Source: a virus (taxonomy: Duplodnaviria; Heunggongvirae; Uroviricota; Caudoviricetes). From it: a stretch of 64,000 nucleotides of DNA. Location: positions 12,925 through 76,924 of IMG/VR virus record IMGVR_UViG_2645727636_000004. The stretch is one strand, 5' to 3'. Shown here piece by piece: positions 1 through 64,000 of the stretch. Position 1 is the first letter of the stretch; each line of letters starts with the position of its first letter. The notes beneath the pieces are model-generated. The model searched no databases, was not told where the DNA came from, and worked only from the letters and a program-made list of their open reading frames with translations. Position numbers and translations under genes: made by a program.

Positions 1-159
1 ACCGAAACGTATAACCTGACTTTTCTGTATTAAATAAAAATCATTTTTTTTATGCGTAAGTAGGTCATACTCAGCATAATTTTTACCATTTGCATAATCA
101 GCATTCCAATTAAAAGGGATGCCAATTGCTTGTAAATTATTTGAATTTGAAAATATCAT
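1..159 (-). CDS. 5' part of a tail-region hypothetical protein (truncated by window edge)
   Basis: ATG at 159 after GAGGTG RBS; MIFSNSNNLQAIGIPFNWNADYANGKNYAEYDLLTHKKNDFYLIQKSQVIRFG open to base 1. Confidence 0.65.
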   Translation of the reverse strand, partial: MIFSNSNNLQAIGIPFNWNADYANGKNYAEYDLLTHKKNDFYLIQKSQVIRFG

Positions 160-194
160 TTATATGCACCTCATTGTATTGAGTATTTTTAATT

Positions 195-230
195 AAAAAA
201 ATAGGGAAGAGGAATAATCCTCTAACCCTA
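195..230 (-). terminator. Intrinsic terminator after 254..1003
   Basis: TAGGG..AGAGG/CCTCT..CCCTA stem followed by U-tract on minus strand. Confidence 0.6.
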
Positions 231-253
231 AGTTGTATTATGTATTTTATTAA

Positions 254-1003
254 TTAAACGTACGAAAAAGTTGCTCTTTTAAGTAATGTGTTCTTCCCCG
301 CAGAAGCATCGATAGGAACTTTTGCAAATACAGTAACTTGTACAAAGTTTCCTCCTGCTAAATTTGCATTACTGCCATCGGCTTTAGTGTTGTTTGCTAG
401 CCCTAAAATTTCTTTTGCGTTTGGTTTTTTATCAATTTTAATAGCAACAAATTCGACTCCATTATCGAATACAGATTTTCCTTCTTCAGTAAGCCAACTT
501 GGTTCAGTTGCACCTGTTTCACCTGCATTGACAGCTTTGTAAATAAAACCATTATCAACAGTAGGTTTAACATACGCATCTATAGTTAATTTAGTTTCTT
601 TTATCCATACTGAAGCTGTACTTGAATGAATATTTGTAGTAGTTCCATTTGTACCTAAAAACTTCGTACCGGATGGATTTTCTGTCCCAACTCCACCTTT
701 GCCGACAGGAGTGAACACTTGTTCATTTAGACTATCAACCCTAGCTCTAAACCAGTTATCACGAACTGCCTCTACAATATTGCCTGCACTACTACCATCA
801 CCACCATTACGATCACGAGTAGTAAATTTAACATCTTCCATTTTTGAACAGTCTTTTGTACCTCCACGATTATTCCAGATAAAGTATGTTTTCTGAGGAG
901 AGTCTGAAAATGCATCTACCGTACCATAGTTAACTGTAGTTTTTACTTCTGTAGCTGTAGTATTTGTACCTTCGTACCAAGAAACTATAGGTCTTTCACT
1001 CAT
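254..1003 (-). CDS. Tail-associated structural protein with one CBM5/12-like module
   Basis: Tail cluster position; W..YVKPTVDNGFIYKAVNAGETGATEPSW module shared with 7224..7880. Confidence 0.6.
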   Translation of the reverse strand: MSERPIVSWYEGTNTTATEVKTTVNYGTVDAFSDSPQKTYFIWNNRGGTKDCSKMEDVKFTTRDRNGGDGSSAGNIVEAVRDNWFRARVDSLNEQVFTPVGKGGVGTENPSGTKFLGTNGTTTNIHSSTASVWIKETKLTIDAYVKPTVDNGFIYKAVNAGETGATEPSWLTEEGKSVFDNGVEFVAIKIDKKPNAKEILGLANNTKADGSNANLAGGNFVQVTVFAKVPIDASAGKNTLLKRATFSYV

Positions 1004-1057
1004 TAAAATTCCTTCTTTCTTATGTATTTATTTAAATAATAGTCATCTTTTATTAAA

Positions 1058-2218
1058 TTAATTTAGAGAGTCGTTCAATGCAATTTTCACATTCACAGTT
1101 AAAGTTTGAGCATCGACATTAAAAGAAGGGACGTATAATCTAAATACATCACCTTCTTTAACTTTTGTATTAATTAATTTAAATTCTTTATTGTTGCGAT
1201 GGTTATCTGCATCAATTGTTAGTGGGTTGTCTGTAACATCAACCCAATCTTTAAAATTCGAGGATTTCTGTATTTGAACTGGAGTAGGTTGTTGTCCTTT
1301 AAAAGAAACCTTTGCTTTAACATCGATTATTTCACCATCCCATTCAAACTCAAACTCTGGGTCTTGCACGCCTTGTAAAACATCTTTTGGAATAAAGAAT
1401 ACAATTGCTCTTTCATTAACAAATTTAGTTATATTTTTTACTTTGGTAAATTGTTCTTTGCTCATCAATCCATTAATAATTTCACTTGCAAGTGGGACAT
1501 TTCCACCAAGAGCATCAATAGGAGTCCATTCTTTTCCGTTCCATCTATAACGTATACCTGTATCAAATACTTGAGTTGTCCATCCAACCTCAGGGTAGGG
1601 GAATTTACTAGCAATTTCATCATATGTATTGACGTATGGCTGATAGATTAAGACTGTTGTTTCATAACCGTCCTTAACTAACTCTGCAGCATCATTAGCT
1701 TTTTGAGTAGCAATCAATGCTTGATCAGTTGCATGATTTGAATTATTTATAGCAATGACAAGATTGTTCAAATACTCTTCGTAATTATCCGTTCTATCAA
1801 TTAATTCTTGAACTTGTGATTTGCTTTTTTCTATGATTTCATGCAGCGTCTCTGTCGAATCAGATCCATCGTAATGTGCAATTCGAGTAGAAGGGTAGAG
1901 GATTAAACCTCTTCCTTTATATACTATTGACATTGTTTCAGCTTCTTTTGACACATGAAAGTAAACAAATCCATTTGTGTAATCTACGTAGAATTCATTT
2001 TTATCTAAGTTGTACTTCATAAACTTATCGTAGTTAATTTCAAACATACCTGTGATCCTTACCCTAAACATCTCATCAGGAATTTCTAATAAAAAGACAC
2101 GTTGATTCACTACACGAACAATATCTAAACGGTCTATAAATGGATCATTTGGCAATCCACTACGCCATAAGATATGAATAGGATTATTAAATTCTAAATA
2201 ATTTATAGGTAGTGACAA
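1058..2218 (-). CDS. Putative baseplate/tail fibre-associated protein
   Basis: 386 aa, central coiled coil, beta-rich C-terminus, directly after PAAR-like gene. Confidence 0.55.
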   Translation of the reverse strand: MSLPINYLEFNNPIHILWRSGLPNDPFIDRLDIVRVVNQRVFLLEIPDEMFRVRITGMFEINYDKFMKYNLDKNEFYVDYTNGFVYFHVSKEAETMSIVYKGRGLILYPSTRIAHYDGSDSTETLHEIIEKSKSQVQELIDRTDNYEEYLNNLVIAINNSNHATDQALIATQKANDAAELVKDGYETTVLIYQPYVNTYDEIASKFPYPEVGWTTQVFDTGIRYRWNGKEWTPIDALGGNVPLASEIINGLMSKEQFTKVKNITKFVNERAIVFFIPKDVLQGVQDPEFEFEWDGEIIDVKAKVSFKGQQPTPVQIQKSSNFKDWVDVTDNPLTIDADNHRNNKEFKLINTKVKEGDVFRLYVPSFNVDAQTLTVNVKIALNDSLN

Positions 2219-2233
2219 TTTATCACCTTCTTT

Positions 2234-2701
2234 CTATCCTCCAATATAAACATTAGCACTGAACCCATCTTTTACAGTTGTACTAGTATTTGCATGTGTT
2301 TGAATTGTAGAATCTTTAGTTGCTACTAAAACTCCGCCAATATAAACATTTTTACTGTTTCCACTGGACACTTTTCCATTAGCATTATTATGCTGTCCGC
2401 CTGCATAACGTTCATTCGATGACAGGCTATAAGAATCCGATTCAACTGTACTGTCTCCAAGTAGAGCAGGATTTTTCCCTTGAATAAATACATTGGATTG
2501 TTTTGCTTTTACAGTTCCATTAATCGTAGCGTTAGCACTATAGCCTCCAACCCAACTATAGACAGGTTCACGATTAGTACAATAGCCATCATCGTCCCAT
2601 GATGTACATTGAGTACCTGTCTGAATGTATCTTTCAGTACTAATGTGAGAGTTAGCAGTTGATTGATTTATAGATGCTCCATTTAGTGTAATCAAAGCCA
2701 T
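2234..2701 (-). CDS. PAAR-like spike-tip protein
   Basis: SNVFIQGKNPALLGDS, NVYIGGVLVATKDS and terminal SANVYIGG match PAAR repeats; directly follows the spike gene. Confidence 0.75.
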   Translation of the reverse strand: MALITLNGASINQSTANSHISTERYIQTGTQCTSWDDDGYCTNREPVYSWVGGYSANATINGTVKAKQSNVFIQGKNPALLGDSTVESDSYSLSSNERYAGGQHNNANGKVSSGNSKNVYIGGVLVATKDSTIQTHANTSTTVKDGFSANVYIGG

Positions 2702-2713
2702 ATAATAACCTCC

Positions 2714-5700
2714 TTAGTTAATGTCGATACGATTACCATTTATTTTTATACCATTAGTAGTCATAGATATTACATTGCTGCCAAAGGATAGTTCTAATTT
2801 AGAGTTATTCATTGTAATACTTCCACTACCGCCTTTGAGGGAAATAGTTCTAGGTGAATTAAGTTCTATAGATTTTTCTCTATCAGTTGTTAAGTTAACG
2901 GAATGTTTTTCACCATATTCGTCTACATACTCAGTAAAGAATCCATTTGGAGTTTTATATTGTTTAGCTTTATTATAATCAGTGTTAGCTCCCGAACCTG
3001 TACCCCAAATAGCAACAGGGTAGGCTTCCACACCAGAACCTTCAAAGTACATTTCGTATTTCGCTTGTTCTGATGAAGGATTTTTTAAATCAAATCTTGT
3101 CATAAATCTTAAGAATTTTTGTTTTATATGAACATAGTTGTAAGGATCATCCTTATCGTATGTTCTTAATCTCGTAACAGTTAAATCAGAAATAAAGCTA
3201 TCGTCCTTATCCAAAGACTCTAAAATAGATTCATCCAACTCACCGTTCATAATAAACAGTTTTCGTGCATACAAGTTTCCATCTTTATTTATCCAAAATC
3301 TAGGCTCTTTTTTTACGTCAATAGCTATGCCTTCGTTAGCATTTAGGCGAATTTGTTCACCGTTATTTCCATTGATAGTAATGCCTTTCTCATGGTCAAA
3401 GATAATCTTTTCACCTAGTTTACCATCAACAATTTTTAAATTATGAGTAGTAATGTCTTTAGCATATAATCTACCATCAATACCAACCCAAAACTTTTTA
3501 TCATTATTCACATGGATAGATATTCCGACATTACCGTTTAATCTAGTTACTGATTCTTTGACTCCATCTCCATCAGGATCACCAAAAATAGTAATACCAT
3601 CTTTCCAGTCAAGTATAATTGAGTCACCCAAATCACCATCAACAATACGAAGATTTTTTGTTACCAATCCTTCCGCATAAAGTGTGCCATCTTCCCATTT
3701 AGAGTCACCTAAAGTTGCAAATAGTTTACTAGTCCATTTCCCATTTTCCCATTTTTGAAGAGCTAAACCATTCGTTGCATTAAGGTACGCTCGATATTTA
3801 CCATCACTTCGAACAGCAATAAAACCAAAATCATTCATAATAAGATTATTGTTGTACGATCCCATTTGAATACCAGAGTAGAATAGGGAGTCTTCAATTG
3901 CTTGACGTAGACGAGTAGCTTCATCATAGTAATCTTTAAATTTCTGCACAAAAAAACCACGATCGTCAATTGAACTCGTGGATTCAGTAAGTGGGTCAGA
4001 CATATCTATATTTAAGCTTTCTGATTCTAAATAACCGTTATTTATGACTTTTATATAGTTTGAAATATAAGTCATTAACTCTAAGTAAGCATTTTTTAAA
4101 GCACTTGTTGAATATTTGTCAGTGGTAGAGTAAACGGTAGGGAAGGTTTGTGTTTTTGTATCAAATTCTGAATCTACATCAGTAACATTGTCTCTATCGC
4201 TTCTTATGTATTTCTGTGCTTGCTGAAGAAGTAATTTGTAATCGGAATGGATTTTATACAGCTCTTTAATCAACTCTAATTTTTCAAGTGTCGTCAATTT
4301 ACCATCAGCAACAATTTTATCAAATAAGCCAATATTAAAGTAATCATTCTCTGCGTCTAAGATGACTTCATCTAAATTATTTACAATTTTAATATTCTCA
4401 GCCACCATGTTTCGAGAATATAACGTACCATCTGTATTAGCCCACAATACCTTTTTCCAGTCATCGCCATCTTTTTTGCTAACTGAAAAACCTTCACATG
4501 TTGTCAGTGCAACTCTGGTGATATGATTCTGAGATACGAGTCCAAAACATTCGTTTTCTTGTGGAATTAAGTTTCCGTTTTCGTCTTTTTTGTTCTCTGA
4601 AACTAATCCTAAATGCATCACTTCATCACCATAACGATTATAAATTGTAGTCCTTGATCCTTGTGTTAGCCATATCCCTGATTCATCTTCGATAATTAAG
4701 TTGACTCCAGAAATTATTTTTCCGAAAATGCGCTCGCCAAATACGCCGTGTTTTGAAATTGCGTGCTTCCAAGACTGTCCATCATCATTAGTTATGGCTA
4801 AAAATCCGTTTTGAATAACAAGCCAACTTAAAGGATCTTCCAAGTCTCTCACAATAATCCCACGTTCACTTATTTCGATCTTCTGATTGTAACCTGCCAT
4901 TACAGCATTTTTTAAAGCATCCCATTCATTATTGATGATGTCATTGATAGCACCGTTATTCTCTTCAGATAAATTCCATTTCCACTTATCCATCTGGACT
5001 ATTGTGGAGGTATTACCTGCTTTATTTAATTGTTCTAACCAATTGTTACCTTCATCAAATTCATTTTCAATAACGACTGAGATACTTTCATTTTCAAAAT
5101 CATGAGTAATCTCAGTAATCTTTGCTTTAACATTTACTTGCAATCTATCATATCTAACTCTTATGATATCTCCTAAGCCTAATTTATCCCAATCATTTTG
5201 ACATTCAACTATAGATAGAAAATCAATTAAATTCATATCTAATTTTATTTTTGGTTCTAGATATTTTCTAAATACTTCATATCCTTCTTCAATCAAGTCT
5301 TCATCATCTACAATAGAGTCATTTGTATATTCCTTTTCAATTTCAAAATCTGATAACTCTTCTAATTGTTCAACAGTAAAATTATTCTCCCTAGCTAAAT
5401 GATCCCTCAAATCGTTTAATTCATCTTCATAATTAGCAAGTTGGTATCTTAATTCTCTAATGAATGCTTCTTGAGTTGATATTTCTGCTCTTTTTTCTTC
5501 TAATCTTTGGATAATATCCCGATGGTTATGGGAGGATGATTGAAAGTTAGCATTGGATAAATCTAATTCGTCCTCGATAATTATTCTTTGAGTATTCAAG
5601 GCGCTTAGTTTTTGTTCTTCTGTTTGAACTATAGATTTTTGCGTAGTGACCATTGTAGTTAAGTTGGTAAACTTCTCAGATAAAGATTCCACTAATACTT

Positions 5701-6556
5701 TATAATCTTCTAAAGCAATGCATAAACTGTCACTTAAATGTATCGAATGACTAATAACAACTTCATCTTCACGTTTGAAGGGGTGGAGGTAATATCTATA
5801 ATCTTCTAGATACGATTGTCCAGTTGGATTTAATCTATGTATTGATAAACCATCTTGACCATAAACTTTTAAACGTGTAATAGTATCAATTGTATTTGTA
5901 GCTAAATTAAATGACTCTAAATATTTGCCATCTCTTATGTAAAAACCTTTATCCTTACCGATGTTATCAGGTTTATAAAAGTTTATTTTATACTCAACTG
6001 AATCCCATACAATTAATGCATTCCAAACATTAGCTAGATCATAAATAATTTCTAAAACATTATTTGAGGCAACTTCATAACTTCGGTAAATTTCTTCGAA
6101 GTAACTGTCTACATATCCTAATTTCCATTTTGTGTTTACTGACGACAGAATTTCATTTGTTACTTGAGATAAAGTTTTACTGACAACTTCAAATTGTCTT
6201 ATATTCTTATCGCTTAACTGAACACCAAGGGATAGAGAAGTGAACTCAATATACTCATCTTCGCTATATGATTTATTAGATTCATTAATTAGAAAATATT
6301 CTGTGACATTGCCGAATTTCAACTTAAAAAGATATCTGTTTTTTATTTTATCAATATTTTTGTTATCAACAGGAATTCCATCTTCAATTAGTACAGTAGG
6401 TATCTTAAATGATAATTCATTTAAAACTGGTACTTTAGTGCTGTAATTGATATCATAAGCTTCACTAATTCTAGCTATTGTTTTCTTGTCAGGTCTACAA
6501 AGGAAAATCCTAGCATTATCTGGTTTTAAATTGTAATCTATTTCGCCTAGTTTCAA
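2714..6556 (-). CDS. Tail hub/central spike protein (Tal-like N-terminus, coiled coil, beta-repeat C-terminus)
   Basis: 1280 aa after Dit; N-terminal hub-like region; C-terminus ...ISMTTNGIKINGNRIDIN resembles gp5/VgrG spike ends. Confidence 0.75.
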   Translation of the reverse strand: MKLGEIDYNLKPDNARIFLCRPDKKTIARISEAYDINYSTKVPVLNELSFKIPTVLIEDGIPVDNKNIDKIKNRYLFKLKFGNVTEYFLINESNKSYSEDEYIEFTSLSLGVQLSDKNIRQFEVVSKTLSQVTNEILSSVNTKWKLGYVDSYFEEIYRSYEVASNNVLEIIYDLANVWNALIVWDSVEYKINFYKPDNIGKDKGFYIRDGKYLESFNLATNTIDTITRLKVYGQDGLSIHRLNPTGQSYLEDYRYYLHPFKREDEVVISHSIHLSDSLCIALEDYKVLVESLSEKFTNLTTMVTTQKSIVQTEEQKLSALNTQRIIIEDELDLSNANFQSSSHNHRDIIQRLEEKRAEISTQEAFIRELRYQLANYEDELNDLRDHLARENNFTVEQLEELSDFEIEKEYTNDSIVDDEDLIEEGYEVFRKYLEPKIKLDMNLIDFLSIVECQNDWDKLGLGDIIRVRYDRLQVNVKAKITEITHDFENESISVVIENEFDEGNNWLEQLNKAGNTSTIVQMDKWKWNLSEENNGAINDIINNEWDALKNAVMAGYNQKIEISERGIIVRDLEDPLSWLVIQNGFLAITNDDGQSWKHAISKHGVFGERIFGKIISGVNLIIEDESGIWLTQGSRTTIYNRYGDEVMHLGLVSENKKDENGNLIPQENECFGLVSQNHITRVALTTCEGFSVSKKDGDDWKKVLWANTDGTLYSRNMVAENIKIVNNLDEVILDAENDYFNIGLFDKIVADGKLTTLEKLELIKELYKIHSDYKLLLQQAQKYIRSDRDNVTDVDSEFDTKTQTFPTVYSTTDKYSTSALKNAYLELMTYISNYIKVINNGYLESESLNIDMSDPLTESTSSIDDRGFFVQKFKDYYDEATRLRQAIEDSLFYSGIQMGSYNNNLIMNDFGFIAVRSDGKYRAYLNATNGLALQKWENGKWTSKLFATLGDSKWEDGTLYAEGLVTKNLRIVDGDLGDSIILDWKDGITIFGDPDGDGVKESVTRLNGNVGISIHVNNDKKFWVGIDGRLYAKDITTHNLKIVDGKLGEKIIFDHEKGITINGNNGEQIRLNANEGIAIDVKKEPRFWINKDGNLYARKLFIMNGELDESILESLDKDDSFISDLTVTRLRTYDKDDPYNYVHIKQKFLRFMTRFDLKNPSSEQAKYEMYFEGSGVEAYPVAIWGTGSGANTDYNKAKQYKTPNGFFTEYVDEYGEKHSVNLTTDREKSIELNSPRTISLKGGSGSITMNNSKLELSFGSNVISMTTNGIKINGNRIDIN

Positions 6557-6573
6557 GTAATCATCACCTCATC

Positions 6574-7212
6574 TCATTCTTGAATAAAGACGTATCGATG
6601 TCTAATATCCATGTCAAAATCTCCTTTACCTTTTAAGAAATTATCACCAATTACTAATCTCAAATACTCATCATTATGGTCATCGAATCTATATACTCCT
6701 AGACTTTTCCTATCAGAAACTATATCTTCTTTTTGACAATCTATGAAAACTTCTTCATTATCTATGAGATTTTCAATAATCATTTTTTGATTTGTATTCA
6801 TATTAGTAACCTCAACAGTACCATTTCCATTCTTCTTCCTAATCCACAGCTTAGGCTTTATTTCAAAATCACCTAAATTTTCTAACGACTCATAAGGGTC
6901 AAATGAGATAGAGAAAGATTGGACATAGGGTTTTTCATTATTTTTTTTTGCATTCATAACAATTCTGTATCTGAAAATTAATCCATCTAATGAAAGTCCA
7001 TTCAATAAGTCATTATCGTTAAAGTTTATTGGCTTCCAAGAAGTCCAATTTTCATAATCGTAGGAAACTGAATAGTGAAATTGGACTTCTTGATTATGTA
7101 TATTTATAATATTCGAAAGTATTGTAGTTAAATACTTAGAAGAAACATTGGATATCTCATAGCTTTTAGAAATATAAGAACCTGTTGAATTTATTAAAGA
7201 ACTCCATTTCAT
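6574..7212 (-). CDS. Baseplate protein with Dit C-terminal-like domain
   Basis: GDFEIKPKLWI...EEVFIDCQKEDI...YLRLVIGDNFL resembles the C-terminal half of siphophage distal tail proteins. Confidence 0.55.
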   Translation of the reverse strand: MKWSSLINSTGSYISKSYEISNVSSKYLTTILSNIINIHNQEVQFHYSVSYDYENWTSWKPINFNDNDLLNGLSLDGLIFRYRIVMNAKKNNEKPYVQSFSISFDPYESLENLGDFEIKPKLWIRKKNGNGTVEVTNMNTNQKMIIENLIDNEEVFIDCQKEDIVSDRKSLGVYRFDDHNDEYLRLVIGDNFLKGKGDFDMDIRHRYVFIQE

Positions 7213-7223
7213 TCTAAAAACTC

Positions 7224-7880
7224 CTATTCTATTTTTCCAAATGGTCTAAATTCGCAATTAGTTCCGACCCTTTTCCAAATAATATTTTTAGCCTTTCGCC
7301 ATACAACTGAACCATCTACAAATGCAGTATCGTTTTTGATAGACGCCCATTCAGGTTCAGTAGGGGAGGAATAGCCTGCTGTTTCGCATATGTAATAGTG
7401 TGTCTTGTTACCATTTGTAGGGAATACTAAATTTCCTACTTCATAGTTGAATTCATTGCGCCAAGTTGAACCAGTTACTTCATAAAACTCTTGATCTAAT
7501 ACAGTAAGGAAGGTAGGAGGAGTGGTTGAACTTTTACCATCTACAACACATTCATATAATCCACCATTATCTACAGGAGGTTTTACTAAATTGCCTATAC
7601 TGTAATTTTTATTAGGCAGCCAATTTTTAGCTTGAATCCCTTCTCTAGTTACAACCCATCCGACAAATGAGGTGATTACTGGAGTTTTATTCCATAGTAT
7701 ATGACCAACTTTGTAAAGTTTATTGTCACTCAAATCTTCTATAGAGTTGGTGGAATTCTTCATGTATTGTTCTATTTTTTTAAAATTGTCTCCATAACTC
7801 ACAATTGTCTGTTTTATATCATCGTCACTAAAAGATGACTCAGTTGTAATATTTAAATCAAGTTGATCTGTAGTTTCCAT
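7224..7880 (-). CDS. Tail protein with two CBM5/12-like repeats
   Basis: WLPNKNYSIGNLVKP..NGGLYEC..G.S...PP.F and WRNEFNYEVGNLVFP..N..YYIC..G.S...EP.W. Confidence 0.6.
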   Translation of the reverse strand: METTDQLDLNITTESSFSDDDIKQTIVSYGDNFKKIEQYMKNSTNSIEDLSDNKLYKVGHILWNKTPVITSFVGWVVTREGIQAKNWLPNKNYSIGNLVKPPVDNGGLYECVVDGKSSTTPPTFLTVLDQEFYEVTGSTWRNEFNYEVGNLVFPTNGNKTHYYICETAGYSSPTEPEWASIKNDTAFVDGSVVWRKAKNIIWKRVGTNCEFRPFGKIE

Positions 7881-7882
7881 AT

Positions 7883-8479
7883 TTATAATTCACCCCATCT
7901 CTTTACGTTGGGATATAACGCTCCCCAAGAGTTGTCTACTTTATCAATAGTTAATCCATTAGATGTGATTTTTGTATTGATAAAACTTCCTTGTTCGAAT
8001 GTACTCACATCATCAACAATTTGATAACCTACATTAGAATCTCTAAATTCTAAGTTATTAAATACATGTTCATGTGAATAGGTATAAGGTGAGTCACATC
8101 TAATGTTAAATTCAACATGACCTTGTTTTAAACCGTTATGTAGCAATTTAGAATCGCCTTCAACAAGAGCGTTGAACACTCTGTTTGGATTACTTTCCAA
8201 AACTAAAGGTTTGTAATATGGCTGAAATAACCAACGTGTAATTTTCCTTATATCCTTATCTTCAACCCAACTTTCTAAATAAAAAGACAAACTAAAAGAG
8301 AGTGGTTCATGTTCCACTCTCTGAAAGTAAGGTTTCTCGTTATTAGCTACTTTTTTTTCAATTATTTTACGTGTAGGGAGAAAGATCTCTTCATATAATC
8401 CACCTTTAGACCAAGCAATTTTAACACCCATATCTTTCGATGAGATGTTGTCGTACATAAAATGAATAGACTCCAACAT
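7883..8479 (-). CDS. Distal tail protein (Dit, YomH-like)
   Basis: Start overlaps TMP stop (TAATG); F.YDNISS..G...LFQPYYKPL...FNIRCDSPY.Y pattern. Confidence 0.8.
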   Translation of the reverse strand: MLESIHFMYDNISSKDMGVKIAWSKGGLYEEIFLPTRKIIEKKVANNEKPYFQRVEHEPLSFSLSFYLESWVEDKDIRKITRWLFQPYYKPLVLESNPNRVFNALVEGDSKLLHNGLKQGHVEFNIRCDSPYTYSHEHVFNNLEFRDSNVGYQIVDDVSTFEQGSFINTKITSNGLTIDKVDNSWGALYPNVKRWGEL

Positions 8480-11400
8480 TACTTTCTCACTCCTTTTCTA
8501 CGTAATAAATCATCGTCAATCATTTTATTGAATCGACTTAAGTCATTTTTGTCACCATTCATTTTATCAATATTGAAGTTTATTTTGATGTCACCATATG
8601 TATCTCCACTAACAACAGGAGATGTTTTTTGTGCAGGTGCGAATTTTGATAGGAAAGGGGATAGGTTGCTCATGACCTTATCCATTACATTAATTGAATC
8701 AAAGAATCCTTTGGTATCAACTTTATTCAACATAATTTCATTTGGATGAGCTATGATGGCTTTACCACCTTTACCATCGATACCTGTTCCATTCCAATTC
8801 ATAAATCCACCAGTATCAAGCGAAGCTATCTTTCTTTGCATTAGCTCTCTAGTTTTAGCATTATCAATCATACCTAAATTGGAGTCAAAGAATGACTTCA
8901 TTTGATTGACTTGTCCAGAAGTGTATGTACTCTTTATAGCATCGAATGTCACATTTTCTGAAATCTTTGAACCACCGTTTCGACCTTGTTTGGCAACGCC
9001 GTCAGCTTTTGCTTTTAATGCTGTTTTAGTATTAGCGCTCAACGATGTATCAGGTACTAATTTTTCATAAATAAATTTACCTAGCATAACTTGCATATCT
9101 GCTTTAGATAAACTTCCATCATTCGTAGATTCATGTTTATTGCCAGAAATACTACTTATAAACTGCTCAATAAAACTATCATAATTACCGCCTAACATTC
9201 CTTTACTACTATCAAAGTATTCATATAAAGCGTCCATATCGGCTTGAGTAAGACCTTTAATGGAATCATTAAAATTAACGTCATCTTTAGTGAATTGAGT
9301 GCTGCCATTTTTTCGACCTTGCTCAGCCAATTTTTCTGCCATTTGACGAATATTATCTTTTTCACTGCCAGATGTGTTAGGAGCAACGTTGTCAAATAAG
9401 AATTTACCTAATAATACTTGTAAATCACCCTGAGATAGATTGCCATTAGATGTTTGAACTTGATTACCGTCATAAGGATTGAAGTTGAATGAACCATTAT
9501 CAGATGCTTTTTGACTATCATTAAATTCATCAATTAATTTAAGTGCTTCGTTTAAATTATCAATTACATTTTGTCTAATAGAAGTTCCGACAGCTACCAT
9601 AGTACCGTCTAGAGAATCTTCTAAAAGTGGCATAGTATTAATCATTTTTTGAACATATTCTTGAAATTCAGCATCAATTTTCTCAAAATGACCAGAAAGA
9701 ATTGCCTCTCTCATTTCGGCAAATTTTCGTTCATCATTAAGTAAATCTTTGTAATGCTTCTCCCAATATTCTTTTTCACGATTAATCTTATTGATTACAT
9801 TTTCGTGCTCTTTATCTTGAAGTTCAATTTTTTCATTTACTTCTTCTTCTTTAGCTTCTAAGGCATCGTTTAAAGATTCTTTACGTAATTCGACTTCACG
9901 ACTATGACGTTTTTCTTCAATTTGCTTGTCAATTTCATCTAATTGTTCTTTTAACTTTTTACGTTTAGCTTTACCTTCATGTGAATTATCTAAAGCTAAT
10001 TCGTCAAATTGGCTTTGAACATTATTACGCTCTTTTTCTAAGTCTGAAATTTCCATGTCATAACTTCGTTGAGCTTCTTGACGATCAATAAGTCTTAGCT
10101 TATCTTCAACGTTCTTTCTAAACAAATCCATTTCATCATTAAGATTTTTCATGATTTGCTCGTGCTTTTCATTTTCATGCTTAATTTCATCATCAAGAGT
10201 CTTTATATGCTCATCTCTACGCTCTTGAATGTATTCTTTATATGCATTGATAGCTTTATCTGCAACACTTTCAAGTTGCGATTTATTAGCTTCCTCAACT
10301 TGTTTTGTATACTCTTTGATGGATAGGGTAGCATTTACATAAGCTAGATGTTCCTCTGCCATTAGCTTGTTAATTTCCTTAATACGTTCAGCCTTAACAT
10401 CACGCTGCTGTAATTCTGCAACTAAAGCGTCTCTAGTTGCTAAATGCTGTTTAGCCATTTTTTCATATTCTGCAAGAATAACTTTCGTATATTTGACGTA
10501 ATCAGCAGAGCCTTCATCAAACATTTTACGAATTGCTTCAGCTTGATTAATTGCAGATTCCATTATGCCAATTTTTTCATCAGATTGAGTTTTAATATTA
10601 ATTAAAATATCATAATCTCCATCTTGAATTTCAATCTGTAATTCTTTAATACTTAGTGTCAATTCTTCTATACGGTTTTTAGCATACTCTAAAGCGTCAC
10701 CTTGCAACTCATTTTTGTTTATTAGAGCAGTTAATTGAGTTAATTCGTAGCGATTAGAGTTTTGTTTTTCTCTCATCGCATTGTTTATACTTGCAAGAGT
10801 TTTCACATATCTAGCGGAAGAAGTATCCAATTCTTCAAGTTTAGCTTTTTCATAGCTAATAGTCTTATCTTGTATTTGACGTAACTCATCATACTTTGCG
10901 ATGTATGATTCAACTTTACTATTTTGAATCTTCTCATTTACATCTTTTATGCTTTCAGCAACATCCCACCAAGCCAATGATAATTCACTTAGTTGAGTAG
11001 TCAATTCACCTTTTAAAGCAGGGGACAAATCTTTACGTTTAAGTTGATTACGAATAAAGTTAGCTTCGTTATGCAGTAAAGTTTGCTTATACTTTAGATG
11101 CTTAGTTTCTTTTTCTAACTCATCCCGATACGCCTTTGAATGCTCCGATTGTTGAGATGCGAGAATATTAGACATCTGAATAGAACGGTCTACGCCATCA
11201 ATAAGATGATCGTAATATGCGAGATTAGATTTAACTAATTCTTCATTCAAATTATCAATGATAGATTGAGTATTGAGAGCGTCTCCCTGTAGTGACAGTA
11301 AATCTGATTTAGCTTGGTCAATAGCCTGCTGAGAAGTATCAATACCAATTCCTGCACCGCCATTAGTGCCTGCAAATTGATTATAATATTGGTTAGCATA

Positions 11401-14400
11401 GTCTTGACGTTTACCAACAGCAGAACCACCAGAACGTTCAAATAATCTCTCAAATTCAGATGCATGTTGGGAAGATGATAAATCATTTCTTTGTAAAGAT
11501 GCTAAAGACTTTTTCTCAGTAGATTGCAACTCTTTCCAAGCATAGTCCAATTGAACTTGCATATCAGTCCAAGATTTACCTACTGATTTAGCGTAATCTT
11601 GTAGTCCTGTTTTACGCCCACCTAGCCATTGGAAAATACCTGACGCTCCTGAAGACTTATTGACAGCACTTGAATTAAAGCCTGATTCCTGTTGAATATT
11701 ACCCATAAGTCCTGCGATAGCTTTATCATTTAAACCTTTATTTTTGAAATAATTCCAAACTACAGCTTGTTGACTAGAAGCAGAGGAGGTTACCGTACCA
11801 TTACCAGAACGAATAGAATTTAAAGTAGCAGTAGGATTAATTGTTTGACCTTTAGAATTATTTTGTTCGTAGTGTAAGTGGGGTCCTGTAGAATGACCAG
11901 AGCTACCAGACTTACCGATTTGAGTTCCTGCTTCTACTTGATCGCCAACTTTTACTAGAGTGCTATCTAAGTGTGCTAGTAAATGTCTAATTCCATTTTT
12001 ATCTTCAATAACTACTAAGTTGCCGTAAGTCCAGTCCATCTTCTTGCCATTTGTTTCTGATGTTGCTGAACCTGCTTTGATGACTGTACCAGACGCAGGA
12101 GCATCTACACGAGTACCTTTAGGCATAGCAATATCTACGCCACGATGATTATCTGAACGTTCTCCATAACCAGAAGTAATTTTACCACTATATCCATTAA
12201 TCTTACCGTTCGAAGTAGATGGACTTGAAACGCTACCAGTTTGCTGAATCTTACCTGAAGCAATTTGAGATTGTATAGCTTTAGCTTGCTTTTGTTGTAA
12301 TGCTAGCTTTTCCTTCTCAAGCTTAATTTGAGATTCTAGTGATTTCTTATATTCTTTAGACCATTCGGGATACTTAGATTGTAACTTTTGCTGCTTTTCA
12401 ATTGCTAAATTAAGTTCTTCTAATTTTTGCTTATACTTATCAGTAATCCAAATGGATTTTTCTTTTTCAGCATTGTTCTCTTTTGTAGCTTTAGTATTAC
12501 TGCTAGTAGACTTAGAAGAGTTTTCAATGGCAGTAGAGAAACTATCAATTTTACCGATGTTAGTATTTAATGAATTTTGCAGAGCATCTAATTCAGATGT
12601 ATAATTACTTGTTTTAAATTGAGCTTGACCAAGTAATGTACCTGCTCGAGCAGCCTTCATACCGTAAGTATAACTGTTTGGGTCTCCACCTTTCATGCTT
12701 TCCATAGCTTTATTGTACGTATCCTGTAAAGCTTTTTGTAAAACATTTAAGGCTGCGATTTCTTTTTTTATATCTTCTATTACACGCATAGTTTTTCTAG
12801 TACTAGATAACATTGCGTCTTGGTCTGCACTCAGTTTACCGTCGCGAGAAAGCTTATTTGCTTTAAGAAGAACCTCATTAGCTTTAGTTTCTTGTTCAAT
12901 AGCTTTACGTTTCGCATCCGATAGGGCAATAGCTTTACCATCTTTACCAAGTAAATCAGGGTATATCCCTGACAGTTCCTTCATTATAGCTACACGATCA
13001 TCTAAGACTTTTTTAACTGAGCGTTCTTCTGCAGTTAAATTTTCTTTAACATAGATATCTTGAAGTTGTTGTTCTGTATAGCCTGCTAATTGATTGGATA
13101 GTGTGTCGTACTGCCATATTAAGTCGTTTAATGCATCAACTCCTGATTGAGATACTCCTGCCATTTGTTCAGTTACATCTTTGAATTCGCTCATTTTTGA
13201 GGCTAGTTCTGATACTGCGTTACCTGATTGTTCTGCGCCTTCACCGAACTCAACTGCGTTAGCTGCAGCTTGTTCAAAACTTATTCCACTTTCTTTTGCA
13301 GCTTTCGCTATTTTCTCATGCTGTACAACTGCATTTTCATATGTCTTGTTAAGCAAATCCATTACAGCTTTTCTGTCTTCTTCGTCTTTAATAACATCTT
13401 TTAAAAGCTTTGGAAGACCATCCAACATAGCTTTAACATTTGTTGATGTTTTTCCAAAATCTTCTTCTGTAGCATTAGCCATATCACTGAATGATTTAGA
13501 AATATTAGCAGTTATCTCATTTGCTTTACTAGATAACTCGTCATTACCGTTATAGGAGAATAGTGTTTCTAAACCATTTTTTAGATCATTAATGTTACTA
13601 GAATCAGACATTGAAAGTAGTTGTGATGAGAAAACTTGAGCCATTTCTTTTGTAGAGTCTTGCAATGATGAATTTGTACTAATCATGGCATTTAATGATG
13701 CTATATATTGCGTTTTTAGGTTAGCAGTTGACTTATTCATCTCAAGTTCATGTGGTAATACAGCTTTATATGTCTCTTCTAGCATGAATAATAATTTACT
13801 GTAGTACTCTACTAAACCATCGTTGCCTGAATTTTTAGCTTCGAGGTGCTTAGTTTTAACTTCATCTAATTTTTTAGCAACTTCGTCAGCAGTTTTATAT
13901 AATGGTTCGCCTTCATCATTAACAAGTCTAATTACAACGTCTTTTGGTACATCGAGTTTTTTAGCCCACTTTAAAGAGTTATCATCATAATTTGCTAATA
14001 CCTGTAAACGTCCTTGCATTTTGTCTTTAGCTGAGTTCATATCTGAATTATAAGTATCGATATCTTCATTTCTCTTCTTATTTGCTTCAGCATCAGCTAT
14101 TTGTTTATCTATCTCTAATTGTTGTTTGAGTAAGTCAATCTTAACTTTAAGTGCGTCACTTGTACCTATTAATTTATTACCGTAGGAATCTTCACCAGTA
14201 ACCAAAGAAGGGAGCTTTGTGCCAATTTCATTTTGGATATCCCGATATTCATTAATAGTTTTAGAGTCGACATTAGATAATGCCATTTTTTTCTCTAGTT
14301 CTTCATATTTCTTTGATAACTCATCAATATCTGTAGCATTTTGACTATACGAATTAAGCATTTCTTTATTAGCAGATTCTAACTCTTCAGCTTTTTGACG

Positions 14401-14982
14401 AGCTTCGCCCATCTTACTCATTAGTTTTTCAATAACAAAGCCAATGGCAACTAAAGGCAATCCTACGCCTAAAGAAGATATGAACCCTTTAAACGCTATA
14501 CCTAAACCTTTCCATGCCACTTCTAATCCTCTAGATGTCGCTGTCAAAAGATTAGTTGCAGTGGTAGTAGCTGTTGCAGCACCTCTAAATCCAAGCAATG
14601 AAATAATAGAGCTGCCAACGTTAGCGCTTAATGTTCTAAAGTTATTAGATAAAGCGAATGTTGCCATACCTGCAGTGCCTAAAACGATAGGGAGTAACCC
14701 AACTCCATTTACAAGACTAGTTATAGTACCTAATCCACCTGAAGCTAATTGAAGAAATGTCACCATGCCATCTGTGAGAAAGGCGTCTCCTATTGATACT
14801 GCTAACTTTTCAAATTCAACTCGTGTCAATGCAATTCGTGCTTCGAGTGAACGCATGTAAATTTCATTTTCTCGCATTGCACTTCCGGAACTATTCTTAG
14901 ATGTTTCGTACATGTCTCTGTACATTGATTTTGCAGAACCTAAATCATCTAATAATGCTTGCATACGAGATATGTGATATTT
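8479..14982 (-). CDS. Tape measure protein exon 3 (2167 aa; M23 peptidase and phage-tail lysozyme domains)
   Basis: Exon starts AAA TAT CAC ATA TCT CGT ATG (KYHISRM) after intron-terminal G at 14983; HRGVDIA..HL..GPHLHYE (M23) and GNIQQESGF..GIFQWLGGR (lysozyme). Confidence 0.9.
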   Translation of the reverse strand, partial: KYHISRMQALLDDLGSAKSMYRDMYETSKNSSGSAMRENEIYMRSLEARIALTRVEFEKLAVSIGDAFLTDGMVTFLQLASGGLGTITSLVNGVGLLPIVLGTAGMATFALSNNFRTLSANVGSSIISLLGFRGAATATTTATNLLTATSRGLEVAWKGLGIAFKGFISSLGVGLPLVAIGFVIEKLMSKMGEARQKAEELESANKEMLNSYSQNATDIDELSKKYEELEKKMALSNVDSKTINEYRDIQNEIGTKLPSLVTGEDSYGNKLIGTSDALKVKIDLLKQQLEIDKQIADAEANKKRNEDIDTYNSDMNSAKDKMQGRLQVLANYDDNSLKWAKKLDVPKDVVIRLVNDEGEPLYKTADEVAKKLDEVKTKHLEAKNSGNDGLVEYYSKLLFMLEETYKAVLPHELEMNKSTANLKTQYIASLNAMISTNSSLQDSTKEMAQVFSSQLLSMSDSSNINDLKNGLETLFSYNGNDELSSKANEITANISKSFSDMANATEEDFGKTSTNVKAMLDGLPKLLKDVIKDEEDRKAVMDLLNKTYENAVVQHEKIAKAAKESGISFEQAAANAVEFGEGAEQSGNAVSELASKMSEFKDVTEQMAGVSQSGVDALNDLIWQYDTLSNQLAGYTEQQLQDIYVKENLTAEERSVKKVLDDRVAIMKELSGIYPDLLGKDGKAIALSDAKRKAIEQETKANEVLLKANKLSRDGKLSADQDAMLSSTRKTMRVIEDIKKEIAALNVLQKALQDTYNKAMESMKGGDPNSYTYGMKAARAGTLLGQAQFKTSNYTSELDALQNSLNTNIGKIDSFSTAIENSSKSTSSNTKATKENNAEKEKSIWITDKYKQKLEELNLAIEKQQKLQSKYPEWSKEYKKSLESQIKLEKEKLALQQKQAKAIQSQIASGKIQQTGSVSSPSTSNGKINGYSGKITSGYGERSDNHRGVDIAMPKGTRVDAPASGTVIKAGSATSETNGKKMDWTYGNLVVIEDKNGIRHLLAHLDSTLVKVGDQVEAGTQIGKSGSSGHSTGPHLHYEQNNSKGQTINPTATLNSIRSGNGTVTSSASSQQAVVWNYFKNKGLNDKAIAGLMGNIQQESGFNSSAVNKSSGASGIFQWLGGRKTGLQDYAKSVGKSWTDMQVQLDYAWKELQSTEKKSLASLQRNDLSSSQHASEFERLFERSGGSAVGKRQDYANQYYNQFAGTNGGAGIGIDTSQQAIDQAKSDLLSLQGDALNTQSIIDNLNEELVKSNLAYYDHLIDGVDRSIQMSNILASQQSEHSKAYRDELEKETKHLKYKQTLLHNEANFIRNQLKRKDLSPALKGELTTQLSELSLAWWDVAESIKDVNEKIQNSKVESYIAKYDELRQIQDKTISYEKAKLEELDTSSARYVKTLASINNAMREKQNSNRYELTQLTALINKNELQGDALEYAKNRIEELTLSIKELQIEIQDGDYDILINIKTQSDEKIGIMESAINQAEAIRKMFDEGSADYVKYTKVILAEYEKMAKQHLATRDALVAELQQRDVKAERIKEINKLMAEEHLAYVNATLSIKEYTKQVEEANKSQLESVADKAINAYKEYIQERRDEHIKTLDDEIKHENEKHEQIMKNLNDEMDLFRKNVEDKLRLIDRQEAQRSYDMEISDLEKERNNVQSQFDELALDNSHEGKAKRKKLKEQLDEIDKQIEEKRHSREVELRKESLNDALEAKEEEVNEKIELQDKEHENVINKINREKEYWEKHYKDLLNDERKFAEMREAILSGHFEKIDAEFQEYVQKMINTMPLLEDSLDGTMVAVGTSIRQNVIDNLNEALKLIDEFNDSQKASDNGSFNFNPYDGNQVQTSNGNLSQGDLQVLLGKFLFDNVAPNTSGSEKDNIRQMAEKLAEQGRKNGSTQFTKDDVNFNDSIKGLTQADMDALYEYFDSSKGMLGGNYDSFIEQFISSISGNKHESTNDGSLSKADMQVMLGKFIYEKLVPDTSLSANTKTALKAKADGVAKQGRNGGSKISENVTFDAIKSTYTSGQVNQMKSFFDSNLGMIDNAKTRELMQRKIASLDTGGFMNWNGTGIDGKGGKAIIAHPNEIMLNKVDTKGFFDSINVMDKVMSNLSPFLSKFAPAQKTSPVVSGDTYGDIKINFNIDKMNGDKNDLSRFNKMIDDDLLRRKGVRK

Positions 14983-15298
14983 CTTTTGTAATATAGTAAT
15001 TACATACCCTCAGTTTCCTGATATTTAGTAGGGAATAGACTATATCTTCATTATTATAAATAATGTGTGGCGCTATTGAGTTTCATGATCATATCAAAAG
15101 AGACTTAGACCGTATACTCTAGTCGTTGCACCTTCAAGAGAGTTTCCTCACAAGCTTGGCACAGGATTGTCATATCTTAAATGAGACTTAGATGTTCCCT
15201 GTTAGCACATTTATTAATTGTCATTTCCTACAATTCCTTAACGTTAAATGTACACCTTTATAAATAAAGTTCACCACATTTAAAGCGAGCCAATATCA
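14983..15298 (-). mobile_element. Group I intron 2 in TMP gene (316 nt, no ORF, IA-like with P7 insertion)
   Basis: 5' splice after GCGGGU; P1 AGCGGGU/GCUCGCU with U.G; P10 UGAUAUU/AAUAUCA; P CUAACAGGGAA, Q AAUCCUGUG, R GCAACGACUA, S AAGAUAUAGUCUA; ends in G; splicing restores the frame. Confidence 0.92.
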
Positions 15299-15502
15299 AC
15301 CCGCTAAGCCTTCCATGACACTGATTCTTTCGACGTCATTCAGCTCTTTCACTTTGTTTGCAACATCAGTATATACATCTATAATGTCGCGCATATTTCC
15401 AGATTTGTCAGTAAGAGAGACATCTACCATTTTTAATGCATCTTGAGCCGGATCACTTACTAAACGAGGTAATACGTTTTTAACAAAGTTTCCAACTTCA
15501 TC
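15299..15502 (-). CDS. Tape measure protein exon 2 (68 aa)
   Basis: DEVGNFVKNVLPRL...ERISVMEGLAG continues the TMP motif TASTKQSG-DEVGN..K; flanked by intron-terminal G and a GGU 5' splice site. Confidence 0.92.
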
Positions 15503-15811
15503 CAAATATACCCTAGCTTTCGCTATATTTTAACACTTCACAAAGAAGTGGGAGTAGACTATACCATTAACTCATAATAAAAATCACCTTTAATCACATT
15601 CCACTGTTTAATAAGGTGATAAATAAAATATTTTTATGTATTTTTATTTGTTGATATCTTTTTATTTTCTTCACGTAAGAAAACATAATGCTTTTTAAAG
15701 CTTGTGAATAAAATGAGGTAGGGGACTTATATCTAGTGCAATTTATTTCAATTCACACATTTCATGTAGAAAGGACATATATATAATGTGTGATCCTTCT
15801 TTAAATCATAC

Positions 15812-15866
15812 TTGAACTTCTAGCCACTTAACACTCTTACAGGTTGCTTGAAGTGGAGGTCTTTCT
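15812..15866 (-). mobile_element. Degenerate IS200/IS605-family right-end relic
   Basis: AGAAAGACCTCCACTTCAAGCAACCTGTAAGAGTGTTAAGTGGCTAGAAGTTCAAG resembles Bacillota IS605/IS1341 ends (CCACTTCAA...TAAGTGG..GTTCA); no tnpA/tnpB present. Confidence 0.5.
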
Positions 15867-15877
15867 GTTAGAAACTG

Positions 15878-15911
15878 ATAAAAACACCCTCCAAATTAAT
15901 GTAGGGTGTTT
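15878..15911 (-). terminator. Intrinsic terminator inside intron 1 cargo
   Basis: AAACACCCT/AGGGTGTTT stem plus U-tract. Confidence 0.7.
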
Positions 15912-15921
15912 AACGAAAGAT

Positions 15922-16011
15922 AAGTTATTTAGCAGGTGGCAATCTGCATCTCTTGTAAGACCAATAATTTATATTGGTGTGGCGGCTGCCTGTTCCGCCC
16001 TTAAATAACTT
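15922..16011 (-). ncRNA. Candidate structured RNA (multi-stem junction with kissing loops) downstream of PBECR-like gene
   Basis: 10-bp closing stem AAGUUAUUUA/UAAAUAACUU; hairpins GGCGG/CCGCC, ACCAAUA/UAUUGGU, GCAG/CUGC; loops GGCAG and UUGCC are complementary; GC-rich in an AT-rich context. Confidence 0.65.
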
Positions 16012-16076
16012 ACCACTTATATCTTATGTTCAATATAACATATCTATGCTTACATGTAAATAACTTTAGTTAATAT

Positions 16077-16499
16077 TTATTCCACTTTTTTAACCCTACC
16101 AGATGAAATATAGTTATTAAGTTTAGAATCTTTAATTGGATAAGATGTTCTAAATACTAAATTTCCTTTGGTGTTAATCCTAACTGCAATCATCAAATTT
16201 TTATCAATCTTTTTTATAAACTCAATACTCTTTCCACTTGGATGTACACCTACATATTCTGGATTTCGAATGACATCTGGTATTGCTTTAACATGTTCTA
16301 TGTATTGTTTTTCATTATCAAATTCATTTTTATGCTTATCGATATACGCAAATCTATCTCTCCATATTATAATATCTTTTTGATTTATAGTAATTCCTAG
16401 TAAGTCAATTATCTCGTCAGTAATTCTTCCGATAGTATAAACTTCTTTATCTAAATTATCTAAATCAAATAAATCTAACCGATTATCATCTGACATCAT
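16077..16499 (-). CDS. PBECR-like (barnase/RelE-fold) nuclease domain protein, intron-borne
   Basis: RBS GGGGGAG; IGRITDEIIDLLGI...YIDKHK...IPDVIRNPEYVGVHPSGKSIEFIK...LMIAVR...FRTSY; no LAGLIDADG/HNH/GIY-YIG motif. Confidence 0.65.
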   Translation of the reverse strand: MMSDDNRLDLFDLDNLDKEVYTIGRITDEIIDLLGITINQKDIIIWRDRFAYIDKHKNEFDNEKQYIEHVKAIPDVIRNPEYVGVHPSGKSIEFIKKIDKNLMIAVRINTKGNLVFRTSYPIKDSKLNNYISSGRVKKVE

Positions 16500-16592
16500 A
16501 ACTCCCCCAATCCACTTAATTATAAGTAAATTGGAAATAATTATCTCTAATAAGCTTTTGATATCAGTATTAAATTTTGATTATTTAAACTA

Positions 16593-16668
16593 GTAGGGAA
16601 GTGGAGTTAGGATGTCTTACTTATCAAAAATACTCATAACTTCCTTCTATATCTATATAGTTAAATAT
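16593..16668 (-). promoter_or_regulatory. Conserved leader element, copy B
   Basis: 76-nt ungapped match (61/76 identical) to 21909..21984; core GGAAGTYATGA...CATCCTAACT..ACTTCCCTA. Confidence 0.75.
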
Positions 16669-16960
16669 ATAATATACGAAATAACTTTATTTAATGTACA
16701 ATTGCCGATATTATATATTTTATTTAATAAATGGTGGAATGTGATTAATTTTAATTATGAGTTACCCCTTGATAGTCGTTGAGAGCTTACCATATGTATA
16801 TTACACTTAGGTCTATCTCTGCTGATTTTCACCATGTCCTTTATATTTTCAGATATTAATATCGTTTCCAATAAAAATTACTAATAAAGGCTGTGAGACG
16901 AGTTTCCAGCATATTCAGGGTTTGCTATGCACATCGCTGTGCAAAGGGGCGATGAAGTTT

Positions 16961-19342
16961 ACCCGATTGTTTGGTAGACGCTGTAACTGTACCGACAATT
17001 GCATTAAGCTGATCAAATTCTAATCCCATTGCACGAGCAGTTGCCCCTGCACGAGATTGACCTTTTGCTAATTTTTCTGTTGTTGTTGCAAAGTTATTGG
17101 ATATATTATTCCAACTATCAATTATTCCCATAGCTTCTGACGCATCTTTTTTCCACTGCACCAAAGAAGCCGTCATGTATTCCGACGCTGCCTGAGCCGT
17201 TATCTCACCTACGTTTGATGCAACTAAACCTGCATCTGCTAACGTTCCTAACTCGTCGCCTTTATAACCTTGACGTGAAAATTCGATATATGCATCAAGC
17301 GCCTTGCTTATACTTTGACCATAAGCCTCTGCTGATTGAGTGGCTCTATCAAAAACTGCGCCAATATCTGTTCCATCATCTACTACTTTTTGAATAGAGA
17401 CTAATTTTGAGTCGATATCAACTAGTATGGAGGCGAATTCCTTGGCAGTACGGACAGTGCCATAAAATATTGTACTGGCGCTCATCCAGATAGGAAACTT
17501 CTGCATGGCTACGCCAAATGCCTCCATTACTCCAGTAGAGCCTTTAGCAGCTTGAGTGGATTCGGCATGGAATTGTTTAACTTTCTCTTTTAAAGCATCA
17601 ATTTCTTTTTGACTATTCTTCAGAGAAGTAGGATTAATAATATTTAACTTACTAAGTTTCTCTATCTCTTTTCTTAATTCCTCAGCTTTGGACTTGTCCA
17701 TTGTACGAGGGAATAACTTTTCAGTTCTTGTTAATTCTGAATTAAGTCTAGAAAGGGAGTTTTGCTGTTTTTCAAATGTATCTAAATTCTTTTCACTATT
17801 TTTTAACTTATCAAATTTAGTACTCATTTGAGTCAACAAATTATTAACATGAGCTAGGTTGCCAGTTTCAATTCTTGATAGGGAATCAGCAAATTTGCTT
17901 ATTTCTTTATTAGTGAGCAATCCTGATTCTTTCATTTTTTGAAGTAAATCATTAATCTCACGAGTCTTAGTTTCAAATTGTTTTAAACTGTTACTATCTT
18001 GTCCTAGTTGACGGATATTTTTAGAGGTATCAGAAATTAATTTGTTCAAAGTTTTAATGTCTTCAGGAGTATTGATCTTCATATTATTAATCGAATCAAT
18101 ATCAGATTTAATCTTTGTAAATAAAGTATTGCTTGAAGGCACATTAAAACCATTTGTTACATTTTTTAATTTACTATTTAATCGCTCTACTTCATTACCA
18201 ATATTTTTAAATGCATTAGAAGTTTGAGCATCAATTTGTGTATTCTTAGCAAATTTATTTATTTCTTTATTTAAATTACCTAACTCAGTTACTGTAGTAG
18301 CTAATTTTGCATCTTGAGTAAACTTAGCTAAATCAGAAGAGGTAATTTTTCCTTGACGCTGTAATAGTTCTAAATTATCCGTAACAGATTTATATTTTTC
18401 TTGTAATTTAATATATGTATTTATTTCTTTTTCTACAGAAGAGAAATCCCTATTAGCCGACTTCATTCCTGTAATTGAATCGAAATTTGAACCTGCTACT
18501 TTATCCAATCTACTCAAAAACTTATCTACAACAACAGGATTGAATGCATTATTCTTATCTTTAGTAAACTGATTTAACTTTTGAGATAATTCGATAGCTT
18601 GCTGATTAATATTTGCCATTGAATTCTGCATTTTATTTTCATGAGTAGTTTCTTTATTAATACTTCTCATGGACTCTAATACTTTATTTAATTCGGTATT
18701 ATTGATAGAAGAACTAATACTATTCCTGAATTGCTCATATTTCTCTTTTGATAACTCACCTTGACGAGCAAATTTGTTTAACTCTTCAATACCTTTGGTT
18801 ACATTAACTTTTAAGTCTTTTGAGCTAATATTATGTACAGTTTGATTGATTTGTTTTAGTCCAACCAATGTGCCAGAGGGGTCAAGGATAGGTTTTAGTT
18901 GAGTTTCCTGAATTTGGTTTAATCCAGTTTTCACTCTGGTAACAACAGCATCTATCTTTTCTATTCCTTGTGAGTCTACGACAGTCTTAATCTTGTATTC
19001 GCCATTTTGCTGCTTAACATGATTCTTCAACTGATCGAGAGATTTCATTGACTCAACGACATCTTGTTTAATACCTTGAGCTAGGGTAGGGGAGTGAGAC
19101 TTCTTTGAACCTACATTGCTTAATTCTTGATTTAATTGAGTGACTTGCTTCTGTAATGATTCAATTTCTTTACGCATATTCTCAAAGGTGTTACCGTTAC
19201 CTTTGATTGCATTTAATTCAACATCTAATTTTAAGTCTTTTTTTAACTTGTCTAGATAACTTTGAATATTATTTTTTGACGATGAGTCGTTTACGCCCAA
19301 GGCAATCAACAATTCAATTGGATTTTTTGTAGCCATTTTCAT
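16961..19342 (-). CDS. Tape measure protein exon 1 (794 aa)
   Basis: TP901-type TMP motifs (QKFPIWMSAS, LGTLADAGLVASNVG, LNAIVGTVTASTKQSG); the ORF-track tail KLHRPFAQRCA is intron read-through. Confidence 0.92.
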
Positions 19343-19360
19343 CCTCCTTTATTAATTTGC

Positions 19361-19418
19361 AAAATAAAAAGAAGAAGGCAAGTGAAATATAATCACTCAA
19401 CTTCTTCTTTTTATTTTT
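19361..19418. terminator. Bidirectional terminator-like hairpin upstream of TMP
   Basis: AAAATAAAAAGAAGAAG.../...CTTCTTCTTTTTATTTT inverted repeat. Confidence 0.6.
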
Positions 19419-19494
19419 ATGTATTTAGTTTATAAATAAAAACCCTTCCAAATGAAAGGGAAAGCAGCTGCTGTATAAAATTGTCTTATGTATG

Positions 19495-19827
19495 CTATTT
19501 ATGAACAGTTAGGTTTTCATGGAACTTATCAAATTCAGAAACTATTTTATTATAGTCATCTAAATTTAAAGTGCCGACATAACTAGAACCTTTATTAAAC
19601 TTAACTCTTTTAAAGTTGTCTAATTGAACGTAAGATTCATTTCTTAAATTAGCTTCTCTCCAGTAATCTATTTTAACTCTATTAGACGGTCTTGGAGTAG
19701 ACGTTATTTTTAAAGCGATAAAATCTGTAGATTCAGTAATTAAAATAAAAACAAGGACAGGGCGATATTTACTGCCTCGTCCTTCTTCAAAAGGAAAGTC
19801 AATCTTGTATATATCTCCAACTTTCAT
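19495..19827 (-). CDS. PemK/MazF-family endoribonuclease toxin
   Basis: GDIYKIDFPF....KYRPVLV...ALKITS pattern, 110 aa. Confidence 0.8.
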   Translation of the reverse strand: MKVGDIYKIDFPFEEGRGSKYRPVLVFILITESTDFIALKITSTPRPSNRVKIDYWREANLRNESYVQLDNFKRVKFNKGSSYVGTLNLDDYNKIVSEFDKFHENLTVHK

Positions 19828-19834
19828 AACTCAA

Positions 19835-20032
19835 TTAATCCTCCATCCAAAATTCATAATCGGGGTGAGAAGAATCTATTTGAGCAATGCCATTTTCCAC
19901 TATAAGGGGTTCTTGTTTTGATGCTAGTTCTTTGATAAGTTCGATGTTTTTAATACTCAATCTAACTTCTTTTGCTTCGATTTTTTCTTCATTTAGAACT
20001 CCTAACATTTCTTCATCCTCCTTTTCATTCAT
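19835..20032 (-). CDS. Probable antitoxin
   Basis: 65-aa acidic ORF ending 7 bp before the toxin. Confidence 0.6.
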   Translation of the reverse strand: MNEKEDEEMLGVLNEEKIEAKEVRLSIKNIELIKELASKQEPLIVENGIAQIDSSHPDYEFWMED

Positions 20033-20105
20033 TGTCTATCACCTCCCAATATATACAATAGAGATACTATTATATATGAGAGTTTGATAGAGTTTAGTTA
20101 AGAAA

Positions 20106-20133
20106 ATTATAGCATATATTAGCATATTATCAA
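20106..20133 (-). promoter_or_regulatory. sigA-type promoter of the TA pair with tandem TAGCATAT repeat
   Basis: TTGATA-16-TATAAT with TG extension; direct repeat at 20110-20117 and 20120-20127. Confidence 0.6.
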
Positions 20134-20433
20134 GAATGTTTAACTTTTCCTCCGACAATAAATGATAACTTTGAAGGAGATGCTATAAAAAGTATTCAAA
20201 TAGGGATCATACTCAACGTGTGAACCCTATTTATAACGCACTCATCTTGCGATATAATTTTAACTTAGTCGTACACAACGTGCGAGCAAGATTATGTAAA
20301 AACCCCCAAAATAAAAGTTAGGAGGATGACCAGAAGGTTTTGGTTTTCGATGTACGTGATGCAATTTCACGCCCTAAAGGCTGCGTATGTTATATAAGTT
20401 ATAGAGTAGGGGAGTAGAGTTAAATATTAGTCA

Positions 20434-21861
20434 TTACTTATCTATTTTACCGTATTGTTCTAAGGAAGACCAATTAAACCCTTTAGCCGTCCTATTATTA
20501 TTTTTGCAAGCAATAGATATAGATGATGAGCTTTTCAATCCCATTGCATTACTTGCTTCATCTATAGATTGCCAAACTTTTATTAGATTAGAACCTTCTA
20601 ATTGGACAACTTTCTTTTTATTTAATATACCACTTGAACGAATACCTCTTTCGCCATTGGGAGTATATTCTACGATTCCCATTTTTGCACCTATTTTTAA
20701 ATATCTAATAACTGTACTACTTGAAACATTTAGTTTCTTACTTATTTCGGTATGAGTAAGTTCTGTTGTTTTATAAATCTCACATACTTCATTTACCATA
20801 GAATTGAATGATTTTTTATAAACGTTTTCCCAATTTATAATCTTGAGGTTGAAGAAATTTGTCATAGTACTATTAAATATTGATTTTTTAATATAATCAA
20901 AGTCATTAACTCTACAATCAATTTCAATATAATTTTTGATTTTGTTTTCAATTGCGACACTTCTTTTAAACTCATCATTAATCTGTTCTTCTTTTAGACT
21001 TCTTCCATTTTTATAAGGATTAACTGAGTGCTGTGCGCCGTGTGTTTCAATTATCATATTTAATGTGGGTAAGTAAAAGTCGTATCTTTTATTATTTGAC
21101 CAAGAAAAAGATTTTTGAGAATCGAAGTTTATATTTAATTGAGATAAAATTGCACTCATCATTTTTTCAGGTAGGCTAAAGCCATCGGAGCAATTAGTAC
21201 AAGGTAGTCCTTTTTTTACTATTACTCTAATTTCTTTATTCTTTATTTCTAATCCACAATTAGAACATATCCAATCTGTGCAAAATGTACTTCCATGATG
21301 ATGTTTATATCCTAATGACTCATCTTTTAGTAATACTGCTACATATGGATGAGTAGTCCATAAATCATTTTCATTAATTATAATTCTTTTGTTTGCACAT
21401 ATTGGACAATTAGAACCTTTATTTCTGTCTACAACTCTCATGTCCCATTCATGACCACAATTACCTAACCACCAGACTTTCTTATCATATCCACAAGTAA
21501 CGTCATGAGGTGATAAAGTGTTATTTTTATTTGGATGCCATTGCAACGCTAAATCAGGTCTTAATGATGCTAATGAGTTAGTTTCATTAACTTTAAATCC
21601 TCTGCAATAAATACACATTTTACTTCTTATTTTATTTGTTGGCATAGCAATATGTTTACTTTTACACTGTTTGCAAATAAAATTTAATTTCATTTTACTA
21701 CCTTTAGTTACTTTATAAATGTCTACGTCATTTTTCTCAAAATCCCACTCAATGAATAGGTGAGGGGAATGTTTTAGCATTGCATTGTCTTTTAAACTTG
21801 ATACTCTTTCCATATCTAATACTTCACCAGTTTGAATATTTACATATGTATCTTCACACAT
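20434..21861 (-). CDS. Free-standing zinc-ribbon/Vsr(DUF559)-like endonuclease with NUMOD1-like tail
   Basis: Repeated W.C..GHEW...R..CP.C; KRYDFYLP...IIETHGAQH; C-terminal KKVVQL...VWQSIDEAS...ISIACK..RTAKGFNW. Confidence 0.75.
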   Translation of the reverse strand: MCEDTYVNIQTGEVLDMERVSSLKDNAMLKHSPHLFIEWDFEKNDVDIYKVTKGSKMKLNFICKQCKSKHIAMPTNKIRSKMCIYCRGFKVNETNSLASLRPDLALQWHPNKNNTLSPHDVTCGYDKKVWWLGNCGHEWDMRVVDRNKGSNCPICANKRIIINENDLWTTHPYVAVLLKDESLGYKHHHGSTFCTDWICSNCGLEIKNKEIRVIVKKGLPCTNCSDGFSLPEKMMSAILSQLNINFDSQKSFSWSNNKRYDFYLPTLNMIIETHGAQHSVNPYKNGRSLKEEQINDEFKRSVAIENKIKNYIEIDCRVNDFDYIKKSIFNSTMTNFFNLKIINWENVYKKSFNSMVNEVCEIYKTTELTHTEISKKLNVSSSTVIRYLKIGAKMGIVEYTPNGERGIRSSGILNKKKVVQLEGSNLIKVWQSIDEASNAMGLKSSSSISIACKNNNRTAKGFNWSSLEQYGKIDK

Positions 21862-21908
21862 AATTAAATTACCTCCTACAGCAATTTATATTTTCCTAAT
21901 TATATTAA

Positions 21909-21984
21909 ATAGGGAAGTAAAGTTAGGATGCTTTACTTGTCAAGTAGGTTCATGACTTCCTTCTCTATCCCTATAGTTAAATAT
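21909..21984 (-). promoter_or_regulatory. Conserved leader element, copy A
   Basis: Between extended -10 (TGTTAATAT) and RBS of the endonuclease gene; matches copy B. Confidence 0.75.
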
Positions 21985-22038
21985 TAACATATGTAACAAC
22001 GGAAAACTACTATGAATTATGTATTTATTTCGTTAAAC

Positions 22039-22950
22039 TCAAGATAAATATTTTTTATATGTGTTTTCATTGAATTTATAAGTCTTACCACTTAATTCAA
22101 AATAAGCTTCTTTAAACTTTCCGTTCCTTGTTCCACGTTTATAATAATCTACATCAAGATAAAGTTCATTCTCTAAGAAATCGTTCATCATTTCTAAAGC
22201 TTTATCTGAATAATAAACTGCTGTACCAACATTACCGCCATGTACTGTTGTGCGAATAACATTTACATATTCATCTTTATAGCCAATTATTGTGTTATAG
22301 ATTCTTAAATGCTTTGCAATGGCGTCAATAAAATTGAAGTGAGGTTTACTCTTTAATGAATACAATCCAAAATGACGAGCGATATTATCGTTAGTTTTAT
22401 AACCTTCAGATACAGTCTCTTTATTAAACTCCGTTTCAAGTGTGAGGACTTTATCATTCACTTCTAACATTTTCTTTTCTTGTTCTACCATATTATTAAC
22501 TATACCTTGTAAAACTTGTAATTCAGTTGATGGTTGATTATTAATTGGTATGATGTTTCCATCACGTAATTCAAAATACTCATTTAATAATTCATCATAT
22601 AAATCCCAAGATTTATCATCATCAAATATTTTAACAAGTTTTGCATATCCTCTTTCAGATAATAGATAGATGTTTGTTGAGTTTGAAATAGATTGTTTTG
22701 TGAAGATGTTATGCTCAATAAGTGAGTCCATGAAAAGGACTGAGTTTTTTGCATCGATAATATCAATATTATCTTTAAAACGTTTACGATTATTGTTAAT
22801 TGCTTCATTTACTTTAGCTAAACGTTTACTGTGAATTTCAGCAATATGTTTCGCAAGTATTGATTTCTTATCTACTCCAAATCCTCCATGAATATTAGGA
22901 ATTTCAATCCTCATAACCTTTACTGTTTCTTTAATTGCTAAATTACTCAT
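22039..22950 (-). CDS. ORF6N-domain antirepressor-like DNA-binding protein
   Basis: ILAKHIAEIH...VNEAINNNRKRF...IYLLSERGYAKLVK; C-terminal domain shared with 24594..25637. Confidence 0.75.
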   Translation of the reverse strand: MSNLAIKETVKVMRIEIPNIHGGFGVDKKSILAKHIAEIHSKRLAKVNEAINNNRKRFKDNIDIIDAKNSVLFMDSLIEHNIFTKQSISNSTNIYLLSERGYAKLVKIFDDDKSWDLYDELLNEYFELRDGNIIPINNQPSTELQVLQGIVNNMVEQEKKMLEVNDKVLTLETEFNKETVSEGYKTNDNIARHFGLYSLKSKPHFNFIDAIAKHLRIYNTIIGYKDEYVNVIRTTVHGGNVGTAVYYSDKALEMMNDFLENELYLDVDYYKRGTRNGKFKEAYFELSGKTYKFNENTYKKYLS

Positions 22951-23110
22951 TAATTCTCTCCTTTGATATTTGTGTATTTTTATAGATAAATTTTATCTAC
23001 AGTTAAATGTTAACATTTACGAATATCAAATTCAAGTATATTTTATGTATTTTATTAAATAAAATATTACAACCTAATCATTTGAGAGTAGGTTGTAATA
23101 TATATAGTAG

Positions 23111-23620
23111 TTAATTTTCATTGAACAGTTGATACTTATCCATAATTTCAGTGACCATTAACATATCATTTTGAGCATTGATAGCATAGTCTTTTGCTAC
23201 AGAACTATCTAATTCTGACTTTGAATCATAAGATTTAATTTGATGTTCAGAGTACAATTTAGCATTGTATAAAAACGAAGAAAAATAATTATCTATTTCT
23301 TTTTCTGCATCATTTACAGGAGTATAGCTAACTCCATTTACATATACCAGAAACTTTCTATATAAATTCTTTTTCTCTTCAATGTCATTTCCAGATGCAT
23401 TTTTTAGGTTTTTATTAAATTCTCCTAGTTTAGTGTTTGCCTCTAACAGGATATTATAATATTCAAGTGAGATTTTTCTTTCCTGAACACCAACTGGATA
23501 ACTCGATAAATCTACTTTTGGTTCAGCGCTAGCACTTACTTTTTCATTATTTTCTTTTCCACAAGCAGATAATAGGAAAGAAAAGCATATCAATACCATC
23601 CACAATCTGTTAAATTTCAT
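23111..23620 (-). CDS. Lipoprotein (possible superinfection exclusion)
   Basis: Signal peptide with lipobox LSAC. Confidence 0.75.
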   Translation of the reverse strand: MKFNRLWMVLICFSFLLSACGKENNEKVSASAEPKVDLSSYPVGVQERKISLEYYNILLEANTKLGEFNKNLKNASGNDIEEKKNLYRKFLVYVNGVSYTPVNDAEKEIDNYFSSFLYNAKLYSEHQIKSYDSKSELDSSVAKDYAINAQNDMLMVTEIMDKYQLFNEN

Positions 23621-23713
23621 AATTACGCCTCCTGAAATACAAAAATATGTAATATAAGGATAGCATAATTATGAAATTTATGATATATGTTGCAATTTAT
23701 TCAGTTATTATAA

Positions 23714-23920
23714 TTAAATTTTTTCCCCTTTAGAAGTAATGAAATTTGCAGTATATTCCACATTTAACGCTTCCGCAATACCTAATAATTCCTTTTCGCT
23801 AAAATTATCTCTTTTAAATTTATTTGTAATATTTTGAGGAGTAGTATTTAACCTCTTAGCAAGTTCTTTAATTGACACATCCTCTTTCAGTAATAAAATT
23901 TTAATTTTTTCAGTCATCAT
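23714..23920 (-). CDS. XRE/Cro-type HTH regulator
   Basis: SIKELAKRLNTTPQNITNKFKR...ELLGIAEALN. Confidence 0.85.
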   Translation of the reverse strand: MMTEKIKILLLKEDVSIKELAKRLNTTPQNITNKFKRDNFSEKELLGIAEALNVEYTANFITSKGEKI

Positions 23921-24099
23921 AATAAAATACCTCTCTTTCTGTCTATATTATACACTAAAAAATTTAATAAATCATTAATTAGTTTAAGAATGTATTGATT
24001 AATAAACTATTGAGTGTATAATTGCATTATAAAGTTTTGTGAGGTATTCATTTAACAAAACTAAAATAATAAATTTCAAAAAAGAAGAGGAGAATAAAA

Positions 24100-24540
24100 A
24101 TGAACACATTAATCACATCGATCAAACTTATTGCAAAAGGTAATATTCCATCACAAGTTGAGCTAATGGGTAAGCCAATCTACGAGAATGGTAAAATTAA
24201 AACTTTCGAAATAATTTACCAAGACTATAACTATGACGAAGAAAATCATCTAGATTTCAGTATTGAAAATTTCAACATGACCATAGAATCTCTATCAGAA
24301 GCTACATACAAATTCACCAATTACTTCACATTCAATGTTATAGAGGAAGGGATAGTTGAATTTGATTTATGTGTGCTAGTTGAAGATGTACATGATGATC
24401 TACTTAATGACATTGATAACATATTTACACCTAGTAGCATCACAATTCAAAACTTTACATTCAAGGATGAGTGTTATTTCTTTAAATTGGACATGCAAGT
24501 TGTTGAAATTGTTGCAGCTAGAGTAGTTGATATTTATTAA
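24100..24540 (+). CDS. Acidic hypothetical protein divergent from the XRE gene
   Basis: RBS AAGGAG; TTGATT..TATAAT promoter-like region; ends at a hairpin near 24552-24576. Confidence 0.65.
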   Translation: MNTLITSIKLIAKGNIPSQVELMGKPIYENGKIKTFEIIYQDYNYDEENHLDFSIENFNMTIESLSEATYKFTNYFTFNVIEEGIVEFDLCVLVEDVHDDLLNDIDNIFTPSSITIQNFTFKDECYFFKLDMQVVEIVAARVVDIY

Positions 24541-24593
24541 TTTGAATAGGGAAGGTGAGATTAATTTTCTCACCTTTTTATGTATTTCGTATT

Positions 24594-25637
24594 TTAATTA
24601 TATAAATTATACGTAGTTTCATTCACCCAAATGTTACCTGTATCAAAAGCAATCTTAGCACGTTTAAATGTGCCTTTATCTTCATTATTTTTAGGTTTAT
24701 TGTACTCTACTGCAAAAACTAATCCTTCTTCATAAATATAATTTTCAATTTCTTTAATTGCTAATTCACTATACTTTACAGTAGAGACATCTCGACCTCC
24801 ACGCTGAACAAGATTGATAGTAATATAATCGTCCATATGACCTGCATTTCCTTCAGGATTTATATAGAAGCCTAATTTCTTAGCCATATTAATTGTGAAT
24901 CCTGAATGCGGTTTATTACTTGTAGAGGAGAAGATGTTTAACTTTTTAGCTACAGCCTCAGCAGTACAATCACCTTCACGAATAATTGCTGTACGATTTA
25001 CTTTATGTTCAAGTGTTTCAACTTTAGTTTGAACTTCTTCTATTTGTTTAGATTGTAGATATTGATGCAATTCATTCTTTAAATTATTCAGCTGAATAGC
25101 TGTTAAAGTGTCTGTTGGAGCTATTTCAAAAAGACTTTGACACTTCCAGATTCTTAGACGTAACTGTTTTTCTGTTTCATCTTCAATTTTAGCAATTTCA
25201 TTCTCAACAATATCAAATTTGCCATCTGAGTTTAATTTAGGGTTAACTTCACGACGCATAAACTTTTTAAACTTATTAGCATTTCCAGAGTTAGAAGCAT
25301 ACATAGTACCAAAGATGCCTTCTTCTAAAACGATATCTAAACGAGGAACTGATTTATATTGTTCGTATAAGGTCTTTACTGTTTCAGTAACGACCAGACT
25401 GAGGTCTTTACTTTCTTTTAATACTTGTTTAAACAATTTTAAATCTTCGCCTGTTAATGTTTTGAATTCAAAGCCATCCTCGAACTCTTCACGATCTTTA
25501 ATATCAAACCATGCTTTAGAGGGGACAGTATAACCTTCAAAAGCTGTTAGTTCTGGAGCAATAGTTGCTACCTTGCCATCCAGTTCAAATAAATATAAAT
25601 CTTTGTTTCCTTCTGTAAAGTTTGTAATGTTACTCAT
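24594..25637 (-). CDS. Antirepressor-like protein (paralogous C-terminal domain to 22039..22950)
   Basis: AEAVAKKLNIFS.TSNKPH...KYSELAIKEIENYI...KGTFKRA...NETTY aligns with the ORF6N protein C-terminus. Confidence 0.6.
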   Translation of the reverse strand: MSNITNFTEGNKDLYLFELDGKVATIAPELTAFEGYTVPSKAWFDIKDREEFEDGFEFKTLTGEDLKLFKQVLKESKDLSLVVTETVKTLYEQYKSVPRLDIVLEEGIFGTMYASNSGNANKFKKFMRREVNPKLNSDGKFDIVENEIAKIEDETEKQLRLRIWKCQSLFEIAPTDTLTAIQLNNLKNELHQYLQSKQIEEVQTKVETLEHKVNRTAIIREGDCTAEAVAKKLNIFSSTSNKPHSGFTINMAKKLGFYINPEGNAGHMDDYITINLVQRGGRDVSTVKYSELAIKEIENYIYEEGLVFAVEYNKPKNNEDKGTFKRAKIAFDTGNIWVNETTYNLYN

Positions 25638-25711
25638 AAATATTTACTCTCCTTTAAATTATGTATTTTATTAATTAGTAGATGTGAAGTAAAATTCTTA
25701 TCTACAATTTA

Positions 25712-25740
25712 ATACTAACAGGAGAATGAAAATAATTCAA
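25712..25740 (-). promoter_or_regulatory. sigA-type promoter flanked by AAATACATAA motifs
   Basis: TTGAAT-17-TAGTAT with TG extension; motif copies at 25748 and 25659. Confidence 0.65.
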
Positions 25741-25826
25741 GTTTAATTTATGTATTTTGTTATTTAATTTGTGATAATAAAAGACCCCTCCTCATTTAAT
25801 CAAGGTAGGGGAAGTGAAATGTAAAA

Positions 25827-26078
25827 TTACTTAACCTTAATCATTGTCCGATAATTAGAACTTTCTTCATCGTCATCAGAGTCGCCTGCTGATTTCAGTA
25901 TATTTTCCATTTCCTTGAAATGTCTACGTGCTATACCTAGACTTCTATAGTCCTTTAAAATCCGTTCAATTTCAATAAACTCCTTAACCGATTTTGAATT
26001 TTGTAGTTTGGCTTCGTAGCTTAAAACTTCATTTTTTTCGCTTTCTGTCAGATAGTCAAATGGACGGAATTTGCTCAT
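25827..26078 (-). CDS. Small hypothetical protein
   Basis: Likely start MSKFRPFDY at 26078 after AGGAGGGG RBS (ORF-track start 26147 is upstream). Confidence 0.6.
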   Translation of the reverse strand: MSKFRPFDYLTESEKNEVLSYEAKLQNSKSVKEFIEIERILKDYRSLGIARRHFKEMENILKSAGDSDDDEESSNYRTMIKVK

Positions 26079-26124
26079 CAGAACACCCCTCCTAAAATAT
26101 ATGCTGTAAGTAAATATTATGTGT

Positions 26125-26751
26125 TCAACTTTTATTTTTATCCTCATAACGTTTCATCATTTCGAGCATGTTACTATAGATTACTTCTGCTTTTTCATTT
26201 GGTGATTCTCCTTTAGAAGATAATGAATCGACTTCTTCTGTAGATAAAACCTTGCTATCGGATTTTAAATCCTCCATAATGGAATCCTCACGATGAGAAT
26301 CAACTAAAGCATTTCTTTTTAGATACGAAAATCCACTCAATCCTGCAATAAGACCTAAGATCATTACTTGAGATACTGTGCCACTTGGATTTAAAAGATT
26401 GACCGCTGTAATTCCGGCTACAGAACCAACAAATGAGAACTTCTTCTTAATATGCTTGATATCTTGACGATACCCACCTTTTACACCATCGATGATTATG
26501 TAGCAGTATCCGCCTAAAGCTCCGAATAATGACGGAATCAAAAATTGATTCATCATGTTAAAACCTTTGAAATAAGTTAAGAAAGAATTGAATTCATCAA
26601 TAAAAAATACCTTAATTACAACTATTGCTGCGATAAATATTATAATGAATTTAGTTTCTCCGCAATATAAGAAATCAAAGAAACCGTTTTTAGATTGCTC
26701 AGTGCTGTCGTCGTCCTTATTTTTATTATTATCAGAAGATGGAGAAGTCAT
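26125..26751 (-). CDS. Multi-pass membrane protein (DUF4257-like)
   Basis: Four hydrophobic segments incl. LFGALGG and GLIAGLSG; likely start MTSPSS after AAGGAG. Confidence 0.55.
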   Translation of the reverse strand: MTSPSSDNNKNKDDDSTEQSKNGFFDFLYCGETKFIIIFIAAIVVIKVFFIDEFNSFLTYFKGFNMMNQFLIPSLFGALGGYCYIIIDGVKGGYRQDIKHIKKKFSFVGSVAGITAVNLLNPSGTVSQVMILGLIAGLSGFSYLKRNALVDSHREDSIMEDLKSDSKVLSTEEVDSLSSKGESPNEKAEVIYSNMLEMMKRYEDKNKS

Positions 26752-26957
26752 ACGTATAAAGCTCCTTGCTATGTTTATGAAGATATATGTAGCAGTTTCT
26801 TTATACGTATTATATAACATTAATGTCATTTTGAAAATGCATTTGCAAAACCACTACCTTAGTAATGATTATTGTATATATTTAATAAAATTCTGATATT
26901 ATCTAAATAACTCAAGTATTCCCCTAAAAAGAGTAGGGGAGTAATTCAATCATTTAG

Positions 26958-28019
26958 TTACGTATTCAGACTGCCAAAGATATTATTCTTCTCTTCAGCG
27001 TGGTCACGTAAATCATAATGAGCAATCGTTGTAGCCACATTTTCGTGATGCGCTACGAATTTACTTACTAATTCTAACGGAACTCCTTGCTCTAATAAGT
27101 AAGTTACTGCACTAGCTTTAAACAAGTGAGGATTTATTCGTCTTTCAAGGATATGAGAAAGAACACTGGAGCATAAATAGTTAGCCCATCCTTCTTCTAC
27201 AACTTTAATCTCATCTCCATATTTTTTAGTGAAGATATACTCGTGGTCATATCCACGTTTTTCTAACCAAAGTTTTATGTATTTTAATGCTTCAAAGTTG
27301 ACCATATAAGGTTCAATTTTACCGTCTTCACCACGACCTTTTAAACGTACATTATGACTCATGATATATGTAGCATTTTCATCGATTTCATAAGTTGCTA
27401 TTTCAGACTTAAATTGAATAATTTCATTACGTCTAGCACCAGTGTTAAATGCTGTAGCTAACCAAGCCATTCCTAAATAATTCTCATCATCTTCTAAGAC
27501 TTTCATCATTTCAAGATATTCATCTTTTGTAATTTTAATCTTTTCATATACTGAACTTTTTGGAATAGCAGGTAATCCACGAGTAAAGTTTCTGAAATTT
27601 TTATATGGATTTTCTTCATCATCGTCAAAATCATCCATTACTACATTTTCTATATAGTTACATAAACTAGAAATAACTGCTTTACGAGTACCAATTGCGG
27701 AAGGAGACATTCTACGGTCATCTCGTAAATAAGACAAGTATCTAATGATATCTCTTTTCTTAATCTTATAAATAGGTTTGTTATTTAAGGAGGAACAAAT
27801 AAACCACCCGAATTGACGCAACATTGATAAATACTGTTTTTTAGTTTGAGGTGAGTGTGATTGAGATGCTATGTATTCGGAAACTAAATCTCTAAATTCT
27901 TTATTGACTTCATTCCACATTTCATCAGTTACTTCTGGTAATTTCTTTGCTCTGTCACGTAGCATATTCTTATTAATTTCAATTTCTTTACTGTTATCCT
28001 TTTCTGACAATATTACCAT
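26958..28019 (-). CDS. Tyrosine recombinase (YomM-like)
   Basis: TGARRNE (R), NPHLFKAS (HxxK), VAHHE, TTIAHYD (Y); syntenic with SPbeta yomM. Confidence 0.85.
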   Translation of the reverse strand: MVILSEKDNSKEIEINKNMLRDRAKKLPEVTDEMWNEVNKEFRDLVSEYIASQSHSPQTKKQYLSMLRQFGWFICSSLNNKPIYKIKKRDIIRYLSYLRDDRRMSPSAIGTRKAVISSLCNYIENVVMDDFDDDEENPYKNFRNFTRGLPAIPKSSVYEKIKITKDEYLEMMKVLEDDENYLGMAWLATAFNTGARRNEIIQFKSEIATYEIDENATYIMSHNVRLKGRGEDGKIEPYMVNFEALKYIKLWLEKRGYDHEYIFTKKYGDEIKVVEEGWANYLCSSVLSHILERRINPHLFKASAVTYLLEQGVPLELVSKFVAHHENVATTIAHYDLRDHAEEKNNIFGSLNT

Positions 28020-28138
28020 TCTCCTTTCATAATAATAAAAAAGACTTGAAGCTCATTTCACTTCAAATCCAAGTTTTCTATATGCATTTTTTATTGCGTT
28101 AATAAGGGGTACAGGATTAGCTTGTATTCTTTCAATTG

Positions 28139-29326
28139 TTATCTTTGTTTTATTTTAAAGCTACATTTACCAAGAGAATAACCTAACTCGAGATATCTTC
28201 TGATTGTAGTATCATGTAGTTTTAGTTCTTCAGATATTTCATTTATTGATTTTCCAGAATTCCACATTTCCCATGCTCTACTAGTGAATCCTTTTTTTAT
28301 CTCAAATGATATCTCATTAAATACATCTGCTTCAAAATTAAAAAACTTTACGATGTCAGTACTCAATATTGAATTCTTTATGTATTCAAAATTACTTTTT
28401 TTAGCATCCACTTCTATATAAGTCATTGTCCCGTTTTCTTTTGCTAATTGTTTTTTATATTTATCATTCTCTTGCTCTTCAAGTAAAGTCTTGCCTCCAA
28501 TACGCTCAAATGATTCTTTATAATGTTGTAATCCGTGTACTTCAATTATCATTTTATGAGAAGGAATATAAAAATCATAACGTTTTCCTTGTGACCAGTA
28601 CTTTGCACTATCATAATCGAAATCTATATTTAATTCTTTTAACAAACAATACATTATTTTTTCACCTAAACTAACTCCGTCTGAACATACTGGACAATAT
28701 AACCCTTGCCATTTAACATCAGATATTTTCTTTGAAATAGTAGTCTCGCAATCTGGACATCTCCATATCACTTTCTTTCCACTAGTTTGCTTATACTTAT
28801 ATCCATCTTCAGGGTTTTCTAATAACTTAGCTAAATCTAGATTAGTAGTCCACATATCATTAACACCTTTTAAAATTAGGTTAGTTCCACCATTACAATA
28901 AGGACAACCATCACCTCTAGTCCTACGATCAATCGAAGCTACCCATTCATGTCCAAAATCACATTTCCATCGAACCTTATACTTACTTCCGCAAGTAACA
29001 TCGTTTGGAGTTAAGTTTATACCTATAGACTCAATCCATTCAGACGCAATAGTTGGTCTTAATGAAACTAAAGAGTTCGTATCGTTAACTCTTCTTCCAC
29101 TACAATAAGGACATTTTTGACCTTTCCTTCTTTGATTTACTGTTGCATCATAACTACTTTTACATTTAGGACAAATCCACCACGCTACTTTTCCACTACT
29201 TTTAGTTGTATCGTATACATTCAATTCTGAAACATTATTCTTTTCAAAATCCCATTCAACCCATAAATATGTATTTATTTTTAACATTGCATTATCTTTT
29301 AAATTTTTAACTCTTTCCAAATCCAA
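28139..29326 (-). CDS. Second zinc-ribbon/Vsr(DUF559)-like endonuclease
   Basis: Three W.C..C/H...R..CP.C repeats; KRYDFYIP...IIEVHGLQHY; C-terminal HTH; paralog of 20434..21861. Confidence 0.75.
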   Translation of the reverse strand: MDLERVKNLKDNAMLKINTYLWVEWDFEKNNVSELNVYDTTKSSGKVAWWICPKCKSSYDATVNQRRKGQKCPYCSGRRVNDTNSLVSLRPTIASEWIESIGINLTPNDVTCGSKYKVRWKCDFGHEWVASIDRRTRGDGCPYCNGGTNLILKGVNDMWTTNLDLAKLLENPEDGYKYKQTSGKKVIWRCPDCETTISKKISDVKWQGLYCPVCSDGVSLGEKIMYCLLKELNIDFDYDSAKYWSQGKRYDFYIPSHKMIIEVHGLQHYKESFERIGGKTLLEEQENDKYKKQLAKENGTMTYIEVDAKKSNFEYIKNSILSTDIVKFFNFEADVFNEISFEIKKGFTSRAWEMWNSGKSINEISEELKLHDTTIRRYLELGYSLGKCSFKIKQR

Positions 29327-29405
29327 CTCTTCATTAGTTTGTATATTTATGTATTTGTTTTCGCAAATTTCTATCCAACCCCTTATTTCGTATTAACTTT
29401 GTATA

Positions 29406-29906
29406 TTACTTAACTGTAAATCCTACTTTCCTATAAGCCGATTTAATTGCATCAGTTAAGTGACTAGGGTTATCCATGATAGACTCAATTGTTTTTTTTA
29501 CAAAATCTCTACTCTCACTCCACTTACCAGTACGATACCAATTTTCATCTAAGCCATCGACAATAGTGTCAGTAATAAATTGCCCTCTTAATGAATCATA
29601 ATCATGTTCATAGATAGGGGAGAAGTGTCCTTGTCCTAAAGTTAAGTTTTCGAATAGTACTCGAACTTTTCCATTGTCGATTTCAACCTTAGTAATCTTC
29701 ATGTTACGAACATCAGATAAACCACCATCATTACCTCTACGTAAATATTCAACAGGTACATATTGACGATAAACTACATCTTGTACAGCTTTAGACATTA
29801 CACTTGCTAATACTTTTTCAATATTTTTATCTTTAAATACTGTGCTGATAATATCTCCACGTGTTAAATAACGTTGTAGTTGATTTAAATCTTTAAATTG
29901 AACCAT
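29406..29906 (-). CDS. Tail-region protein (YomN-like)
   Basis: Synteny; YLRRG..GGLSD motif. Confidence 0.55.
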   Translation of the reverse strand: MVQFKDLNQLQRYLTRGDIISTVFKDKNIEKVLASVMSKAVQDVVYRQYVPVEYLRRGNDGGLSDVRNMKITKVEIDNGKVRVLFENLTLGQGHFSPIYEHDYDSLRGQFITDTIVDGLDENWYRTGKWSESRDFVKKTIESIMDNPSHLTDAIKSAYRKVGFTVK

Positions 29907-29908
29907 AA

Positions 29909-30412
29909 TTATTTACCTTTACCTTTAGCTTTAAGCATTTCTGACTCAATCTTATCTTTAAACTCTTCAAGTGCTGATTTTTCAATCTTAATTAATTCAG
30001 TCATCATATCTGCTTTTTCATAGAATCTATCAACGACTATAAAAATCTGTTCTTTATCAAATAGCTTATCTAAAATAAACGTAAGCCATCCACGTTTATA
30101 CATTTCCCACATCGTTGCTGTATGCATTTCAAGAGATTGATTTTTTAATTCACCGTATAAAGAAGTGAAGTGTTTTACTATTAAAAATTGAAGGAATTCA
30201 ATTACTTGAGCATCGTCTTTCAGATAGTCGATATTTTTAGTTTTTGCTTCCTTAATAAAGCTAGATAAATCCTCAAATAGATTATCCATTTTTGAATAAG
30301 AAAATAAGACATCATAATCAATATGAGTTTCTTTTGTGAAATTATGTCGTTTTGTTTCATTTAATAACTGTACCTGATTTTTAATATCAGCCAACTTCAA
30401 TGGTTTAGACAT
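29909..30412 (-). CDS. Putative tail assembly chaperone (YomO-like)
   Basis: Follows tail tube gene; helical 167 aa. Confidence 0.5.
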   Translation of the reverse strand: MSKPLKLADIKNQVQLLNETKRHNFTKETHIDYDVLFSYSKMDNLFEDLSSFIKEAKTKNIDYLKDDAQVIEFLQFLIVKHFTSLYGELKNQSLEMHTATMWEMYKRGWLTFILDKLFDKEQIFIVVDRFYEKADMMTELIKIEKSALEEFKDKIESEMLKAKGKGK

Positions 30413-30442
30413 ATTTATATTCTCCTTTTCTCCTCAAATAAT

Positions 30443-30473
30443 AAAAAAGAGAGTAGGGGATTTAGCCCTACTC
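30443..30473 (-). terminator. Terminator after tail tube gene
   Basis: GAGTAGGG/CCCTACTC stem plus U-tract. Confidence 0.7.
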
Positions 30474-30493
30474 ATTATTATGTATTTATTTAA

Positions 30494-31474
30494 TTAAACT
30501 ACTTCGACATCAATTACTTCTTTATACTTGCCGTCTGTAACACGAACTGTTGTATTACCGATAGCTACTGCAGTAATTTTACCTTTTGTATCTACGGTTG
30601 CAATTGTTGGGTCATCAGAAGTGAAGGTTAACTTTGCATTATCCATTACGATATTACCGTATCCACCACCACGAATGCCGTAAACGGTTACTTGCTCAGA
30701 ATCATTCGCAATCGTAGAATCTAATACTACTTCAGATGGATTGCTTGCCAACATTGAAATTTCTACCTTTTGATCTCCCATTGGTAAATATTTAATATAA
30801 GCATAGTTACCTTTATCATCTACTAAAGATTTACCGTTTAATGTAGACTGTGATGTACCGTCATGTGTAAGTGATAATGACATAGCTCCATCAAGCTTAT
30901 ATCGAGGAACTTCAATTTGTACCTCATAAGCATGATCTCCATCTTCATCAAATAGTCCAGAAGTTAATACTAACTTACATGCTTTAGGGAATGAGTTAGC
31001 AGGGATCACCATTTCGTCTACTAATGTCTCATATTGATATACGACCATCGCTGTTTTATCTGCAAGAGTATGGACTGTAATTTCTTTATCATTCGGAATG
31101 ATTGTTTGATTACCTGCGTCCATTTCTACGTATACATTTCCAATAGGAGTTTCTTTGAGTGCACCTTTACCATTTGCATCAAACTCAACAGTTTCTTCAG
31201 TATAGTATTTACTTAGCTTATTTTTAATTTCAGAGCCTGTTTGTAAAGCTAGATACGTAGGACTGAAATCAGCTGCTTCGAGTTGGAATGCAACGACTTT
31301 TTGATAGTTGTATACAGTCTGCAATTGTGAACCACGACCTGCGTATACCTCTTGCTCCTGAATTGTTTGTTCCATTGAAGAGCTAAGTAAAGCTTTACCT
31401 TTTACTAATAGATTATCAGTTTTAGGATCTAAAAGTAGAGCATCTGCAACTGATACTGCGAATAATTTTTTCAT
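30494..31474 (-). CDS. Major tail tube protein with C-terminal Ig-like domain
   Basis: Ends LTFTSDDPTIATVDTKGKITAVAIGNTTVRVT (Big_2-like); siphophage tube-sized. Confidence 0.8.
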   Translation of the reverse strand: MKKLFAVSVADALLLDPKTDNLLVKGKALLSSSMEQTIQEQEVYAGRGSQLQTVYNYQKVVAFQLEAADFSPTYLALQTGSEIKNKLSKYYTEETVEFDANGKGALKETPIGNVYVEMDAGNQTIIPNDKEITVHTLADKTAMVVYQYETLVDEMVIPANSFPKACKLVLTSGLFDEDGDHAYEVQIEVPRYKLDGAMSLSLTHDGTSQSTLNGKSLVDDKGNYAYIKYLPMGDQKVEISMLASNPSEVVLDSTIANDSEQVTVYGIRGGGYGNIVMDNAKLTFTSDDPTIATVDTKGKITAVAIGNTTVRVTDGKYKEVIDVEVV

Positions 31475-31513
31475 TAATAAAATTCCTTCTTTCTTTAAAA
31501 TATATGTATTTTG

Positions 31514-32272
31514 TTAATTACTAGATATTCCTTTATCTGAGACTAATTTATCCAACTGTTCTTTTGACATGACAATATCATCATCAGGATTCTTAGTTTC
31601 AATGTGATCTAACCAGTGAGGAATTACAGTTCCTTCTTTAAACGAAACCATTCCTGAATATTGAGCGTTCTGAAGAATATCTGCAGACTTGATTAAATCA
31701 TATCTTTCTAACTCTTTTCTAAATTGATAAATAGTCATTTGTTTTATATCCTCATAAGAAGACTTCGAAACACACTTATAAGCAATTATCTGTTGTTCTA
31801 AATCAGCCATTTTTTTGTTTCTTTTATTCATAAACGCTCTAGCTTCACTCTTTGCTTTATCAAACTCAGTACCTAAACTCTCATCTGAAACATCAATTAG
31901 ATTTTGCTCGCCAATTATCACTTTAATTTTGTCAAAATCTCTTTCTCTAATTACAATTTCGTCATCAATAATAATCGTATATCTATTCTTTTCATCAACA
32001 TCAAACCTAATATTTTCACTTCTACTAATCAATTTTATTAGAGTTACTAATTTATCAAAGAAGTGCTTATTAACATCATCTGAACTAATAAGTATCAAAA
32101 ATGCCAAATAAGACATTTTAATAATCATTGGATTTTGAATTGTATTCTTAGGAAGCAATAGGCATTGTACCGTATCGTATAAGTCTTCAATGTTTTCCAT
32201 CTGAACAGGGTAGATTGGGATATTACGATGGTATTTAGGATTTCCCCAAACATTATCTAAATCAATCTTCAT
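31514..32272 (-). CDS. Tail assembly protein (YomV-like)
   Basis: Synteny; MTIYQF...IPHWL C-terminal pattern. Confidence 0.5.
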   Translation of the reverse strand: MKIDLDNVWGNPKYHRNIPIYPVQMENIEDLYDTVQCLLLPKNTIQNPMIIKMSYLAFLILISSDDVNKHFFDKLVTLIKLISRSENIRFDVDEKNRYTIIIDDEIVIRERDFDKIKVIIGEQNLIDVSDESLGTEFDKAKSEARAFMNKRNKKMADLEQQIIAYKCVSKSSYEDIKQMTIYQFRKELERYDLIKSADILQNAQYSGMVSFKEGTVIPHWLDHIETKNPDDDIVMSKEQLDKLVSDKGISSN

Positions 32273-32286
32273 AGCAAATCCTCCTT

Positions 32287-32781
32287 TTACTGTAGAGAAT
32301 TTGTAATATATGCCATTTTGTATCCTATAAAGCCATCTGGAGTTTTGTCAATAGGAGAGGAGAACGCCAATCTAAAATTTCCAATATCAGTGATTTGTTG
32401 ATTATCTAATATTTCATTTAGTGTATTGCAAATCCAACCTAGCCTCATGTCCTCATTATCTATATCTACATGCACATAGACATCAAAATTATATATCTGG
32501 TCAGCTACATATATATTATCCTGTAGTCTTCTAGCGGAGTTATTATAACTTTTCTGTAATTGTCTTGATCCAGTGTAAAAACAAATTCTACAGAATTGAG
32601 ATTCTAAATCTAAATCGTATCTTTTGTCGGTAGGGGAGATAACTTTTTTGATAATTTCATCTTTATTTTTTAATTCATTTATGTCTTTTTTATCAGGAGA
32701 AAGAGGGGAGTCGAATGCATTTTTTGGCACATAATGAAGGAGTCTCATTAGTTTTTTGTTTGAAACTAAAGCCTTGTACAA
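32287..32781 (-). CDS. Tail terminator/completion protein (putative)
   Basis: Synteny; LMRLLHY and YNFDVYVH motifs; start uncertain (TTG). Confidence 0.5.
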   Translation of the reverse strand: MYKALVSNKKLMRLLHYVPKNAFDSPLSPDKKDINELKNKDEIIKKVISPTDKRYDLDLESQFCRICFYTGSRQLQKSYNNSARRLQDNIYVADQIYNFDVYVHVDIDNEDMRLGWICNTLNEILDNQQITDIGNFRLAFSSPIDKTPDGFIGYKMAYITNSLQ

Positions 32782-32804
32782 CTCTTCTAAATTACCTTTG
32801 AAGT

Positions 32805-33500
32805 CTATTCCTCATCATCTCCTTCCTGATTATTTACACTTTCAACACGTTCACCAGTAATTCTTAGAGTGCCTATTTTATTAATTGAAGATGATGGATC
32901 AATTCTGATAATACGATAGGCATCATTGTATAACTCAAATTTTTCGTTATATTTTATAGAAGGTGCTTCAGAGTATGGGATAATGACCATTACTTGATTA
33001 TCTAACAAATTCACTGGGTTATTGGTATCTGCAATAGCTGTAGATGCATCATTCATTTTTGTTATACATGGTAATCTTGTGACTTCTCCTGGAATAATGT
33101 CATAAACAGGTCTGTCTAAATCGTCATAACCTAAAAACTTTTTTTCATCTGCATACTTTACTGGAAATTCAGCAGTACAAAGTTCTCCTAAAAATTGTGG
33201 TGTAATTTCATTCGTATCTTTAGCAATTAATAAGTAAGTAAGTTCACCTTGTGTAACATAGTGTCCCATATCTACTTTTGTATCTGGAATGAAGATGAAT
33301 TTTCGCTTTTTATATGTATCTTTATCTTTAGTGATGCAATAATGAGTTACAGACTTATCAAGATTTAAATAAACGTCATACCTATTAGGAGAGTTTAAAA
33401 TTTGTTGTTTAGCAATAATTTTAGATTTATTATGATAAGCGTCTCTTGAATTATGACCATCGTTATTCAAACGTTGTATATATTTATCTCTGTAATTCAA
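32805..33500 (-). CDS. Head closure/stopper protein (putative)
   Basis: Synteny in head-tail block. Confidence 0.5.
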   Translation of the reverse strand: MNYRDKYIQRLNNDGHNSRDAYHNKSKIIAKQQILNSPNRYDVYLNLDKSVTHYCITKDKDTYKKRKFIFIPDTKVDMGHYVTQGELTYLLIAKDTNEITPQFLGELCTAEFPVKYADEKKFLGYDDLDRPVYDIIPGEVTRLPCITKMNDASTAIADTNNPVNLLDNQVMVIIPYSEAPSIKYNEKFELYNDAYRIIRIDPSSSINKIGTLRITGERVESVNNQEGDDEE

Positions 33501-33793
33501 GTGGTTTCACCAACTTTAAACATCCTATTTATCAAGCTAATACAGCGAAAAACTTCTCCTCTAATCACCTTTATATCTGGTTTAGGTGCAAGGCTGTCAT
33601 CATAAAAATGTTCTAGAATGTTTAAAAGAGTAATAACTGTTACTGTGTCTTCTACTAAATACTGTAACCCATACAGTTCATAACTAAACGACTCAATATA
33701 ACGTGGAAGTCCTTCATTTTTTTCTTCAAATAAGCAAAGAGTTTCATAGAATCTATCTTTCAAATAGTTAACGTATCCATCTGAAATATTCAT
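33497..33793 (-). CDS. Hypothetical head-tail region protein
   Basis: Likely start MNISDGY after AGGTG RBS. Confidence 0.5.
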   Translation of the reverse strand: MNISDGYVNYLKDRFYETLCLFEEKNEGLPRYIESFSYELYGLQYLVEDTVTVITLLNILEHFYDDSLAPKPDIKVIRGEVFRCISLINRMFKVGETT

Positions 33794-33794
33794 A

Positions 33795-34220
33795 CTAAAC
33801 ACCTTGCCTATAATAATATTCAATCATTAATAAGTTGGCTTCATCTATTATCCCTTTACGCAACTCTAATAATTGTTTAAGTTGATTAGCGGGGGAGTGT
33901 TGATTATAATCTTTTGACCCAATTTTGTTATACACATAGTCTTCGCTTATAATTTTTGGAGATAGATGTTCTGCGATCATCAGTGTTGCTAATATTTCTT
34001 TTTCCATATCAGATAAGCAGATATTGAATTGAAATAAAGCATCCTCTCGATTAGATAGATTTTTTGTAGAGTATGTGAACTTCGGTATAGCAGACCTTAA
34101 ATAGCCTAATAATATTTCATCTGCAAAAACTGGATTATTCTCTAACTGATTTTTTATATAGTAGTCATTGACTTTATCAAGGAATAAACCGAAAATGTCT
34201 GAATATGATGTAGATGTCAT
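33795..34220 (-). CDS. Head-tail adaptor (YomZ-like)
   Basis: MTSTSYSDIF..FLDKVNDY...YLRSAIPKF...SPANQLKQL. Confidence 0.6.
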   Translation of the reverse strand: MTSTSYSDIFGLFLDKVNDYYIKNQLENNPVFADEILLGYLRSAIPKFTYSTKNLSNREDALFQFNICLSDMEKEILATLMIAEHLSPKIISEDYVYNKIGSKDYNQHSPANQLKQLLELRKGIIDEANLLMIEYYYRQGV

Positions 34221-34234
34221 AAGATAACACCTAC

Positions 34235-34675
34235 TTATTCTTCGTTTTCATAAATTTTTATCTTGGATTTATTCTCAATGATATCAATTTTAGCTTTGCT
34301 ATCTAAATTCACTTCACGAGCAGCCTCAACAAACTGTAATAAGATCGCATTTTCTGTAATTTCTCCGATAGCTTTTTCTAATTTTTTATAATTTCCATTT
34401 ACTAATTCTTTTATTTCTTCATATTGAAGAATATTAGCATTAGCTTTTTCGCCATCTAAAGTTTCTAGTCCATATTTAACACGAAGGTCTTTGTCATCAA
34501 TCCAAATCAAGCCTTTTTGAATAATTGCTTGATTAATGTTGATGTAATCTAATTCTTCTTCTGTTAAATTTAAGAATGCTCCTTGTCTTGGTAAAATACG
34601 GAATGATTCGGGTAGTGGATTTAAATAAAAACCTACTACACTATGTACATTATTAATAACTTTTACTTTTTTCAT
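34235..34675 (-). CDS. Virion-region hypothetical protein (YonA-like)
   Basis: Directly after capsid gene. Confidence 0.5.
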   Translation of the reverse strand: MKKVKVINNVHSVVGFYLNPLPESFRILPRQGAFLNLTEEELDYININQAIIQKGLIWIDDKDLRVKYGLETLDGEKANANILQYEEIKELVNGNYKKLEKAIGEITENAILLQFVEAAREVNLDSKAKIDIIENKSKIKIYENEE

Positions 34676-34741
34676 ATTATCCTTTTCCTCCTATTAATTT
34701 AAAAAAGAGGAGTAGAATAATCCACTCCCACATTTATCATA

Positions 34742-35710
34742 TTAAACGATTGTATACATACCTAAGTTATGTACTTGTAAAACGTTCACTCCTGCTTTTT
34801 GAATAGCTTTCTTTGTGATAGAACCATCTTCAAATGATTGCTTCTCTAGCATCTCAGTTCCGCCTTCTTTTGTAACTTTTACTGGCTTATCTGAGCCTAC
34901 AGGAACAACAAAGATTAAGTTATTGTCTAACTCCCATTCAGTGTTAGACTCATCTACAAATGTATTAGGTAATTGAACTAGAGCTTTACCTTCCCATGTT
35001 CCAATGAATCCATCACGATTAAATGCATCTTTCATAGAATCAGACATTAATGCTTGGAATCCAGAATCAGAAGTAATATTTGATAATGCAACAGACGTAC
35101 CTACAATTACAGGTTTACCATATGCACCTACAGTATTAGCTACTGAGCGAAGTTGTGCTAAAGAGAATGCACCTGAGTATTTATTAGCAGTAGGAGCATC
35201 TGCCATCGCAGCAACAAATGAAGCTTGAACATCTTTTAAGATTTCATCTAGAATAGCATCAGCCATTTCGTCTACAATTTCAGTAAATGCTTCTGCGCGA
35301 CCAGATAATACGTCATCCCATTCAACATACACGCTTGAACCGATAGCACGAGGTTGAGCAGGAATCTCTTGTTTATAGATTTTTTGACGACGAATCTCTG
35401 AACCTAATGCAACGTATTCTGCCTTAATTTTGCCATTACGCACACGGAATTTCTTTTTAGTACCATGAGGTACAGGAGCAATCTCTGCAAAGATTTCTAG
35501 CGCATCTTTTAATTTTGATTCTAATACTACATCAACATTTTCAGTGATGATTGCATTAATTTCTTTTTTATTTCCTTCATAATCTTTCATTAATTCAGAG
35601 AAGATTTCCACTAATTCTGATTTACGCTCGTTAATAGAAACTCCTTCAATTGAAGATTCACCTTTACGTACATCAGAACATAATTCTAAAACTTTTTTAT
35701 ACTTTACCAT
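34742..35710 (-). CDS. Major capsid protein (YonB-like)
   Basis: 322 aa after scaffold and decoration genes; followed by a terminator. Confidence 0.75.
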   Translation of the reverse strand: MVKYKKVLELCSDVRKGESSIEGVSINERKSELVEIFSELMKDYEGNKKEINAIITENVDVVLESKLKDALEIFAEIAPVPHGTKKKFRVRNGKIKAEYVALGSEIRRQKIYKQEIPAQPRAIGSSVYVEWDDVLSGRAEAFTEIVDEMADAILDEILKDVQASFVAAMADAPTANKYSGAFSLAQLRSVANTVGAYGKPVIVGTSVALSNITSDSGFQALMSDSMKDAFNRDGFIGTWEGKALVQLPNTFVDESNTEWELDNNLIFVVPVGSDKPVKVTKEGGTEMLEKQSFEDGSITKKAIQKAGVNVLQVHNLGMYTIV

Positions 35711-35756
35711 AAGTTATTTTTCCACCTTTATTATTTATGTATTTTATTAATTATTT

Positions 35757-36221
35757 TTATGCTTGTTCAACTTGTAACGCTACTGCTTCTTGACCATTTA
35801 AAACTGTGCGCTCAATTACTCGGAATACTTGCTTAGTTGTAGGTGCAGTGGTATCGAATGCAAATTTACCGCCAATAACACCATAAGCATAATCGCCTTT
35901 TGCAATTGAAGCAAATGTAGTACGAGTACCTGATAAATCTACTTGAGTAGTAGTGAAAATATCACCTTTTTCAAATTCATAAGTACGAACTTTCATTCCT
36001 TTTGCTTCATTGATAAAATCAGACTCATCTTCTGAATCATATAGATTTGTAACTGAAGCTACTAATACCTGATCTTTCGTTGCATCTGTAGTAGGAGCAA
36101 TTTTGCCTGTAGTATAATCAATTTCTGCTAACACTCCATTTTCAATAGCAACATCTGCATCATAGTGATAAACGTGACCTGCCATTAAATCTAATCGAAC
36201 AATACCGTATTTTTTTACCAT
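35757..36221 (-). CDS. Capsid decoration/cement protein (YonC-like)
   Basis: 154 aa between scaffold and capsid; GDIFTT motif. Confidence 0.6.
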   Translation of the reverse strand: MVKKYGIVRLDLMAGHVYHYDADVAIENGVLAEIDYTTGKIAPTTDATKDQVLVASVTNLYDSEDESDFINEAKGMKVRTYEFEKGDIFTTTQVDLSGTRTTFASIAKGDYAYGVIGGKFAFDTTAPTTKQVFRVIERTVLNGQEAVALQVEQA

Positions 36222-36269
36222 AAGTTATTTTTCCACCTTTATTTTATGTATTTTATTTATTAATTTTTA

Positions 36270-37727
36270 TTACTTAATTTCATACTTTTGTAGAATGGTT
36301 TGAGGTATTAAATTCTCACCTTGTTTAGCATTTACAATAATGTCTTTAGTCGTAATAGAGTTTACTTCTGTGATTGATTTACTTTTAGCAACCTCATTTA
36401 CAACAATCTCATTTAACTTTTGTGCATCTAGCGATTGCAAAGCCTCTTGAACTTCAGTTGTTTTAAACGTTTCTTCTGAAAGTAACTTTTCATAACGAGA
36501 TGAAAGTTCTGTTAACTTAGCTTCTTTTTCAGCAGTTTCTACTTGCTCCTTATATTTACCTAATTTTTCAACAGTAGAATTTAACTCCGTTACTTGAGAT
36601 TCTAGAGCTGTTTTAGCCTCTTGTTGTTCAACTACAGTGGAATTTAACTCAACTACTTTTGCTTCCAATTCTTCAATTTTGTTTTGAAGTTCAACTACTT
36701 TTGCTTCATTTGTCTTATCCATTTTAGACAACTCCTCCTTTGTACTATTTAATTCTGTTTGTAATTTATTTAACTCTCCATTAATATTAGTACCTACAAC
36801 TTGATAAGTAATTTCTACTTGTTGATAGTCAGAAGATAAAACTACTGTGTCATCATTTAAGGAGTAGTCAATTTTATATAATTTATTTGAATCGTTCCAT
36901 TCTTCAACGATAACGTACGTCTGAAATACTTCACGAATCCAATATTTATAAGATCGCTCTTCTGTTGTAGGGTTTACAGGATTGATAAAATTATAGATTT
37001 GTTGGCGAATGTCATCATGACTCAACTCGCTTATTTCGATATGAAATTTAGTTTTGTATCCTTTGTTAAATAACTCTTTCTCAGCCAATTTATTTACTCC
37101 TTTCTGTTCATTTTTAATTTTTTGTAGATCATTTTTTACCGCCATCGCAATTTCACGTTGCGCTATTGAAATAACTCCTGCATCTGAATCTGCAGGAGAA
37201 ATGCTGCTACCTAACAAGCAATTAGATAAATATGTATACTCTTTTGCAACACGATAGTCTTGAGTAGGATTGTCTTCATATGCATAAATTTCAACTTCAA
37301 CTGAACTATCAGCATTGTCTTCATTAAATAATTTTTCAACACATGCTATAATTTCAGGATATTTATAGTTCCACAAGTCTGCTTTGGCGTATAATGCTTT
37401 CACATCCTCATCATCCTCAACTTTATCAATCCATACTTCTTTAATTGTTCCAATAGCAATTGTCTCTAATCCAACAATATTGCCGTCATCATCAACTATT
37501 TGTTCGTGTGTTCCTAAATCCTCAATTTTATCAAAGTATTTAGTTACAACAGGTTTATTAATTAAAGAATTCATATAAGTTTCTGTATAGTTTTCTTTAA
37601 AATCAAGTCCGTTCGCATTAGTAGTATCAAGCTTATGTACTAGCATTACTATTTCTCTAGATACGTCATCTTTACTTGAAATCTCTATAATAGACGATGT
37701 TAGTAATTGCCTTTTTTTAGTCATCAA
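36270..37727 (-). CDS. Prohead protease-scaffold fusion (YonD-like)
   Basis: N-terminal protease-like region (LGTHE, SSVEVE, PADSDAGV) and long C-terminal coiled coil. Confidence 0.7.
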   Translation of the reverse strand: MMTKKRQLLTSSIIEISSKDDVSREIVMLVHKLDTTNANGLDFKENYTETYMNSLINKPVVTKYFDKIEDLGTHEQIVDDDGNIVGLETIAIGTIKEVWIDKVEDDEDVKALYAKADLWNYKYPEIIACVEKLFNEDNADSSVEVEIYAYEDNPTQDYRVAKEYTYLSNCLLGSSISPADSDAGVISIAQREIAMAVKNDLQKIKNEQKGVNKLAEKELFNKGYKTKFHIEISELSHDDIRQQIYNFINPVNPTTEERSYKYWIREVFQTYVIVEEWNDSNKLYKIDYSLNDDTVVLSSDYQQVEITYQVVGTNINGELNKLQTELNSTKEELSKMDKTNEAKVVELQNKIEELEAKVVELNSTVVEQQEAKTALESQVTELNSTVEKLGKYKEQVETAEKEAKLTELSSRYEKLLSEETFKTTEVQEALQSLDAQKLNEIVVNEVAKSKSITEVNSITTKDIIVNAKQGENLIPQTILQKYEIK

Positions 37728-37768
37728 TTCACCTCCTTCTAATTGAATTAGGCATCATTAAAATGTTT

Positions 37769-37918
37769 TTATGTATTTTCTTTATTAATGCAGATATCAC
37801 ATTTACAATCGTTTTCATGTACTGGCTTCTTAATACCCAATTCAATAAAAGTATGTTGTTTTTTAGACGCTACTTCTGTATTAGGATTAACTTCGAAAGT
37901 AGGGGAGTAACCTTTCAT
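37769..37918 (-). CDS. 49-aa Cys-rich small protein (not in ORF track)
   Basis: GAGGTG RBS; MKGYSPTFEVNPNTEVASKKQHTFIELGIKKPVHENDCKCDICINKENT. Confidence 0.55.
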   Translation of the reverse strand: MKGYSPTFEVNPNTEVASKKQHTFIELGIKKPVHENDCKCDICINKENT

Positions 37919-37932
37919 ATAATTCACCTCAT

Positions 37933-39441
37933 TTAGCTTGTTGATGGCTTAGGATTGTTATTACTGCCACTAGACTTGCTTTTAATTGTATTTTCGTTGG
38001 TAGGATTATCTACTTCAGGAGCTCCACCATTATCAACTTTACCACTTTGAGTATACGCATTTGAAGCAGGGTAGAGGACGCTTTCCGTTTTCAATATTTT
38101 GCGCTCATATTCAGCTTGTCCAATGACATTTTCATAAGGAAGACCAGTGAGTGATTCTAACCAGAATTTAGAAGTTCCTGTTTGCATATATAAATCTTTA
38201 TATTTATCGATATATTTTTCGTGATTTAATATTGTAGATTTAGCAAAAACAAAATTACAAGAAACTGATTTAGGTAAAATATTCTTAAGGTAGTTATTAA
38301 TTATTACTTCAAATTTTTCTAATAGTGTGTGGATGTATCTGAAGAATTTCTGACTGTTTAACGTGGCAGAACTAAAGTTATTACCTCCACCACCCCAAAG
38401 TACAGCAGGGCTGATGCCTAAGTTTGAATAAATATCATTTTCAATTTTTTCATATAACTCTTTCTTAAATAATTCAGTATCAACATCTAATGTATCTAAT
38501 TTAAAGAAGTGGGGGAGGGCAATAGTTCCTGTTCCTGAATTATCAGTACTTGAATTTGGATTTATACCATTCTTTTTCTTAAATAACTTACTCACTTCAT
38601 TAAAATAAGCTGTAACAACTTCTTTAGGCACTGGCTTTGTACCGTCTTTATCTAAATGTCCTGCTGAAAGAATAACTATTGTTTTCAATAGTCTGTCTGC
38701 TACTGAACGTTCAACTTGATCAATAATCTCCTTTTGCAACAGAGCAGACCACGAGCCTATAGTTAACGGTAATCCATAGGGCATATTCCTGTTACCATCG
38801 ATATTAATTACATCGGCATCCTTTAATTCTACGTATCGATAATCTTCACCTTTATTCATGTACAGGCTATATTTTGCTAAAGATACTTCTTCAGGCAGCG
38901 ACTCGATAATAGCTAATTTGTCATTTACATTCTTACATTTTTTAATAGTATTTAAATCAAATTCTACTACCCATTTACCGTTACGCTGTTTATTAATTCG
39001 TAAATCGTCAATATCCAAAAATTGAACATATCGCTTACTACGCAAACAAGTGACGATTGTACCCATTTCACCAACTTCAAATAATCCATCTCGAACAAAT
39101 TGCTTAACATCAATTTCACGTAAAAAGTCATTAACTTTACGTTCATAATTTTTAAGTTTCTTTTCATCATCTACTTCTGACCATGAAATAATATAATCTA
39201 AAGTAGGGAGCGACTTCAATGAACGCAATACTTCTTTAATAATTCCATGCTTATTAGTTAGATATTTTGATGCTTTTTGAATTTCTTTAATATTAGAATA
39301 TGGATTCTGTAGATACCTATATAAATCAGTTAAACTAATATCTCGTAAGGAACTACCAGAGCCATATTGAGTAATGAAATCAGTTAATCCTGCAACTTCG
39401 ATCCATTCGTTGTAATTTGATGAAGTATTATCTTCAGACAT
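37933..39441 (-). CDS. Portal protein (YonE-like)
   Basis: 502 aa after TerL; NLGISPAVLWGG, NFSSATLN. Confidence 0.8.
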   Translation of the reverse strand: MSEDNTSSNYNEWIEVAGLTDFITQYGSGSSLRDISLTDLYRYLQNPYSNIKEIQKASKYLTNKHGIIKEVLRSLKSLPTLDYIISWSEVDDEKKLKNYERKVNDFLREIDVKQFVRDGLFEVGEMGTIVTCLRSKRYVQFLDIDDLRINKQRNGKWVVEFDLNTIKKCKNVNDKLAIIESLPEEVSLAKYSLYMNKGEDYRYVELKDADVINIDGNRNMPYGLPLTIGSWSALLQKEIIDQVERSVADRLLKTIVILSAGHLDKDGTKPVPKEVVTAYFNEVSKLFKKKNGINPNSSTDNSGTGTIALPHFFKLDTLDVDTELFKKELYEKIENDIYSNLGISPAVLWGGGGNNFSSATLNSQKFFRYIHTLLEKFEVIINNYLKNILPKSVSCNFVFAKSTILNHEKYIDKYKDLYMQTGTSKFWLESLTGLPYENVIGQAEYERKILKTESVLYPASNAYTQSGKVDNGGAPEVDNPTNENTIKSKSSGSNNNPKPSTS

Positions 39442-39473
39442 TTAACCCCTCCTTTCTTTATGTATTTATTTAA

Positions 39474-41225
39474 TTAAAATCCTGATTGCATGAAAAATAG
39501 ATAATCATCGATAGAAGAATTTACATTGTTCTTATTATCCATTTCTAATTCTTTGATGTAATACATGGCATACCCTAGACTCGTAACCCTGTCTCTTTTA
39601 GTTGCCTTAGCAATACGATTGTATAGTATGTTACTGAGACCACTAATTTCTTGTTTTATATTACTTAATTCTTGTATTAATAAATCAGTATTAACGTGAA
39701 CTAGAAATTCTTCATTAGTAACCTTACCTTGTTTATAATCATTATCAATTTCAGCAGAATTGACAGCTAATCTTAAACTCTTATCTTCAAAACAAGTCTT
39801 CATATATGTGTACATCGTATTATTAAGTTGATTCGTTGCGGCTATCTCTCTGATTAAAGGATTTGCATTTTTAATATTTGTATATTTAGGATTGCCATCA
39901 TCAGGAATAAGAGGAGGGTATTCAACCATATCTCCATTGGCATTCATATGTTCCCAAGATTCAGCTAATAAAGATGGAAGAGCTTCACCGTTTCCTCGAA
40001 CATCAATTACTAACTTTTGAGTATTTTCAAATCTTAATAACAACTCTCTTAAATATTTAGCTTGTTCAGGCAGAGACATTCCGTTATGTGTTTTTATATA
40101 CACTAACTCTTTGATTATAGATCCATTTGGTTTTTCTTTTAATTTTATAACCGTTGTACAAGCGTTATCGCTACCAGCTTTGTCCGAAATTGCTACGTCA
40201 TGCGAAATTACATATGAATTAACTGCTTTTTTAGGTTGTCTGTATTCCACCTTGTCAAGTGACCTTACACTTTCTGTCAAGTCATAAGGGAAATAACTGT
40301 CATTACTATTTCCAACAAAAACAGCTTCATATTCATATGCGAATTTATCAGAAGTCATACTAGGTTTGGATTTCTCTTTAACTATGTCGTCTTCATAATA
40401 TATTCCTGCATTAACCCCTACCTGATAGGGGAGGGTGCATACAAAGTATTCCTTATTACCTTCCTTCATACTGTTATAATGAGTCATAAACCTTTGATAT
40501 AAATCACAAGTTTTCAAGTAGGCAGAAGATATGTATATAAGTTTACCTTTCTCTATTGGCATTTTATCTCCGTAAATCATAGACAGATTTATCACTGTAT
40601 TACGCCTAGTCTTGGTCATCGGGGCTAAAATTTCTGATACGATATCGTCTGACACAATCCTCGCTTCATCAATTAGTATCTGCGAAAACCTCCATGAACG
40701 AGCGTTTTCACCGTCATGACCTAATACAATTGCTCGTATTTCAGAACCATTTTTAAAAATTACAGAACAGTCATCTGAACCAGTTTTAATATTCTCGATT
40801 TCACGCTTTACGTTTTCATTTTTATATAACTCACCTTTAACTTTTTGTACAATTACGTTACGTGATTGCTGTCCTTTACCTGAGGCAATGCCCAGTTTTA
40901 TTGACGGGTAAAGTATCGCCACGCAAATAAAAAATACGGCAGAAAGGTAACTTTTACCTAGTCCTCGACTAGCGATAAACATTGACTCTTCATGCCTTGC
41001 CATTGCCCTTAAAATTACACGTTGAAAAGGGTATAACTTTAACCCTAAAATATTTATAGCGAATTCATCAATGTAATAACGATAGTAAGATATAAATTTG
41101 ACCCATTCCTCAATATCTATTTCTTCTAATTTTGCAGGATCATAACTAGCTGAATTATCGAAGTCGTTGTAGTTGTTGTCTTTTATTTTTCTGTTTTTAT
41201 GACTATAGTGTTTGTAAGATGACAT
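39474..41225 (-). CDS. Terminase large subunit (YonF-like)
   Basis: ASRGLGKS (Walker A), ILIDEAR (Walker B), SHDVA...DNAC and KRDRVTSL nuclease motifs. Confidence 0.92.
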   Translation of the reverse strand: MSSYKHYSHKNRKIKDNNYNDFDNSASYDPAKLEEIDIEEWVKFISYYRYYIDEFAINILGLKLYPFQRVILRAMARHEESMFIASRGLGKSYLSAVFFICVAILYPSIKLGIASGKGQQSRNVIVQKVKGELYKNENVKREIENIKTGSDDCSVIFKNGSEIRAIVLGHDGENARSWRFSQILIDEARIVSDDIVSEILAPMTKTRRNTVINLSMIYGDKMPIEKGKLIYISSAYLKTCDLYQRFMTHYNSMKEGNKEYFVCTLPYQVGVNAGIYYEDDIVKEKSKPSMTSDKFAYEYEAVFVGNSNDSYFPYDLTESVRSLDKVEYRQPKKAVNSYVISHDVAISDKAGSDNACTTVIKLKEKPNGSIIKELVYIKTHNGMSLPEQAKYLRELLLRFENTQKLVIDVRGNGEALPSLLAESWEHMNANGDMVEYPPLIPDDGNPKYTNIKNANPLIREIAATNQLNNTMYTYMKTCFEDKSLRLAVNSAEIDNDYKQGKVTNEEFLVHVNTDLLIQELSNIKQEISGLSNILYNRIAKATKRDRVTSLGYAMYYIKELEMDNKNNVNSSIDDYLFFMQSGF

Positions 41226-41235
41226 TTAAATCACC

Positions 41236-42066
41236 TCACAACGATTTCAAGATGTGACCAAAGTCATTTAGCATTTTGTCGATGTCATCTTGTTCGGTAG
41301 GGATATGCTCTGGAATAAATGTTTTAGTTTCAACTAATTCAAATACTCTACCAAAGCATCCTAATCCAACTTCATTTTGTCCACGTTGACTTTCAGAGAA
41401 TTGAGCTGATTTGGAAAGTGTATCAAATACATCTTTAGCATCTTTATAACGCTTATCTGCTCCACTAACACCTTCTAATACATCTCTGAAGCAATTGTCC
41501 ATATGTAGACTTGCTTTTGCTATTTTCTTTGCATAGTCCTTATGATTCTCTGTAACAATTTTAAAATCCTTATGTAATCCATTTAAGTAACCTTCTAGAT
41601 ACTCTATCTCAGAAGGGGAGTATTCCCCCATCCACTTCTTGTTGTACGATTTATTATCTTTATCGTTGAAGTCATTTTTAATATCTACTTCACTAGACTC
41701 TACATTAATTGTATTATCGCTGATAACAAATGCAAAATCACTGTCTTTCCAAGATAGTGAGATGTTTTGAGGCATGGCAATATTCTTCATATACAATTTA
41801 AAGTAGTTAGATTTAGTATTTCTAGATTCTGCTTCACTTATAGCAGATTCCCACAAGTCTTGAATGAAAGGCTTATCTATCATTCTAAGTGCATCTTTAA
41901 CTATTTCAATATTGTAATTGTCTTTTTCAGTTGGCTCTACATAATTCCATATACAAATTTTACAAACTCCAACTTTACCAGTATGCTTCATGAATTGAGA
42001 AGGTGACGAGTAGAAATCTTCCGGTTTCTTTTCTTTACCGCAACAATTACATGTTATCTTATTCAA
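41236..42066 (-). CDS. Terminase small subunit (YonG-like, N-terminal Zn finger)
   Basis: CNCCG...CKIC; directly upstream of TerL. Confidence 0.65.
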   Translation of the reverse strand: MNKITCNCCGKEKKPEDFYSSPSQFMKHTGKVGVCKICIWNYVEPTEKDNYNIEIVKDALRMIDKPFIQDLWESAISEAESRNTKSNYFKLYMKNIAMPQNISLSWKDSDFAFVISDNTINVESSEVDIKNDFNDKDNKSYNKKWMGEYSPSEIEYLEGYLNGLHKDFKIVTENHKDYAKKIAKASLHMDNCFRDVLEGVSGADKRYKDAKDVFDTLSKSAQFSESQRGQNEVGLGCFGRVFELVETKTFIPEHIPTEQDDIDKMLNDFGHILKSL

Positions 42067-42148
42067 AGTAACAACCTCCTTGCTGTCAAAATAAAAAGAG
42101 ACATCGCTTATACGACATCTCTTGTATTGAAATTAAATTATGTATGTA

Positions 42149-42797
42149 TTAACTTATATTATTTAAAACTTCTTCAAATTCCCCCTTGGCAAATCTCAAT
42201 GTAAACTCTTCAAATTGTTCTGGAGTATTACTTCCATATCCATAATTTCTATGATAAAGTACATGTACATCATGTGCTAAACAAACACCTAAAGGATAAG
42301 AATCATGTATCTTGGAGAATGTATTTTTTATTAAATCTAATTCATCATCTGTATAATCTTTAACCTGCGGTAATCTAGATAATTTTAATTCAGATAATGT
42401 TTCTTCGACTATTAAATTAAATCCATATAAATGGTGAATATCATCAAATTTTTCACCAGATAATACACATTTGTAATCGCTTTTCCTCATACTTTCCTTT
42501 TTCCAATCAGCTATTATTCCTCTAAGTAAATCTTTGAGTTCACCAATACCGCCTTTGAATGAAGGACTATACTTACCATTTGTCATATCTCTGTAACATT
42601 CTACACATATTGAAATTTTAGATTTCCTTAAATTTGCAAAATTATTGGTTTGTACACCAATCTCTGTATGCTTTTCGCAAATGAATTGTACTGTAATTTC
42701 TTTTAAAAACATATTCCAATTCTTCTTTACTAGCATCACAATAAATTTCTTTTAGTTTATTATTTTCTTCATCGTTCCATTTTTTATTTTTACCCAT
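42149..42797 (-). pseudogene. Disrupted HNH endonuclease gene
   Basis: N-terminal MGKNKKWNDEEN.. and C-terminal CVLSG...DIHHL...VHVLYH are in different frames, overlapping at ~42642-42700. Confidence 0.6.
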
Positions 42798-42840
42798 ATA
42801 CATCATTCCTTTATGTATTTTCATTCCTAAATAATAAAAA

Positions 42841-42906
42841 GAGTAGGAAAGTGTAAGGAATGTGTACACTCATATCAGGCTCATGACTTCCCAATATTTC
42901 CTACTC
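42841..42906 (-). promoter_or_regulatory. Conserved leader element, divergent copy C
   Basis: 10-bp stem GAGTAGGAAA/TTTCCTACTC enclosing GGGAAGTCATGAGCC...CATTCCT; upstream of the HNH gene. Confidence 0.6.
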
Positions 42907-43129
42907 GATAAGCATCTCTACTTTATTGCACACCTATAAAGGAAAGGGGAGTAATCTGCATAGATGTGCTAAAAGGAGAGGTTCTATGAATAATCAATGA
43001 AAATAAAAACAAACGTTATGTATTTTATTAATTTAAATAAAATAACCGTTTTAACAAAATTTTTAGCTGCTGTATGTATATAAAAACTGAGAATCTAATA
43101 TCAAATATTAAGTTTTTCATATGTATCAC

Positions 43130-44362
43130 CTAAATATTATGTATAGTTTTCAATAAATCTGATTTATATTCAAATAAACTGAAATATTTACCTGCACCAA
43201 CGAATGATTCTTCTCTATGCCATTCATCAGTTTTAGCTTTAGTAGGCAATGTTCTAAATACTACACCGAAATCATCTTTAGATTGTGAGAAATGAAGATG
43301 ACCACTATGAATCTCGACAACCTTCTTGTCGGCAATAATTTTACCGTATTCCTTGTAAATGGTTTTACTAATTCGATTTGATCCTTTATCTCCATGTAGA
43401 CTTAGAATAGCAACGTCTTTCCATGTGAACATTTTCTTGTTTTCAATAGAAGCATCAAATTTAACTTGAGGAAACTTAACTTCTAATGCCCTAACTAAAC
43501 CGTAAGTCATAACTTTATCATGATTACCACATACGTAATCAGATACTACATTATTCGAATTCTTCAATGAAGCCTCATAAATGTAACTGTAGAAAGTAAA
43601 TGCATCAGTCCAAGCATTCTCTATATCTACTTTCTCAATTGCTGTGCCATTGCTAGTATGTCCTTTAAAGTCGTCATGGTGCAGTAAGTCGTTTCCGATT
43701 GGAATATAAATAGTGTCCCATTTCTTAGACTCGATTAGCTCCAAAATCTCATTTAATGTTTCACTGTAATATTCTAAATCATTAATTCCAAAGTGCATAT
43801 CTACTAGAGGTATTTCTAACAAATTTTCACCTTTGAAATCAATCTTATTTATTACTACTTTTTTAACTTTATCTTGTAGTTGTGAAAGCACATTTTCAAT
43901 ATCAAATTTAACTGATTTAGGTTTAACTGTGATTTTACTCGAATATAAAGTCTTATCGATAGATTGATTCCAAATGGAATTCTTTGCATTTACTAAATCA
44001 AACTCATTAATATCGAATCCATGAGCTTCTAAGATAGTCTTATTATCTAATTTATCATTTTCATTAATGCGAATAAGCTTATCAGATGAATGAGTTCCAT
44101 CGCCTTTGATTTCGTTTGTTTGTTTATATGAAGGTAAATCATTATTTCCAATTAATTTAGACTCGATGTAGTCCTTCCAATTCAAATACTGACCATAATC
44201 CTTACGCCACTTGGATTCACTGTAATTAGAACCATATTCCTTATTTAAAAGTATGGTAGCTTCATCAGATGAAATATCATAATTATCTAAATTAGTGTAT
44301 AGGCGTATGTGATAATCTTTAAAGCTTTCTATTTCTTTACGTTTTAAGTCATAAGAAGTCAT
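43130..44362 (-). CDS. Metallophosphoesterase-fold protein (YonJ-like)
   Basis: DMHFG, GNDLLH, GNHD, LHGD, GHLH motifs. Confidence 0.85.
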   Translation of the reverse strand: MTSYDLKRKEIESFKDYHIRLYTNLDNYDISSDEATILLNKEYGSNYSESKWRKDYGQYLNWKDYIESKLIGNNDLPSYKQTNEIKGDGTHSSDKLIRINENDKLDNKTILEAHGFDINEFDLVNAKNSIWNQSIDKTLYSSKITVKPKSVKFDIENVLSQLQDKVKKVVINKIDFKGENLLEIPLVDMHFGINDLEYYSETLNEILELIESKKWDTIYIPIGNDLLHHDDFKGHTSNGTAIEKVDIENAWTDAFTFYSYIYEASLKNSNNVVSDYVCGNHDKVMTYGLVRALEVKFPQVKFDASIENKKMFTWKDVAILSLHGDKGSNRISKTIYKEYGKIIADKKVVEIHSGHLHFSQSKDDFGVVFRTLPTKAKTDEWHREESFVGAGKYFSLFEYKSDLLKTIHNI

Positions 44363-44373
44363 TTAATCACTCC

Positions 44374-44571
44374 TTAATCTTCAATTGGCGCAATTTCATT
44401 ATCTTCTTTAATCGAAATAGTCACGCTTTTACCATTAAAATTAGCAAGTTCTTTAAAGAAATCATATACGTATTCAACTTCTTTTGTTACTTCCGTAATA
44501 GTAGAGCATCCTTCATTAAAATTTACATCTAAAATACCTTTGAATCCTACTTGGTTGGTCTTCTTAGCCAT
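44374..44571 (-). CDS. yonK: YonK-family protein
   Basis: MAKKTNQVGFKG...ITEVTKEVEYVYDF...FNGKSVTISIKEDNE matches SPbeta YonK as recalled; same position. Confidence 0.8.
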   Translation of the reverse strand: MAKKTNQVGFKGILDVNFNEGCSTITEVTKEVEYVYDFFKELANFNGKSVTISIKEDNEIAPIED

Positions 44572-44703
44572 ATTTATTTCTCCTTTTATCCACATATTGA
44601 TTTTTAATTAAAATTAAAAGGATAGAGAAGAGTAGGGGATAACCCTACCACTAACTCTATCCAAGTATTAAAACGCCTGTATGAATTTGCTATGTATTTA
44701 AAA

Positions 44704-44997
44704 TTAACTGTTTAACTTTTCTTTAAACTTAGGCATTGCTTTCCACTTTGTAACTCGTTTTTCTGGAACTTCAATAGGTTCACCGGTTTGTGGATTTTTT
44801 TTGGTACATGCTGCTTGTACTCCCTGAACAATTTTAGCAAATCCTAGGGTTACATCAGAACCTCCTACTAACATTTGTTCAATTGCATTAATTACATCCT
44901 CTGTGCGAAGAGTGGCTTCATCATTAGACAGCTTTTCTCCTGTACGTGCTAAATTTACCTCTTGTACTTTTGATACCAATTCTGTTTTAGTTGCCAT
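44704..44997 (-). CDS. HU-family DNA-binding protein (YonN/HupN-like)
   Basis: MATKTELV...KNPQTGEPIEVPEKRVTKWKAMPKFKE. Confidence 0.88.
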   Translation of the reverse strand: MATKTELVSKVQEVNLARTGEKLSNDEATLRTEDVINAIEQMLVGGSDVTLGFAKIVQGVQAACTKKNPQTGEPIEVPEKRVTKWKAMPKFKEKLNS

Positions 44998-45143
44998 AAT
45001 TTTAATTTCTCCTTTTATCCATTTGATTTTTGTTTTATGTATTTAATTAATTTGACAGATTCATTCTCTATCATATATACTATTTGTCATCGTCGCTTGA
45101 AACCATTAGTATCATTGGGTTTGTTGGGTATAAGCAACGGTCG

Positions 45144-45947
45144 TTATTTTCTTTTATTATTATATCTGACATGTTTCTCCTTAATTTTTATAATTTTACA
45201 TGAATTACAATATTGATTTTTGTAGTTAGTGTTTCTAATTAAATTTCCACACTCAATACACTTTTTCACCTTCTTGCTTCCATAATAGTACTCATAAGCT
45301 AATCCAATATTGTCAAAGTCATTTACCTCAAATATAGTTTCCTCATCTTCCTCAATTTGATTTAAAAACAACAACTCTAAAGATAGTCGATTAGTAGTAC
45401 GAGTCAATCCATCATCATTAAATTGCTTAATTGTTCTATGTATTCCTTTTTCACGATATGTACGAGTTAGTTTTTCATTTAAAGTATCCATCAATGACTT
45501 ATAACTATATTCTCCAGAACCACCAAAATAGTTATTTTTAGAATCAATGCCTCGCATTTTTGCTCTAGCATTATTTAATTTGTTGATTATTAGCAATGAG
45601 AAAATAATCTTCTTTTCTAATTCTTCATATTTTAATGACTCAATAAATTCCATTTCTTTTTTCGTCACTTCAATTGATTCAATTTGAATTAATACACTGT
45701 CATCCTTTAAAGCATAAGTAATCGCATTATCAATCATCTTGTAATGCCTAACCTTATTGAACCAACCTTTACATTTCTTCTCACAAAACTCATACAGTGA
45801 TTTCTCGATAGCGTCTTTATCTTGACCAAGATGTTTGTAATACTTAGCTAAAGTTTTTAAATCACCTCTAATTCCAGTGTCTAATTTGTTCTTTTTCAAT
45901 AACTCTTCTATGTATTCTTTTTCTTTATAGTATTTATTCATACCCAT
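45144..45947 (-). CDS. RNAP-coupled hypothetical protein with C-terminal Zn ribbon
   Basis: Start overlaps RNAP stop; CIECG...YCNSC. Confidence 0.6.
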   Translation of the reverse strand: MGMNKYYKEKEYIEELLKKNKLDTGIRGDLKTLAKYYKHLGQDKDAIEKSLYEFCEKKCKGWFNKVRHYKMIDNAITYALKDDSVLIQIESIEVTKKEMEFIESLKYEELEKKIIFSLLIINKLNNARAKMRGIDSKNNYFGGSGEYSYKSLMDTLNEKLTRTYREKGIHRTIKQFNDDGLTRTTNRLSLELLFLNQIEEDEETIFEVNDFDNIGLAYEYYYGSKKVKKCIECGNLIRNTNYKNQYCNSCKIIKIKEKHVRYNNKRK

Positions 45948-48721
45948 TAAAACAATTCCACCTTTCTAACAGTATATTTTTTATTCAAATATTCAATTTC
46001 ACCATCTTCATCTTGGATAGGGAGGTATAAATAATCTTTATTACTTTTTAAATTATCAACAATCTCATCACCAAACAGTGACCACATTATATCTTTATTT
46101 GACGTTTTGTTATCAACACAGATCATATGAATCACGTAATTCATTAATTCTTTCTCGTTGTTACATACTCCAAGCAACTCAACCTTTAATCTTTCTCGAA
46201 CAATATTAATATCTTGTGCGACACTTTCATCATAGGTAGTTTTAACACTAACTTGTGTATTATTCATTTCATTTCTAATCATAGAGTTGAATTCTGAATA
46301 TTTCTTTTTCACTTTCTTATATGTATCTTGGTTAAACTTAATATCTTTATTCATGAACGATTCATAGTCATCAAACCATTCGTCGAGTTTCAGTAGTTTC
46401 TTTATTTCGAAATCAACCGACTCGATACGTTTGCAAATTTTATTCATTACACAATCAGATTCAATTACTGGTGATTTACGATAAAATTCATCTATGAAGT
46501 TTAATTGTTCGTCATTCATACGTTTAACGCTCTTTAGTTCAGTTAGGGTTATTCCTAATCGCTGTAATGATAAAATTTCATATTTCTTCACATGATCTTT
46601 GTATTTCTTTTTTGTATTACTGTATAGATGCATAAAGAAATAAGGGTGTTTATCAAGTAAAATCCTATTATTCAACTCTCGTTCATATCGTTCTTGTTCG
46701 GTTTCATCTTTAATGGGCAGTTGGTATTTTACCCATTTAGGGACTATACCTTTAACTTCTTGTCCAATTTTAGTTTTATCAATTTGAGCCGATTGAGCCT
46801 TAGTAATTGACTTGATTCTCCTAAGAGTGACTTTATACTCCTCAGATTCAGGAGATAGATTAGCTAGTAACGCATATCCAGAAGTTGATTTATTAGTTAG
46901 TCCTCCAATAATACTATTAAAACTAAATGTATCGGCATTATACAAATCGTTCTCAGTAGGAATCACCTTAGATGGTTTAGGTGCTTCATACACAACTGGT
47001 AATTCTTTACGATAAACTCCTTTGATTACTGATTTATCAGATGTAGTAGCGATGATATCATAATCAAAATCACTTCCTGCAAAACGATCAGTTTCATTGC
47101 CATGAGCATTTAAAATAATCCCACTGTAACAATATTTATACCACTTTTCGGTATCATCATTCTTAATTAGTTTCAGCAACACATGCTCACTACGATAGGT
47201 GAGGGGGCTGCGACTTGCTACAACTTCTTCGATGTTGAGATTATTCCAATAGTTACTGTAGTGTTCATCTTCGGCAAGCAAACCTTTCACTTCTTTTCCA
47301 CACACTGCCTCCATCATAGCAAAAGGGTCAGATACAATAACCTGAAAGTTACCATCAACAATTATTTGACCAATAGAAGCATTCTGAATCTTCTTTTTGA
47401 GCATATTATAAATTTTGTTTCTTATGTATTTATCTTTTATTAGCTTAGGTTCAACAATTAAAGCTTTAATCCAACTAGCGTTTTTACTGTTTAGGAACTG
47501 ATTAAATTTTTCTTCATTTGCATTCATTCCTACAAGAAATAGCATTGTGTAATACACATTCTCAGAAGTAACACCTTTGATCCACTTCACAAATTTATCT
47601 GTAATAGTAGCTACATCATTATCATCTAAGTTCAGTGTCTGTAAGAATTGATAATTTTGATAGAAGAATGTTTTATCATATTTAGGGGCATATATACTAA
47701 TGCCCCATGACATATTATTCTCCACACAACATTGACGGTAATGGTCAACAGAAGACCAACTATCCCACAATTTTAGCTGAGATTCGGTGATTATTACATC
47801 TACACATCTTAAATCAACCAACATTGGATTATCGCTATCGTCCTTATAAATAGACTCTATTATATAATTACCTTCATTAAATTCTTCAACCCATTCATGT
47901 ATATCAAATACAGTAAGCATTCCTTTGAGAAAACTGCCCCTAATGCAGAATTGTGATGGGATATAGTCAATTTCTAATTCCTTAGCCCATTTCTCAGCTT
48001 GTTTAGGAGATATCAATCCTTGACCATCGAAACGATTAAACATCTTTGTAATGGATTTTTCTTCAATTTCATCATCTTCGCTGTAATCTGTTTCAGTTAC
48101 AAAGTTGACATTGAATGAAGTTGGACTTTCAAAATCCTTCACTACACAGAAGTTAGGTGTAGTTACTTTATATCTAGAGCTACCATATAAGCCTCTGTAA
48201 GCATTTAATTTAGCAGGAGCAATAGGAACGATTTTATTCCTACCATTGTCAGTACGATACCTTAATTCATCAAATACAGTTTCTGCAATAAATAGGACAG
48301 TATTAACTCTTGCTTGAGAAGCACTGGAATTGAATCGTTTATATTTAACGCCATTAATTAGTACCCCTTTACTATATAATCTCTTGTATTGTGTTTTGTT
48401 GCTCATCTCGATAGTTATGTATTCTGGAACGTAAATTAACTCATTTAATTTTAGTTGTAAATCTTGAAGTTTCTCACCATTACCATCGTCACTGGTCGAA
48501 TTCTTCAATTTATGTATTTCTTTTTCTAAATATTTAAGCCTATTAACATCAATATGACGCTTAGTGATATCTAGAATCGTATCAATTAATTGATTCTCAA
48601 ATACCGCAATTAATTCTTTATTATCGATAGCCTCATCAATGTTAATACTAATATCATAGTTAAACTTTTTTAATCTATCTGATTCGAATTTCATTGTTAA
48701 GTATTGTATTTGTTTACGCAA
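45947..48721 (-). CDS. yonO: YonO-type single-subunit (two-barrel, RdRP-like) DNA-dependent RNA polymerase
   Basis: RFDGQG, FCIRGSFLKGML, RSPLT, GSDFDYD catalytic loop; same position as SPbeta yonO; start probably TTG/GTG. Confidence 0.9.
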   Translation of the reverse strand: MRKQIQYLTMKFESDRLKKFNYDISINIDEAIDNKELIAVFENQLIDTILDITKRHIDVNRLKYLEKEIHKLKNSTSDDGNGEKLQDLQLKLNELIYVPEYITIEMSNKTQYKRLYSKGVLINGVKYKRFNSSASQARVNTVLFIAETVFDELRYRTDNGRNKIVPIAPAKLNAYRGLYGSSRYKVTTPNFCVVKDFESPTSFNVNFVTETDYSEDDEIEEKSITKMFNRFDGQGLISPKQAEKWAKELEIDYIPSQFCIRGSFLKGMLTVFDIHEWVEEFNEGNYIIESIYKDDSDNPMLVDLRCVDVIITESQLKLWDSWSSVDHYRQCCVENNMSWGISIYAPKYDKTFFYQNYQFLQTLNLDDNDVATITDKFVKWIKGVTSENVYYTMLFLVGMNANEEKFNQFLNSKNASWIKALIVEPKLIKDKYIRNKIYNMLKKKIQNASIGQIIVDGNFQVIVSDPFAMMEAVCGKEVKGLLAEDEHYSNYWNNLNIEEVVASRSPLTYRSEHVLLKLIKNDDTEKWYKYCYSGIILNAHGNETDRFAGSDFDYDIIATTSDKSVIKGVYRKELPVVYEAPKPSKVIPTENDLYNADTFSFNSIIGGLTNKSTSGYALLANLSPESEEYKVTLRRIKSITKAQSAQIDKTKIGQEVKGIVPKWVKYQLPIKDETEQERYERELNNRILLDKHPYFFMHLYSNTKKKYKDHVKKYEILSLQRLGITLTELKSVKRMNDEQLNFIDEFYRKSPVIESDCVMNKICKRIESVDFEIKKLLKLDEWFDDYESFMNKDIKFNQDTYKKVKKKYSEFNSMIRNEMNNTQVSVKTTYDESVAQDINIVRERLKVELLGVCNNEKELMNYVIHMICVDNKTSNKDIMWSLFGDEIVDNLKSNKDYLYLPIQDEDGEIEYLNKKYTVRKVELF

Positions 48722-48744
48722 CTAACCATCCTCCCATTACTAAG

Positions 48745-49878
48745 CTAAAACTTAATTGTTTTACATCTTACCATTCTTGTTTGTTTTATATTTTCATATT
48801 CTAAATGTGCTTTTACTTTTCCTGACAATACTGCATAATCGCCTACACTAATATTTGGACGTAGTGAAGTTAGCCATGTTAGTAAATCACCATCTTCTGT
48901 TACAAATTTATATAGTGTAGATTTGTAAGTCTTAAAATAAATTTTTTCCATCAGCAACACGTTTAGTGTAGTGTCATTTCCTATTTCTCCAACATAGGTA
49001 CTGACTATTTCATCATTATTGTACTTATCCTTAAATTTCAAAAGATTATCATGTCTTCTTTTTCTATCTTTCATAATATCATCATAGTTATTGATGTAAG
49101 TATCTTTAATATCGCTTAACATTGAATTCAGCTCGTTGTTTATCTTAATACCATTATCAAATATAAAATTATTGATACTCTCTATCACGAAGCTCATTTT
49201 GTTGCTTAGATATTCGCTAAACAAGTCAAACTCTTTTTTATTAGAAAGTTGAAAATATGCTATAGAATTCTCTAATTTTTTATTTATATCTAAAATATTT
49301 AAATCGGTAATTATAGCTTTTCTTTTCACGTCAAGATAAATTAAACTATTGTTTAATAGTTCTTTCTCTATAAGTTTATAGCGCTTCATATGGTTTGGTT
49401 CTCCTGAACAAATTTCAATATTATATTTATCAATTCCTAAGATCCAAATATCATGTATTCCTGCCAATCTATACAATTCTCTACGAATGATAAATTCGCT
49501 TGCGATAGGGGAGCATTGAAATTCAATTACACACTTTTCATTATTAAATTCAAAATAGATATCGGGACGTTGCTTGGTTTCTGGTATCCAATGTTCTAAA
49601 TTTACTTCAGATACTCCTTCTTGATTTTTAATCCACTCATAAAGTAGTATTTTTCCACTTCTATGTTCGTCTGTTTCTTGTTCGGAATAATACCCATTAC
49701 ATTCCTTCACTACATGTCTAAAATACGGAGGAACAACTTCTCCATGACAGTACTCATATTTTTCATTACATACAGGACATTTAAGAATGCCTTTACTAGA
49801 CCATTGTTTTAATCTATATCTATCGTATTTAGTGTCCAAACAGTTTATTATTTCTTTACCGACCTTAGCAGTTAACAA
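48745..49878 (-). CDS. CoiA-like nuclease with C-terminal OB-fold-like domain
   Basis: CPVC..YFRH...ETDEH..GK...QRPDIY...IEFQCS; tail SGKVKAHLEYENIKQTRMVRCK. Confidence 0.7.
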   Translation of the reverse strand: MLTAKVGKEIINCLDTKYDRYRLKQWSSKGILKCPVCNEKYEYCHGEVVPPYFRHVVKECNGYYSEQETDEHRSGKILLYEWIKNQEGVSEVNLEHWIPETKQRPDIYFEFNNEKCVIEFQCSPIASEFIIRRELYRLAGIHDIWILGIDKYNIEICSGEPNHMKRYKLIEKELLNNSLIYLDVKRKAIITDLNILDINKKLENSIAYFQLSNKKEFDLFSEYLSNKMSFVIESINNFIFDNGIKINNELNSMLSDIKDTYINNYDDIMKDRKRRHDNLLKFKDKYNNDEIVSTYVGEIGNDTTLNVLLMEKIYFKTYKSTLYKFVTEDGDLLTWLTSLRPNISVGDYAVLSGKVKAHLEYENIKQTRMVRCKTIKF

Positions 49879-50121
49879 ATGAATCCTCCTATAAAATTAT
49901 GTATGTTATGTATCAGTATCCTCTTGGTTAGTATTTAATATAATTTTATGTATTTATTATATTAAATTTCAAGACTTAACTACGTACCACTTATGTATAC
50001 CTTTTTTAATTAATTCCAATTGATTTAACAAGGCTTTAAACTCTTCTAATAGTAAGTATCATTTCTGTTATAACAACACTGTATTAATTAGTAGCAATTT
50101 CATACTTCATATGTATTCCTA

Positions 50122-50400
50122 TCAAAACTTCTCATTATATAACTTAAACATGTTACGCTTAATCTTCTTCAAGGAACTACTCTTAACTTTTCCATGCTGC
50201 TTAATATCTTGATATGCTTCTGATTCATAATTCTCTTCCGCACCCATACTAATCATTTCCTCTAGATAGTATAGTACTTCACTATTGTTGAAATTGTCCT
50301 CCTTTGCCATGTTCATTTCAAATACCTCTTCATTAATTGTTTCATAGTTCTTCAATATATCAATCTCCTTTTTTATGTATTTTATTAAATTATAACACAA
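50122..50400 (-). CDS. Small hypothetical protein
   Basis: ORF track; AAGGAG RBS near 50365 suggests a later start. Confidence 0.5.
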   Translation of the reverse strand: MCYNLIKYIKKEIDILKNYETINEEVFEMNMAKEDNFNNSEVLYYLEEMISMGAEENYESEAYQDIKQHGKVKSSSLKKIKRNMFKLYNEKF

Positions 50401-50742
50401 TTAAATTTAAAAACAATATTTTATGTATTTTGTTATTTAATTTGTGTTCTTGTTTATATAATACTGCGAAACTATCTAATCTACTAGTCAAATTACTAAA
50501 TAAATTTAATTAATAAAATACAAATTATTCATAAATAACAAATTTCTATTAATTGGTAAGAAATTTTGTCGAAACATGTAGAAATATACAGAATATCATT
50601 TCATTCCTATTTGGATTGTAGTATTATCTATTAATGAAGGATATGTCAGACCTTAAATTATATCTGACTTTTTTAACTTTATACTTGTAATTTATAGAAA
50701 AGTTTCCAATAATTATTGATATATAATTAGAAAGGGGAATGA

Positions 50743-50952
50743 GTGATTAAAATGGATACTGTAAAGAGGGTACAAATAGAGAAAGATGAATCTGTAGAGT
50801 CTGCATTACTTTTGGTTATTAGTAAATTATCAGTCACACATCCAGAGGAGTCTTTAAAATTATTAGCAATGTGTGCTAAAGATGATATACCAAAAACAAA
50901 TGTTTTAAATTATGCGCTAGATATCGTTGAAAGGGGAAATTATTTAAGTTAG
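50743..50952 (+). CDS. Small hypothetical protein
   Basis: AAAGGGG RBS; 69 aa. Confidence 0.5.
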   Translation: MIKMDTVKRVQIEKDESVESALLLVISKLSVTHPEESLKLLAMCAKDDIPKTNVLNYALDIVERGNYLS

Positions 50953-52158
50953 ATAAGAATTAATACATATCAATATATTGATACAAATGTTAGATAAATA
51001 TCACAAGTTAAATACTATGGATTATTATATTTAAAAAATAGGTAAATAATTTGACTCGAAAAGACGATTAACATCAAAATCACCATTACTCGTAAATTGA
51101 TCTACTTTCAGCAAAAGAAACGTAGAGTTTACAATGGAATTGATGCTAAATAGTCGATTATTTTCGAGTCTTTTTTATATTTATCTGAAGCTGCAAAATT
51201 AAGCTTATATTCAATATTTATAAGGCTTTTATGTGTATTGTATAGTTTAAGTATAAATTAGTCGTCTATGTTTAGTCGTAAATGTTCAATGTTTATAAGG
51301 GTTTTAGAGGTGTTAATAGGGTGGAAAGTGGTGTAGATGTGTTAATTGTGACTAATTTACTATACGTTAATATTCAATACTGGTAAGGATATTATGAGTA
51401 TTTTACGATTACGATTACGAGTAGAAGTAAAAGTGAAAAATAGGTAAGTTGGACTAATTTTAGGTATATTGGATTATATAGTAGGAGAGTGGAGGTAAAT
51501 TTATAGAAATGTAAAATCGAAAAAATTATCAACCTGTGTGGATAGATGTGGTAGCGTGGATATCTGATCACTCATTCAACCTCAAGATGTAAAGACACCC
51601 CCCATATCCAGTGTTTAAAGGATATAATGTATATTATTTTACCTATAACTGACAATAAATGGTACATAAAACTACCACTCACACTCCTACAACTCGCTAA
51701 TAACTCATTATAAAATACGAACATACACTCCTATAACCATAAAAGTATAACTATATTATATAAAATTGATTTATTAGCTTTTATAAATGGCTGAAATACG
51801 TGACGTGTTATTATATTCGTTGTATAACAGACAGCGTTGGCTCAAGGTGTTCTAATTTAACAATTCAATTTGTGGATAATGTTAATAACTTGTGTATAAC
51901 TTTGTTGATAATTTATAATTGTACTGTACTAATCTATACACTAATTAGTATCTAATTATTATCTATAACCTGTAATAAGCTACTAATTCATATAACTTTA
52001 CCTACATATAATCACATTCCAACTACTCAATTCAATAAATATAAAATTCCATTATATACAAAATAAAAAAGTAGCAAGTATATTTCAACTCACTACTTTT
52101 TAGATAATAAAATTTAACTGTACCGTTTTATCTATTTCTTAGAAGTAAATCGAGACGG

Positions 52159-52533
52159 TTAAGTTATCTTCTTTATATATTTGCTGTTGTCAGAGTATCT
52201 ATCTTTAATTTCTAGAATTTCATAACCTTTAAAATTTAAATATTTATTTATTAAATCTTTTTTATCCTCATAATGCCTATTAATATACCTCTTAAACGAC
52301 TGACTAACCTCGCTAATCGGTATAGGTTTATCTATATCCATGTTATCAATCACACTAATAAAGCTATCAAGCTTCTTATCTCTACCATAGTCATACATAC
52401 TATATAACTTATATACTGGAGCGATAATAGCTTGTTTATCCATATACATCTTGTTAATGTTGTCTAGTAATAATGTATATGAAGAGGCGATACTTTCTCT
52501 TACATCATTGTATGCTAAGTATACATCTAACAA
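52159..52533 (-). CDS. Hypothetical protein
   Basis: ORF track; followed by terminator hairpin near 52066-52100. Confidence 0.5.
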   Translation of the reverse strand: MLDVYLAYNDVRESIASSYTLLLDNINKMYMDKQAIIAPVYKLYSMYDYGRDKKLDSFISVIDNMDIDKPIPISEVSQSFKRYINRHYEDKKDLINKYLNFKGYEILEIKDRYSDNSKYIKKIT

Positions 52534-52672
52534 CCATTGATTATTTCTTTATGTATTTAATTAAGTAATAGGTAATCGAATACATAAACACTCTTTTCGT
52601 TTATGTGTGAGAAGTAAGTAACAATGTCTTTTTATTGTTACGCGCAGGCACTTAATCTTTTGATCTTAATCT

Positions 52673-53752
52673 TTAATGTTTAGGTTTGTTTTTATTAAAC
52701 ATTAATTTGACTAATCCTAGTTGCTCACCATCTCCAGCAAATACTATATCAGGATTAACAACTATCTTCATTGACCTTTTATCTTTATCAAAGAAGAAGA
52801 ATCCAAATGCATATTCATCACCTATCTTTACATTGTTTAGAGTTGTCTTTAGTTTTCTGTAATCTTTATAACCTAATACATCTGATAACTCACCTAATGT
52901 CATAGGGATAATCTTATCTATATCAGTTTCATCTGGATTATGACTGACTATATTTGTATGTAGGTTAAGGAAAGGAAGTACCATATAAATATTTGCAATA
53001 CTGCTTAACTGTCTACCATCTGCATTATTAAATAAATCTTGTACAGTCTTTCTGAACATTCTAGTAAAGCTTTTATTCTTAACTGTTACATTAAAGTTTT
53101 CTTTATGACCACGATAGAATAATTCTTTATTCATAATTAATTCGTTATGTATATTTTCAATTAATACTTTACTATCTATAAATTGATTAAGTAATACATA
53201 TGATCGGTTCTTACTCAACTTTACAACTTCATGGAAATTTGAACGCGTTACAGATGTTGTAGCCTTACCTTTACCTGTTTTAAGCATCCCTGATTCCCAT
53301 TCTATAAGTGTACCAAGATACATTAATCTTGCGATGTCAGGCTTCTTTATATCTGGAAACATATCTGTTATGCTTTTTGTTAATGTAAAGAAAGCAAATA
53401 CAAATTGACCATTCATTGCTTCATGTTCACCTAACACTTTTAATGATTTAAATGCTTCTTTACTATTAATGGTTACTTTGTTCATAACTGGTATAAGCCA
53501 TTGATGTTGATATAGATGACTAATATCTTCACCAGTTAATAGGTCATACGCTTTATTATCCTTAATGATAAAGTTTTGGCTTTGCTTAATCATTTTCTCT
53601 CTTGTTTCACCTTTGTATTTGTCATAATTAATATGATTCATAATTTTATATCTCCTATTCTTAATTGTTATAGTTTTAATTAAAGTTAAATACACTACTA
53701 ATAGATTGTGATTAAGATACGATTCATACACTAAAATAGGTATAATAGTCAA
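52673..53752 (-). CDS. Rep-like/winged-helix DNA-binding protein
   Basis: DIARLMYLGT, FLNLHTNIVSHNP, LGELSDVLGY, IVVNPDIVFAG; iteron-like repeats upstream; true start probably MNHINY. Confidence 0.5.
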   Translation of the reverse strand: MTIIPILVYESYLNHNLLVVYLTLIKTITIKNRRYKIMNHINYDKYKGETREKMIKQSQNFIIKDNKAYDLLTGEDISHLYQHQWLIPVMNKVTINSKEAFKSLKVLGEHEAMNGQFVFAFFTLTKSITDMFPDIKKPDIARLMYLGTLIEWESGMLKTGKGKATTSVTRSNFHEVVKLSKNRSYVLLNQFIDSKVLIENIHNELIMNKELFYRGHKENFNVTVKNKSFTRMFRKTVQDLFNNADGRQLSSIANIYMVLPFLNLHTNIVSHNPDETDIDKIIPMTLGELSDVLGYKDYRKLKTTLNNVKIGDEYAFGFFFFDKDKRSMKIVVNPDIVFAGDGEQLGLVKLMFNKNKPKH

Positions 53753-53781
53753 TGTTTGTATGGATATGCGTAGTATTTAAC

Positions 53782-53835
53782 TACAACCGTCAAAGTTACA
53801 TATCTTGTGGTTTTTACAACCGTCAAAGTTACATA
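53782..53835. repeat. Two perfect 21-bp direct repeats (TACAACCGTCAAAGTTACATA), 33-bp period
   Basis: Copies at 53782-53802 and 53815-53835. Confidence 0.9.
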
Positions 53836-53886
53836 CTTTTTTATTTTATGTATTTATGTTGCTCGAGGCAGTATATCTCCACTTAA

Positions 53887-54138
53887 TCACCTTTGACTAT
53901 TCCTACTATTATAAACCTTCATAACATTATCCAATCTTTCGTTTCCATATGTATTTTCTACAATGCAATAATATTTATTCTTTTTCTTAGCAAACTTGAA
54001 TCCTAACTCTTCTAATATTTTACCTTCAGTATACTTGCTATAACGTCCATCAGTTCCATTAATCCATACCCAATTATTTCTTTTGCTTGCTTTAAAGCCT
54101 TGATTGGTACACTTATCAAAAATCTCATCAATAGTAAT
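53887..54138 (-). CDS. Probable ~83-aa protein with non-canonical (ATT) start
   Basis: Open frame ITIDEIFDK...WVWING...LEELGFKFAKKKNKYY after AAGGA RBS; absent from ORF track. Confidence 0.4.
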   Translation of the reverse strand: MTIDEIFDKCTNQGFKASKRNNWVWINGTDGRYSKYTEGKILEELGFKFAKKKNKYYCIVENTYGNERLDNVMKVYNSRNSQR

Positions 54139-54340
54139 AGTTACTCATCCTTTTCAATTTTATTTTATTCTTGCGAATGCGGAAGTGGAGCAGCTATACA
54201 TTGTATCAGCTCTAATTATATTCAAATATACAACAATCCTTTCTTATGTATTTATATCACTAATTGCATAATGACTAATCATAAGTGACAGTAACGTAAA
54301 AAGAAACCACTGGTGAGGTGGTTTTAAAATTTGTATTTAA

Positions 54341-54565
54341 TTAAATAACAATGTTTAGAAAGAAGTTCTCTAGTGCTGCGTCAAAGTCCGTTTCTTTATG
54401 CGTTCCATCAAAGCCTAATGCAGTTAAAGCAATATCATAGTTGTCATGATCTAAGTCACTACCATCTTCCAAGTAAATAAAGTCTTCAGCATCTCCACCA
54501 TTTACTTTAATTTGAGTTAAACCTTTAGTTAATTCTTTGATTGCCTCTGTTTGTAATGCTGCCAT
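54341..54565 (-). CDS. Small acidic hypothetical protein
   Basis: Likely start MAALQTE after AAGGAG. Confidence 0.55.
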   Translation of the reverse strand: MAALQTEAIKELTKGLTQIKVNGGDAEDFIYLEDGSDLDHDNYDIALTALGFDGTHKETDFDAALENFFLNIVI

Positions 54566-54764
54566 TTTAATTTTCTCCTTTAGGTTTGATGCCGTGTTGC
54601 ATCTACAACCTTGTGAATGTTTTATGTAAATCTTTAACTTAAATATAGTATACCACGTAGTTCGGTTTATTACAACCACTTTATGTATTTTGTTAAATAA
54701 AAAAACTAAAAGAAAAGAGCAGCTAATTTTATTTAAGCTGCTCAAAATATTATAACTCTCATTT

Positions 54765-54950
54765 TTAATTTCCCTTTGATCCGATCGCAGCAATTACAAT
54801 TCTAACTATAAATACAATCACAAGTATTCCATACAATACAATAATAACCCAATCAAATACATTCAAATTTTCGAAATCAATCCATTGATACATCAAGAAT
54901 GGCAGAAACACAATGAAAAATAAATTTAGATAACCGATTTTCTTTAGCAT
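54765..54950 (-). CDS. Small two-TM membrane protein
   Basis: Two hydrophobic helices. Confidence 0.6.
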   Translation of the reverse strand: MLKKIGYLNLFFIVFLPFLMYQWIDFENLNVFDWVIIVLYGILVIVFIVRIVIAAIGSKGN

Positions 54951-55010
54951 ATTTTAAGCGAGTATGGTAATATTATTATCAATAGGGAAGGGGAATAAAT
55001 CCCCTCCGAC

Positions 55011-55166
55011 TTATTTGCGACTTTTCTTCTTGCGTTTTGCGGACGGCTTAGAAGATGGTCGCTTTTTGTTTGTCCTCATATCATGTATGTCTTTTAAGGA
55101 AGAAGTAATTCCTTTAAAGATTGCTACGATTGAGCCTGTTATCATAATAATATGTTCAATATCCAT
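55011..55166 (-). CDS. ~51-aa peptide, hydrophobic N-terminus and very basic tail
   Basis: MDIEHIIMITGSIVAIFKGI...KRPSSKPSAKRKKKSRK; antisense to the track ORF 54964..55200. Confidence 0.5.
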   Translation of the reverse strand: MDIEHIIMITGSIVAIFKGITSSLKDIHDMRTNKKRPSSKPSAKRKKKSRK

Positions 55167-55558
55167 ACTTCACTTTTTCAACTCCTTTCCTTTAATATAA
55201 TTCTATTATATACCATAAATGCATAAAACACAATACTATTTATGTATTTTATTATTTAAAATTTAAACTAATTATACTTACTCAACTTGTAGACTCTATT
55301 ATTTTTAAATCTGATTCTATATTCTTCATCAGTCTTTTTAATCATTTCAATTACTTTTCCATTTATTATTTCTATTCCACGTAAACTTTCTTCTATATCA
55401 TCATTACATACGTTTATAAAATGTAACTACCCATTATGAAGCGGTTCACATTTCCACTTTTCAAATTTTAATTTTGTAGTAGGTAGTGGGGAGGTGGTTC
55501 TATATTTAATTTGCGAATAAATACACTTATGATGTACTTTACGTGTAATCATAGGCAA

Positions 55559-55933
55559 TTAAACCACAGTTTTAACTTCTCTAAAGTCATGTAGAGAGAT
55601 GAAACCTCTATTAGTATTATTAATGTTTTCATTATAAAAGTCATGTCCTAAAGCCTTTTCAATTCCTTCTGGTGAATACTTAAATGTAAATGCATAATCA
55701 TCATTGATAAACTTCTTATTTTTACACACTAAATATAAACTGTTGTCAAAAAGATTACTGTATATTCCTAAAGGAATTACTTTTTCCATCTCTAAGCGTG
55801 TTTTAAGTGCTTCTAATAATTCATTAGGTAATTGATCAAAACGGTACATATTAAGAAAGAAATGGTCTGTCATGTTATTATTTTCATCAAGGTACATAAA
55901 GCAACCTGTTTCTTTTACTATTTTAATTTTCAT
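55559..55933 (-). CDS. Hypothetical protein
   Basis: AAGGAG RBS. Confidence 0.55.
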   Translation of the reverse strand: MKIKIVKETGCFMYLDENNNMTDHFFLNMYRFDQLPNELLEALKTRLEMEKVIPLGIYSNLFDNSLYLVCKNKKFINDDYAFTFKYSPEGIEKALGHDFYNENINNTNRGFISLHDFREVKTVV

Positions 55934-56022
55934 TTTTAAAACTCCTTTTCATTTTGTATTTTATTAATTATCTTAAAAATACACGTCCTTCAGTATGATA
56001 ATATTGATTATTTGAAAACGAA

Positions 56023-56391
56023 ATGATAAAATACTTTTCTGAACTAGCGAAAGGAATGGTTAAAATTTTAAGTCGAAACATATTAACATTTTCCACATTG
56101 CACATATCATCTACCACAAGATATATATTAAAAAATCATATTGAAAATTTAGATTTATTGATATATCCAAAAGATGATCATGGTTATTTTATTATGGTTG
56201 ATCTTGAGAAAACAGAAGTCTCTAAGATTCCGAATGATTTATTGTATCTTTTGCGATTAGCTCATATGCATGATTGTTACTACTTAGAATTAGATGACGA
56301 TTATCCTCCAGAAGACGATGTTCTTCTTACTGTATATGATCGAACGATAGCAGAAGAAGTATCGAAAGATGTTTCAAATAGAGAGTCCTAA
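56023..56391 (+). CDS. Hypothetical protein (DUF5983-like C-terminus)
   Basis: IPNDLLYLLRLAHMHDCYYLELDDD. Confidence 0.5.
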   Translation: MIKYFSELAKGMVKILSRNILTFSTLHISSTTRYILKNHIENLDLLIYPKDDHGYFIMVDLEKTEVSKIPNDLLYLLRLAHMHDCYYLELDDDYPPEDDVLLTVYDRTIAEEVSKDVSNRES

Positions 56392-56528
56392 AAGGGCTTT
56401 CTATCATACTTTGAATTTCTTTATTTATAGCACGTACAAATATACGGAAATAACCTACCATATTCATAAAGAAGTAGATAGGTGATTCATAAGAACGTGT
56501 ATTATACTTGTATAAGTATTATCCAATT

Positions 56529-56987
56529 TCACGCTATTCTCTGGAATAAATTAATTATAATATCGTTTACATCATTCTTTTTTATTTCTCCTTCAACAGC
56601 TTTTAGTATTAGAAGTGAGTGTAGTTCTAAAAATTCGTGCTTTGGTAGTTTGTTTTTTCTTTCATTATATATTTGTTTTATATCTTGTAGTGATAATTTT
56701 AGCACATAATCCACAATATCTTGCTTTTGTTTAAACTTTTCTTTATCTTTCTTTCTCATCAATTCCTCTCTGTTTAACTCTAAAGCTAAATCATGAGATG
56801 TACTGATGAAGTCCTTCACTCCTTTGATATAGTATGGAATCATTTGACCATTTTCTAAACGCTCTTTGATCATTAATTCATGAGCACTGTGTGGGTCAAG
56901 TTTTGTTTGTAGTAGATAATAAGTAACATCATTTTTCATTCTAAACATTTCTTCTTTTGTTCTTCTAGCCAAATTAACACTCCTCAT
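56529..56987 (-). CDS. Hypothetical basic protein
   Basis: GAGGAG RBS, GTG start. Confidence 0.55.
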   Translation of the reverse strand: MRSVNLARRTKEEMFRMKNDVTYYLLQTKLDPHSAHELMIKERLENGQMIPYYIKGVKDFISTSHDLALELNREELMRKKDKEKFKQKQDIVDYVLKLSLQDIKQIYNERKNKLPKHEFLELHSLLILKAVEGEIKKNDVNDIIINLFQRIA

Positions 56988-57032
56988 TATATGTATTTAT
57001 TTTTATAAAAAGCATATATTATAAAATCTTTT

Positions 57033-57136
57033 CGGACTTAAAAGCTAATCTAAATAAATAACTTTTACTAATTTACTTACTTAGATTAGCTTTCAAGCAG
57101 TCAACTTAATGACTCGTTATGCTCATAAACTTCAGT
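57033..57136 (-). ncRNA. Degenerate pistol-ribozyme-like element
   Basis: AUAACGAG-UC-AUUAAG-UUGACU-GC-long P3 (UUGAAAGC../..GCUUUUAA)-GU aligns with 60876..60940; P1, P2 and pseudoknot imperfect. Confidence 0.45.
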
Positions 57137-57519
57137 CAATTTGTGTATGACTCAATTAAATGGTACATTTCAGATACAATTCCTTTTAGTTCATCAACTT
57201 CTATTACGTATGCTTCATCATAATTAAATACGTTCATTCTAACGACCTGATCTATTGCAACAGCTTCATTTGGAACTTTTAAACCGTTTTTTCTCAAACT
57301 TCCAACACTTGCATATTCTCCAATGATTTCGTATCCATGAGTATCATTAAATTCTTTTTCTACTACTACTGCCATTTTATAAAGGTAATTCATTACAGAA
57401 GAAAAGCTACCAACAAAGTTACTGAATTGTATTTCATAAAGGTCATGGTCTTGTAAAAACTCTAAGCCATTAATTGTAATCTCTGGGTTACTTACATTGA
57501 TTTCTTTCATTTGTTTCAA
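57136..57519 (-). CDS. Hypothetical protein
   Basis: GGAGG RBS, own sigA-type promoter. Confidence 0.6.
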   Translation of the reverse strand: MKQMKEINVSNPEITINGLEFLQDHDLYEIQFSNFVGSFSSVMNYLYKMAVVVEKEFNDTHGYEIIGEYASVGSLRKNGLKVPNEAVAIDQVVRMNVFNYDEAYVIEVDELKGIVSEMYHLIESYTN

Positions 57520-57816
57520 CCTCCAATTAATATATTTGTTAATACTTATTATACACTACTACAGATAAATTACAACTAGTTTTATGTATTTTATTAATTA
57601 ATTTTAGCGATTACAAATATGAACATCAAAATTGCTATAGCGTTGACAGATAAAGCTATCTTATAGAATGACACTTTGTCTTGTGGAGCATCTTCTGGAG
57701 TCCAAAAATAATTGTCAATTGTAGCTATACATTTTTGCATCAAGATTTAGTTCACCTCACTTTATGGATATGGTAGGGGACATACAATGAAATGGTTATA
57801 TCATTTAGTTTAAGTT

Positions 57817-58020
57817 TTAATCATCAAAAGTAATTTCATTTTCAGCTACTATAAAATCATAAAACAAGTCTAATTGATCCAAAATGTCCGTTACGTCGTT
57901 TCTATCAATAATTTCATTTTGAAGCTGTTCGTGTTTTTCATCATATTCTATATTGCATTCTCTTAATGTATGAAGTAGTGAAAAGTAAATAATTTCAGCC
58001 TGTACACGATTTAACTTCAT
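57817..58020 (-). CDS. Small acidic protein
   Basis: GGAG RBS. Confidence 0.55.
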   Translation of the reverse strand: MKLNRVQAEIIYFSLLHTLRECNIEYDEKHEQLQNEIIDRNDVTDILDQLDLFYDFIVAENEITFDD

Positions 58021-58046
58021 TCTTAATTCACTCCAATTTATTTATT

Positions 58047-58226
58047 TTAATAACCGTCAATAATTGCATGTGCAATGTGATTATCTAACCATGTAGCATA
58101 ATTAAAGTTGGTCTCGTTATTGTTGTATTGATCTTTATATAAATTTATAGAAGATTCATAGTCACTAAATAAAGGCTCTAACATATTGTTCTGCATTACA
58201 TTTACAAATTGATTATACATACTCAT
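58047..58226 (-). CDS. 59-aa hypothetical protein (not in ORF track)
   Basis: ATGA overlap with upstream stop; MSMYNQFVNVMQ...HAIIDGY. Confidence 0.5.
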   Translation of the reverse strand: MSMYNQFVNVMQNNMLEPLFSDYESSINLYKDQYNNNETNFNYATWLDNHIAHAIIDGY

Positions 58227-58591
58227 TCATCAACAGCCTCCAATCCTGTTAATTCCCATAAAGAATCATCTACAAATGTACCAATAAACTTTTTACCACG
58301 ATGAATGGAAGTGGTATCAATTTTAAAATTCTCATCTATTTTATAATCATTAATCCCAACATAAATTACATTTTCGAATTCAGCCTTTGGATCAAGGAAG
58401 TAGTGTCCAATTTCATTACTGTATATATAGAATAATTCAGTTTGATTGTCTTTTAAGTTGTTCGTTTGAACATGAGTATATTTATTTGAAGTCTCTTTTA
58501 TTTCTTTAGCTAAGGTATCATTATTTGTAGCTGCTCCAGTGAATAGTGTAAAAGCTGTAACGACTGAAAGTAAAATATTTTTGATTTTCAT
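58223..58591 (-). CDS. Secreted protein
   Basis: Sec-type signal peptide MKIKNILLSVVTAFTLFTGAA. Confidence 0.65.
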   Translation of the reverse strand: MKIKNILLSVVTAFTLFTGAATNNDTLAKEIKETSNKYTHVQTNNLKDNQTELFYIYSNEIGHYFLDPKAEFENVIYVGINDYKIDENFKIDTTSIHRGKKFIGTFVDDSLWELTGLEAVDE

Positions 58592-58667
58592 AATTATTTA
58601 CCATCCTTTTTGTATTTTATTATTTTAATAGTAGGAAAAGAGGGAAGAAATTCCCTCCAATATTTAA

Positions 58668-59765
58668 TTAAGCAATTCGTACTGGTAAAATTAATTGCAT
58701 AGCTTTATTGTCATTAGATAGTGCAATAAATGGACGCATAGAACCAGTGAATTTAAATTGTGTATTTTCTTCATTAATTGCTTTTACTGCTTCATTTAAA
58801 TAAATAGCACTCATAGCAATTTTTAAATCTTCTCCAGTTTTTTCACCTTCGATATTTGCAGTCATTAATCCACTTTCAAAGCTTTCCGCTAACATTTCAA
58901 TTTTACCGTTTAACTGCATTTTTACGGCATGATTATGATCATCTTTGGCAATAGTTTTTAACATGTCAATTGACTCGACTAGTTGACTACTATTAATAAT
59001 TGCTTCTGTTCTAAAATCTTCTGGAATTAAGCGACTAAAATCTGGATAGTTACCTTCAATATTTTTAATGCATAGCTCCACATTGTCAAACTGAACTATT
59101 GTAAAATCTTGATTAAATCCAATTTCAATACTTTCAGTTTTCTTATTTAACATCTTTACAGATTTTTCAAGTGTTTTACCGTCAATAACTGTATCAATGT
59201 TATCTAATTGACTAGGCACTGTATAACGTCCTAATCTGTGCGAGTCAGTCGCTACAAAGTCGATATGGTTATAGTTGTCTGTACGTACACATACACCTTT
59301 TAAAACTGGTCTTGATTCGCTTTTAGCTACTGCAAAAGTTGTATTGTTAATCATGCGTCTATACTCGTTGACGTCCATTGTCATACGCTCATATTCAAGG
59401 CTAGGTAGTAAAGGATATTTGTTTGCATCTGTAAACATTAATTTATAATCAATGTTACTTGCTTTTATATTTGCCTTATTATCTACTAGCATATCAATTT
59501 CAATATCAAGTGCCTTTGATTTCTTTAAAAAGTCATTCAACTTCTTATATTCTAATACCAGTGATCCACTTGTTTCTGTTTGTAACGTATCGATCACTAC
59601 ACTTGCCATTGCATCTTGATTTCCTGCAATTAGTTGTAACGTGTTATTTTCTGTTGTTGTAATTTTTACACCAGATAGGATAGGTAGTTTTGTTTTACTG
59701 TCAATAAAATGTCCTAGCTTTTTAAGACCTTCTAATAATTCGATGCGATTAATTGTTGTTTTCAT
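58668..59765 (-). CDS. dnaN: DNA polymerase III beta sliding clamp
   Basis: LPILSGVKI, SESRPVLKGV, VATDSHRL, EGNYPDFSRLIP, LILPVRI. Confidence 0.93.
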   Translation of the reverse strand: MKTTINRIELLEGLKKLGHFIDSKTKLPILSGVKITTTENNTLQLIAGNQDAMASVVIDTLQTETSGSLVLEYKKLNDFLKKSKALDIEIDMLVDNKANIKASNIDYKLMFTDANKYPLLPSLEYERMTMDVNEYRRMINNTTFAVAKSESRPVLKGVCVRTDNYNHIDFVATDSHRLGRYTVPSQLDNIDTVIDGKTLEKSVKMLNKKTESIEIGFNQDFTIVQFDNVELCIKNIEGNYPDFSRLIPEDFRTEAIINSSQLVESIDMLKTIAKDDHNHAVKMQLNGKIEMLAESFESGLMTANIEGEKTGEDLKIAMSAIYLNEAVKAINEENTQFKFTGSMRPFIALSNDNKAMQLILPVRIA

Positions 59766-59880
59766 AATTAATATTCTCCTTTTGTTTATGTATTTTATTA
59801 TCTAATTTATTGTAGTCTAAATTCGGAATAAATACAAATTATTTTATGTATTTATTTATATAATATTTACTATTATGAAA

Positions 59881-60093
59881 TTAGACAGCTTTGTACCCAT
59901 TAATATAATGATTTGCATAATCCCACTTGTTTGTATCATAGTTAATTTCTAACGTTAATACTAAGCCATTTTCAAAAACTAAATCATGTTCATAGCTTTC
60001 ATGTGATTTTTCTTCTTTTTTAAGTTTTGCACCAATTTCTCTATTGCTTAATTCTAAATAGGCAGGTATTGACTTATAATTAATTTTTCTCAT
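59881..60093 (-). CDS. Small hypothetical protein
   Basis: GGAG RBS. Confidence 0.55.
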   Translation of the reverse strand: MRKINYKSIPAYLELSNREIGAKLKKEEKSHESYEHDLVFENGLVLTLEINYDTNKWDYANHYINGYKAV

Positions 60094-60146
60094 TTCTTAT
60101 ATTCTCCAATCTTTTTATTTTATAAAATACTGTTTTTAATTAAAGT

Positions 60147-60317
60147 TTATTTGTTTTTAAATCTTTCAATACTTTCAATCATTCGTTTTTCGTTCGCTTC
60201 TTTGTGTATATCATTCCACCTACACAATAAATTCCATGTAGTTTCAACCTCTGAATTTAAACCATTAAAACCATCCATAATTGAAAGTAATTCGCTTTGT
60301 TTTATTTCTATATTCAT
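60147..60317 (-). CDS. 56-aa hypothetical protein (not in ORF track)
   Basis: GGAG RBS; MNIEIKQSELL...IERFKNK; makes the + strand track ORF 60151..60339 redundant. Confidence 0.55.
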   Translation of the reverse strand: MNIEIKQSELLSIMDGFNGLNSEVETTWNLLCRWNDIHKEANEKRMIESIERFKNK

Positions 60318-60365
60318 TCTCCATACACCCTTTACTTGATTATTTTTATAAAATAGTATTTTTAA

Positions 60366-60839
60366 TTAAACTGCAGCACTAATTTTTCGTTCAGCTGTTG
60401 ATAAGATGCATTTAATATTGTTGATAGTTAAAGCCCAATTGCGAGCTAAAAGCTTGTTTCGCTTGTCAGTTAGCTTGTCATTAAGTTTTACCATTGCATC
60501 TGATAATAACTGTTTTACACTAGTTAATTGTTGTGTAGCTTGCTGATAATCTTCTTTAGCAGCTGATACCACACTAGAAGCTAATTCTTTAAAATATGAT
60601 ACAAGTTGTACTGTTGTTGAATTTTCAATTTCTAATTCATTGTTTTGTGTATTTTCTACTTTAACTTCTAACTTAGCTAATTCAGTGTAGTGATCTGTCA
60701 ACATTGTAATAATTTCACCTTTATGCATTTTGCGTTTTTCTTCACGGTTATACCATGCTAAACCTTCTTTATTTGCTGCTTCCTGCAACTCTTTAGCTTT
60801 CATAGTAGATAATACGCTGATTTTGTTTTGTAATTTCAT
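60366..60839 (-). CDS. Protein with Rho N-terminal-like (HeH) domain
   Basis: LSTMKAKELQEAANKEGL...KMHKGEIITML matches the Rho_N pattern; helical C-terminus. Confidence 0.6.
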   Translation of the reverse strand: MKLQNKISVLSTMKAKELQEAANKEGLAWYNREEKRKMHKGEIITMLTDHYTELAKLEVKVENTQNNELEIENSTTVQLVSYFKELASSVVSAAKEDYQQATQQLTSVKQLLSDAMVKLNDKLTDKRNKLLARNWALTINNIKCILSTAERKISAAV

Positions 60840-60875
60840 TTTAATTCTCTCCTAAGTGTATATGTATTTTGTGTT

Positions 60876-60940
60876 GCAACCTCCCTCAAGAAGAGGGAAC
60901 GCTCACAGCTTAATGCCTGTTTATACTCGCTGTGACGAGT
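60876..60940 (-). ncRNA. Pistol self-cleaving ribozyme
   Basis: P1 ACUCG/CGAGU; loop UCACAG pairs with CUGUGA; linker AUAAACAG; P2 GCA/UGC; UUAAG; GCG; P3 UUCCCUC/GAGGGAG; G^U site at 60880/60879. Confidence 0.88.
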
Positions 60941-60948
60941 TCGTTTGA

Positions 60949-61566
60949 CTATACGAATTTAATATTTAAAATCTGTTCTATTTCATTTAAAGAATTTCTT
61001 CCTAAATTTCTAACTTTCATCATTTCATCAAGAGTAGCATTTTTTACTTGTTGTACTGTGTTATATCCAGCACGTTTTAAACAGTTGAAAGAACGAATGG
61101 ATAATTCTAATACTTCAATTCCTTGGTTATTATCATTGTTTTGACTGATAATATTGATATACAAAGACATAAATTTATTTTCTAATTTTAAATTACGGTT
61201 TTCCTGTTCTTCTTTAGATAGATAGCCTACATGCCCATAATATTCAAAATCAGAAGCTTTAATAATAGCAACTAATTCATTTTGTACATACTCTTCTTTA
61301 GATGAAATTCGAGCAATTGTATCTTGAATTAATTCGCTGATACGTTTGGTATTGTCTGTGTCTACAAACTCACGAACAGCGAAGTATTCAACTTCTTCAT
61401 TTACTGGATTGAATGTTACGATAGTAGCGATAAATGAACGATCATATATAGTTTGACCGTACGAGTTGTGCTCTCTCGACGTGAAATCTACAGCCGATTG
61501 GATAGAATTTTTAAAACCCTTAGACGTAACAACCATAATATTTTCAGCAACATTAAATTTTTTCAT
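60949..61566 (-). CDS. Protein with C-terminal RNA polymerase alpha-CTD domain
   Basis: [25 protein letters not shown]...[15 protein letters not shown] closely matches the Bacillus RpoA CTD; N-terminal ~145 aa not RpoA-like. Confidence 0.85.
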
Positions 61567-61589
61567 TATATTTTCCTCCTATTAAGTAA

Positions 61590-61688
61590 GTACTTTATAA
61601 AATTACCTATGCTCGTGTCATCGCTACTTTGTTGCTTTGTACGCTCACTCGTTAGAGGTCTTGGCGACTAGGTGACTTTATAAAGTAC
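61590..61688 (-). ncRNA. Long hairpin enclosing a GC-rich structured core in the 5' leader
   Basis: ~20-bp stem GUACUUUAUAAAGUCACCUA/UAGGUAAUUUUAUAAAGUAC around a ~59-nt core. Confidence 0.55.
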
Positions 61689-61799
61689 TTATTTTTATGT
61701 ATTTTGTTATTTAAAGTGCAAGTCTTTCATAACTTAATTTCAAGTCTTAATTTTAATATTACTTGGAAGTAAGTTATTTTGTATTTCTTAACTGTCCTT

Positions 61800-61845
61800 A
61801 TATTACCATGTATAGATTATATTCGTCAATGGATTTTATGTATTT
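61800..61845 (-). promoter_or_regulatory. Strong sigA-type early promoter with upstream AAATACATAA box
   Basis: TTGACG-18-TAATAT with TG extension; box 6 nt upstream of -35. Confidence 0.7.
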
Positions 61846-62910
61846 TATTATTTAATTTTTATTGATCTGTTCAAAACGTTGATATTACAGTGTTTATTAG
61901 AAGCATAACATAAATTATTTTGAGTTTCTTCCTATTAAATGAGTAAAACTCAAAATGTGATCTTTACAAAAACAGCAAATGAGAACAAATATTTGCATAT
62001 GTGTTGGATCACATTCATATTCACAGGAATCAATTTAGATATTTAATCTTTCCTCAAATTTCAGAATAAAAATCTCTAATATATAACAGAAAGTGAAAAA
62101 TATCGCCACGACTTTTCCAGAAATCTCAAATGAAAAATTCATAATTAATAACAGCGTGCGGAGAATAGAGCTGAAATTTTTTCATGAATATATTTTGCTA
62201 GTGGTTTATCAAAAGTGGAAAGTTGATTTTAACATTGAGTTATTGGTGGTTGATGTACTTGTATGAACATAAGGAGGTTTAGAGGTAGTCGCATGTTACA
62301 TCTAATAAATTTCAATTTAGTGCAAATCTTGATGACTAATGTGAATTGAATAGGCTAAATAGTTAATTTCTACATTAATAAGAAGAGATTCATTAAGTTC
62401 TCTCTTTAAGAAATAAATAATAGGCAGCACCAGAGAAGTATTTACAGCCTCTTCGGATCATTTAAAGCTGTAAGTGTAGATTCAACGGAAGATGATTCGC
62501 CAACCTCTCTCTAATAAGAAACACGATTTTAAACCAATAAATAAGCAAAAATGGATGAAAAGTTAAAATTAAGTAGATTATTTTTAAAAAACACTTGTAT
62601 CTTACTTATAAGATATATATAATTTACTTATAGCTTACTTGTAAGTTAAATTTCTGAAAGAACTTAAAAGTATTGATGCACAAGAGTTTAATGAAGTTTA
62701 TTTGAAATAACCTAACAAAATTGCTGGTCTGTGAGTAGCTGATTTAACGAAGTAGATAACTAAAAAACACATATCACCCATTAATTAGTTATTGTTATTT
62801 CGAATGGAATATGAAAAATAATCCAATTTTCAGTTATACAAGTTAAGTTGATGTGATATACTTAAGAGGGGAAAATAAAATAACAAAATAAATAAAAAGG
62901 AGAACGGAAA

Positions 62911-63240
62911 ATGATAAATCAATTAAAATTAGTTGTAAATAATTCAGTTGGGTACAATTCAGAGATTAACTATGATAAATATGAGGTTTATAATACTTTA
63001 TTACATATGAATGAATCAGTAAGAGAAGAGTGTATTAATAATATAAATGAAGAGTACGGCTTTGAGTTAGTTGATAAATATGACTTAGCGCGATATGAAA
63101 TTTCGATCAATAATTCAAATGAAGAAGTAGAGCTACCTACATTGTTTACACCAAGTTTCACTAAAGATGAAACCGATTACTATAAAGATCAAATGAAAGA
63201 GCTGCAAAAAGGTTATATGAAGTTGTTGGCTAATCAGTAG
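62911..63240 (+). CDS. Acidic hypothetical protein
   Basis: AAGGAG RBS; first gene of the rightward unit. Confidence 0.65.
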   Translation: MINQLKLVVNNSVGYNSEINYDKYEVYNTLLHMNESVREECINNINEEYGFELVDKYDLARYEISINNSNEEVELPTLFTPSFTKDETDYYKDQMKELQKGYMKLLANQ

Positions 63241-63496
63241 AGTAAAAAGTATATTAATATGTGGTGTAATGACGCTTATTTTTTAAACTTTAAATAAACA
63301 TATACATAACGTTTTGTAGTGAATGGTATTTAGTGACACAGAGAACAAAAACTCCAGTCTACGATTACGCTAGCAATGCCAAAAGCTATTTATTATATGT
63401 GTTTATTTAATATCTCAATATTATTCAAATTAAAGTGTTGGGAGAGGTAATATCAATTATGATCTTGATATATAAAATGCGAAGAAACTATAAGCC

Positions 63497-63749
63497 TATG
63501 TATGAAATTCAGAAAATATAGAATTTGTAAAAATGAAATTTGAAATCTGTAGAATTCCCTAAAGTAAAAATTGAAATGCACAGAATTTCATAAAACGAAA
63601 TCTCAAAACTATAGAATTAAGAAATCAAAATCGTAGAATTTTACATTTTTAAAAATTGAAATCTGTAGAATTTTATAATACGAAAATAGAGATAGATAGA
63701 ATCTTGATTTTTTAATTGTGTGATTTTGAAAATTAAAATCAACAGAATT
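63497..63749 (+). repeat. Degenerate ~31-bp-period array (core AGAATT with phased A-tracts)
   Basis: Cores at 63520, 63551, 63582, 63613, 63635, 63667, 63698 (AGAATC), 63744. Confidence 0.75.
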
Positions 63750-63765
63750 TTAAGGAGTGAGGAAA

Positions 63766-64000
63766 ATGATTAAAGCAAGTATGCCTATGTCAGTTAATAA
63801 ATTTGAGAAACTTATTGAAGATGAAAGATTGAATTTTGATTTTCCAATTCAAAGAGCAGATGAGCAATGGAATCTAATGCAAAAATCATTACTAGTACAA
63901 TCATTAATTGTTGATTATTTTATTCCTCCAGTAGTTACTGCTGCAGAAGTAGAAACTAAAGATGGTAAAACAGCAAATACCTATTGTGTTCTTGATGGTA
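63766..64000 (+). CDS. DUF262/ParB-Srx-fold protein, N-terminal part (truncated by window edge)
   Basis: AAGGAG RBS; FPIQR..EQWN..QKSLLVQSLI...IPP...YCVLDG. Confidence 0.8.
   Translation, partial: MIKASMPMSVNKFEKLIEDERLNFDFPIQRADEQWNLMQKSLLVQSLIVDYFIPPVVTAAEVETKDGKTANTYCVLDG

Follow-up and report, generated by a model that had tools for sequence, protein, structure and literature searches.

Oriented boxes between the genes of a Lysinibacillus prophage

The stretch of DNA analyzed here, referred to as the window, comprises 64,000 nt of the 141-kb genome of a large Lysinibacillus prophage. This SPbeta-like genome contains YopP-, YopQ-, and YopR-like genes in the SPbeta order. A gene for a YonO-type single-chain RNA polymerase (PF05183; window positions 45947-48721, minus strand) heads the late region, and positions 60949-61566 encode a phage alpha-CTD fusion protein (2.3e-20). 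Boxes of about 23 bp, amounting to about 80-90 in the genome, are located between the genes.

The earlier note had reported more than 30 copies of the 10-mer TTATGTATTT, at 31 listed positions. This word was found 35 times on the plus strand of the window. All 31 positions were recovered; the list was short by four copies (4204, 27275, 47422, and 48510), which lie within long ORFs, have chance-like flanks, and, on the basis of this context, are probably not functional boxes. No exact copy was present on the minus strand of the 64,000-nt window, as previously noted, and the hand estimate of about one chance copy per strand was close to the mean of 1.29 copies (maximum of 5) obtained with dinucleotide shuffles of the window. 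The complete genome harbors 71 exact copies, which switch strand with gene direction (38 along the leftward arm and 33 along the rightward arm). The proposed co-orientation with transcription was borne out by 48 co-oriented copies versus 1 reversed copy in 16.1 kb of co-oriented intergenic DNA. The enrichment persisted under an intergenic AT-matched model: Markov chains of orders 1-3, with the boxes masked from the training sequence, predicted 0.3-0.8 copies in the same DNA. The intergenic box array is genuine and far above chance. The variant previously reported to flip with the plus-strand gene at about 62877 was also recovered.

Table 1. Boxes detected in the window and their sequence context.
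Feature	Positions	Strand	Context
Core	61836..61845	-	Before first leftward early promoter (TTGACG starts 6 nt past core, 18-nt spacer, TAATAT); no co-oriented genes upstream for >10 kb
Core	61695..61704	-	128 nt ahead of alpha-CTD protein gene start
Core	59844..59853	-	TTGTAT 6 nt downstream, 17 nt, TACAAT (by eye); upstream partner in pair flanking one promoter on both sides
Core	59786..59795	-	20 nt ahead of dnaN-like start codon; directly past -10 of 59844 promoter
Core	57582..57591	-	-35 TTGTAA 6 nt downstream; -10 TATAAT
Core	55240..55249	-	-35 TTGTGT 6 nt downstream; -10 TATAAT
Core	54681..54690	-	Terminator hairpin upstream; promoter downstream (TTGTAA at +5, TATACT)
Core	54244..54253	-	Intergenic; no clear partner signal
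Core	53846..53855	-	Weak flank; intergenic by eye
Core	52549..52558	-	Past hairpin; next start codon 99 nt on
Core	50421..50430	-	TTGTTT 4-5 nt downstream, -10 TATAAT; upstream partner of pair (by eye)
Core	50373..50382	-	Start codon 17 nt on; overlaps predicted transcription start of 50421 promoter
Core	49946..49955	-	67 nt ahead of CoiA-like gene
Core	45035..45044	-	37 nt ahead of HU-like (yonN-like) gene; head of late region
Core	43016..43025	-	Intergenic
Core	42811..42820	-	Intergenic
Box	39458..39467	-	Terminase-portal junction; upstream stop codon within box TTAA; core ends 16 nt before portal ATG
Core	37769..37778	-	44 nt ahead of 485-aa late gene
Core	36244..36253	-	Adjoins ribosome-binding site; ATG 22 nt on
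Core	35735..35744	-	Adjoins ribosome-binding site; ATG 24 nt on
Box	30478..30487	-	Stop codon within box; then terminator hairpin and T-run
Core	29347..29356	-	About 20 nt ahead of TTG start of HNH-endonuclease-like ORF
Core	25748..25757	-	-35 TTGAAT 7 nt downstream; -10 TAGTAT
Core	25659..25668	-	Adjoins ribosome-binding site; ATG 21 nt on
Box	24578..24587	-	Stop codon within box; then terminator hairpin
Core	23043..23052	-	Terminator hairpin upstream; promoter downstream (TTGAAT at +7)
Core	22017..22026	-	12 nt past stop codon; next start codon 155 nt on
Core	19417..19426	-	Followed by long hairpin and T-run
Core	15634..15643	-	Non-coding stretch within tape-measure region
Core	1020..1029	-	Adjoins ribosome-binding site; ATG 16 nt on
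Box	238..247	-	Stop codon within box; then terminator hairpin
One-mismatch box AAATAAATAA	62886..62895	+	Canonical flank; 15 nt before ATG (62911) of first rightward gene
One-mismatch box AAATACAAAA	58608..58617	-	Canonical flank; start codon 16 nt on
Exact 10-mer	4204..4213	-	Within 1280-aa ORF; chance-like flank

Structure and conservation of the box

The box unit is asymmetric and spans about 23 bp, WTTAAwwAAnA-AAATACATAA-aa. The extended form given in the earlier note was roughly right, except at position -2, where A or T predominates rather than C/T. Information content covers positions -11 to +11, and the phylogenetic footprint about -12 to +10, the core being 92-100% identical at orthologous sites in relatives versus about 78% in the flanks. 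As judged from these alignments, the box is under purifying selection at orthologous sites. Neither the information content nor the footprint revealed conserved positions beyond -12 to +11 or a bipartite -35/-10 layout. All 10 core bases are intact in about 75% of the boxes; those of phage phi3T are looser, and this difference in sequence hints at an additional constraint on the core. A search of two host genomes located 31 of the 33 copies of a 15-mer of the box within the prophage, indicating that the box is phage-specific and not a host signal. Phage specificity and purifying selection both lend support to the previous suggestion of a genome-wide site for one phage factor.

Position relative to promoters, gene starts, and terminators

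The box lies in fixed phase with one of the three features recognized previously as its contexts: a sigmaA-type -35 box downstream, a ribosome-binding site downstream, or a preceding stop codon with a terminator on the other side. For 12 of the 92 boxes scored, a high-scoring promoter has its -35 element exactly 5-7 nt past the core, placing the box at about -62 to -40, the position of an UP element; no other offset was found at more than 2 boxes. Most of the 92 boxes have no adjoining promoter. Some are located only 12-14 nt before a start codon, and several are immediately followed by a terminator. Boxes are equally common ahead of early or replication genes and of late genes, the late region containing more than 20, most of them without an adjoining promoter.

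The earlier note had left open whether the factor acts on DNA or RNA. At least the boxes at 23043 and 54681, each between a terminator and a promoter, and the one at 61836, ahead of the first early promoter, must act at the DNA level. RNA is left only as an added layer, suggested by a MazF cleavage site in the core.

A candidate repressor of the MrpR/SroF family

A 325-aa protein encoded outside the window (genome positions 110047-111024), in a syntenic yopP-yopQ-yopR cassette, matched PF22822 MrpR_N_CB (1.4e-15), PDB entry 9RD5, the chain of which reads like phi3T SroF (2e-15), and the SPbeta YopR/MrpR chains 8BJV, 8BJ6, and 8A0A (2e-9 to 6e-9). The operon of this candidate repressor carries its own box (genome position 107478), with a promoter 7 nt past it. 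The gene following the repressor gene is preceded by a strong promoter at which a LexA-like box takes the place of a repressor box; similarly, a LexA box is located upstream from sar, the SOS-controlled antirepressor gene of phi3T. Considered together, these sequence features make it probable that the boxes are operators of the SPBRE/Phi3TRE kind read by an MrpR/SroF-family master repressor. A repressor-operator arrangement of a known type, rather than a new one, is the likeliest explanation, and the boxes would then constitute a new array of the SPbeta/phi3T-type silencing system.

In favor of this reading, a distant MrpR-like protein (L029, 30% identical) is paired with a different oriented motif. 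Against it, the box is identical across phages whose MrpR-like proteins share only 45-53% identity. Most positions aligned to the base-contacting residues of phi3T SroF differ between the two types, mostly conservatively (S/T, R/Q, V/I, N/Q, and S/N), in an alignment at 26% identity that may be off. All box-carrying phages share further proteins, including a sigma-like factor, and overall relatedness is a confounding factor in linking the box to the repressor. Late-region boxes without a promoter offer no classical job for a repressor.

In the lysogen, one integrase-fold repressor monomer would wrap each box. At promoter-linked boxes, the bound repressor would block access of RNA polymerase to the -35/UP region or the start site. 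At boxes located ahead of terminators or between cistrons, it would probably act as a roadblock to read-through transcription, and we propose that the whole 141-kb prophage, including the late genes, would thereby be kept silent. The one-way orientation of the boxes may exist because the monomer reads an asymmetric site that faces RNA polymerase in a fixed geometry. An SOS-controlled antirepressor would release repression.

Comparison with known systems

Monomeric phi3T SroF reads 24 of 26 bp (bioRxiv 10.1101/2025.11.27.690993), in agreement with the footprint of the present box. In both phages the boxes are asymmetric, rich in A tracts, 23-26 bp long, and begin with TTAA; they occur in dozens of copies co-oriented with transcription and flip with the gene arm. 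The repressor gene ends a yopP-yopQ-yopR-type cassette and a nearby small gene has a LexA-type box in both cases. The phi3T matches to the box crystallized with SroF are co-oriented with genes and adjoin either a -35 element or a ribosome-binding site. In contrast, the repressors are only 26% identical, the box sequences differ, and phi3T has about 30 boxes, none of them in the late structural operon, through which the present boxes run. The present core is also far less degenerate and its sense strand includes the MazF hexamer, and the present lineage differs in encoding a sigma factor.

The SPbeta repressor MrpR (YopR) has an integrase fold and belongs to the same Pfam family as the present candidate. 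Its binding to SPBRE was established by ChAP-seq and EMSA, the bound sites overlapping promoters or adjoining ribosome-binding sites (Kohm et al., NAR 2023, PMC10516654). SPBRE and the present box are both repeated, intergenic, and co-oriented with genes, with some copies directly before ribosome-binding sites. However, SPBRE shares bases with the promoter (TAGACA, 17 nt, TATAAT), whereas the present box is located upstream from the -35 element. SPBRE carries TACATA on the antisense strand and numbers about 11 copies in SPbeta, where ten ChAP-seq peaks were recorded and the late operon is devoid of copies.

The stoperators of Cluster A mycobacteriophages, for example L5, are likewise dozens of asymmetric, genome-wide repressor sites co-oriented with transcription. 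These 13-bp sites, many of them within operons, are bound by a helix-turn-helix repressor of a family unrelated to the integrase fold, in unrelated hosts. The repressor bound to stoperators blocks elongation, whereas for MrpR/SroF proteins a roadblock activity is putative.

Alternative explanations for the box

The box could act mainly as RNA, host MazF or another RNA reader controlling all lytic transcripts through the core AAAUACAUAA, which contains the host MazF cleavage site U^ACAUA on the mRNA strand in 5' leaders, between cistrons, and ahead of terminator hairpins. MazF from B. subtilis cuts only UACAUA, and the Listeria and S. aureus enzymes have the same preference (bioRxiv 10.64898/2026.08.06.743204). 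The Lysinibacillus host encodes one MazF, whose alignment to B. subtilis EndoA is nearly identical (E about 5e-56). In comparison to synonymous shuffles, TACATA ranked 1-3 of 4096 hexamers for excess on the sense strand of long genes in the present phage, two relatives, and SPbeta, and its reverse complement showed no excess in these genes. Enrichment of the MazF motif was reported for the coding strands of phi3T and SPbeta (bioRxiv 10.1101/2023.04.27.537455) and was reproduced in the present analysis under a stricter null for the 6-nt site; in the present phage the site is additionally a fixed part of an intergenic box core, which is unreported for phi3T or SPbeta and would leave most gene junctions with a cleavage site. 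A 63-aa phage protein has weak similarity (26.7% over 45 aa, E 0.001) to the C-terminal portion of YosL, an SPbeta protein reported to inhibit MazF; counterparts of the 63-aa protein in most relatives match MazE_antitoxin_C. If the box worked as RNA, its 48:1 co-orientation would be accounted for, as would a core that stays invariant while the repressors diverge. However, MazF requires 6 nt rather than a conserved 23-bp unit, no transcription is expected for boxes that precede the first early promoter or separate a terminator from a promoter, and the 5-7 nt lock to the -35 element has no explanation at the RNA level. In degenerate boxes, changes hit the hexamer about as frequently as the A's beside it (13 changes in 6 positions versus 11 in 4), intragenic hexamers have no box-like flanks, the phi3T box lacks UACAUA, and that of SPbeta has it on the antisense strand. 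We therefore regard a mainly RNA-based function as unlikely.

A promoter element for a phage sigma-70-family protein acting with the host core RNA polymerase is just as improbable. Most boxes would then start middle or late transcripts just upstream of a gene. The phage encodes a 208-aa protein with a Sigma70_r2 domain (2.7e-10; genome positions 115946-116572, outside the window) that is also present in relatives and was not found in a search of SPbeta. Boxes are located directly ahead of genes, including late ones, the invariance of their core is on par with that of a promoter -10 element, and masking them left no further abundant phage-specific intergenic motif that could serve this factor. 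In contrast, conservation confined to -12 to +11 provides no bipartite promoter, transcription starting downstream of the core would deprive mRNAs of their ribosome-binding site at boxes 12-14 nt before a start codon, and the terminators immediately after several boxes do not fit. A fixed distance to a sigmaA -35 element is unexpected for independent tandem promoters, and phi3T has box arrays with matching layouts, box arrays being present also in SPbeta, which has no homologue of this sigma factor.

Recognition as a promoter by the YonO-type polymerase is very improbable, although the promoter sequence of SPbeta YonO is still unknown (PMC5467207), a one-directional 23-bp unit has the size expected for a single-chain polymerase, and the hairpin terminators past some boxes might be no obstacle to such an enzyme. 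The box is unchanged in relatives with YonO proteins only 34% and 23% identical and is absent from BUCT082, which has the closest YonO (51%), a phi3T-type SroF, and phi3T-type boxes, AAATACATAA being present there at chance level only; the box therefore does not track the phage RNA polymerase. Moreover, phi3T and BUCT082 have boxes in common and different YonO types, SPbeta YonO uses a single start site for the whole late operon (PMC5467207), and boxes are no less frequent ahead of early or replication genes than ahead of late genes. The least probable role, that of an UP-type element for the alpha-CTD of the host or of the phage-encoded protein, fits the A/T tracts and the UP position at 12 promoters, but relatives G1 and G2 retain the box and lack the alpha-CTD protein, a host UP consensus is excluded by the near absence of the 15-mer from host chromosomes, most boxes have no promoter alongside, and UP function does not depend on conservation of 10 of 10 bases.

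Abundance, orientation and anatomy of the box

The core of the box is an invariant 10-mer, which reads TTATGTATTT on the plus strand of the window and AAATACATAA in gene direction. Exact counting returned 35 copies of TTATGTATTT on the plus strand of the window and none on the other strand, for a mean of 1.29 and a maximum of 5 in dinucleotide-preserving shuffles of the window. The co-oriented excess claimed in the earlier note is therefore real, and each of the 31 copies that it listed is present. The four copies beyond that list lie within long ORFs (Table). The window corresponds to bases 12925-76924 of a single record of 140,924 bp (30% G+C), in which 71 exact cores were found. On the minus strand, AAATACATAA occurs 38 times, all except two in the leftward arm (up to about 75 kb), and every one of the 33 copies on the plus strand is in the rightward arm. 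In the 16.1 kb of intergenic DNA that could be oriented by its flanking genes, 48 cores were co-oriented and one was reversed, against an expectation of 0.3-0.8 cores under Markov models (orders 1-3) trained on the same intergenic DNA with the boxes masked. Enrichment thus persists under an intergenic AT-matched model, in which the earlier note had considered that it might vanish. The core is the commonest intergenic 10-mer, and about half of the gaps of at least 50 bp between co-oriented genes contain a box.

Alignment of the copies revealed a single asymmetric unit of approximately 23 bp, with information at positions -11 to +11 relative to the 10-mer (WTTAAwwAAnA-AAATACATAA-aa). About two dozen further sites combine one core mismatch with a canonical flank, bringing the total to approximately 80-90 boxes. 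Mean flank scores were 6.2-7.6 across three classes of intergenic copies versus 3.45 for random intergenic 11-mers. The core copies located within genes are probably fortuitous or non-functional since their mean flank score was 4.55. Among 39 pairs of orthologous sites, identity was 92-100% in the core, 85-95% at positions -12 to -8, and about 78% in the flanks. A polar sequence orienting replication or packaging was set aside since the box is restricted to intergenic DNA and stands in register with -35 elements and ribosome-binding sites. The record contains only one inverted pair of exact boxes, separated by 13 bp and kept in two IMG/VR relatives that share the box (G1 and G2).

Boxes at promoters, gene starts and terminators

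The three contexts described in the earlier note, above a -35 element, before a ribosome-binding site, and between a stop codon and a terminator, all recur among the boxes. About 33 boxes have a core ending 10-24 nt upstream from a start codon and so adjoin the ribosome-binding site, even in long intergenic gaps. The -35 element of a high-scoring sigmaA-type promoter starts exactly 5-7 nt past the core in 12 of 92 boxes, versus at most two boxes at every other single offset from -70 to +59. None of the 25 predicted promoters directed against their arm had a box. Two promoters are sandwiched between boxes, and the repressor operon has a box followed by a promoter 7 nt further on. The TAA of the box TTAA is the stop codon of the upstream gene in nine boxes; in the window, three of them are followed by a terminator-like hairpin (Table). 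Most boxes have no adjoining promoter, including most of those in the late region, and several phi3T boxes likewise lack one. Annotation of this phage group can rely on the box to locate gene starts and promoters and to tell in which direction transcripts run. Intergenic DNA also harbors five to seven occurrences of a terminator stem that includes TCCCCTACTCT.

Coordinates of boxes, genes and sites (window or whole-record "genome" positions)
Feature	Position	Strand	Remarks
Cores within long ORFs	window 4204, 27275, 47422, 48510	-	
Stop-in-box copies	window 238, 24578, 30478	-	followed by hairpin and T-run
Box pair around promoter	window 50421/50373	-	one box upstream of -35, the other over the predicted start
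Box pair around promoter	window 59844/59786	-	one box upstream of -35, the other over the predicted start
Single box	window 61836	-	ahead of first early promoter; no co-oriented gene upstream
Single boxes	window 23043, 54681	-	between terminator and promoter
Terminator stem (example)	window 30440-30475	-	
YomM-like tyrosine integrase gene	window 26958-28019	-	mid late region, beside HNH endonuclease gene
YonO-type RNA polymerase gene	window 45947-48721	-	924 aa; two exact 10-mers inside gene
DNA polymerase III beta clamp gene	window 58668-59765	-	first early operon; all three domains
Alpha-CTD protein gene	window 60949-61566	-	205 aa; C-terminal PF03118 at 2.3e-20
Inverted box pair	genome 100076/100099	+/-	
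Box of repressor operon	genome 107478		
YopP-, YopQ- and YopR-like genes	genome 107.6-111.0 kb		SPbeta gene order
YopR-like repressor gene	genome 110047-111024		325 aa; outside the window
LexA-like site and promoter	genome 111169-111220		
63-aa protein gene	genome 115041-115232	+	
Sigma-70-family protein gene	genome 115946-116572	+	Sigma70_r2 at 2.7e-10

The prophage and its repressor

PHROGs and Pfam searches identified terminase, portal and tail proteins in the window, together with a single-chain RNA polymerase of the YonO type (PF05183). SPbeta proteins matched include YomM (61% identity), YonK, YonN and YonR. Outside the window, YopP-, YopQ- and YopR-like genes are arranged as in a cassette of the sro/yopM-R type. 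The exact sequence of the YopR-like protein was found on a 5.29-Mb contig, and homologues are present in Lysinibacillus genomes. On the basis of these protein and cassette matches and of the repressor homologues, the record is, as judged from its sequence, an SPbeta-like prophage of Lysinibacillus. A 20-kb segment of the window had no near-identical DNA counterpart in a phage collection, and relatives were identified via the repressor protein. Among the public sequencing runs listed, a single metagenome DNA run shared a small proportion of words, and no RNA run was present. The phage also encodes its own beta clamp of DNA polymerase III.

The master repressor of SPbeta, MrpR (also designated YopR or SroF), has a tyrosine-recombinase fold and binds a repeated element, SPBRE, as established by ChAP-seq (ten peaks), EMSA, and reporters (PMC10516654). 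The crystal structure of phi3T SroF shows a monomer wrapped round a 26-bp box, of which 24 base pairs are read, and release of the repressor depends upon the SOS-controlled antirepressor Sar (bioRxiv 10.1101/2025.11.27.690993). The YopR-like protein of the Lysinibacillus prophage matched the N-terminal core-binding domain of MrpR (PF22822, 1.4e-15). In the PDB, it matched entry 9RD5 at 2e-15, the chain of which resembles phi3T SroF in sequence, and the chains of YopR/MrpR from SPbeta in 8BJV, 8BJ6, and 8A0A at 2e-9 to 6e-9. The match to PF22823 (3.3e-5) was below the cut-off of that family, and no match to PF00589 was obtained in the Pfam search at an E value of 0.01.

Of the promoters predicted in the rightward arm, the strongest serves a 149-aa gene located directly after the repressor gene and has no adjoining box. 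A LexA-like site, AGAACAAATGTTTG, lies 10 nt ahead of this near-consensus promoter (TTGACA, 17 nt, TAAAAT). A LexA box is also present upstream from sar in phi3T. The 149-aa gene is a candidate for an SOS-controlled antirepressor gene, the product having no sequence kinship with phi3T Sar.

Box and repressor types across phages

In every locus encoding an MrpR-like protein 45-100% identical to that of this phage, AAATACATAA was the top 10-mer, and all copies were forward except single reversed copies in three loci. A relative (L029) with an MrpR-like protein 30% identical has a different oriented motif, and SPbeta and phi3T, with repressors 22-26% identical to that of this phage, each have their own box. 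This pattern matches the prediction for an operator and is consistent with such a role, with the overall relatedness of the phages as a confounding factor. The box is identical among MrpR-like proteins differing at half of their residues. Most of the positions aligned to the base-contacting residues of phi3T SroF differ between the two repressor types, mostly by conservative changes.

The SPbeta and phi3T arrays were re-derived from the respective genomes. In SPbeta, SPBRE is present in about 11 copies, always co-oriented with the downstream gene, and either contains a sigmaA promoter (TAGACA, 17 nt, TATAAT) or is located directly ahead of a ribosome-binding site. The latter layout is found at yonX, yopM, and yopV, all three of which are ChAP-seq peaks. 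The phi3T genome contains about 30 box matches, which start with TTAA in gene direction and flip orientation with the gene arm. The -35 element starts 1-2 nt past the 26-bp phi3T box, or the ribosome-binding site directly follows. Since the -35-abutting and ribosome-binding-site-abutting layouts also occur in the Lysinibacillus prophage, the architecture of the window is that of the crystallized phi3T box and its look-alike copies. In contrast, the phi3T core is much more degenerate, and the late region is devoid of boxes in SPbeta and phi3T whereas it contains more than 20 in the Lysinibacillus prophage.

The most likely identity of the boxes, which we consider moderately probable, is that they serve the MrpR/SroF-type repressor as an operator array of the SPBRE/Phi3TRE kind. 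The array is larger than the known ones, and its core also forms a MazF site. If the operator assignment is correct, MrpR/SroF silencing, so far described in a few Bacillus subtilis phages, would also operate in Lysinibacillus prophages with an operator array three to eight times larger that includes the late genes. This lineage would then be well suited for asking whether repressors that encircle DNA as monomers can also block transcript elongation.

Other candidate readers of the box

The integrase-fold YopP-like protein of the cassette, which is 67-74% conserved, may act as a co-reader of the box. A sigma-70-family protein encoded in the rightward arm may also be considered since it is about 50% conserved in relatives and missing from SPbeta, and no further abundant motif is available as its promoter after masking of the boxes: the masked search yielded only ribosome-binding sites, degenerate boxes, the repeated terminator stem, and TTTTATAAAA. 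However, the box lacks a second conserved block and does not conform to a bipartite -35/-10 layout. Moreover, the core ends 12-14 nt from the start codon in six boxes, leaving little room for a leader with a ribosome-binding site, terminators directly follow some boxes, and the sigmaA -35 elements of promoter-linked boxes stand at a fixed distance. Homologues of this sigma protein in the phage collection were all distant (25-42% identity across the matched part).

A promoter for the YonO-type polymerase is very unlikely. The 10-mer occurs 62 times in G1 and 56 times in G2, with flank and strand flip unchanged, despite YonO-like proteins only 34% and 23% identical, respectively, to that of this phage. 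Conversely, the nearest YonO in the phage collection (51%), closer than those of SPbeta and phi3T, belongs to Bacillus phage BUCT082, which harbors four copies of AAATACATAA, the level expected by chance. BUCT082 has 27 boxes of the phi3T type and an SroF identical to that of phi3T at 322 of 323 residues, and the YonO of phi3T is of the SPbeta type. The presence of the box is thus not tied to YonO. In SPbeta, moreover, the entire late operon is transcribed by YonO from one start (PMC5467207).

The YomM-like integrase and the phage alpha-CTD protein were rejected as readers since both are missing from G1 and G2. A host-factor regulon was likewise rejected, as 31 of the 33 copies of the 15-mer TAAWAAAATACATAA in two Lysinibacillus genomes (4.8 and 5.3 Mb) are inside the prophage. 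Among the highly conserved proteins common to the three phages, Pfam detected no obvious sequence-specific DNA-binding domain; the matches were GmrSD_N, a zincin-like domain, YolD, and ligase, and several proteins had no match. A stand-alone alpha-CTD gene (57 aa) is present in another relative (L030).

The MazF hexamer in the box core

On the mRNA strand, the core contains UACAUA, at which B. subtilis MazF is reported to cut strictly; the Listeria and S. aureus enzymes have the same preference (bioRxiv 10.64898/2026.08.06.743204). The single MazF of the host aligns nearly identically with B. subtilis EndoA (E value of about 5e-56). We found no published report of the MazF hexamer as the fixed core of an intergenic box.

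The lock of the box to the -35 element is a DNA-level feature. Because of their placement relative to genes, terminators, and promoters (Table), boxes 61836, 23043, and 54681 could act as RNA only if terminators were leaky. These observations argue against reading the box as an RNA element recognized by MazF alone, since certain copies should stay untranscribed. Also arguing against it, the conserved unit spans 23 bp, the hexamer positions and the flanking A residues are lost equally often in degenerate boxes, and the hexamer is absent from the phi3T box and on the antisense strand of the SPbeta box, in contrast to its sense-strand location here.

More complex, and in our estimation rather unlikely, is a two-layer silencer in which the integrase-fold repressor would recognize the box as DNA and host MazF would cleave it as RNA at the invariant core, U^ACAUA. 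Most lytic cistrons would thereby have a MazF site in their leader or at the junction with a neighbor, and several terminator hairpins would be directly preceded by one. Such a double constraint on DNA and RNA would explain the strict co-orientation of the boxes with transcription, the near-perfect 10-mer, and the constancy of the box across repressors diverged to 45-51% identity. Overlap of the predicted operator core with a strict MazF site provides a concrete connection, open to testing, between two levels of lysogeny control that work on arbitrium phages has so far treated apart.

Transcripts of phi3T and SPbeta have already been reported to contain MazF sites in excess (bioRxiv 10.1101/2023.04.27.537455). 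Sense-strand TACATA was present 62-68 times in long genes versus 34-37 times in synonymous-codon shuffles, the values for this genome being 68 and 36.6. The reverse complement displayed no excess in the same test, and the in-gene hexamers had neither box-like flanks nor a frame preference. Among the 4096 hexamers, the excess of TACATA ranked first in this phage and G2, second in SPbeta, and third in G1. A 63-aa protein of the rightward arm weakly matches YosL of SPbeta, reported to inhibit MazF, in the C-terminal part of YosL. A local Pfam search did not find MazE_antitoxin_C in the protein of this phage itself; its counterparts in relatives have precomputed matches to that family.

What the first reader, a model, noticed from the sequence alone, without database searches (positions are those of the whole stretch)
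58668..61845. Early operon led by mimics of host transcription machinery (alpha-CTD, Rho-N)
The first gene after the strongest promoter ends in an RpoA CTD that keeps equivalents of E. coli R265, N268, G296 and S299 (K298 is N), the UP-element contact surface. The next gene starts with a Rho-N-like domain and dnaN follows. Inference: a takeover module that titrates activators/NusA or occupies UP elements, possibly the AAATACATAA boxes at the UP position of phage promoters.
Basis: partly seen in the sequence, partly recalled or inferred. Interest (0 to 1): 0.7.

Follow-up and report, generated by a model that had tools for sequence, protein, structure and literature searches.

The report
Prophage early gene carrying captured RpoA tail
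A Lysinibacillus prophage gene placed right behind a host-type promoter encodes a small protein ending in a real copy of the DNA-reading tail of the host RNA polymerase alpha subunit. It probably interferes with host transcription, but such free copies are already labelled in other phages, none has been tested, and the "Rho mimic" next to it is not supported.

Summary
The window lies in a 141-kb SPbeta-like Lysinibacillus prophage.

**What holds**
- The residue claims hold. R265, N268, N294, G296, S299 and E302 equivalents are kept.
- K298 is N here and is never K in 14 family members, although it is K in 28 of 28 Firmicute RpoAs.
- dnaN is genuine.

**What does not hold**
- "Rho-N" is only a motif-level resemblance: no Pfam hit, and hhalign probability 8%.
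- Gene A is not a fixed operon leader. Most relatives start the operon with gene B.
- The AAATACATAA boxes occur in relatives that lack gene A at this locus and are rarely at the UP-element position. The proposed link to gene A is therefore not supported.

**What gene A is**
Gene A sits in an insertable cassette: its own sigma-A promoter, a covarying roughly 105-nt leader RNA absent from Rfam, gene A, then a pistol ribozyme. Its N-domain is a tiny new family (13 clusters in 1.8 billion proteins) that also exists without the CTD.

**Likely function**
It is most likely a free alpha-CTD that competes with host RNA polymerase for UP-element DNA or for its partners. This is inferred, not shown.

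This scan has met orphan alpha-CTD genes on other DNA several times.

The parts
61800..61829 (-). Sigma-A-type promoter of the operon: TTGACG, 18-nt spacer, TG-extended TAATAT
   Evidence: Promoter scan, 9 of 12 with TG and sequence. The homologous promoter is TTGACT-17-TAATAT in L007 and TTGACG-17/18-TAAGAT in L004 and L136.
61836..61845 (-). Exact AAATACATAA box 6 nt upstream of the -35 hexamer. A second exact box lies at 61695-61704 in the transcribed leader.
   Evidence: The box-promoter-box layout recurs in L004, L006 and L136.
61587..61691 (-). Structured 5' leader RNA of gene A: a closing stem of about 20 bp around a conserved multibranch core. Not in Rfam.
   Evidence: MFE -31.8 kcal/mol, z -4.18. 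Five copies (window, L007, L008, L135, L136), one per genome and always before gene A. Nine of 42 pairs show compensatory changes. No Rfam match at E<=1.
61126..61566 (-). Gene A, N-terminal domain (residues 1-147): alpha/beta core plus a long helix; a new small family
   Evidence: AF2 model, pLDDT 82.5. No Pfam, PHROG, PADLOC or PDB sequence hit. Thirteen clusters at E<=0.001 (11 at E<=1e-10) in 1.84e9 proteins, several of them stand-alone proteins of 134-153 aa. Only BFVD match: SP-10 gp049.
60949..61125 (-). Gene A, linker and RpoA alpha-CTD (residues 148-205 plus stop)
60875..60940 (-). Pistol self-cleaving ribozyme between gene A and gene B
   Evidence: RF02679, 77.4 bits against a gathering score of 34.5, E 2.6e-13. 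The same element sits in the same place in L007 and L136.
60366..60839 (-). Gene B (157 aa): N-terminal helix-extension-helix-like motif plus a helical bundle. It is the usual first gene of this operon in relatives.
   Evidence: 47 close clusters, all Lysinibacillus. AF2 model, pLDDT 84.6. No fold or family match. First gene in L004 and L006.
60147..60317 (-). Small ORF, 56 aa, no known family
59881..60093 (-). Small ORF, 70 aa, no known family
58668..59765 (-). Phage dnaN (DNA polymerase III beta sliding clamp), preceded by two exact boxes (59853, 59795)
   Evidence: Three Pfam clamp domains. phrog_947, E 1e-54. TIGR00663, 213 bits, above cut-off.
58643..58658 (-). The only terminator-like hairpin with a T-run in 56-64 kb, 10 nt after the dnaN stop
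   Evidence: sequence.

Best explanation
Gene A is an accessory gene of an SPbeta-like Lysinibacillus prophage, probably expressed early. Its product joins a phage-specific N-terminal domain of unknown fold, through a short Asn/Asp-rich linker, to a captured copy of the host RNA polymerase alpha C-terminal domain. I think it most likely acts in trans as a free alpha-CTD. It would compete with the polymerase's own alpha-CTDs for A/T-rich UP-element DNA, and secondarily for proteins that dock on alpha-CTD. That would lower UP- and activator-dependent host transcription, for example at rRNA promoters. Phage promoters with extended -10 elements, and the phage's own YonO-like polymerase, would carry on. 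The outcome would resemble that of Staphylococcus phage G1 gp67 or T4 ADP-ribosylation of alpha R265, reached by mimicry rather than by modifying the polymerase. Shown: the domain identity, the kept DNA-contact residues, the promoter-proximal position and the cassette structure. Inferred: early timing, DNA binding, competition and the effect on the host.
For: 1. The domain is a true alpha-CTD of Firmicute type.
2. Across 14 family members from Lysinibacillus prophages, Bacillus phage Goe8 and metagenomic phages, R265, N294, G296, S299 and E302 equivalents are invariant and N268 is kept in 12 of 14. The sigma-contact positions 259/261 and the Spx-contact aromatic (B. subtilis Y263) drift. This pattern favours DNA contact as the conserved activity.
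3. Gene A always lies directly after its own sigma-A-type promoter, here TG-extended. gp67-encoding phages are reported to use extended -10 promoters to escape loss of the alpha-CTD/UP contact (PMC3694059).
4. Its neighbours are early-type: small unknown genes in the first 2.6 kb of the annotated Goe8 record, and ArdA in L135.
5. The prophage has a YonO-like single-subunit polymerase (924 aa, phrog_8308 E 7e-146, DFDYD motif). In SPbeta this polymerase transcribes the late genes (PMC5467207) and has no alpha subunit.
6. Alpha-CTD recurs in other orphan proteins fused to DNA-binding HTH or sigma region 4 modules.
Against: There are no expression, binding or phenotype data. K298, a DNA-backbone contact in E. 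coli alpha-CTD (my own knowledge), is K in 28 of 28 RpoAs but never K in the 14 family members (N8, R3, T2, S1). DNA affinity may therefore be weak or altered. The invariant residues are also partly structural, so their conservation does not prove DNA binding. Eight clusters, one of them a likely fragment, have the N-domain without any CTD, so the N-domain has an activity of its own that this model does not explain. Gene A is rare (11 clusters at 90% identity against 47 for gene B) and dispensable in close relatives. The oligomeric state is unknown.
Confidence: 0.38

Rival explanations
1. Gene A is a phage-directed DNA-binding regulator or architectural factor. The alpha-CTD serves only as a portable minor-groove A/T-reading head, and the N-domain supplies oligomerisation or an effector surface. 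The protein would act on phage DNA (promoters, boxes or origin) rather than on host transcription.
For: The DNA-contact residues are conserved. Other orphan alpha-CTDs are fused to sequence-specific HTH and sigma region 4 domains. The phage genome is 70% A+T with many A/T-rich upstream regions and boxes. dnaN and replication-type genes lie downstream.
Against: The boxes occur in relatives without gene A at this locus and are seldom in one fixed promoter position, so they are not its dedicated site. No repeat or operator specific to genomes that carry gene A was found. K298 is lost.
Confidence: 0.25
2. Gene A is a protein decoy. The free alpha-CTD soaks up host regulators that dock on alpha-CTD, above all Spx (and paralogues) or response regulators, and so disarms a host stress or defence programme during induction.
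For: In the window protein, seven of the nine B. subtilis alpha-CTD positions that contact Spx (E254, L256, L258, V260, R261, Y263, N264, K267, R268; PMC8501982) are identical and two are conservatively replaced (V to I, Y to F). The best structural match is the Spx-bound CTD 1z3e_B.
Against: In more distant family members the Y263 equivalent is T, K, L or S, and the K267 equivalent is L, Q or N, so this surface is not conserved family-wide. The Spx and DNA surfaces overlap, so conservation cannot separate the two roles.
Confidence: 0.15
3. Gene A is a polymerase adaptor. The N-domain docks on host RNA polymerase or on the phage YonO-like polymerase and adds an extra DNA-reading alpha-CTD, steering that enzyme to A/T-rich phage promoters.
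For: It is an open question whether YonO needs extra factors to find promoters (PMC5467207). A YonO-like gene lies about 12 kb downstream on the same strand. The stand-alone N-domain proteins could be polymerase binders without the DNA head.
Against: Gene A is absent from SPbeta-type relatives that also have the operon. It is present in Goe8, a Herelleviridae phage; I did not check Goe8 for a YonO homologue. No fold or sequence link ties the N-domain to any polymerase-binding protein.
Confidence: 0.1

Closest known systems
C-terminal domain of the bacterial RNA polymerase alpha subunit (Pfam PF03118; B. subtilis RpoA 245-311, PDB 1Z3E/3GFK; E. coli RpoA 249-329)
   Different: There is no alpha N-terminal (assembly) domain, so it cannot be a polymerase subunit. 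K298 is replaced. The 259/261 sigma-contact positions are not conserved. The domain ends right after the last helix.
Goe8_c00050 of Bacillus phage vB_BmeM-Goe8 (annotated 'RNA polymerase subunit alpha') and gp049 of Bacillus phage SP-10
   Same: Goe8_c00050 is a full-length homologue (46% identity, 100% coverage). SP-10 gp049 is the N-domain alone (36% over residues 1-136). Both lie among small early-type genes.
   Different: Both come from virulent Herelleviridae rather than an SPbeta-like prophage. They have no conserved leader RNA and no pistol ribozyme. Neither has been characterised.
Staphylococcus phage G1 gp67 (PMC3694059) and T4 ADP-ribosylation of alpha R265
   Same: These are early phage functions that remove the alpha-CTD/UP-element contact and so shut down rRNA-type promoters. 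The proposed outcome for gene A is the same, and its promoter also has an extended -10 element.
   Different: gp67 binds sigma region 4, and the T4 enzymes modify alpha. Neither contains an alpha-CTD. Gene A would act by mimicry. There is no sequence or fold relation, and the function of gene A is untested.
Other orphan alpha-CTD proteins of phages and mobile elements (P0070-P0109; Mycobacterium phage Mithril and 'uncultured Caudovirales' entries in BFVD)
   Same: They carry free alpha-CTD domains outside RpoA, keep R265, N294, G296 and E302, and often lose K298 (7 of 11).
   Different: Their partner domains differ (Cro/C1 HTH, sigma region 4, tandem CTD, unknown). The N-domain of gene A is a separate, very small family.
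Rho N-terminal helix-extension-helix domain (Pfam PF07498)
   Same: Gene B residues 8-44 align with the Rho_N motif (Mx2ELx3A...GL...MxKxEII) with a 5-residue insertion. The model shows helix, extended segment, helix.
   Different: It is below every statistical threshold (hhalign probability 7.9%). There is no Rho RNA-binding or ATPase part. It resembles a generic small nucleic-acid or partner-binding motif and gives no evidence of Rho mimicry.
SPBRE boxes bound by the master repressor MrpR in SPbeta (PMC10516654)
   Same: A short repeated word lies in many intergenic regions of an SPbeta-like prophage, flanking early promoters including this one.
   Different: There are 35 exact copies here, all on one strand, many just before ribosome-binding sites and some inside genes. 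SPbeta has about ten MrpR peaks. I did not test which protein binds them.

Membership tests
RNA_pol_A_CTD domain (PF03118) | Profile score above the curated cut-off | tested here: met
   72.5 bits against 23.8, E 2.3e-20, residues 143-201.
RNA_pol_A_CTD domain (PF03118) | Alpha-CTD fold (compact helical bundle with helix-hairpin-helix motifs) | tested here: met
RNA_pol_A_CTD domain (PF03118) | UP-element DNA-contact residues (E. coli R265, N268, N294, G296, K298, S299, E302) | tested here: inconclusive
   Six of seven are kept. K298 is N here and never K in 14 family members. Actual DNA binding cannot be tested with these tools.
RNA polymerase alpha subunit (RpoA, TIGR02027) | N-terminal assembly domain (PF01000/PF01193) and full-length score above cut-off | tested here: not met
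   Only the CTD part matches: TIGR02027 scores 51 bits against 227.8, and there are no NTD Pfam hits. Gene A is not an RpoA.
Rho_N / helix-extension-helix domain (PF07498), for gene B | Profile score above the curated cut-off | tested here: not met
   No hit at E<=1 for the window protein. One of 17 relatives hits at E 0.04. No six-frame hit in the prophage at E<=10, while controls ring.
Rho_N / helix-extension-helix domain (PF07498), for gene B | Profile-profile or fold similarity to Rho N-domains | tested here: inconclusive
   hhalign aligns residues 8-44 to Rho_N 2-33 at 31% identity, but with probability 7.9%. The model has helix 15-24, an extended stretch and helix 40 onward. The fold search is dominated by the helical bundle.
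DNA polymerase III beta clamp (DnaN, TIGR00663) | Three clamp domains and full-length score above cut-off | tested here: met
   PF00712, PF02767 and PF02768 each at E about 1e-19 to 1e-21. TIGR00663 scores 213.4 bits against 137.65.
Pistol ribozyme (RF02679) | Covariance-model score above the gathering score over the full model | tested here: met
   77.4 bits against 34.5, model positions 1-68 of 68.
UP element (the proposed role of the AAATACATAA boxes) | Fixed position about -60 to -38 upstream of sigma-A promoters | tested here: not met
   Only 4 of 35 exact boxes are followed within 15 nt by a -35/-10 pair scoring at least 9 of 12. Ten lie within 45 nt of a ribosome-binding site plus start codon, and several lie inside genes.

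The most novel reading that the evidence does not exclude
The stretch from the promoter to the ribozyme (about 61830..60875) is a self-contained, insertable 'transcription-hijack' cassette. It comprises a TG-extended sigma-A promoter, a new class of structured leader RNA that controls or processes the message, a free alpha-CTD protein that disables UP-dependent host transcription, and a pistol ribozyme. The ribozyme would cut the cassette off the downstream mRNA so that gene B regains a 5' UTR of about 40 nt, like the one it has in relatives without the insert. If true, this would give a first tested function for orphan alpha-CTD proteins and a concrete biological role for a pistol ribozyme as an insulator of an inserted gene.
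Probability: 0.15. Interest if true: 0.8.

Novelty: new variant of a known kind. Interest (0 to 1): 0.55.

Why it matters
Phages are known to attack the alpha-CTD/UP-element contact of host RNA polymerase, as G1 gp67 and T4 ADP-ribosylation of R265 do. No phage protein that copies the alpha-CTD itself has been characterised. I found none in four full-text searches on this point. Free alpha-CTD genes are nevertheless labelled in many phage genomes, and this scan keeps meeting them.

This locus is a tractable example. The protein is small, and its host is a cultivable relative of Bacillus. Natural controls exist: close prophages carry the same promoter and gene B but lack gene A. A clear mutational test is available at R158, the R265 equivalent. 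The cassette also offers a natural setting for a pistol ribozyme, and an uncatalogued leader RNA with covariation support.

Tried and rejected
- **Gene B.** No PDB sequence hit, no Foldseek hit at E<=0.001, and no tblastn hit in 50,697 phage records.
- **Family libraries.** PHROGs and PADLOC gave nothing for gene A, gene B or the two small ORFs.
- **Related loci.** The search for related loci with the N-domain profile found no relative in GTDB species genomes or IMG/VR.
- **Leader RNA in public collections.**
  - A 14-mer scan of genome contigs returned only chance matches in unrelated GC-rich genomes.
  - A 22-base core pattern in metagenomes gave two chance matches.
  - The same 22-base core pattern and a longer exact stretch found nothing in viral contigs.
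- **Split or paralogous forms.** SP-10 gp050, the ORF after the stand-alone N-domain, is not an alpha-CTD. The 205-aa and 211-aa neighbours of gene A in L135 and L008 are not paralogues.
- **Searches that could not run.** Absence of gene A from those genomes therefore rests on the locus itself and on the contig lengths listed for the gene A clusters.
Full report
**Setting.** The window is bases 12925-76924 of a 140.9-kb provirus record. Homologues of its genes carry Lysinibacillus names. Nearly all genes run on the minus strand. A 924-aa gene at 48721..45947 is a YonO-type single-subunit polymerase: phrog_8308 at E 7e-146, tblastn hits annotated as RdRP-like polymerases, and a DFDYD motif at residue 551. 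This fits the 'SPbeta-like prophage' label in earlier notes of this scan. The finding covers the first 3.2 kb of the minus-strand transcription unit. That unit starts after a 1.3-kb gene-free region which is divergent from a conserved 109-aa gene on the plus strand.

**Anatomy, 5' to 3' on the minus strand.**
1. An exact AAATACATAA box at 61845..61836.
2. A sigma-A-like promoter at 61829..61800: TTGACG, 18 nt, TG-extended TAATAT.
3. A second exact box at 61704..61695.
4. A structured leader at 61691..61587.
5. Gene A at 61566..60949 (205 aa), with an AGGAGG ribosome-binding site 7 nt before the ATG.
6. A pistol ribozyme at 60940..60875 (RF02679, 77.4 bits, E 2.6e-13).
7. A one-mismatch box and ribosome-binding site, then gene B at 60839..60366 (157 aa).
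8. Two small ORFs of 56 and 70 aa with no family match.
9. Two exact boxes, then dnaN at 59765..58668.
10. The only terminator-like hairpin in 56-64 kb, at 58658..58643.

**The alpha-CTD observation is correct.**
- Residues 143-201 of gene A match PF03118 at E 2.3e-20.
- phmmer aligns residues 149-198 without gaps to the B. subtilis RpoA CTD (1z3e_B, E 1.9e-15), with 32 of 50 residues identical.
- NCBIfam RpoA models match only their CTD part and fall far below their cut-offs. There is no alpha N-terminal domain. Gene A is therefore not a polymerase subunit but a protein carrying a captured CTD.
R265, N268, G296 and S299 are kept, and K298 is N.

**What the family conserves.** I compared 14 family members with 28 Firmicute RpoAs.

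| Position (E. coli numbering) | Gene A family (14) | Firmicute RpoA (28) |
|---|---|---|
| R265, N294, G296, S299, E302 | invariant | invariant |
| N268 | kept in 12 | N in 28 |
| K298 | never K (N8, R3, T2, S1) | K in 28 |
| 259/261 (sigma region 4 contact in E. coli, my knowledge) | variable | always E or D |
| B. subtilis Y263 equivalent (key Spx contact, PMC8501982) | F or Y in 10; T, K, L or S in the rest | F or Y |

- Selection in this family therefore looks strongest on the minor-groove-reading face, minus one backbone contact. It is weaker on the protein-contact faces.
- Other orphan alpha-CTD proteins picked up by the CTD search show the same habit. All 11 keep R265, N294, G296 and E302, and 7 lack K298.
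- Several of these orphans are fused to Cro/C1 HTH or sigma region 4 domains, or carry tandem CTDs.

**The N-terminal domain.**
- Residues 1-147 are predicted as helix, beta-hairpin, helix, strand, then a 30-residue helix that runs into an Asn/Asp-rich linker.
- They match nothing in Pfam, PHROGs, PADLOC, NCBIfam or PDB sequences. Fold searches were swamped by the CTD, so the fold question stays open.
- An exhaustive profile search of 1.84 billion cluster representatives found 13 clusters at E<=0.001, 11 of them at E<=1e-10. The weakest (P0069, 2281 aa, E 4e-5, a 30-residue match) is probably spurious.
- Four clusters are fusions with a CTD, and eight are 134-153-aa proteins with the N-domain alone, one of them a likely fragment.
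- SP-10 gp049 is such a stand-alone form, and Goe8_c00050 is a full-length fusion.
- The N-domain therefore has a function of its own. The CTD looks like a later addition; the direction of that change is an inference.

**Gene A is a movable cassette and not a fixed operon leader.**
- Gene B has 47 close clusters against 11 for gene A.
- In L004 and L006, Lysinibacillus chromosomes of about 5 Mb, the same box / TTGACG / TAAGAT / box promoter drives gene B directly. There is no gene A, no ribozyme and no dnaN.
- In L007 and L136 the layout matches the window: leader, gene A, pistol, gene B.
- In L008 and L135 the leader plus gene A sit elsewhere among early-type genes, without a pistol. In L135 gene A lies just before an ArdA anti-restriction gene.
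- In the distant homologues (L009, L010, Goe8) gene A again follows its own near-consensus sigma-A promoter, but the leader is absent.
- The constant feature is that the gene sits directly behind a host-type promoter. This supports early expression by the host polymerase, although no expression data exist.

**The leader RNA.**
- The 105 nt before gene A fold into a closing stem of about 20 bp around a multibranch core (MFE -31.8 kcal/mol, z -4.18 against shuffles).
- The leader occurs once per genome and always before gene A, in five Lysinibacillus prophages.
- It is 92% identical among the window, L007 and L008, whose gene A proteins are 89% and 73% identical to the window's.
- In the two more divergent copies the stem sequence is replaced while pairing is kept. 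Nine of 42 predicted pairs show compensatory double changes, in the closing stem and in one inner hairpin, on an alignment made from sequence alone.
- Several G-U pairs argue for RNA on the sense strand rather than a DNA palindrome.
- The core blocks (AGUCGCCAAGAC, GAGCGUACAA, AAAGUAGCGA, GAGCAUA) are almost invariant.
- Rfam has no match at E<=1.
- With five copies, and most of the signal coming from one of them, this is a good candidate and not yet a proven motif.
- A long perfect stem next to the ribosome-binding site suggests RNase III processing or an autoregulatory operator. Both ideas are speculation.

**The pistol ribozyme.** It is present only where gene A directly precedes gene B (window, L007, L136). 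Its 3' end abuts the box and ribosome-binding site of gene B. In relatives without the insert, gene B has a 5' UTR of roughly 50 nt counted from the promoter. Cleavage would give gene B a similarly short leader. An insulating role for the ribozyme is my inference.

**'Rho-N' is not supported.**
- The first 50 residues of gene B carry the pattern M-x2-EL-x3-A...GL...M-x-K-x-EII, which recalls Rho_N.
- Pfam gives no hit at E<=1 for the window protein. One weak hit (E 0.04) appears among 17 relatives. A six-frame search of the prophage finds nothing at E<=10.
- hhalign against three Rho N-domains taken from genomes aligns residues 8-44 as expected, but with probability 7.9%.
- The model shows helix, extended stretch, helix, followed by a three-helix bundle, with no fold match.
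- The most that can be said is 'possibly a helix-extension-helix motif'. Nothing indicates mimicry of Rho.

**The boxes.**
- AAATACATAA occurs 35 times exactly, always on the minus strand. Allowing one mismatch gives 82 matches against 30 expected. The wider consensus is about 22-24 nt.
- Only 4 boxes are followed within 15 nt by a good -35/-10 pair. Ten lie within 45 nt of a ribosome-binding site and start codon, and several lie inside genes.
- They are equally present and co-oriented in L004 and L006, which lack gene A at the locus.
- SPbeta offers a tested precedent for such repeats as sites of the integrase-fold repressor MrpR (PMC10516654).
I did not test what does bind them.

**Mechanism.**
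- *Preferred reading, about 0.4.* The product acts as a free alpha-CTD that competes for UP-element DNA and, secondarily, for alpha-CTD partners. This would blunt UP- and activator-dependent host transcription. Phage promoters with extended -10 elements and the YonO-like polymerase would be spared. It parallels what G1 gp67 achieves by another route, and gp67 phages also use extended -10 promoters to escape (PMC3694059). The weak points are the loss of K298, the unexplained N-domain and the absence of any experiment.
- *Rivals.* A phage-directed DNA-binding factor (0.25), a decoy for Spx-type regulators (0.15) and an adaptor that adds a DNA head to a polymerase (0.1).
- *On the Spx decoy.* In the window protein seven of the nine Spx-contact positions are identical and two are conservatively replaced. 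They drift in distant members.
- *On NusA.* Titration of NusA is unlikely, because the alpha-CTD contact uses the AR2 repeat that Firmicute NusA lacks. This is my own knowledge and was not tested.

**Novelty.**
- Free alpha-CTD genes are already labelled in phage records, for example Goe8 and the BFVD entries, and in one phage genome paper (PMC9127768).
- I found no functional study in four full-text searches on this point.
- This scan has met orphan alpha-CTD genes in at least 18 other genomes, one of them with its own conserved promoter and leader.
- What is new here is the N-domain family, the family-wide conservation pattern, the cassette structure, and the leader RNA together with the pistol ribozyme.
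- I rate it a new variant of a known kind, with moderate interest.

Noticed in passing
window 61587-61691 (minus); L007 5873-5982, L008 5871-5980, L136 5871-5982, L135 5875-5981: An uncatalogued structured leader RNA lies before gene A. It has a closing stem of about 20 bp and an almost invariant core. Nine of 42 pairs are compensatory, and it occurs once per genome. Rfam has no hit.
   Followed up: partly
window 60875-60940; L007 6627-6694; L136 6627-6693: The pistol ribozyme is present only where gene A directly precedes gene B. It is absent from relatives lacking gene A (L004, L006) and from loci where gene A has other neighbours (L008, L135). Its 3' end abuts gene B's box and ribosome-binding site, which suggests it insulates gene B from the inserted cassette.
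   Followed up: partly
window 61940-62585: About 650 bp of the 1.3-kb gene-free divergent region has no counterpart in the equivalent regions of L004, L006, L007 or L136. It includes a locally GC-richer stretch around 62440-62530. It could be an insertion, a small RNA or a gene remnant.
   Followed up: no
window 62585-62653: A conserved block in the divergent control region matches L136 in both orientations, so it is an inverted repeat built from ACAAGTAAG / TATAAGTAAG words. It is a possible operator of the switch region.
   Followed up: no
window 45947-48721 (minus): A 924-aa YonO-type single-subunit RNA polymerase: phrog_8308 at E 7e-146, 51% identity to Bacillus phage BUCT082, and a DFDYD motif at residue 551. 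It lies about 12 kb downstream on the same strand.
   Followed up: partly
window, minus strand: 60860-60869, 59786-59795, 59844-59853, 58608-58617 and others: Exact or one-mismatch boxes sit immediately before the ribosome-binding sites of gene B, dnaN and the gene after dnaN, always in the sense orientation. An RNA-level role (the word contains UACAU) is as open as a DNA-level one.
   Followed up: no
L135 6734-7270; L134 1605-2621: In one relative gene A is followed by an ArdA anti-restriction gene. In another it is followed, after a 110-aa gene, by a 338-aa Phage_integrase-family gene that could be an MrpR-like repressor.
   Followed up: no
proteins P0070, P0092, P0107, P0109: Other orphan alpha-CTD architectures exist in metagenomes: tandem CTD, Cro/C1 HTH plus CTD, CTD plus sigma-70 region 4, and sigma region 4/HTH plus CTD.
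   Followed up: partly
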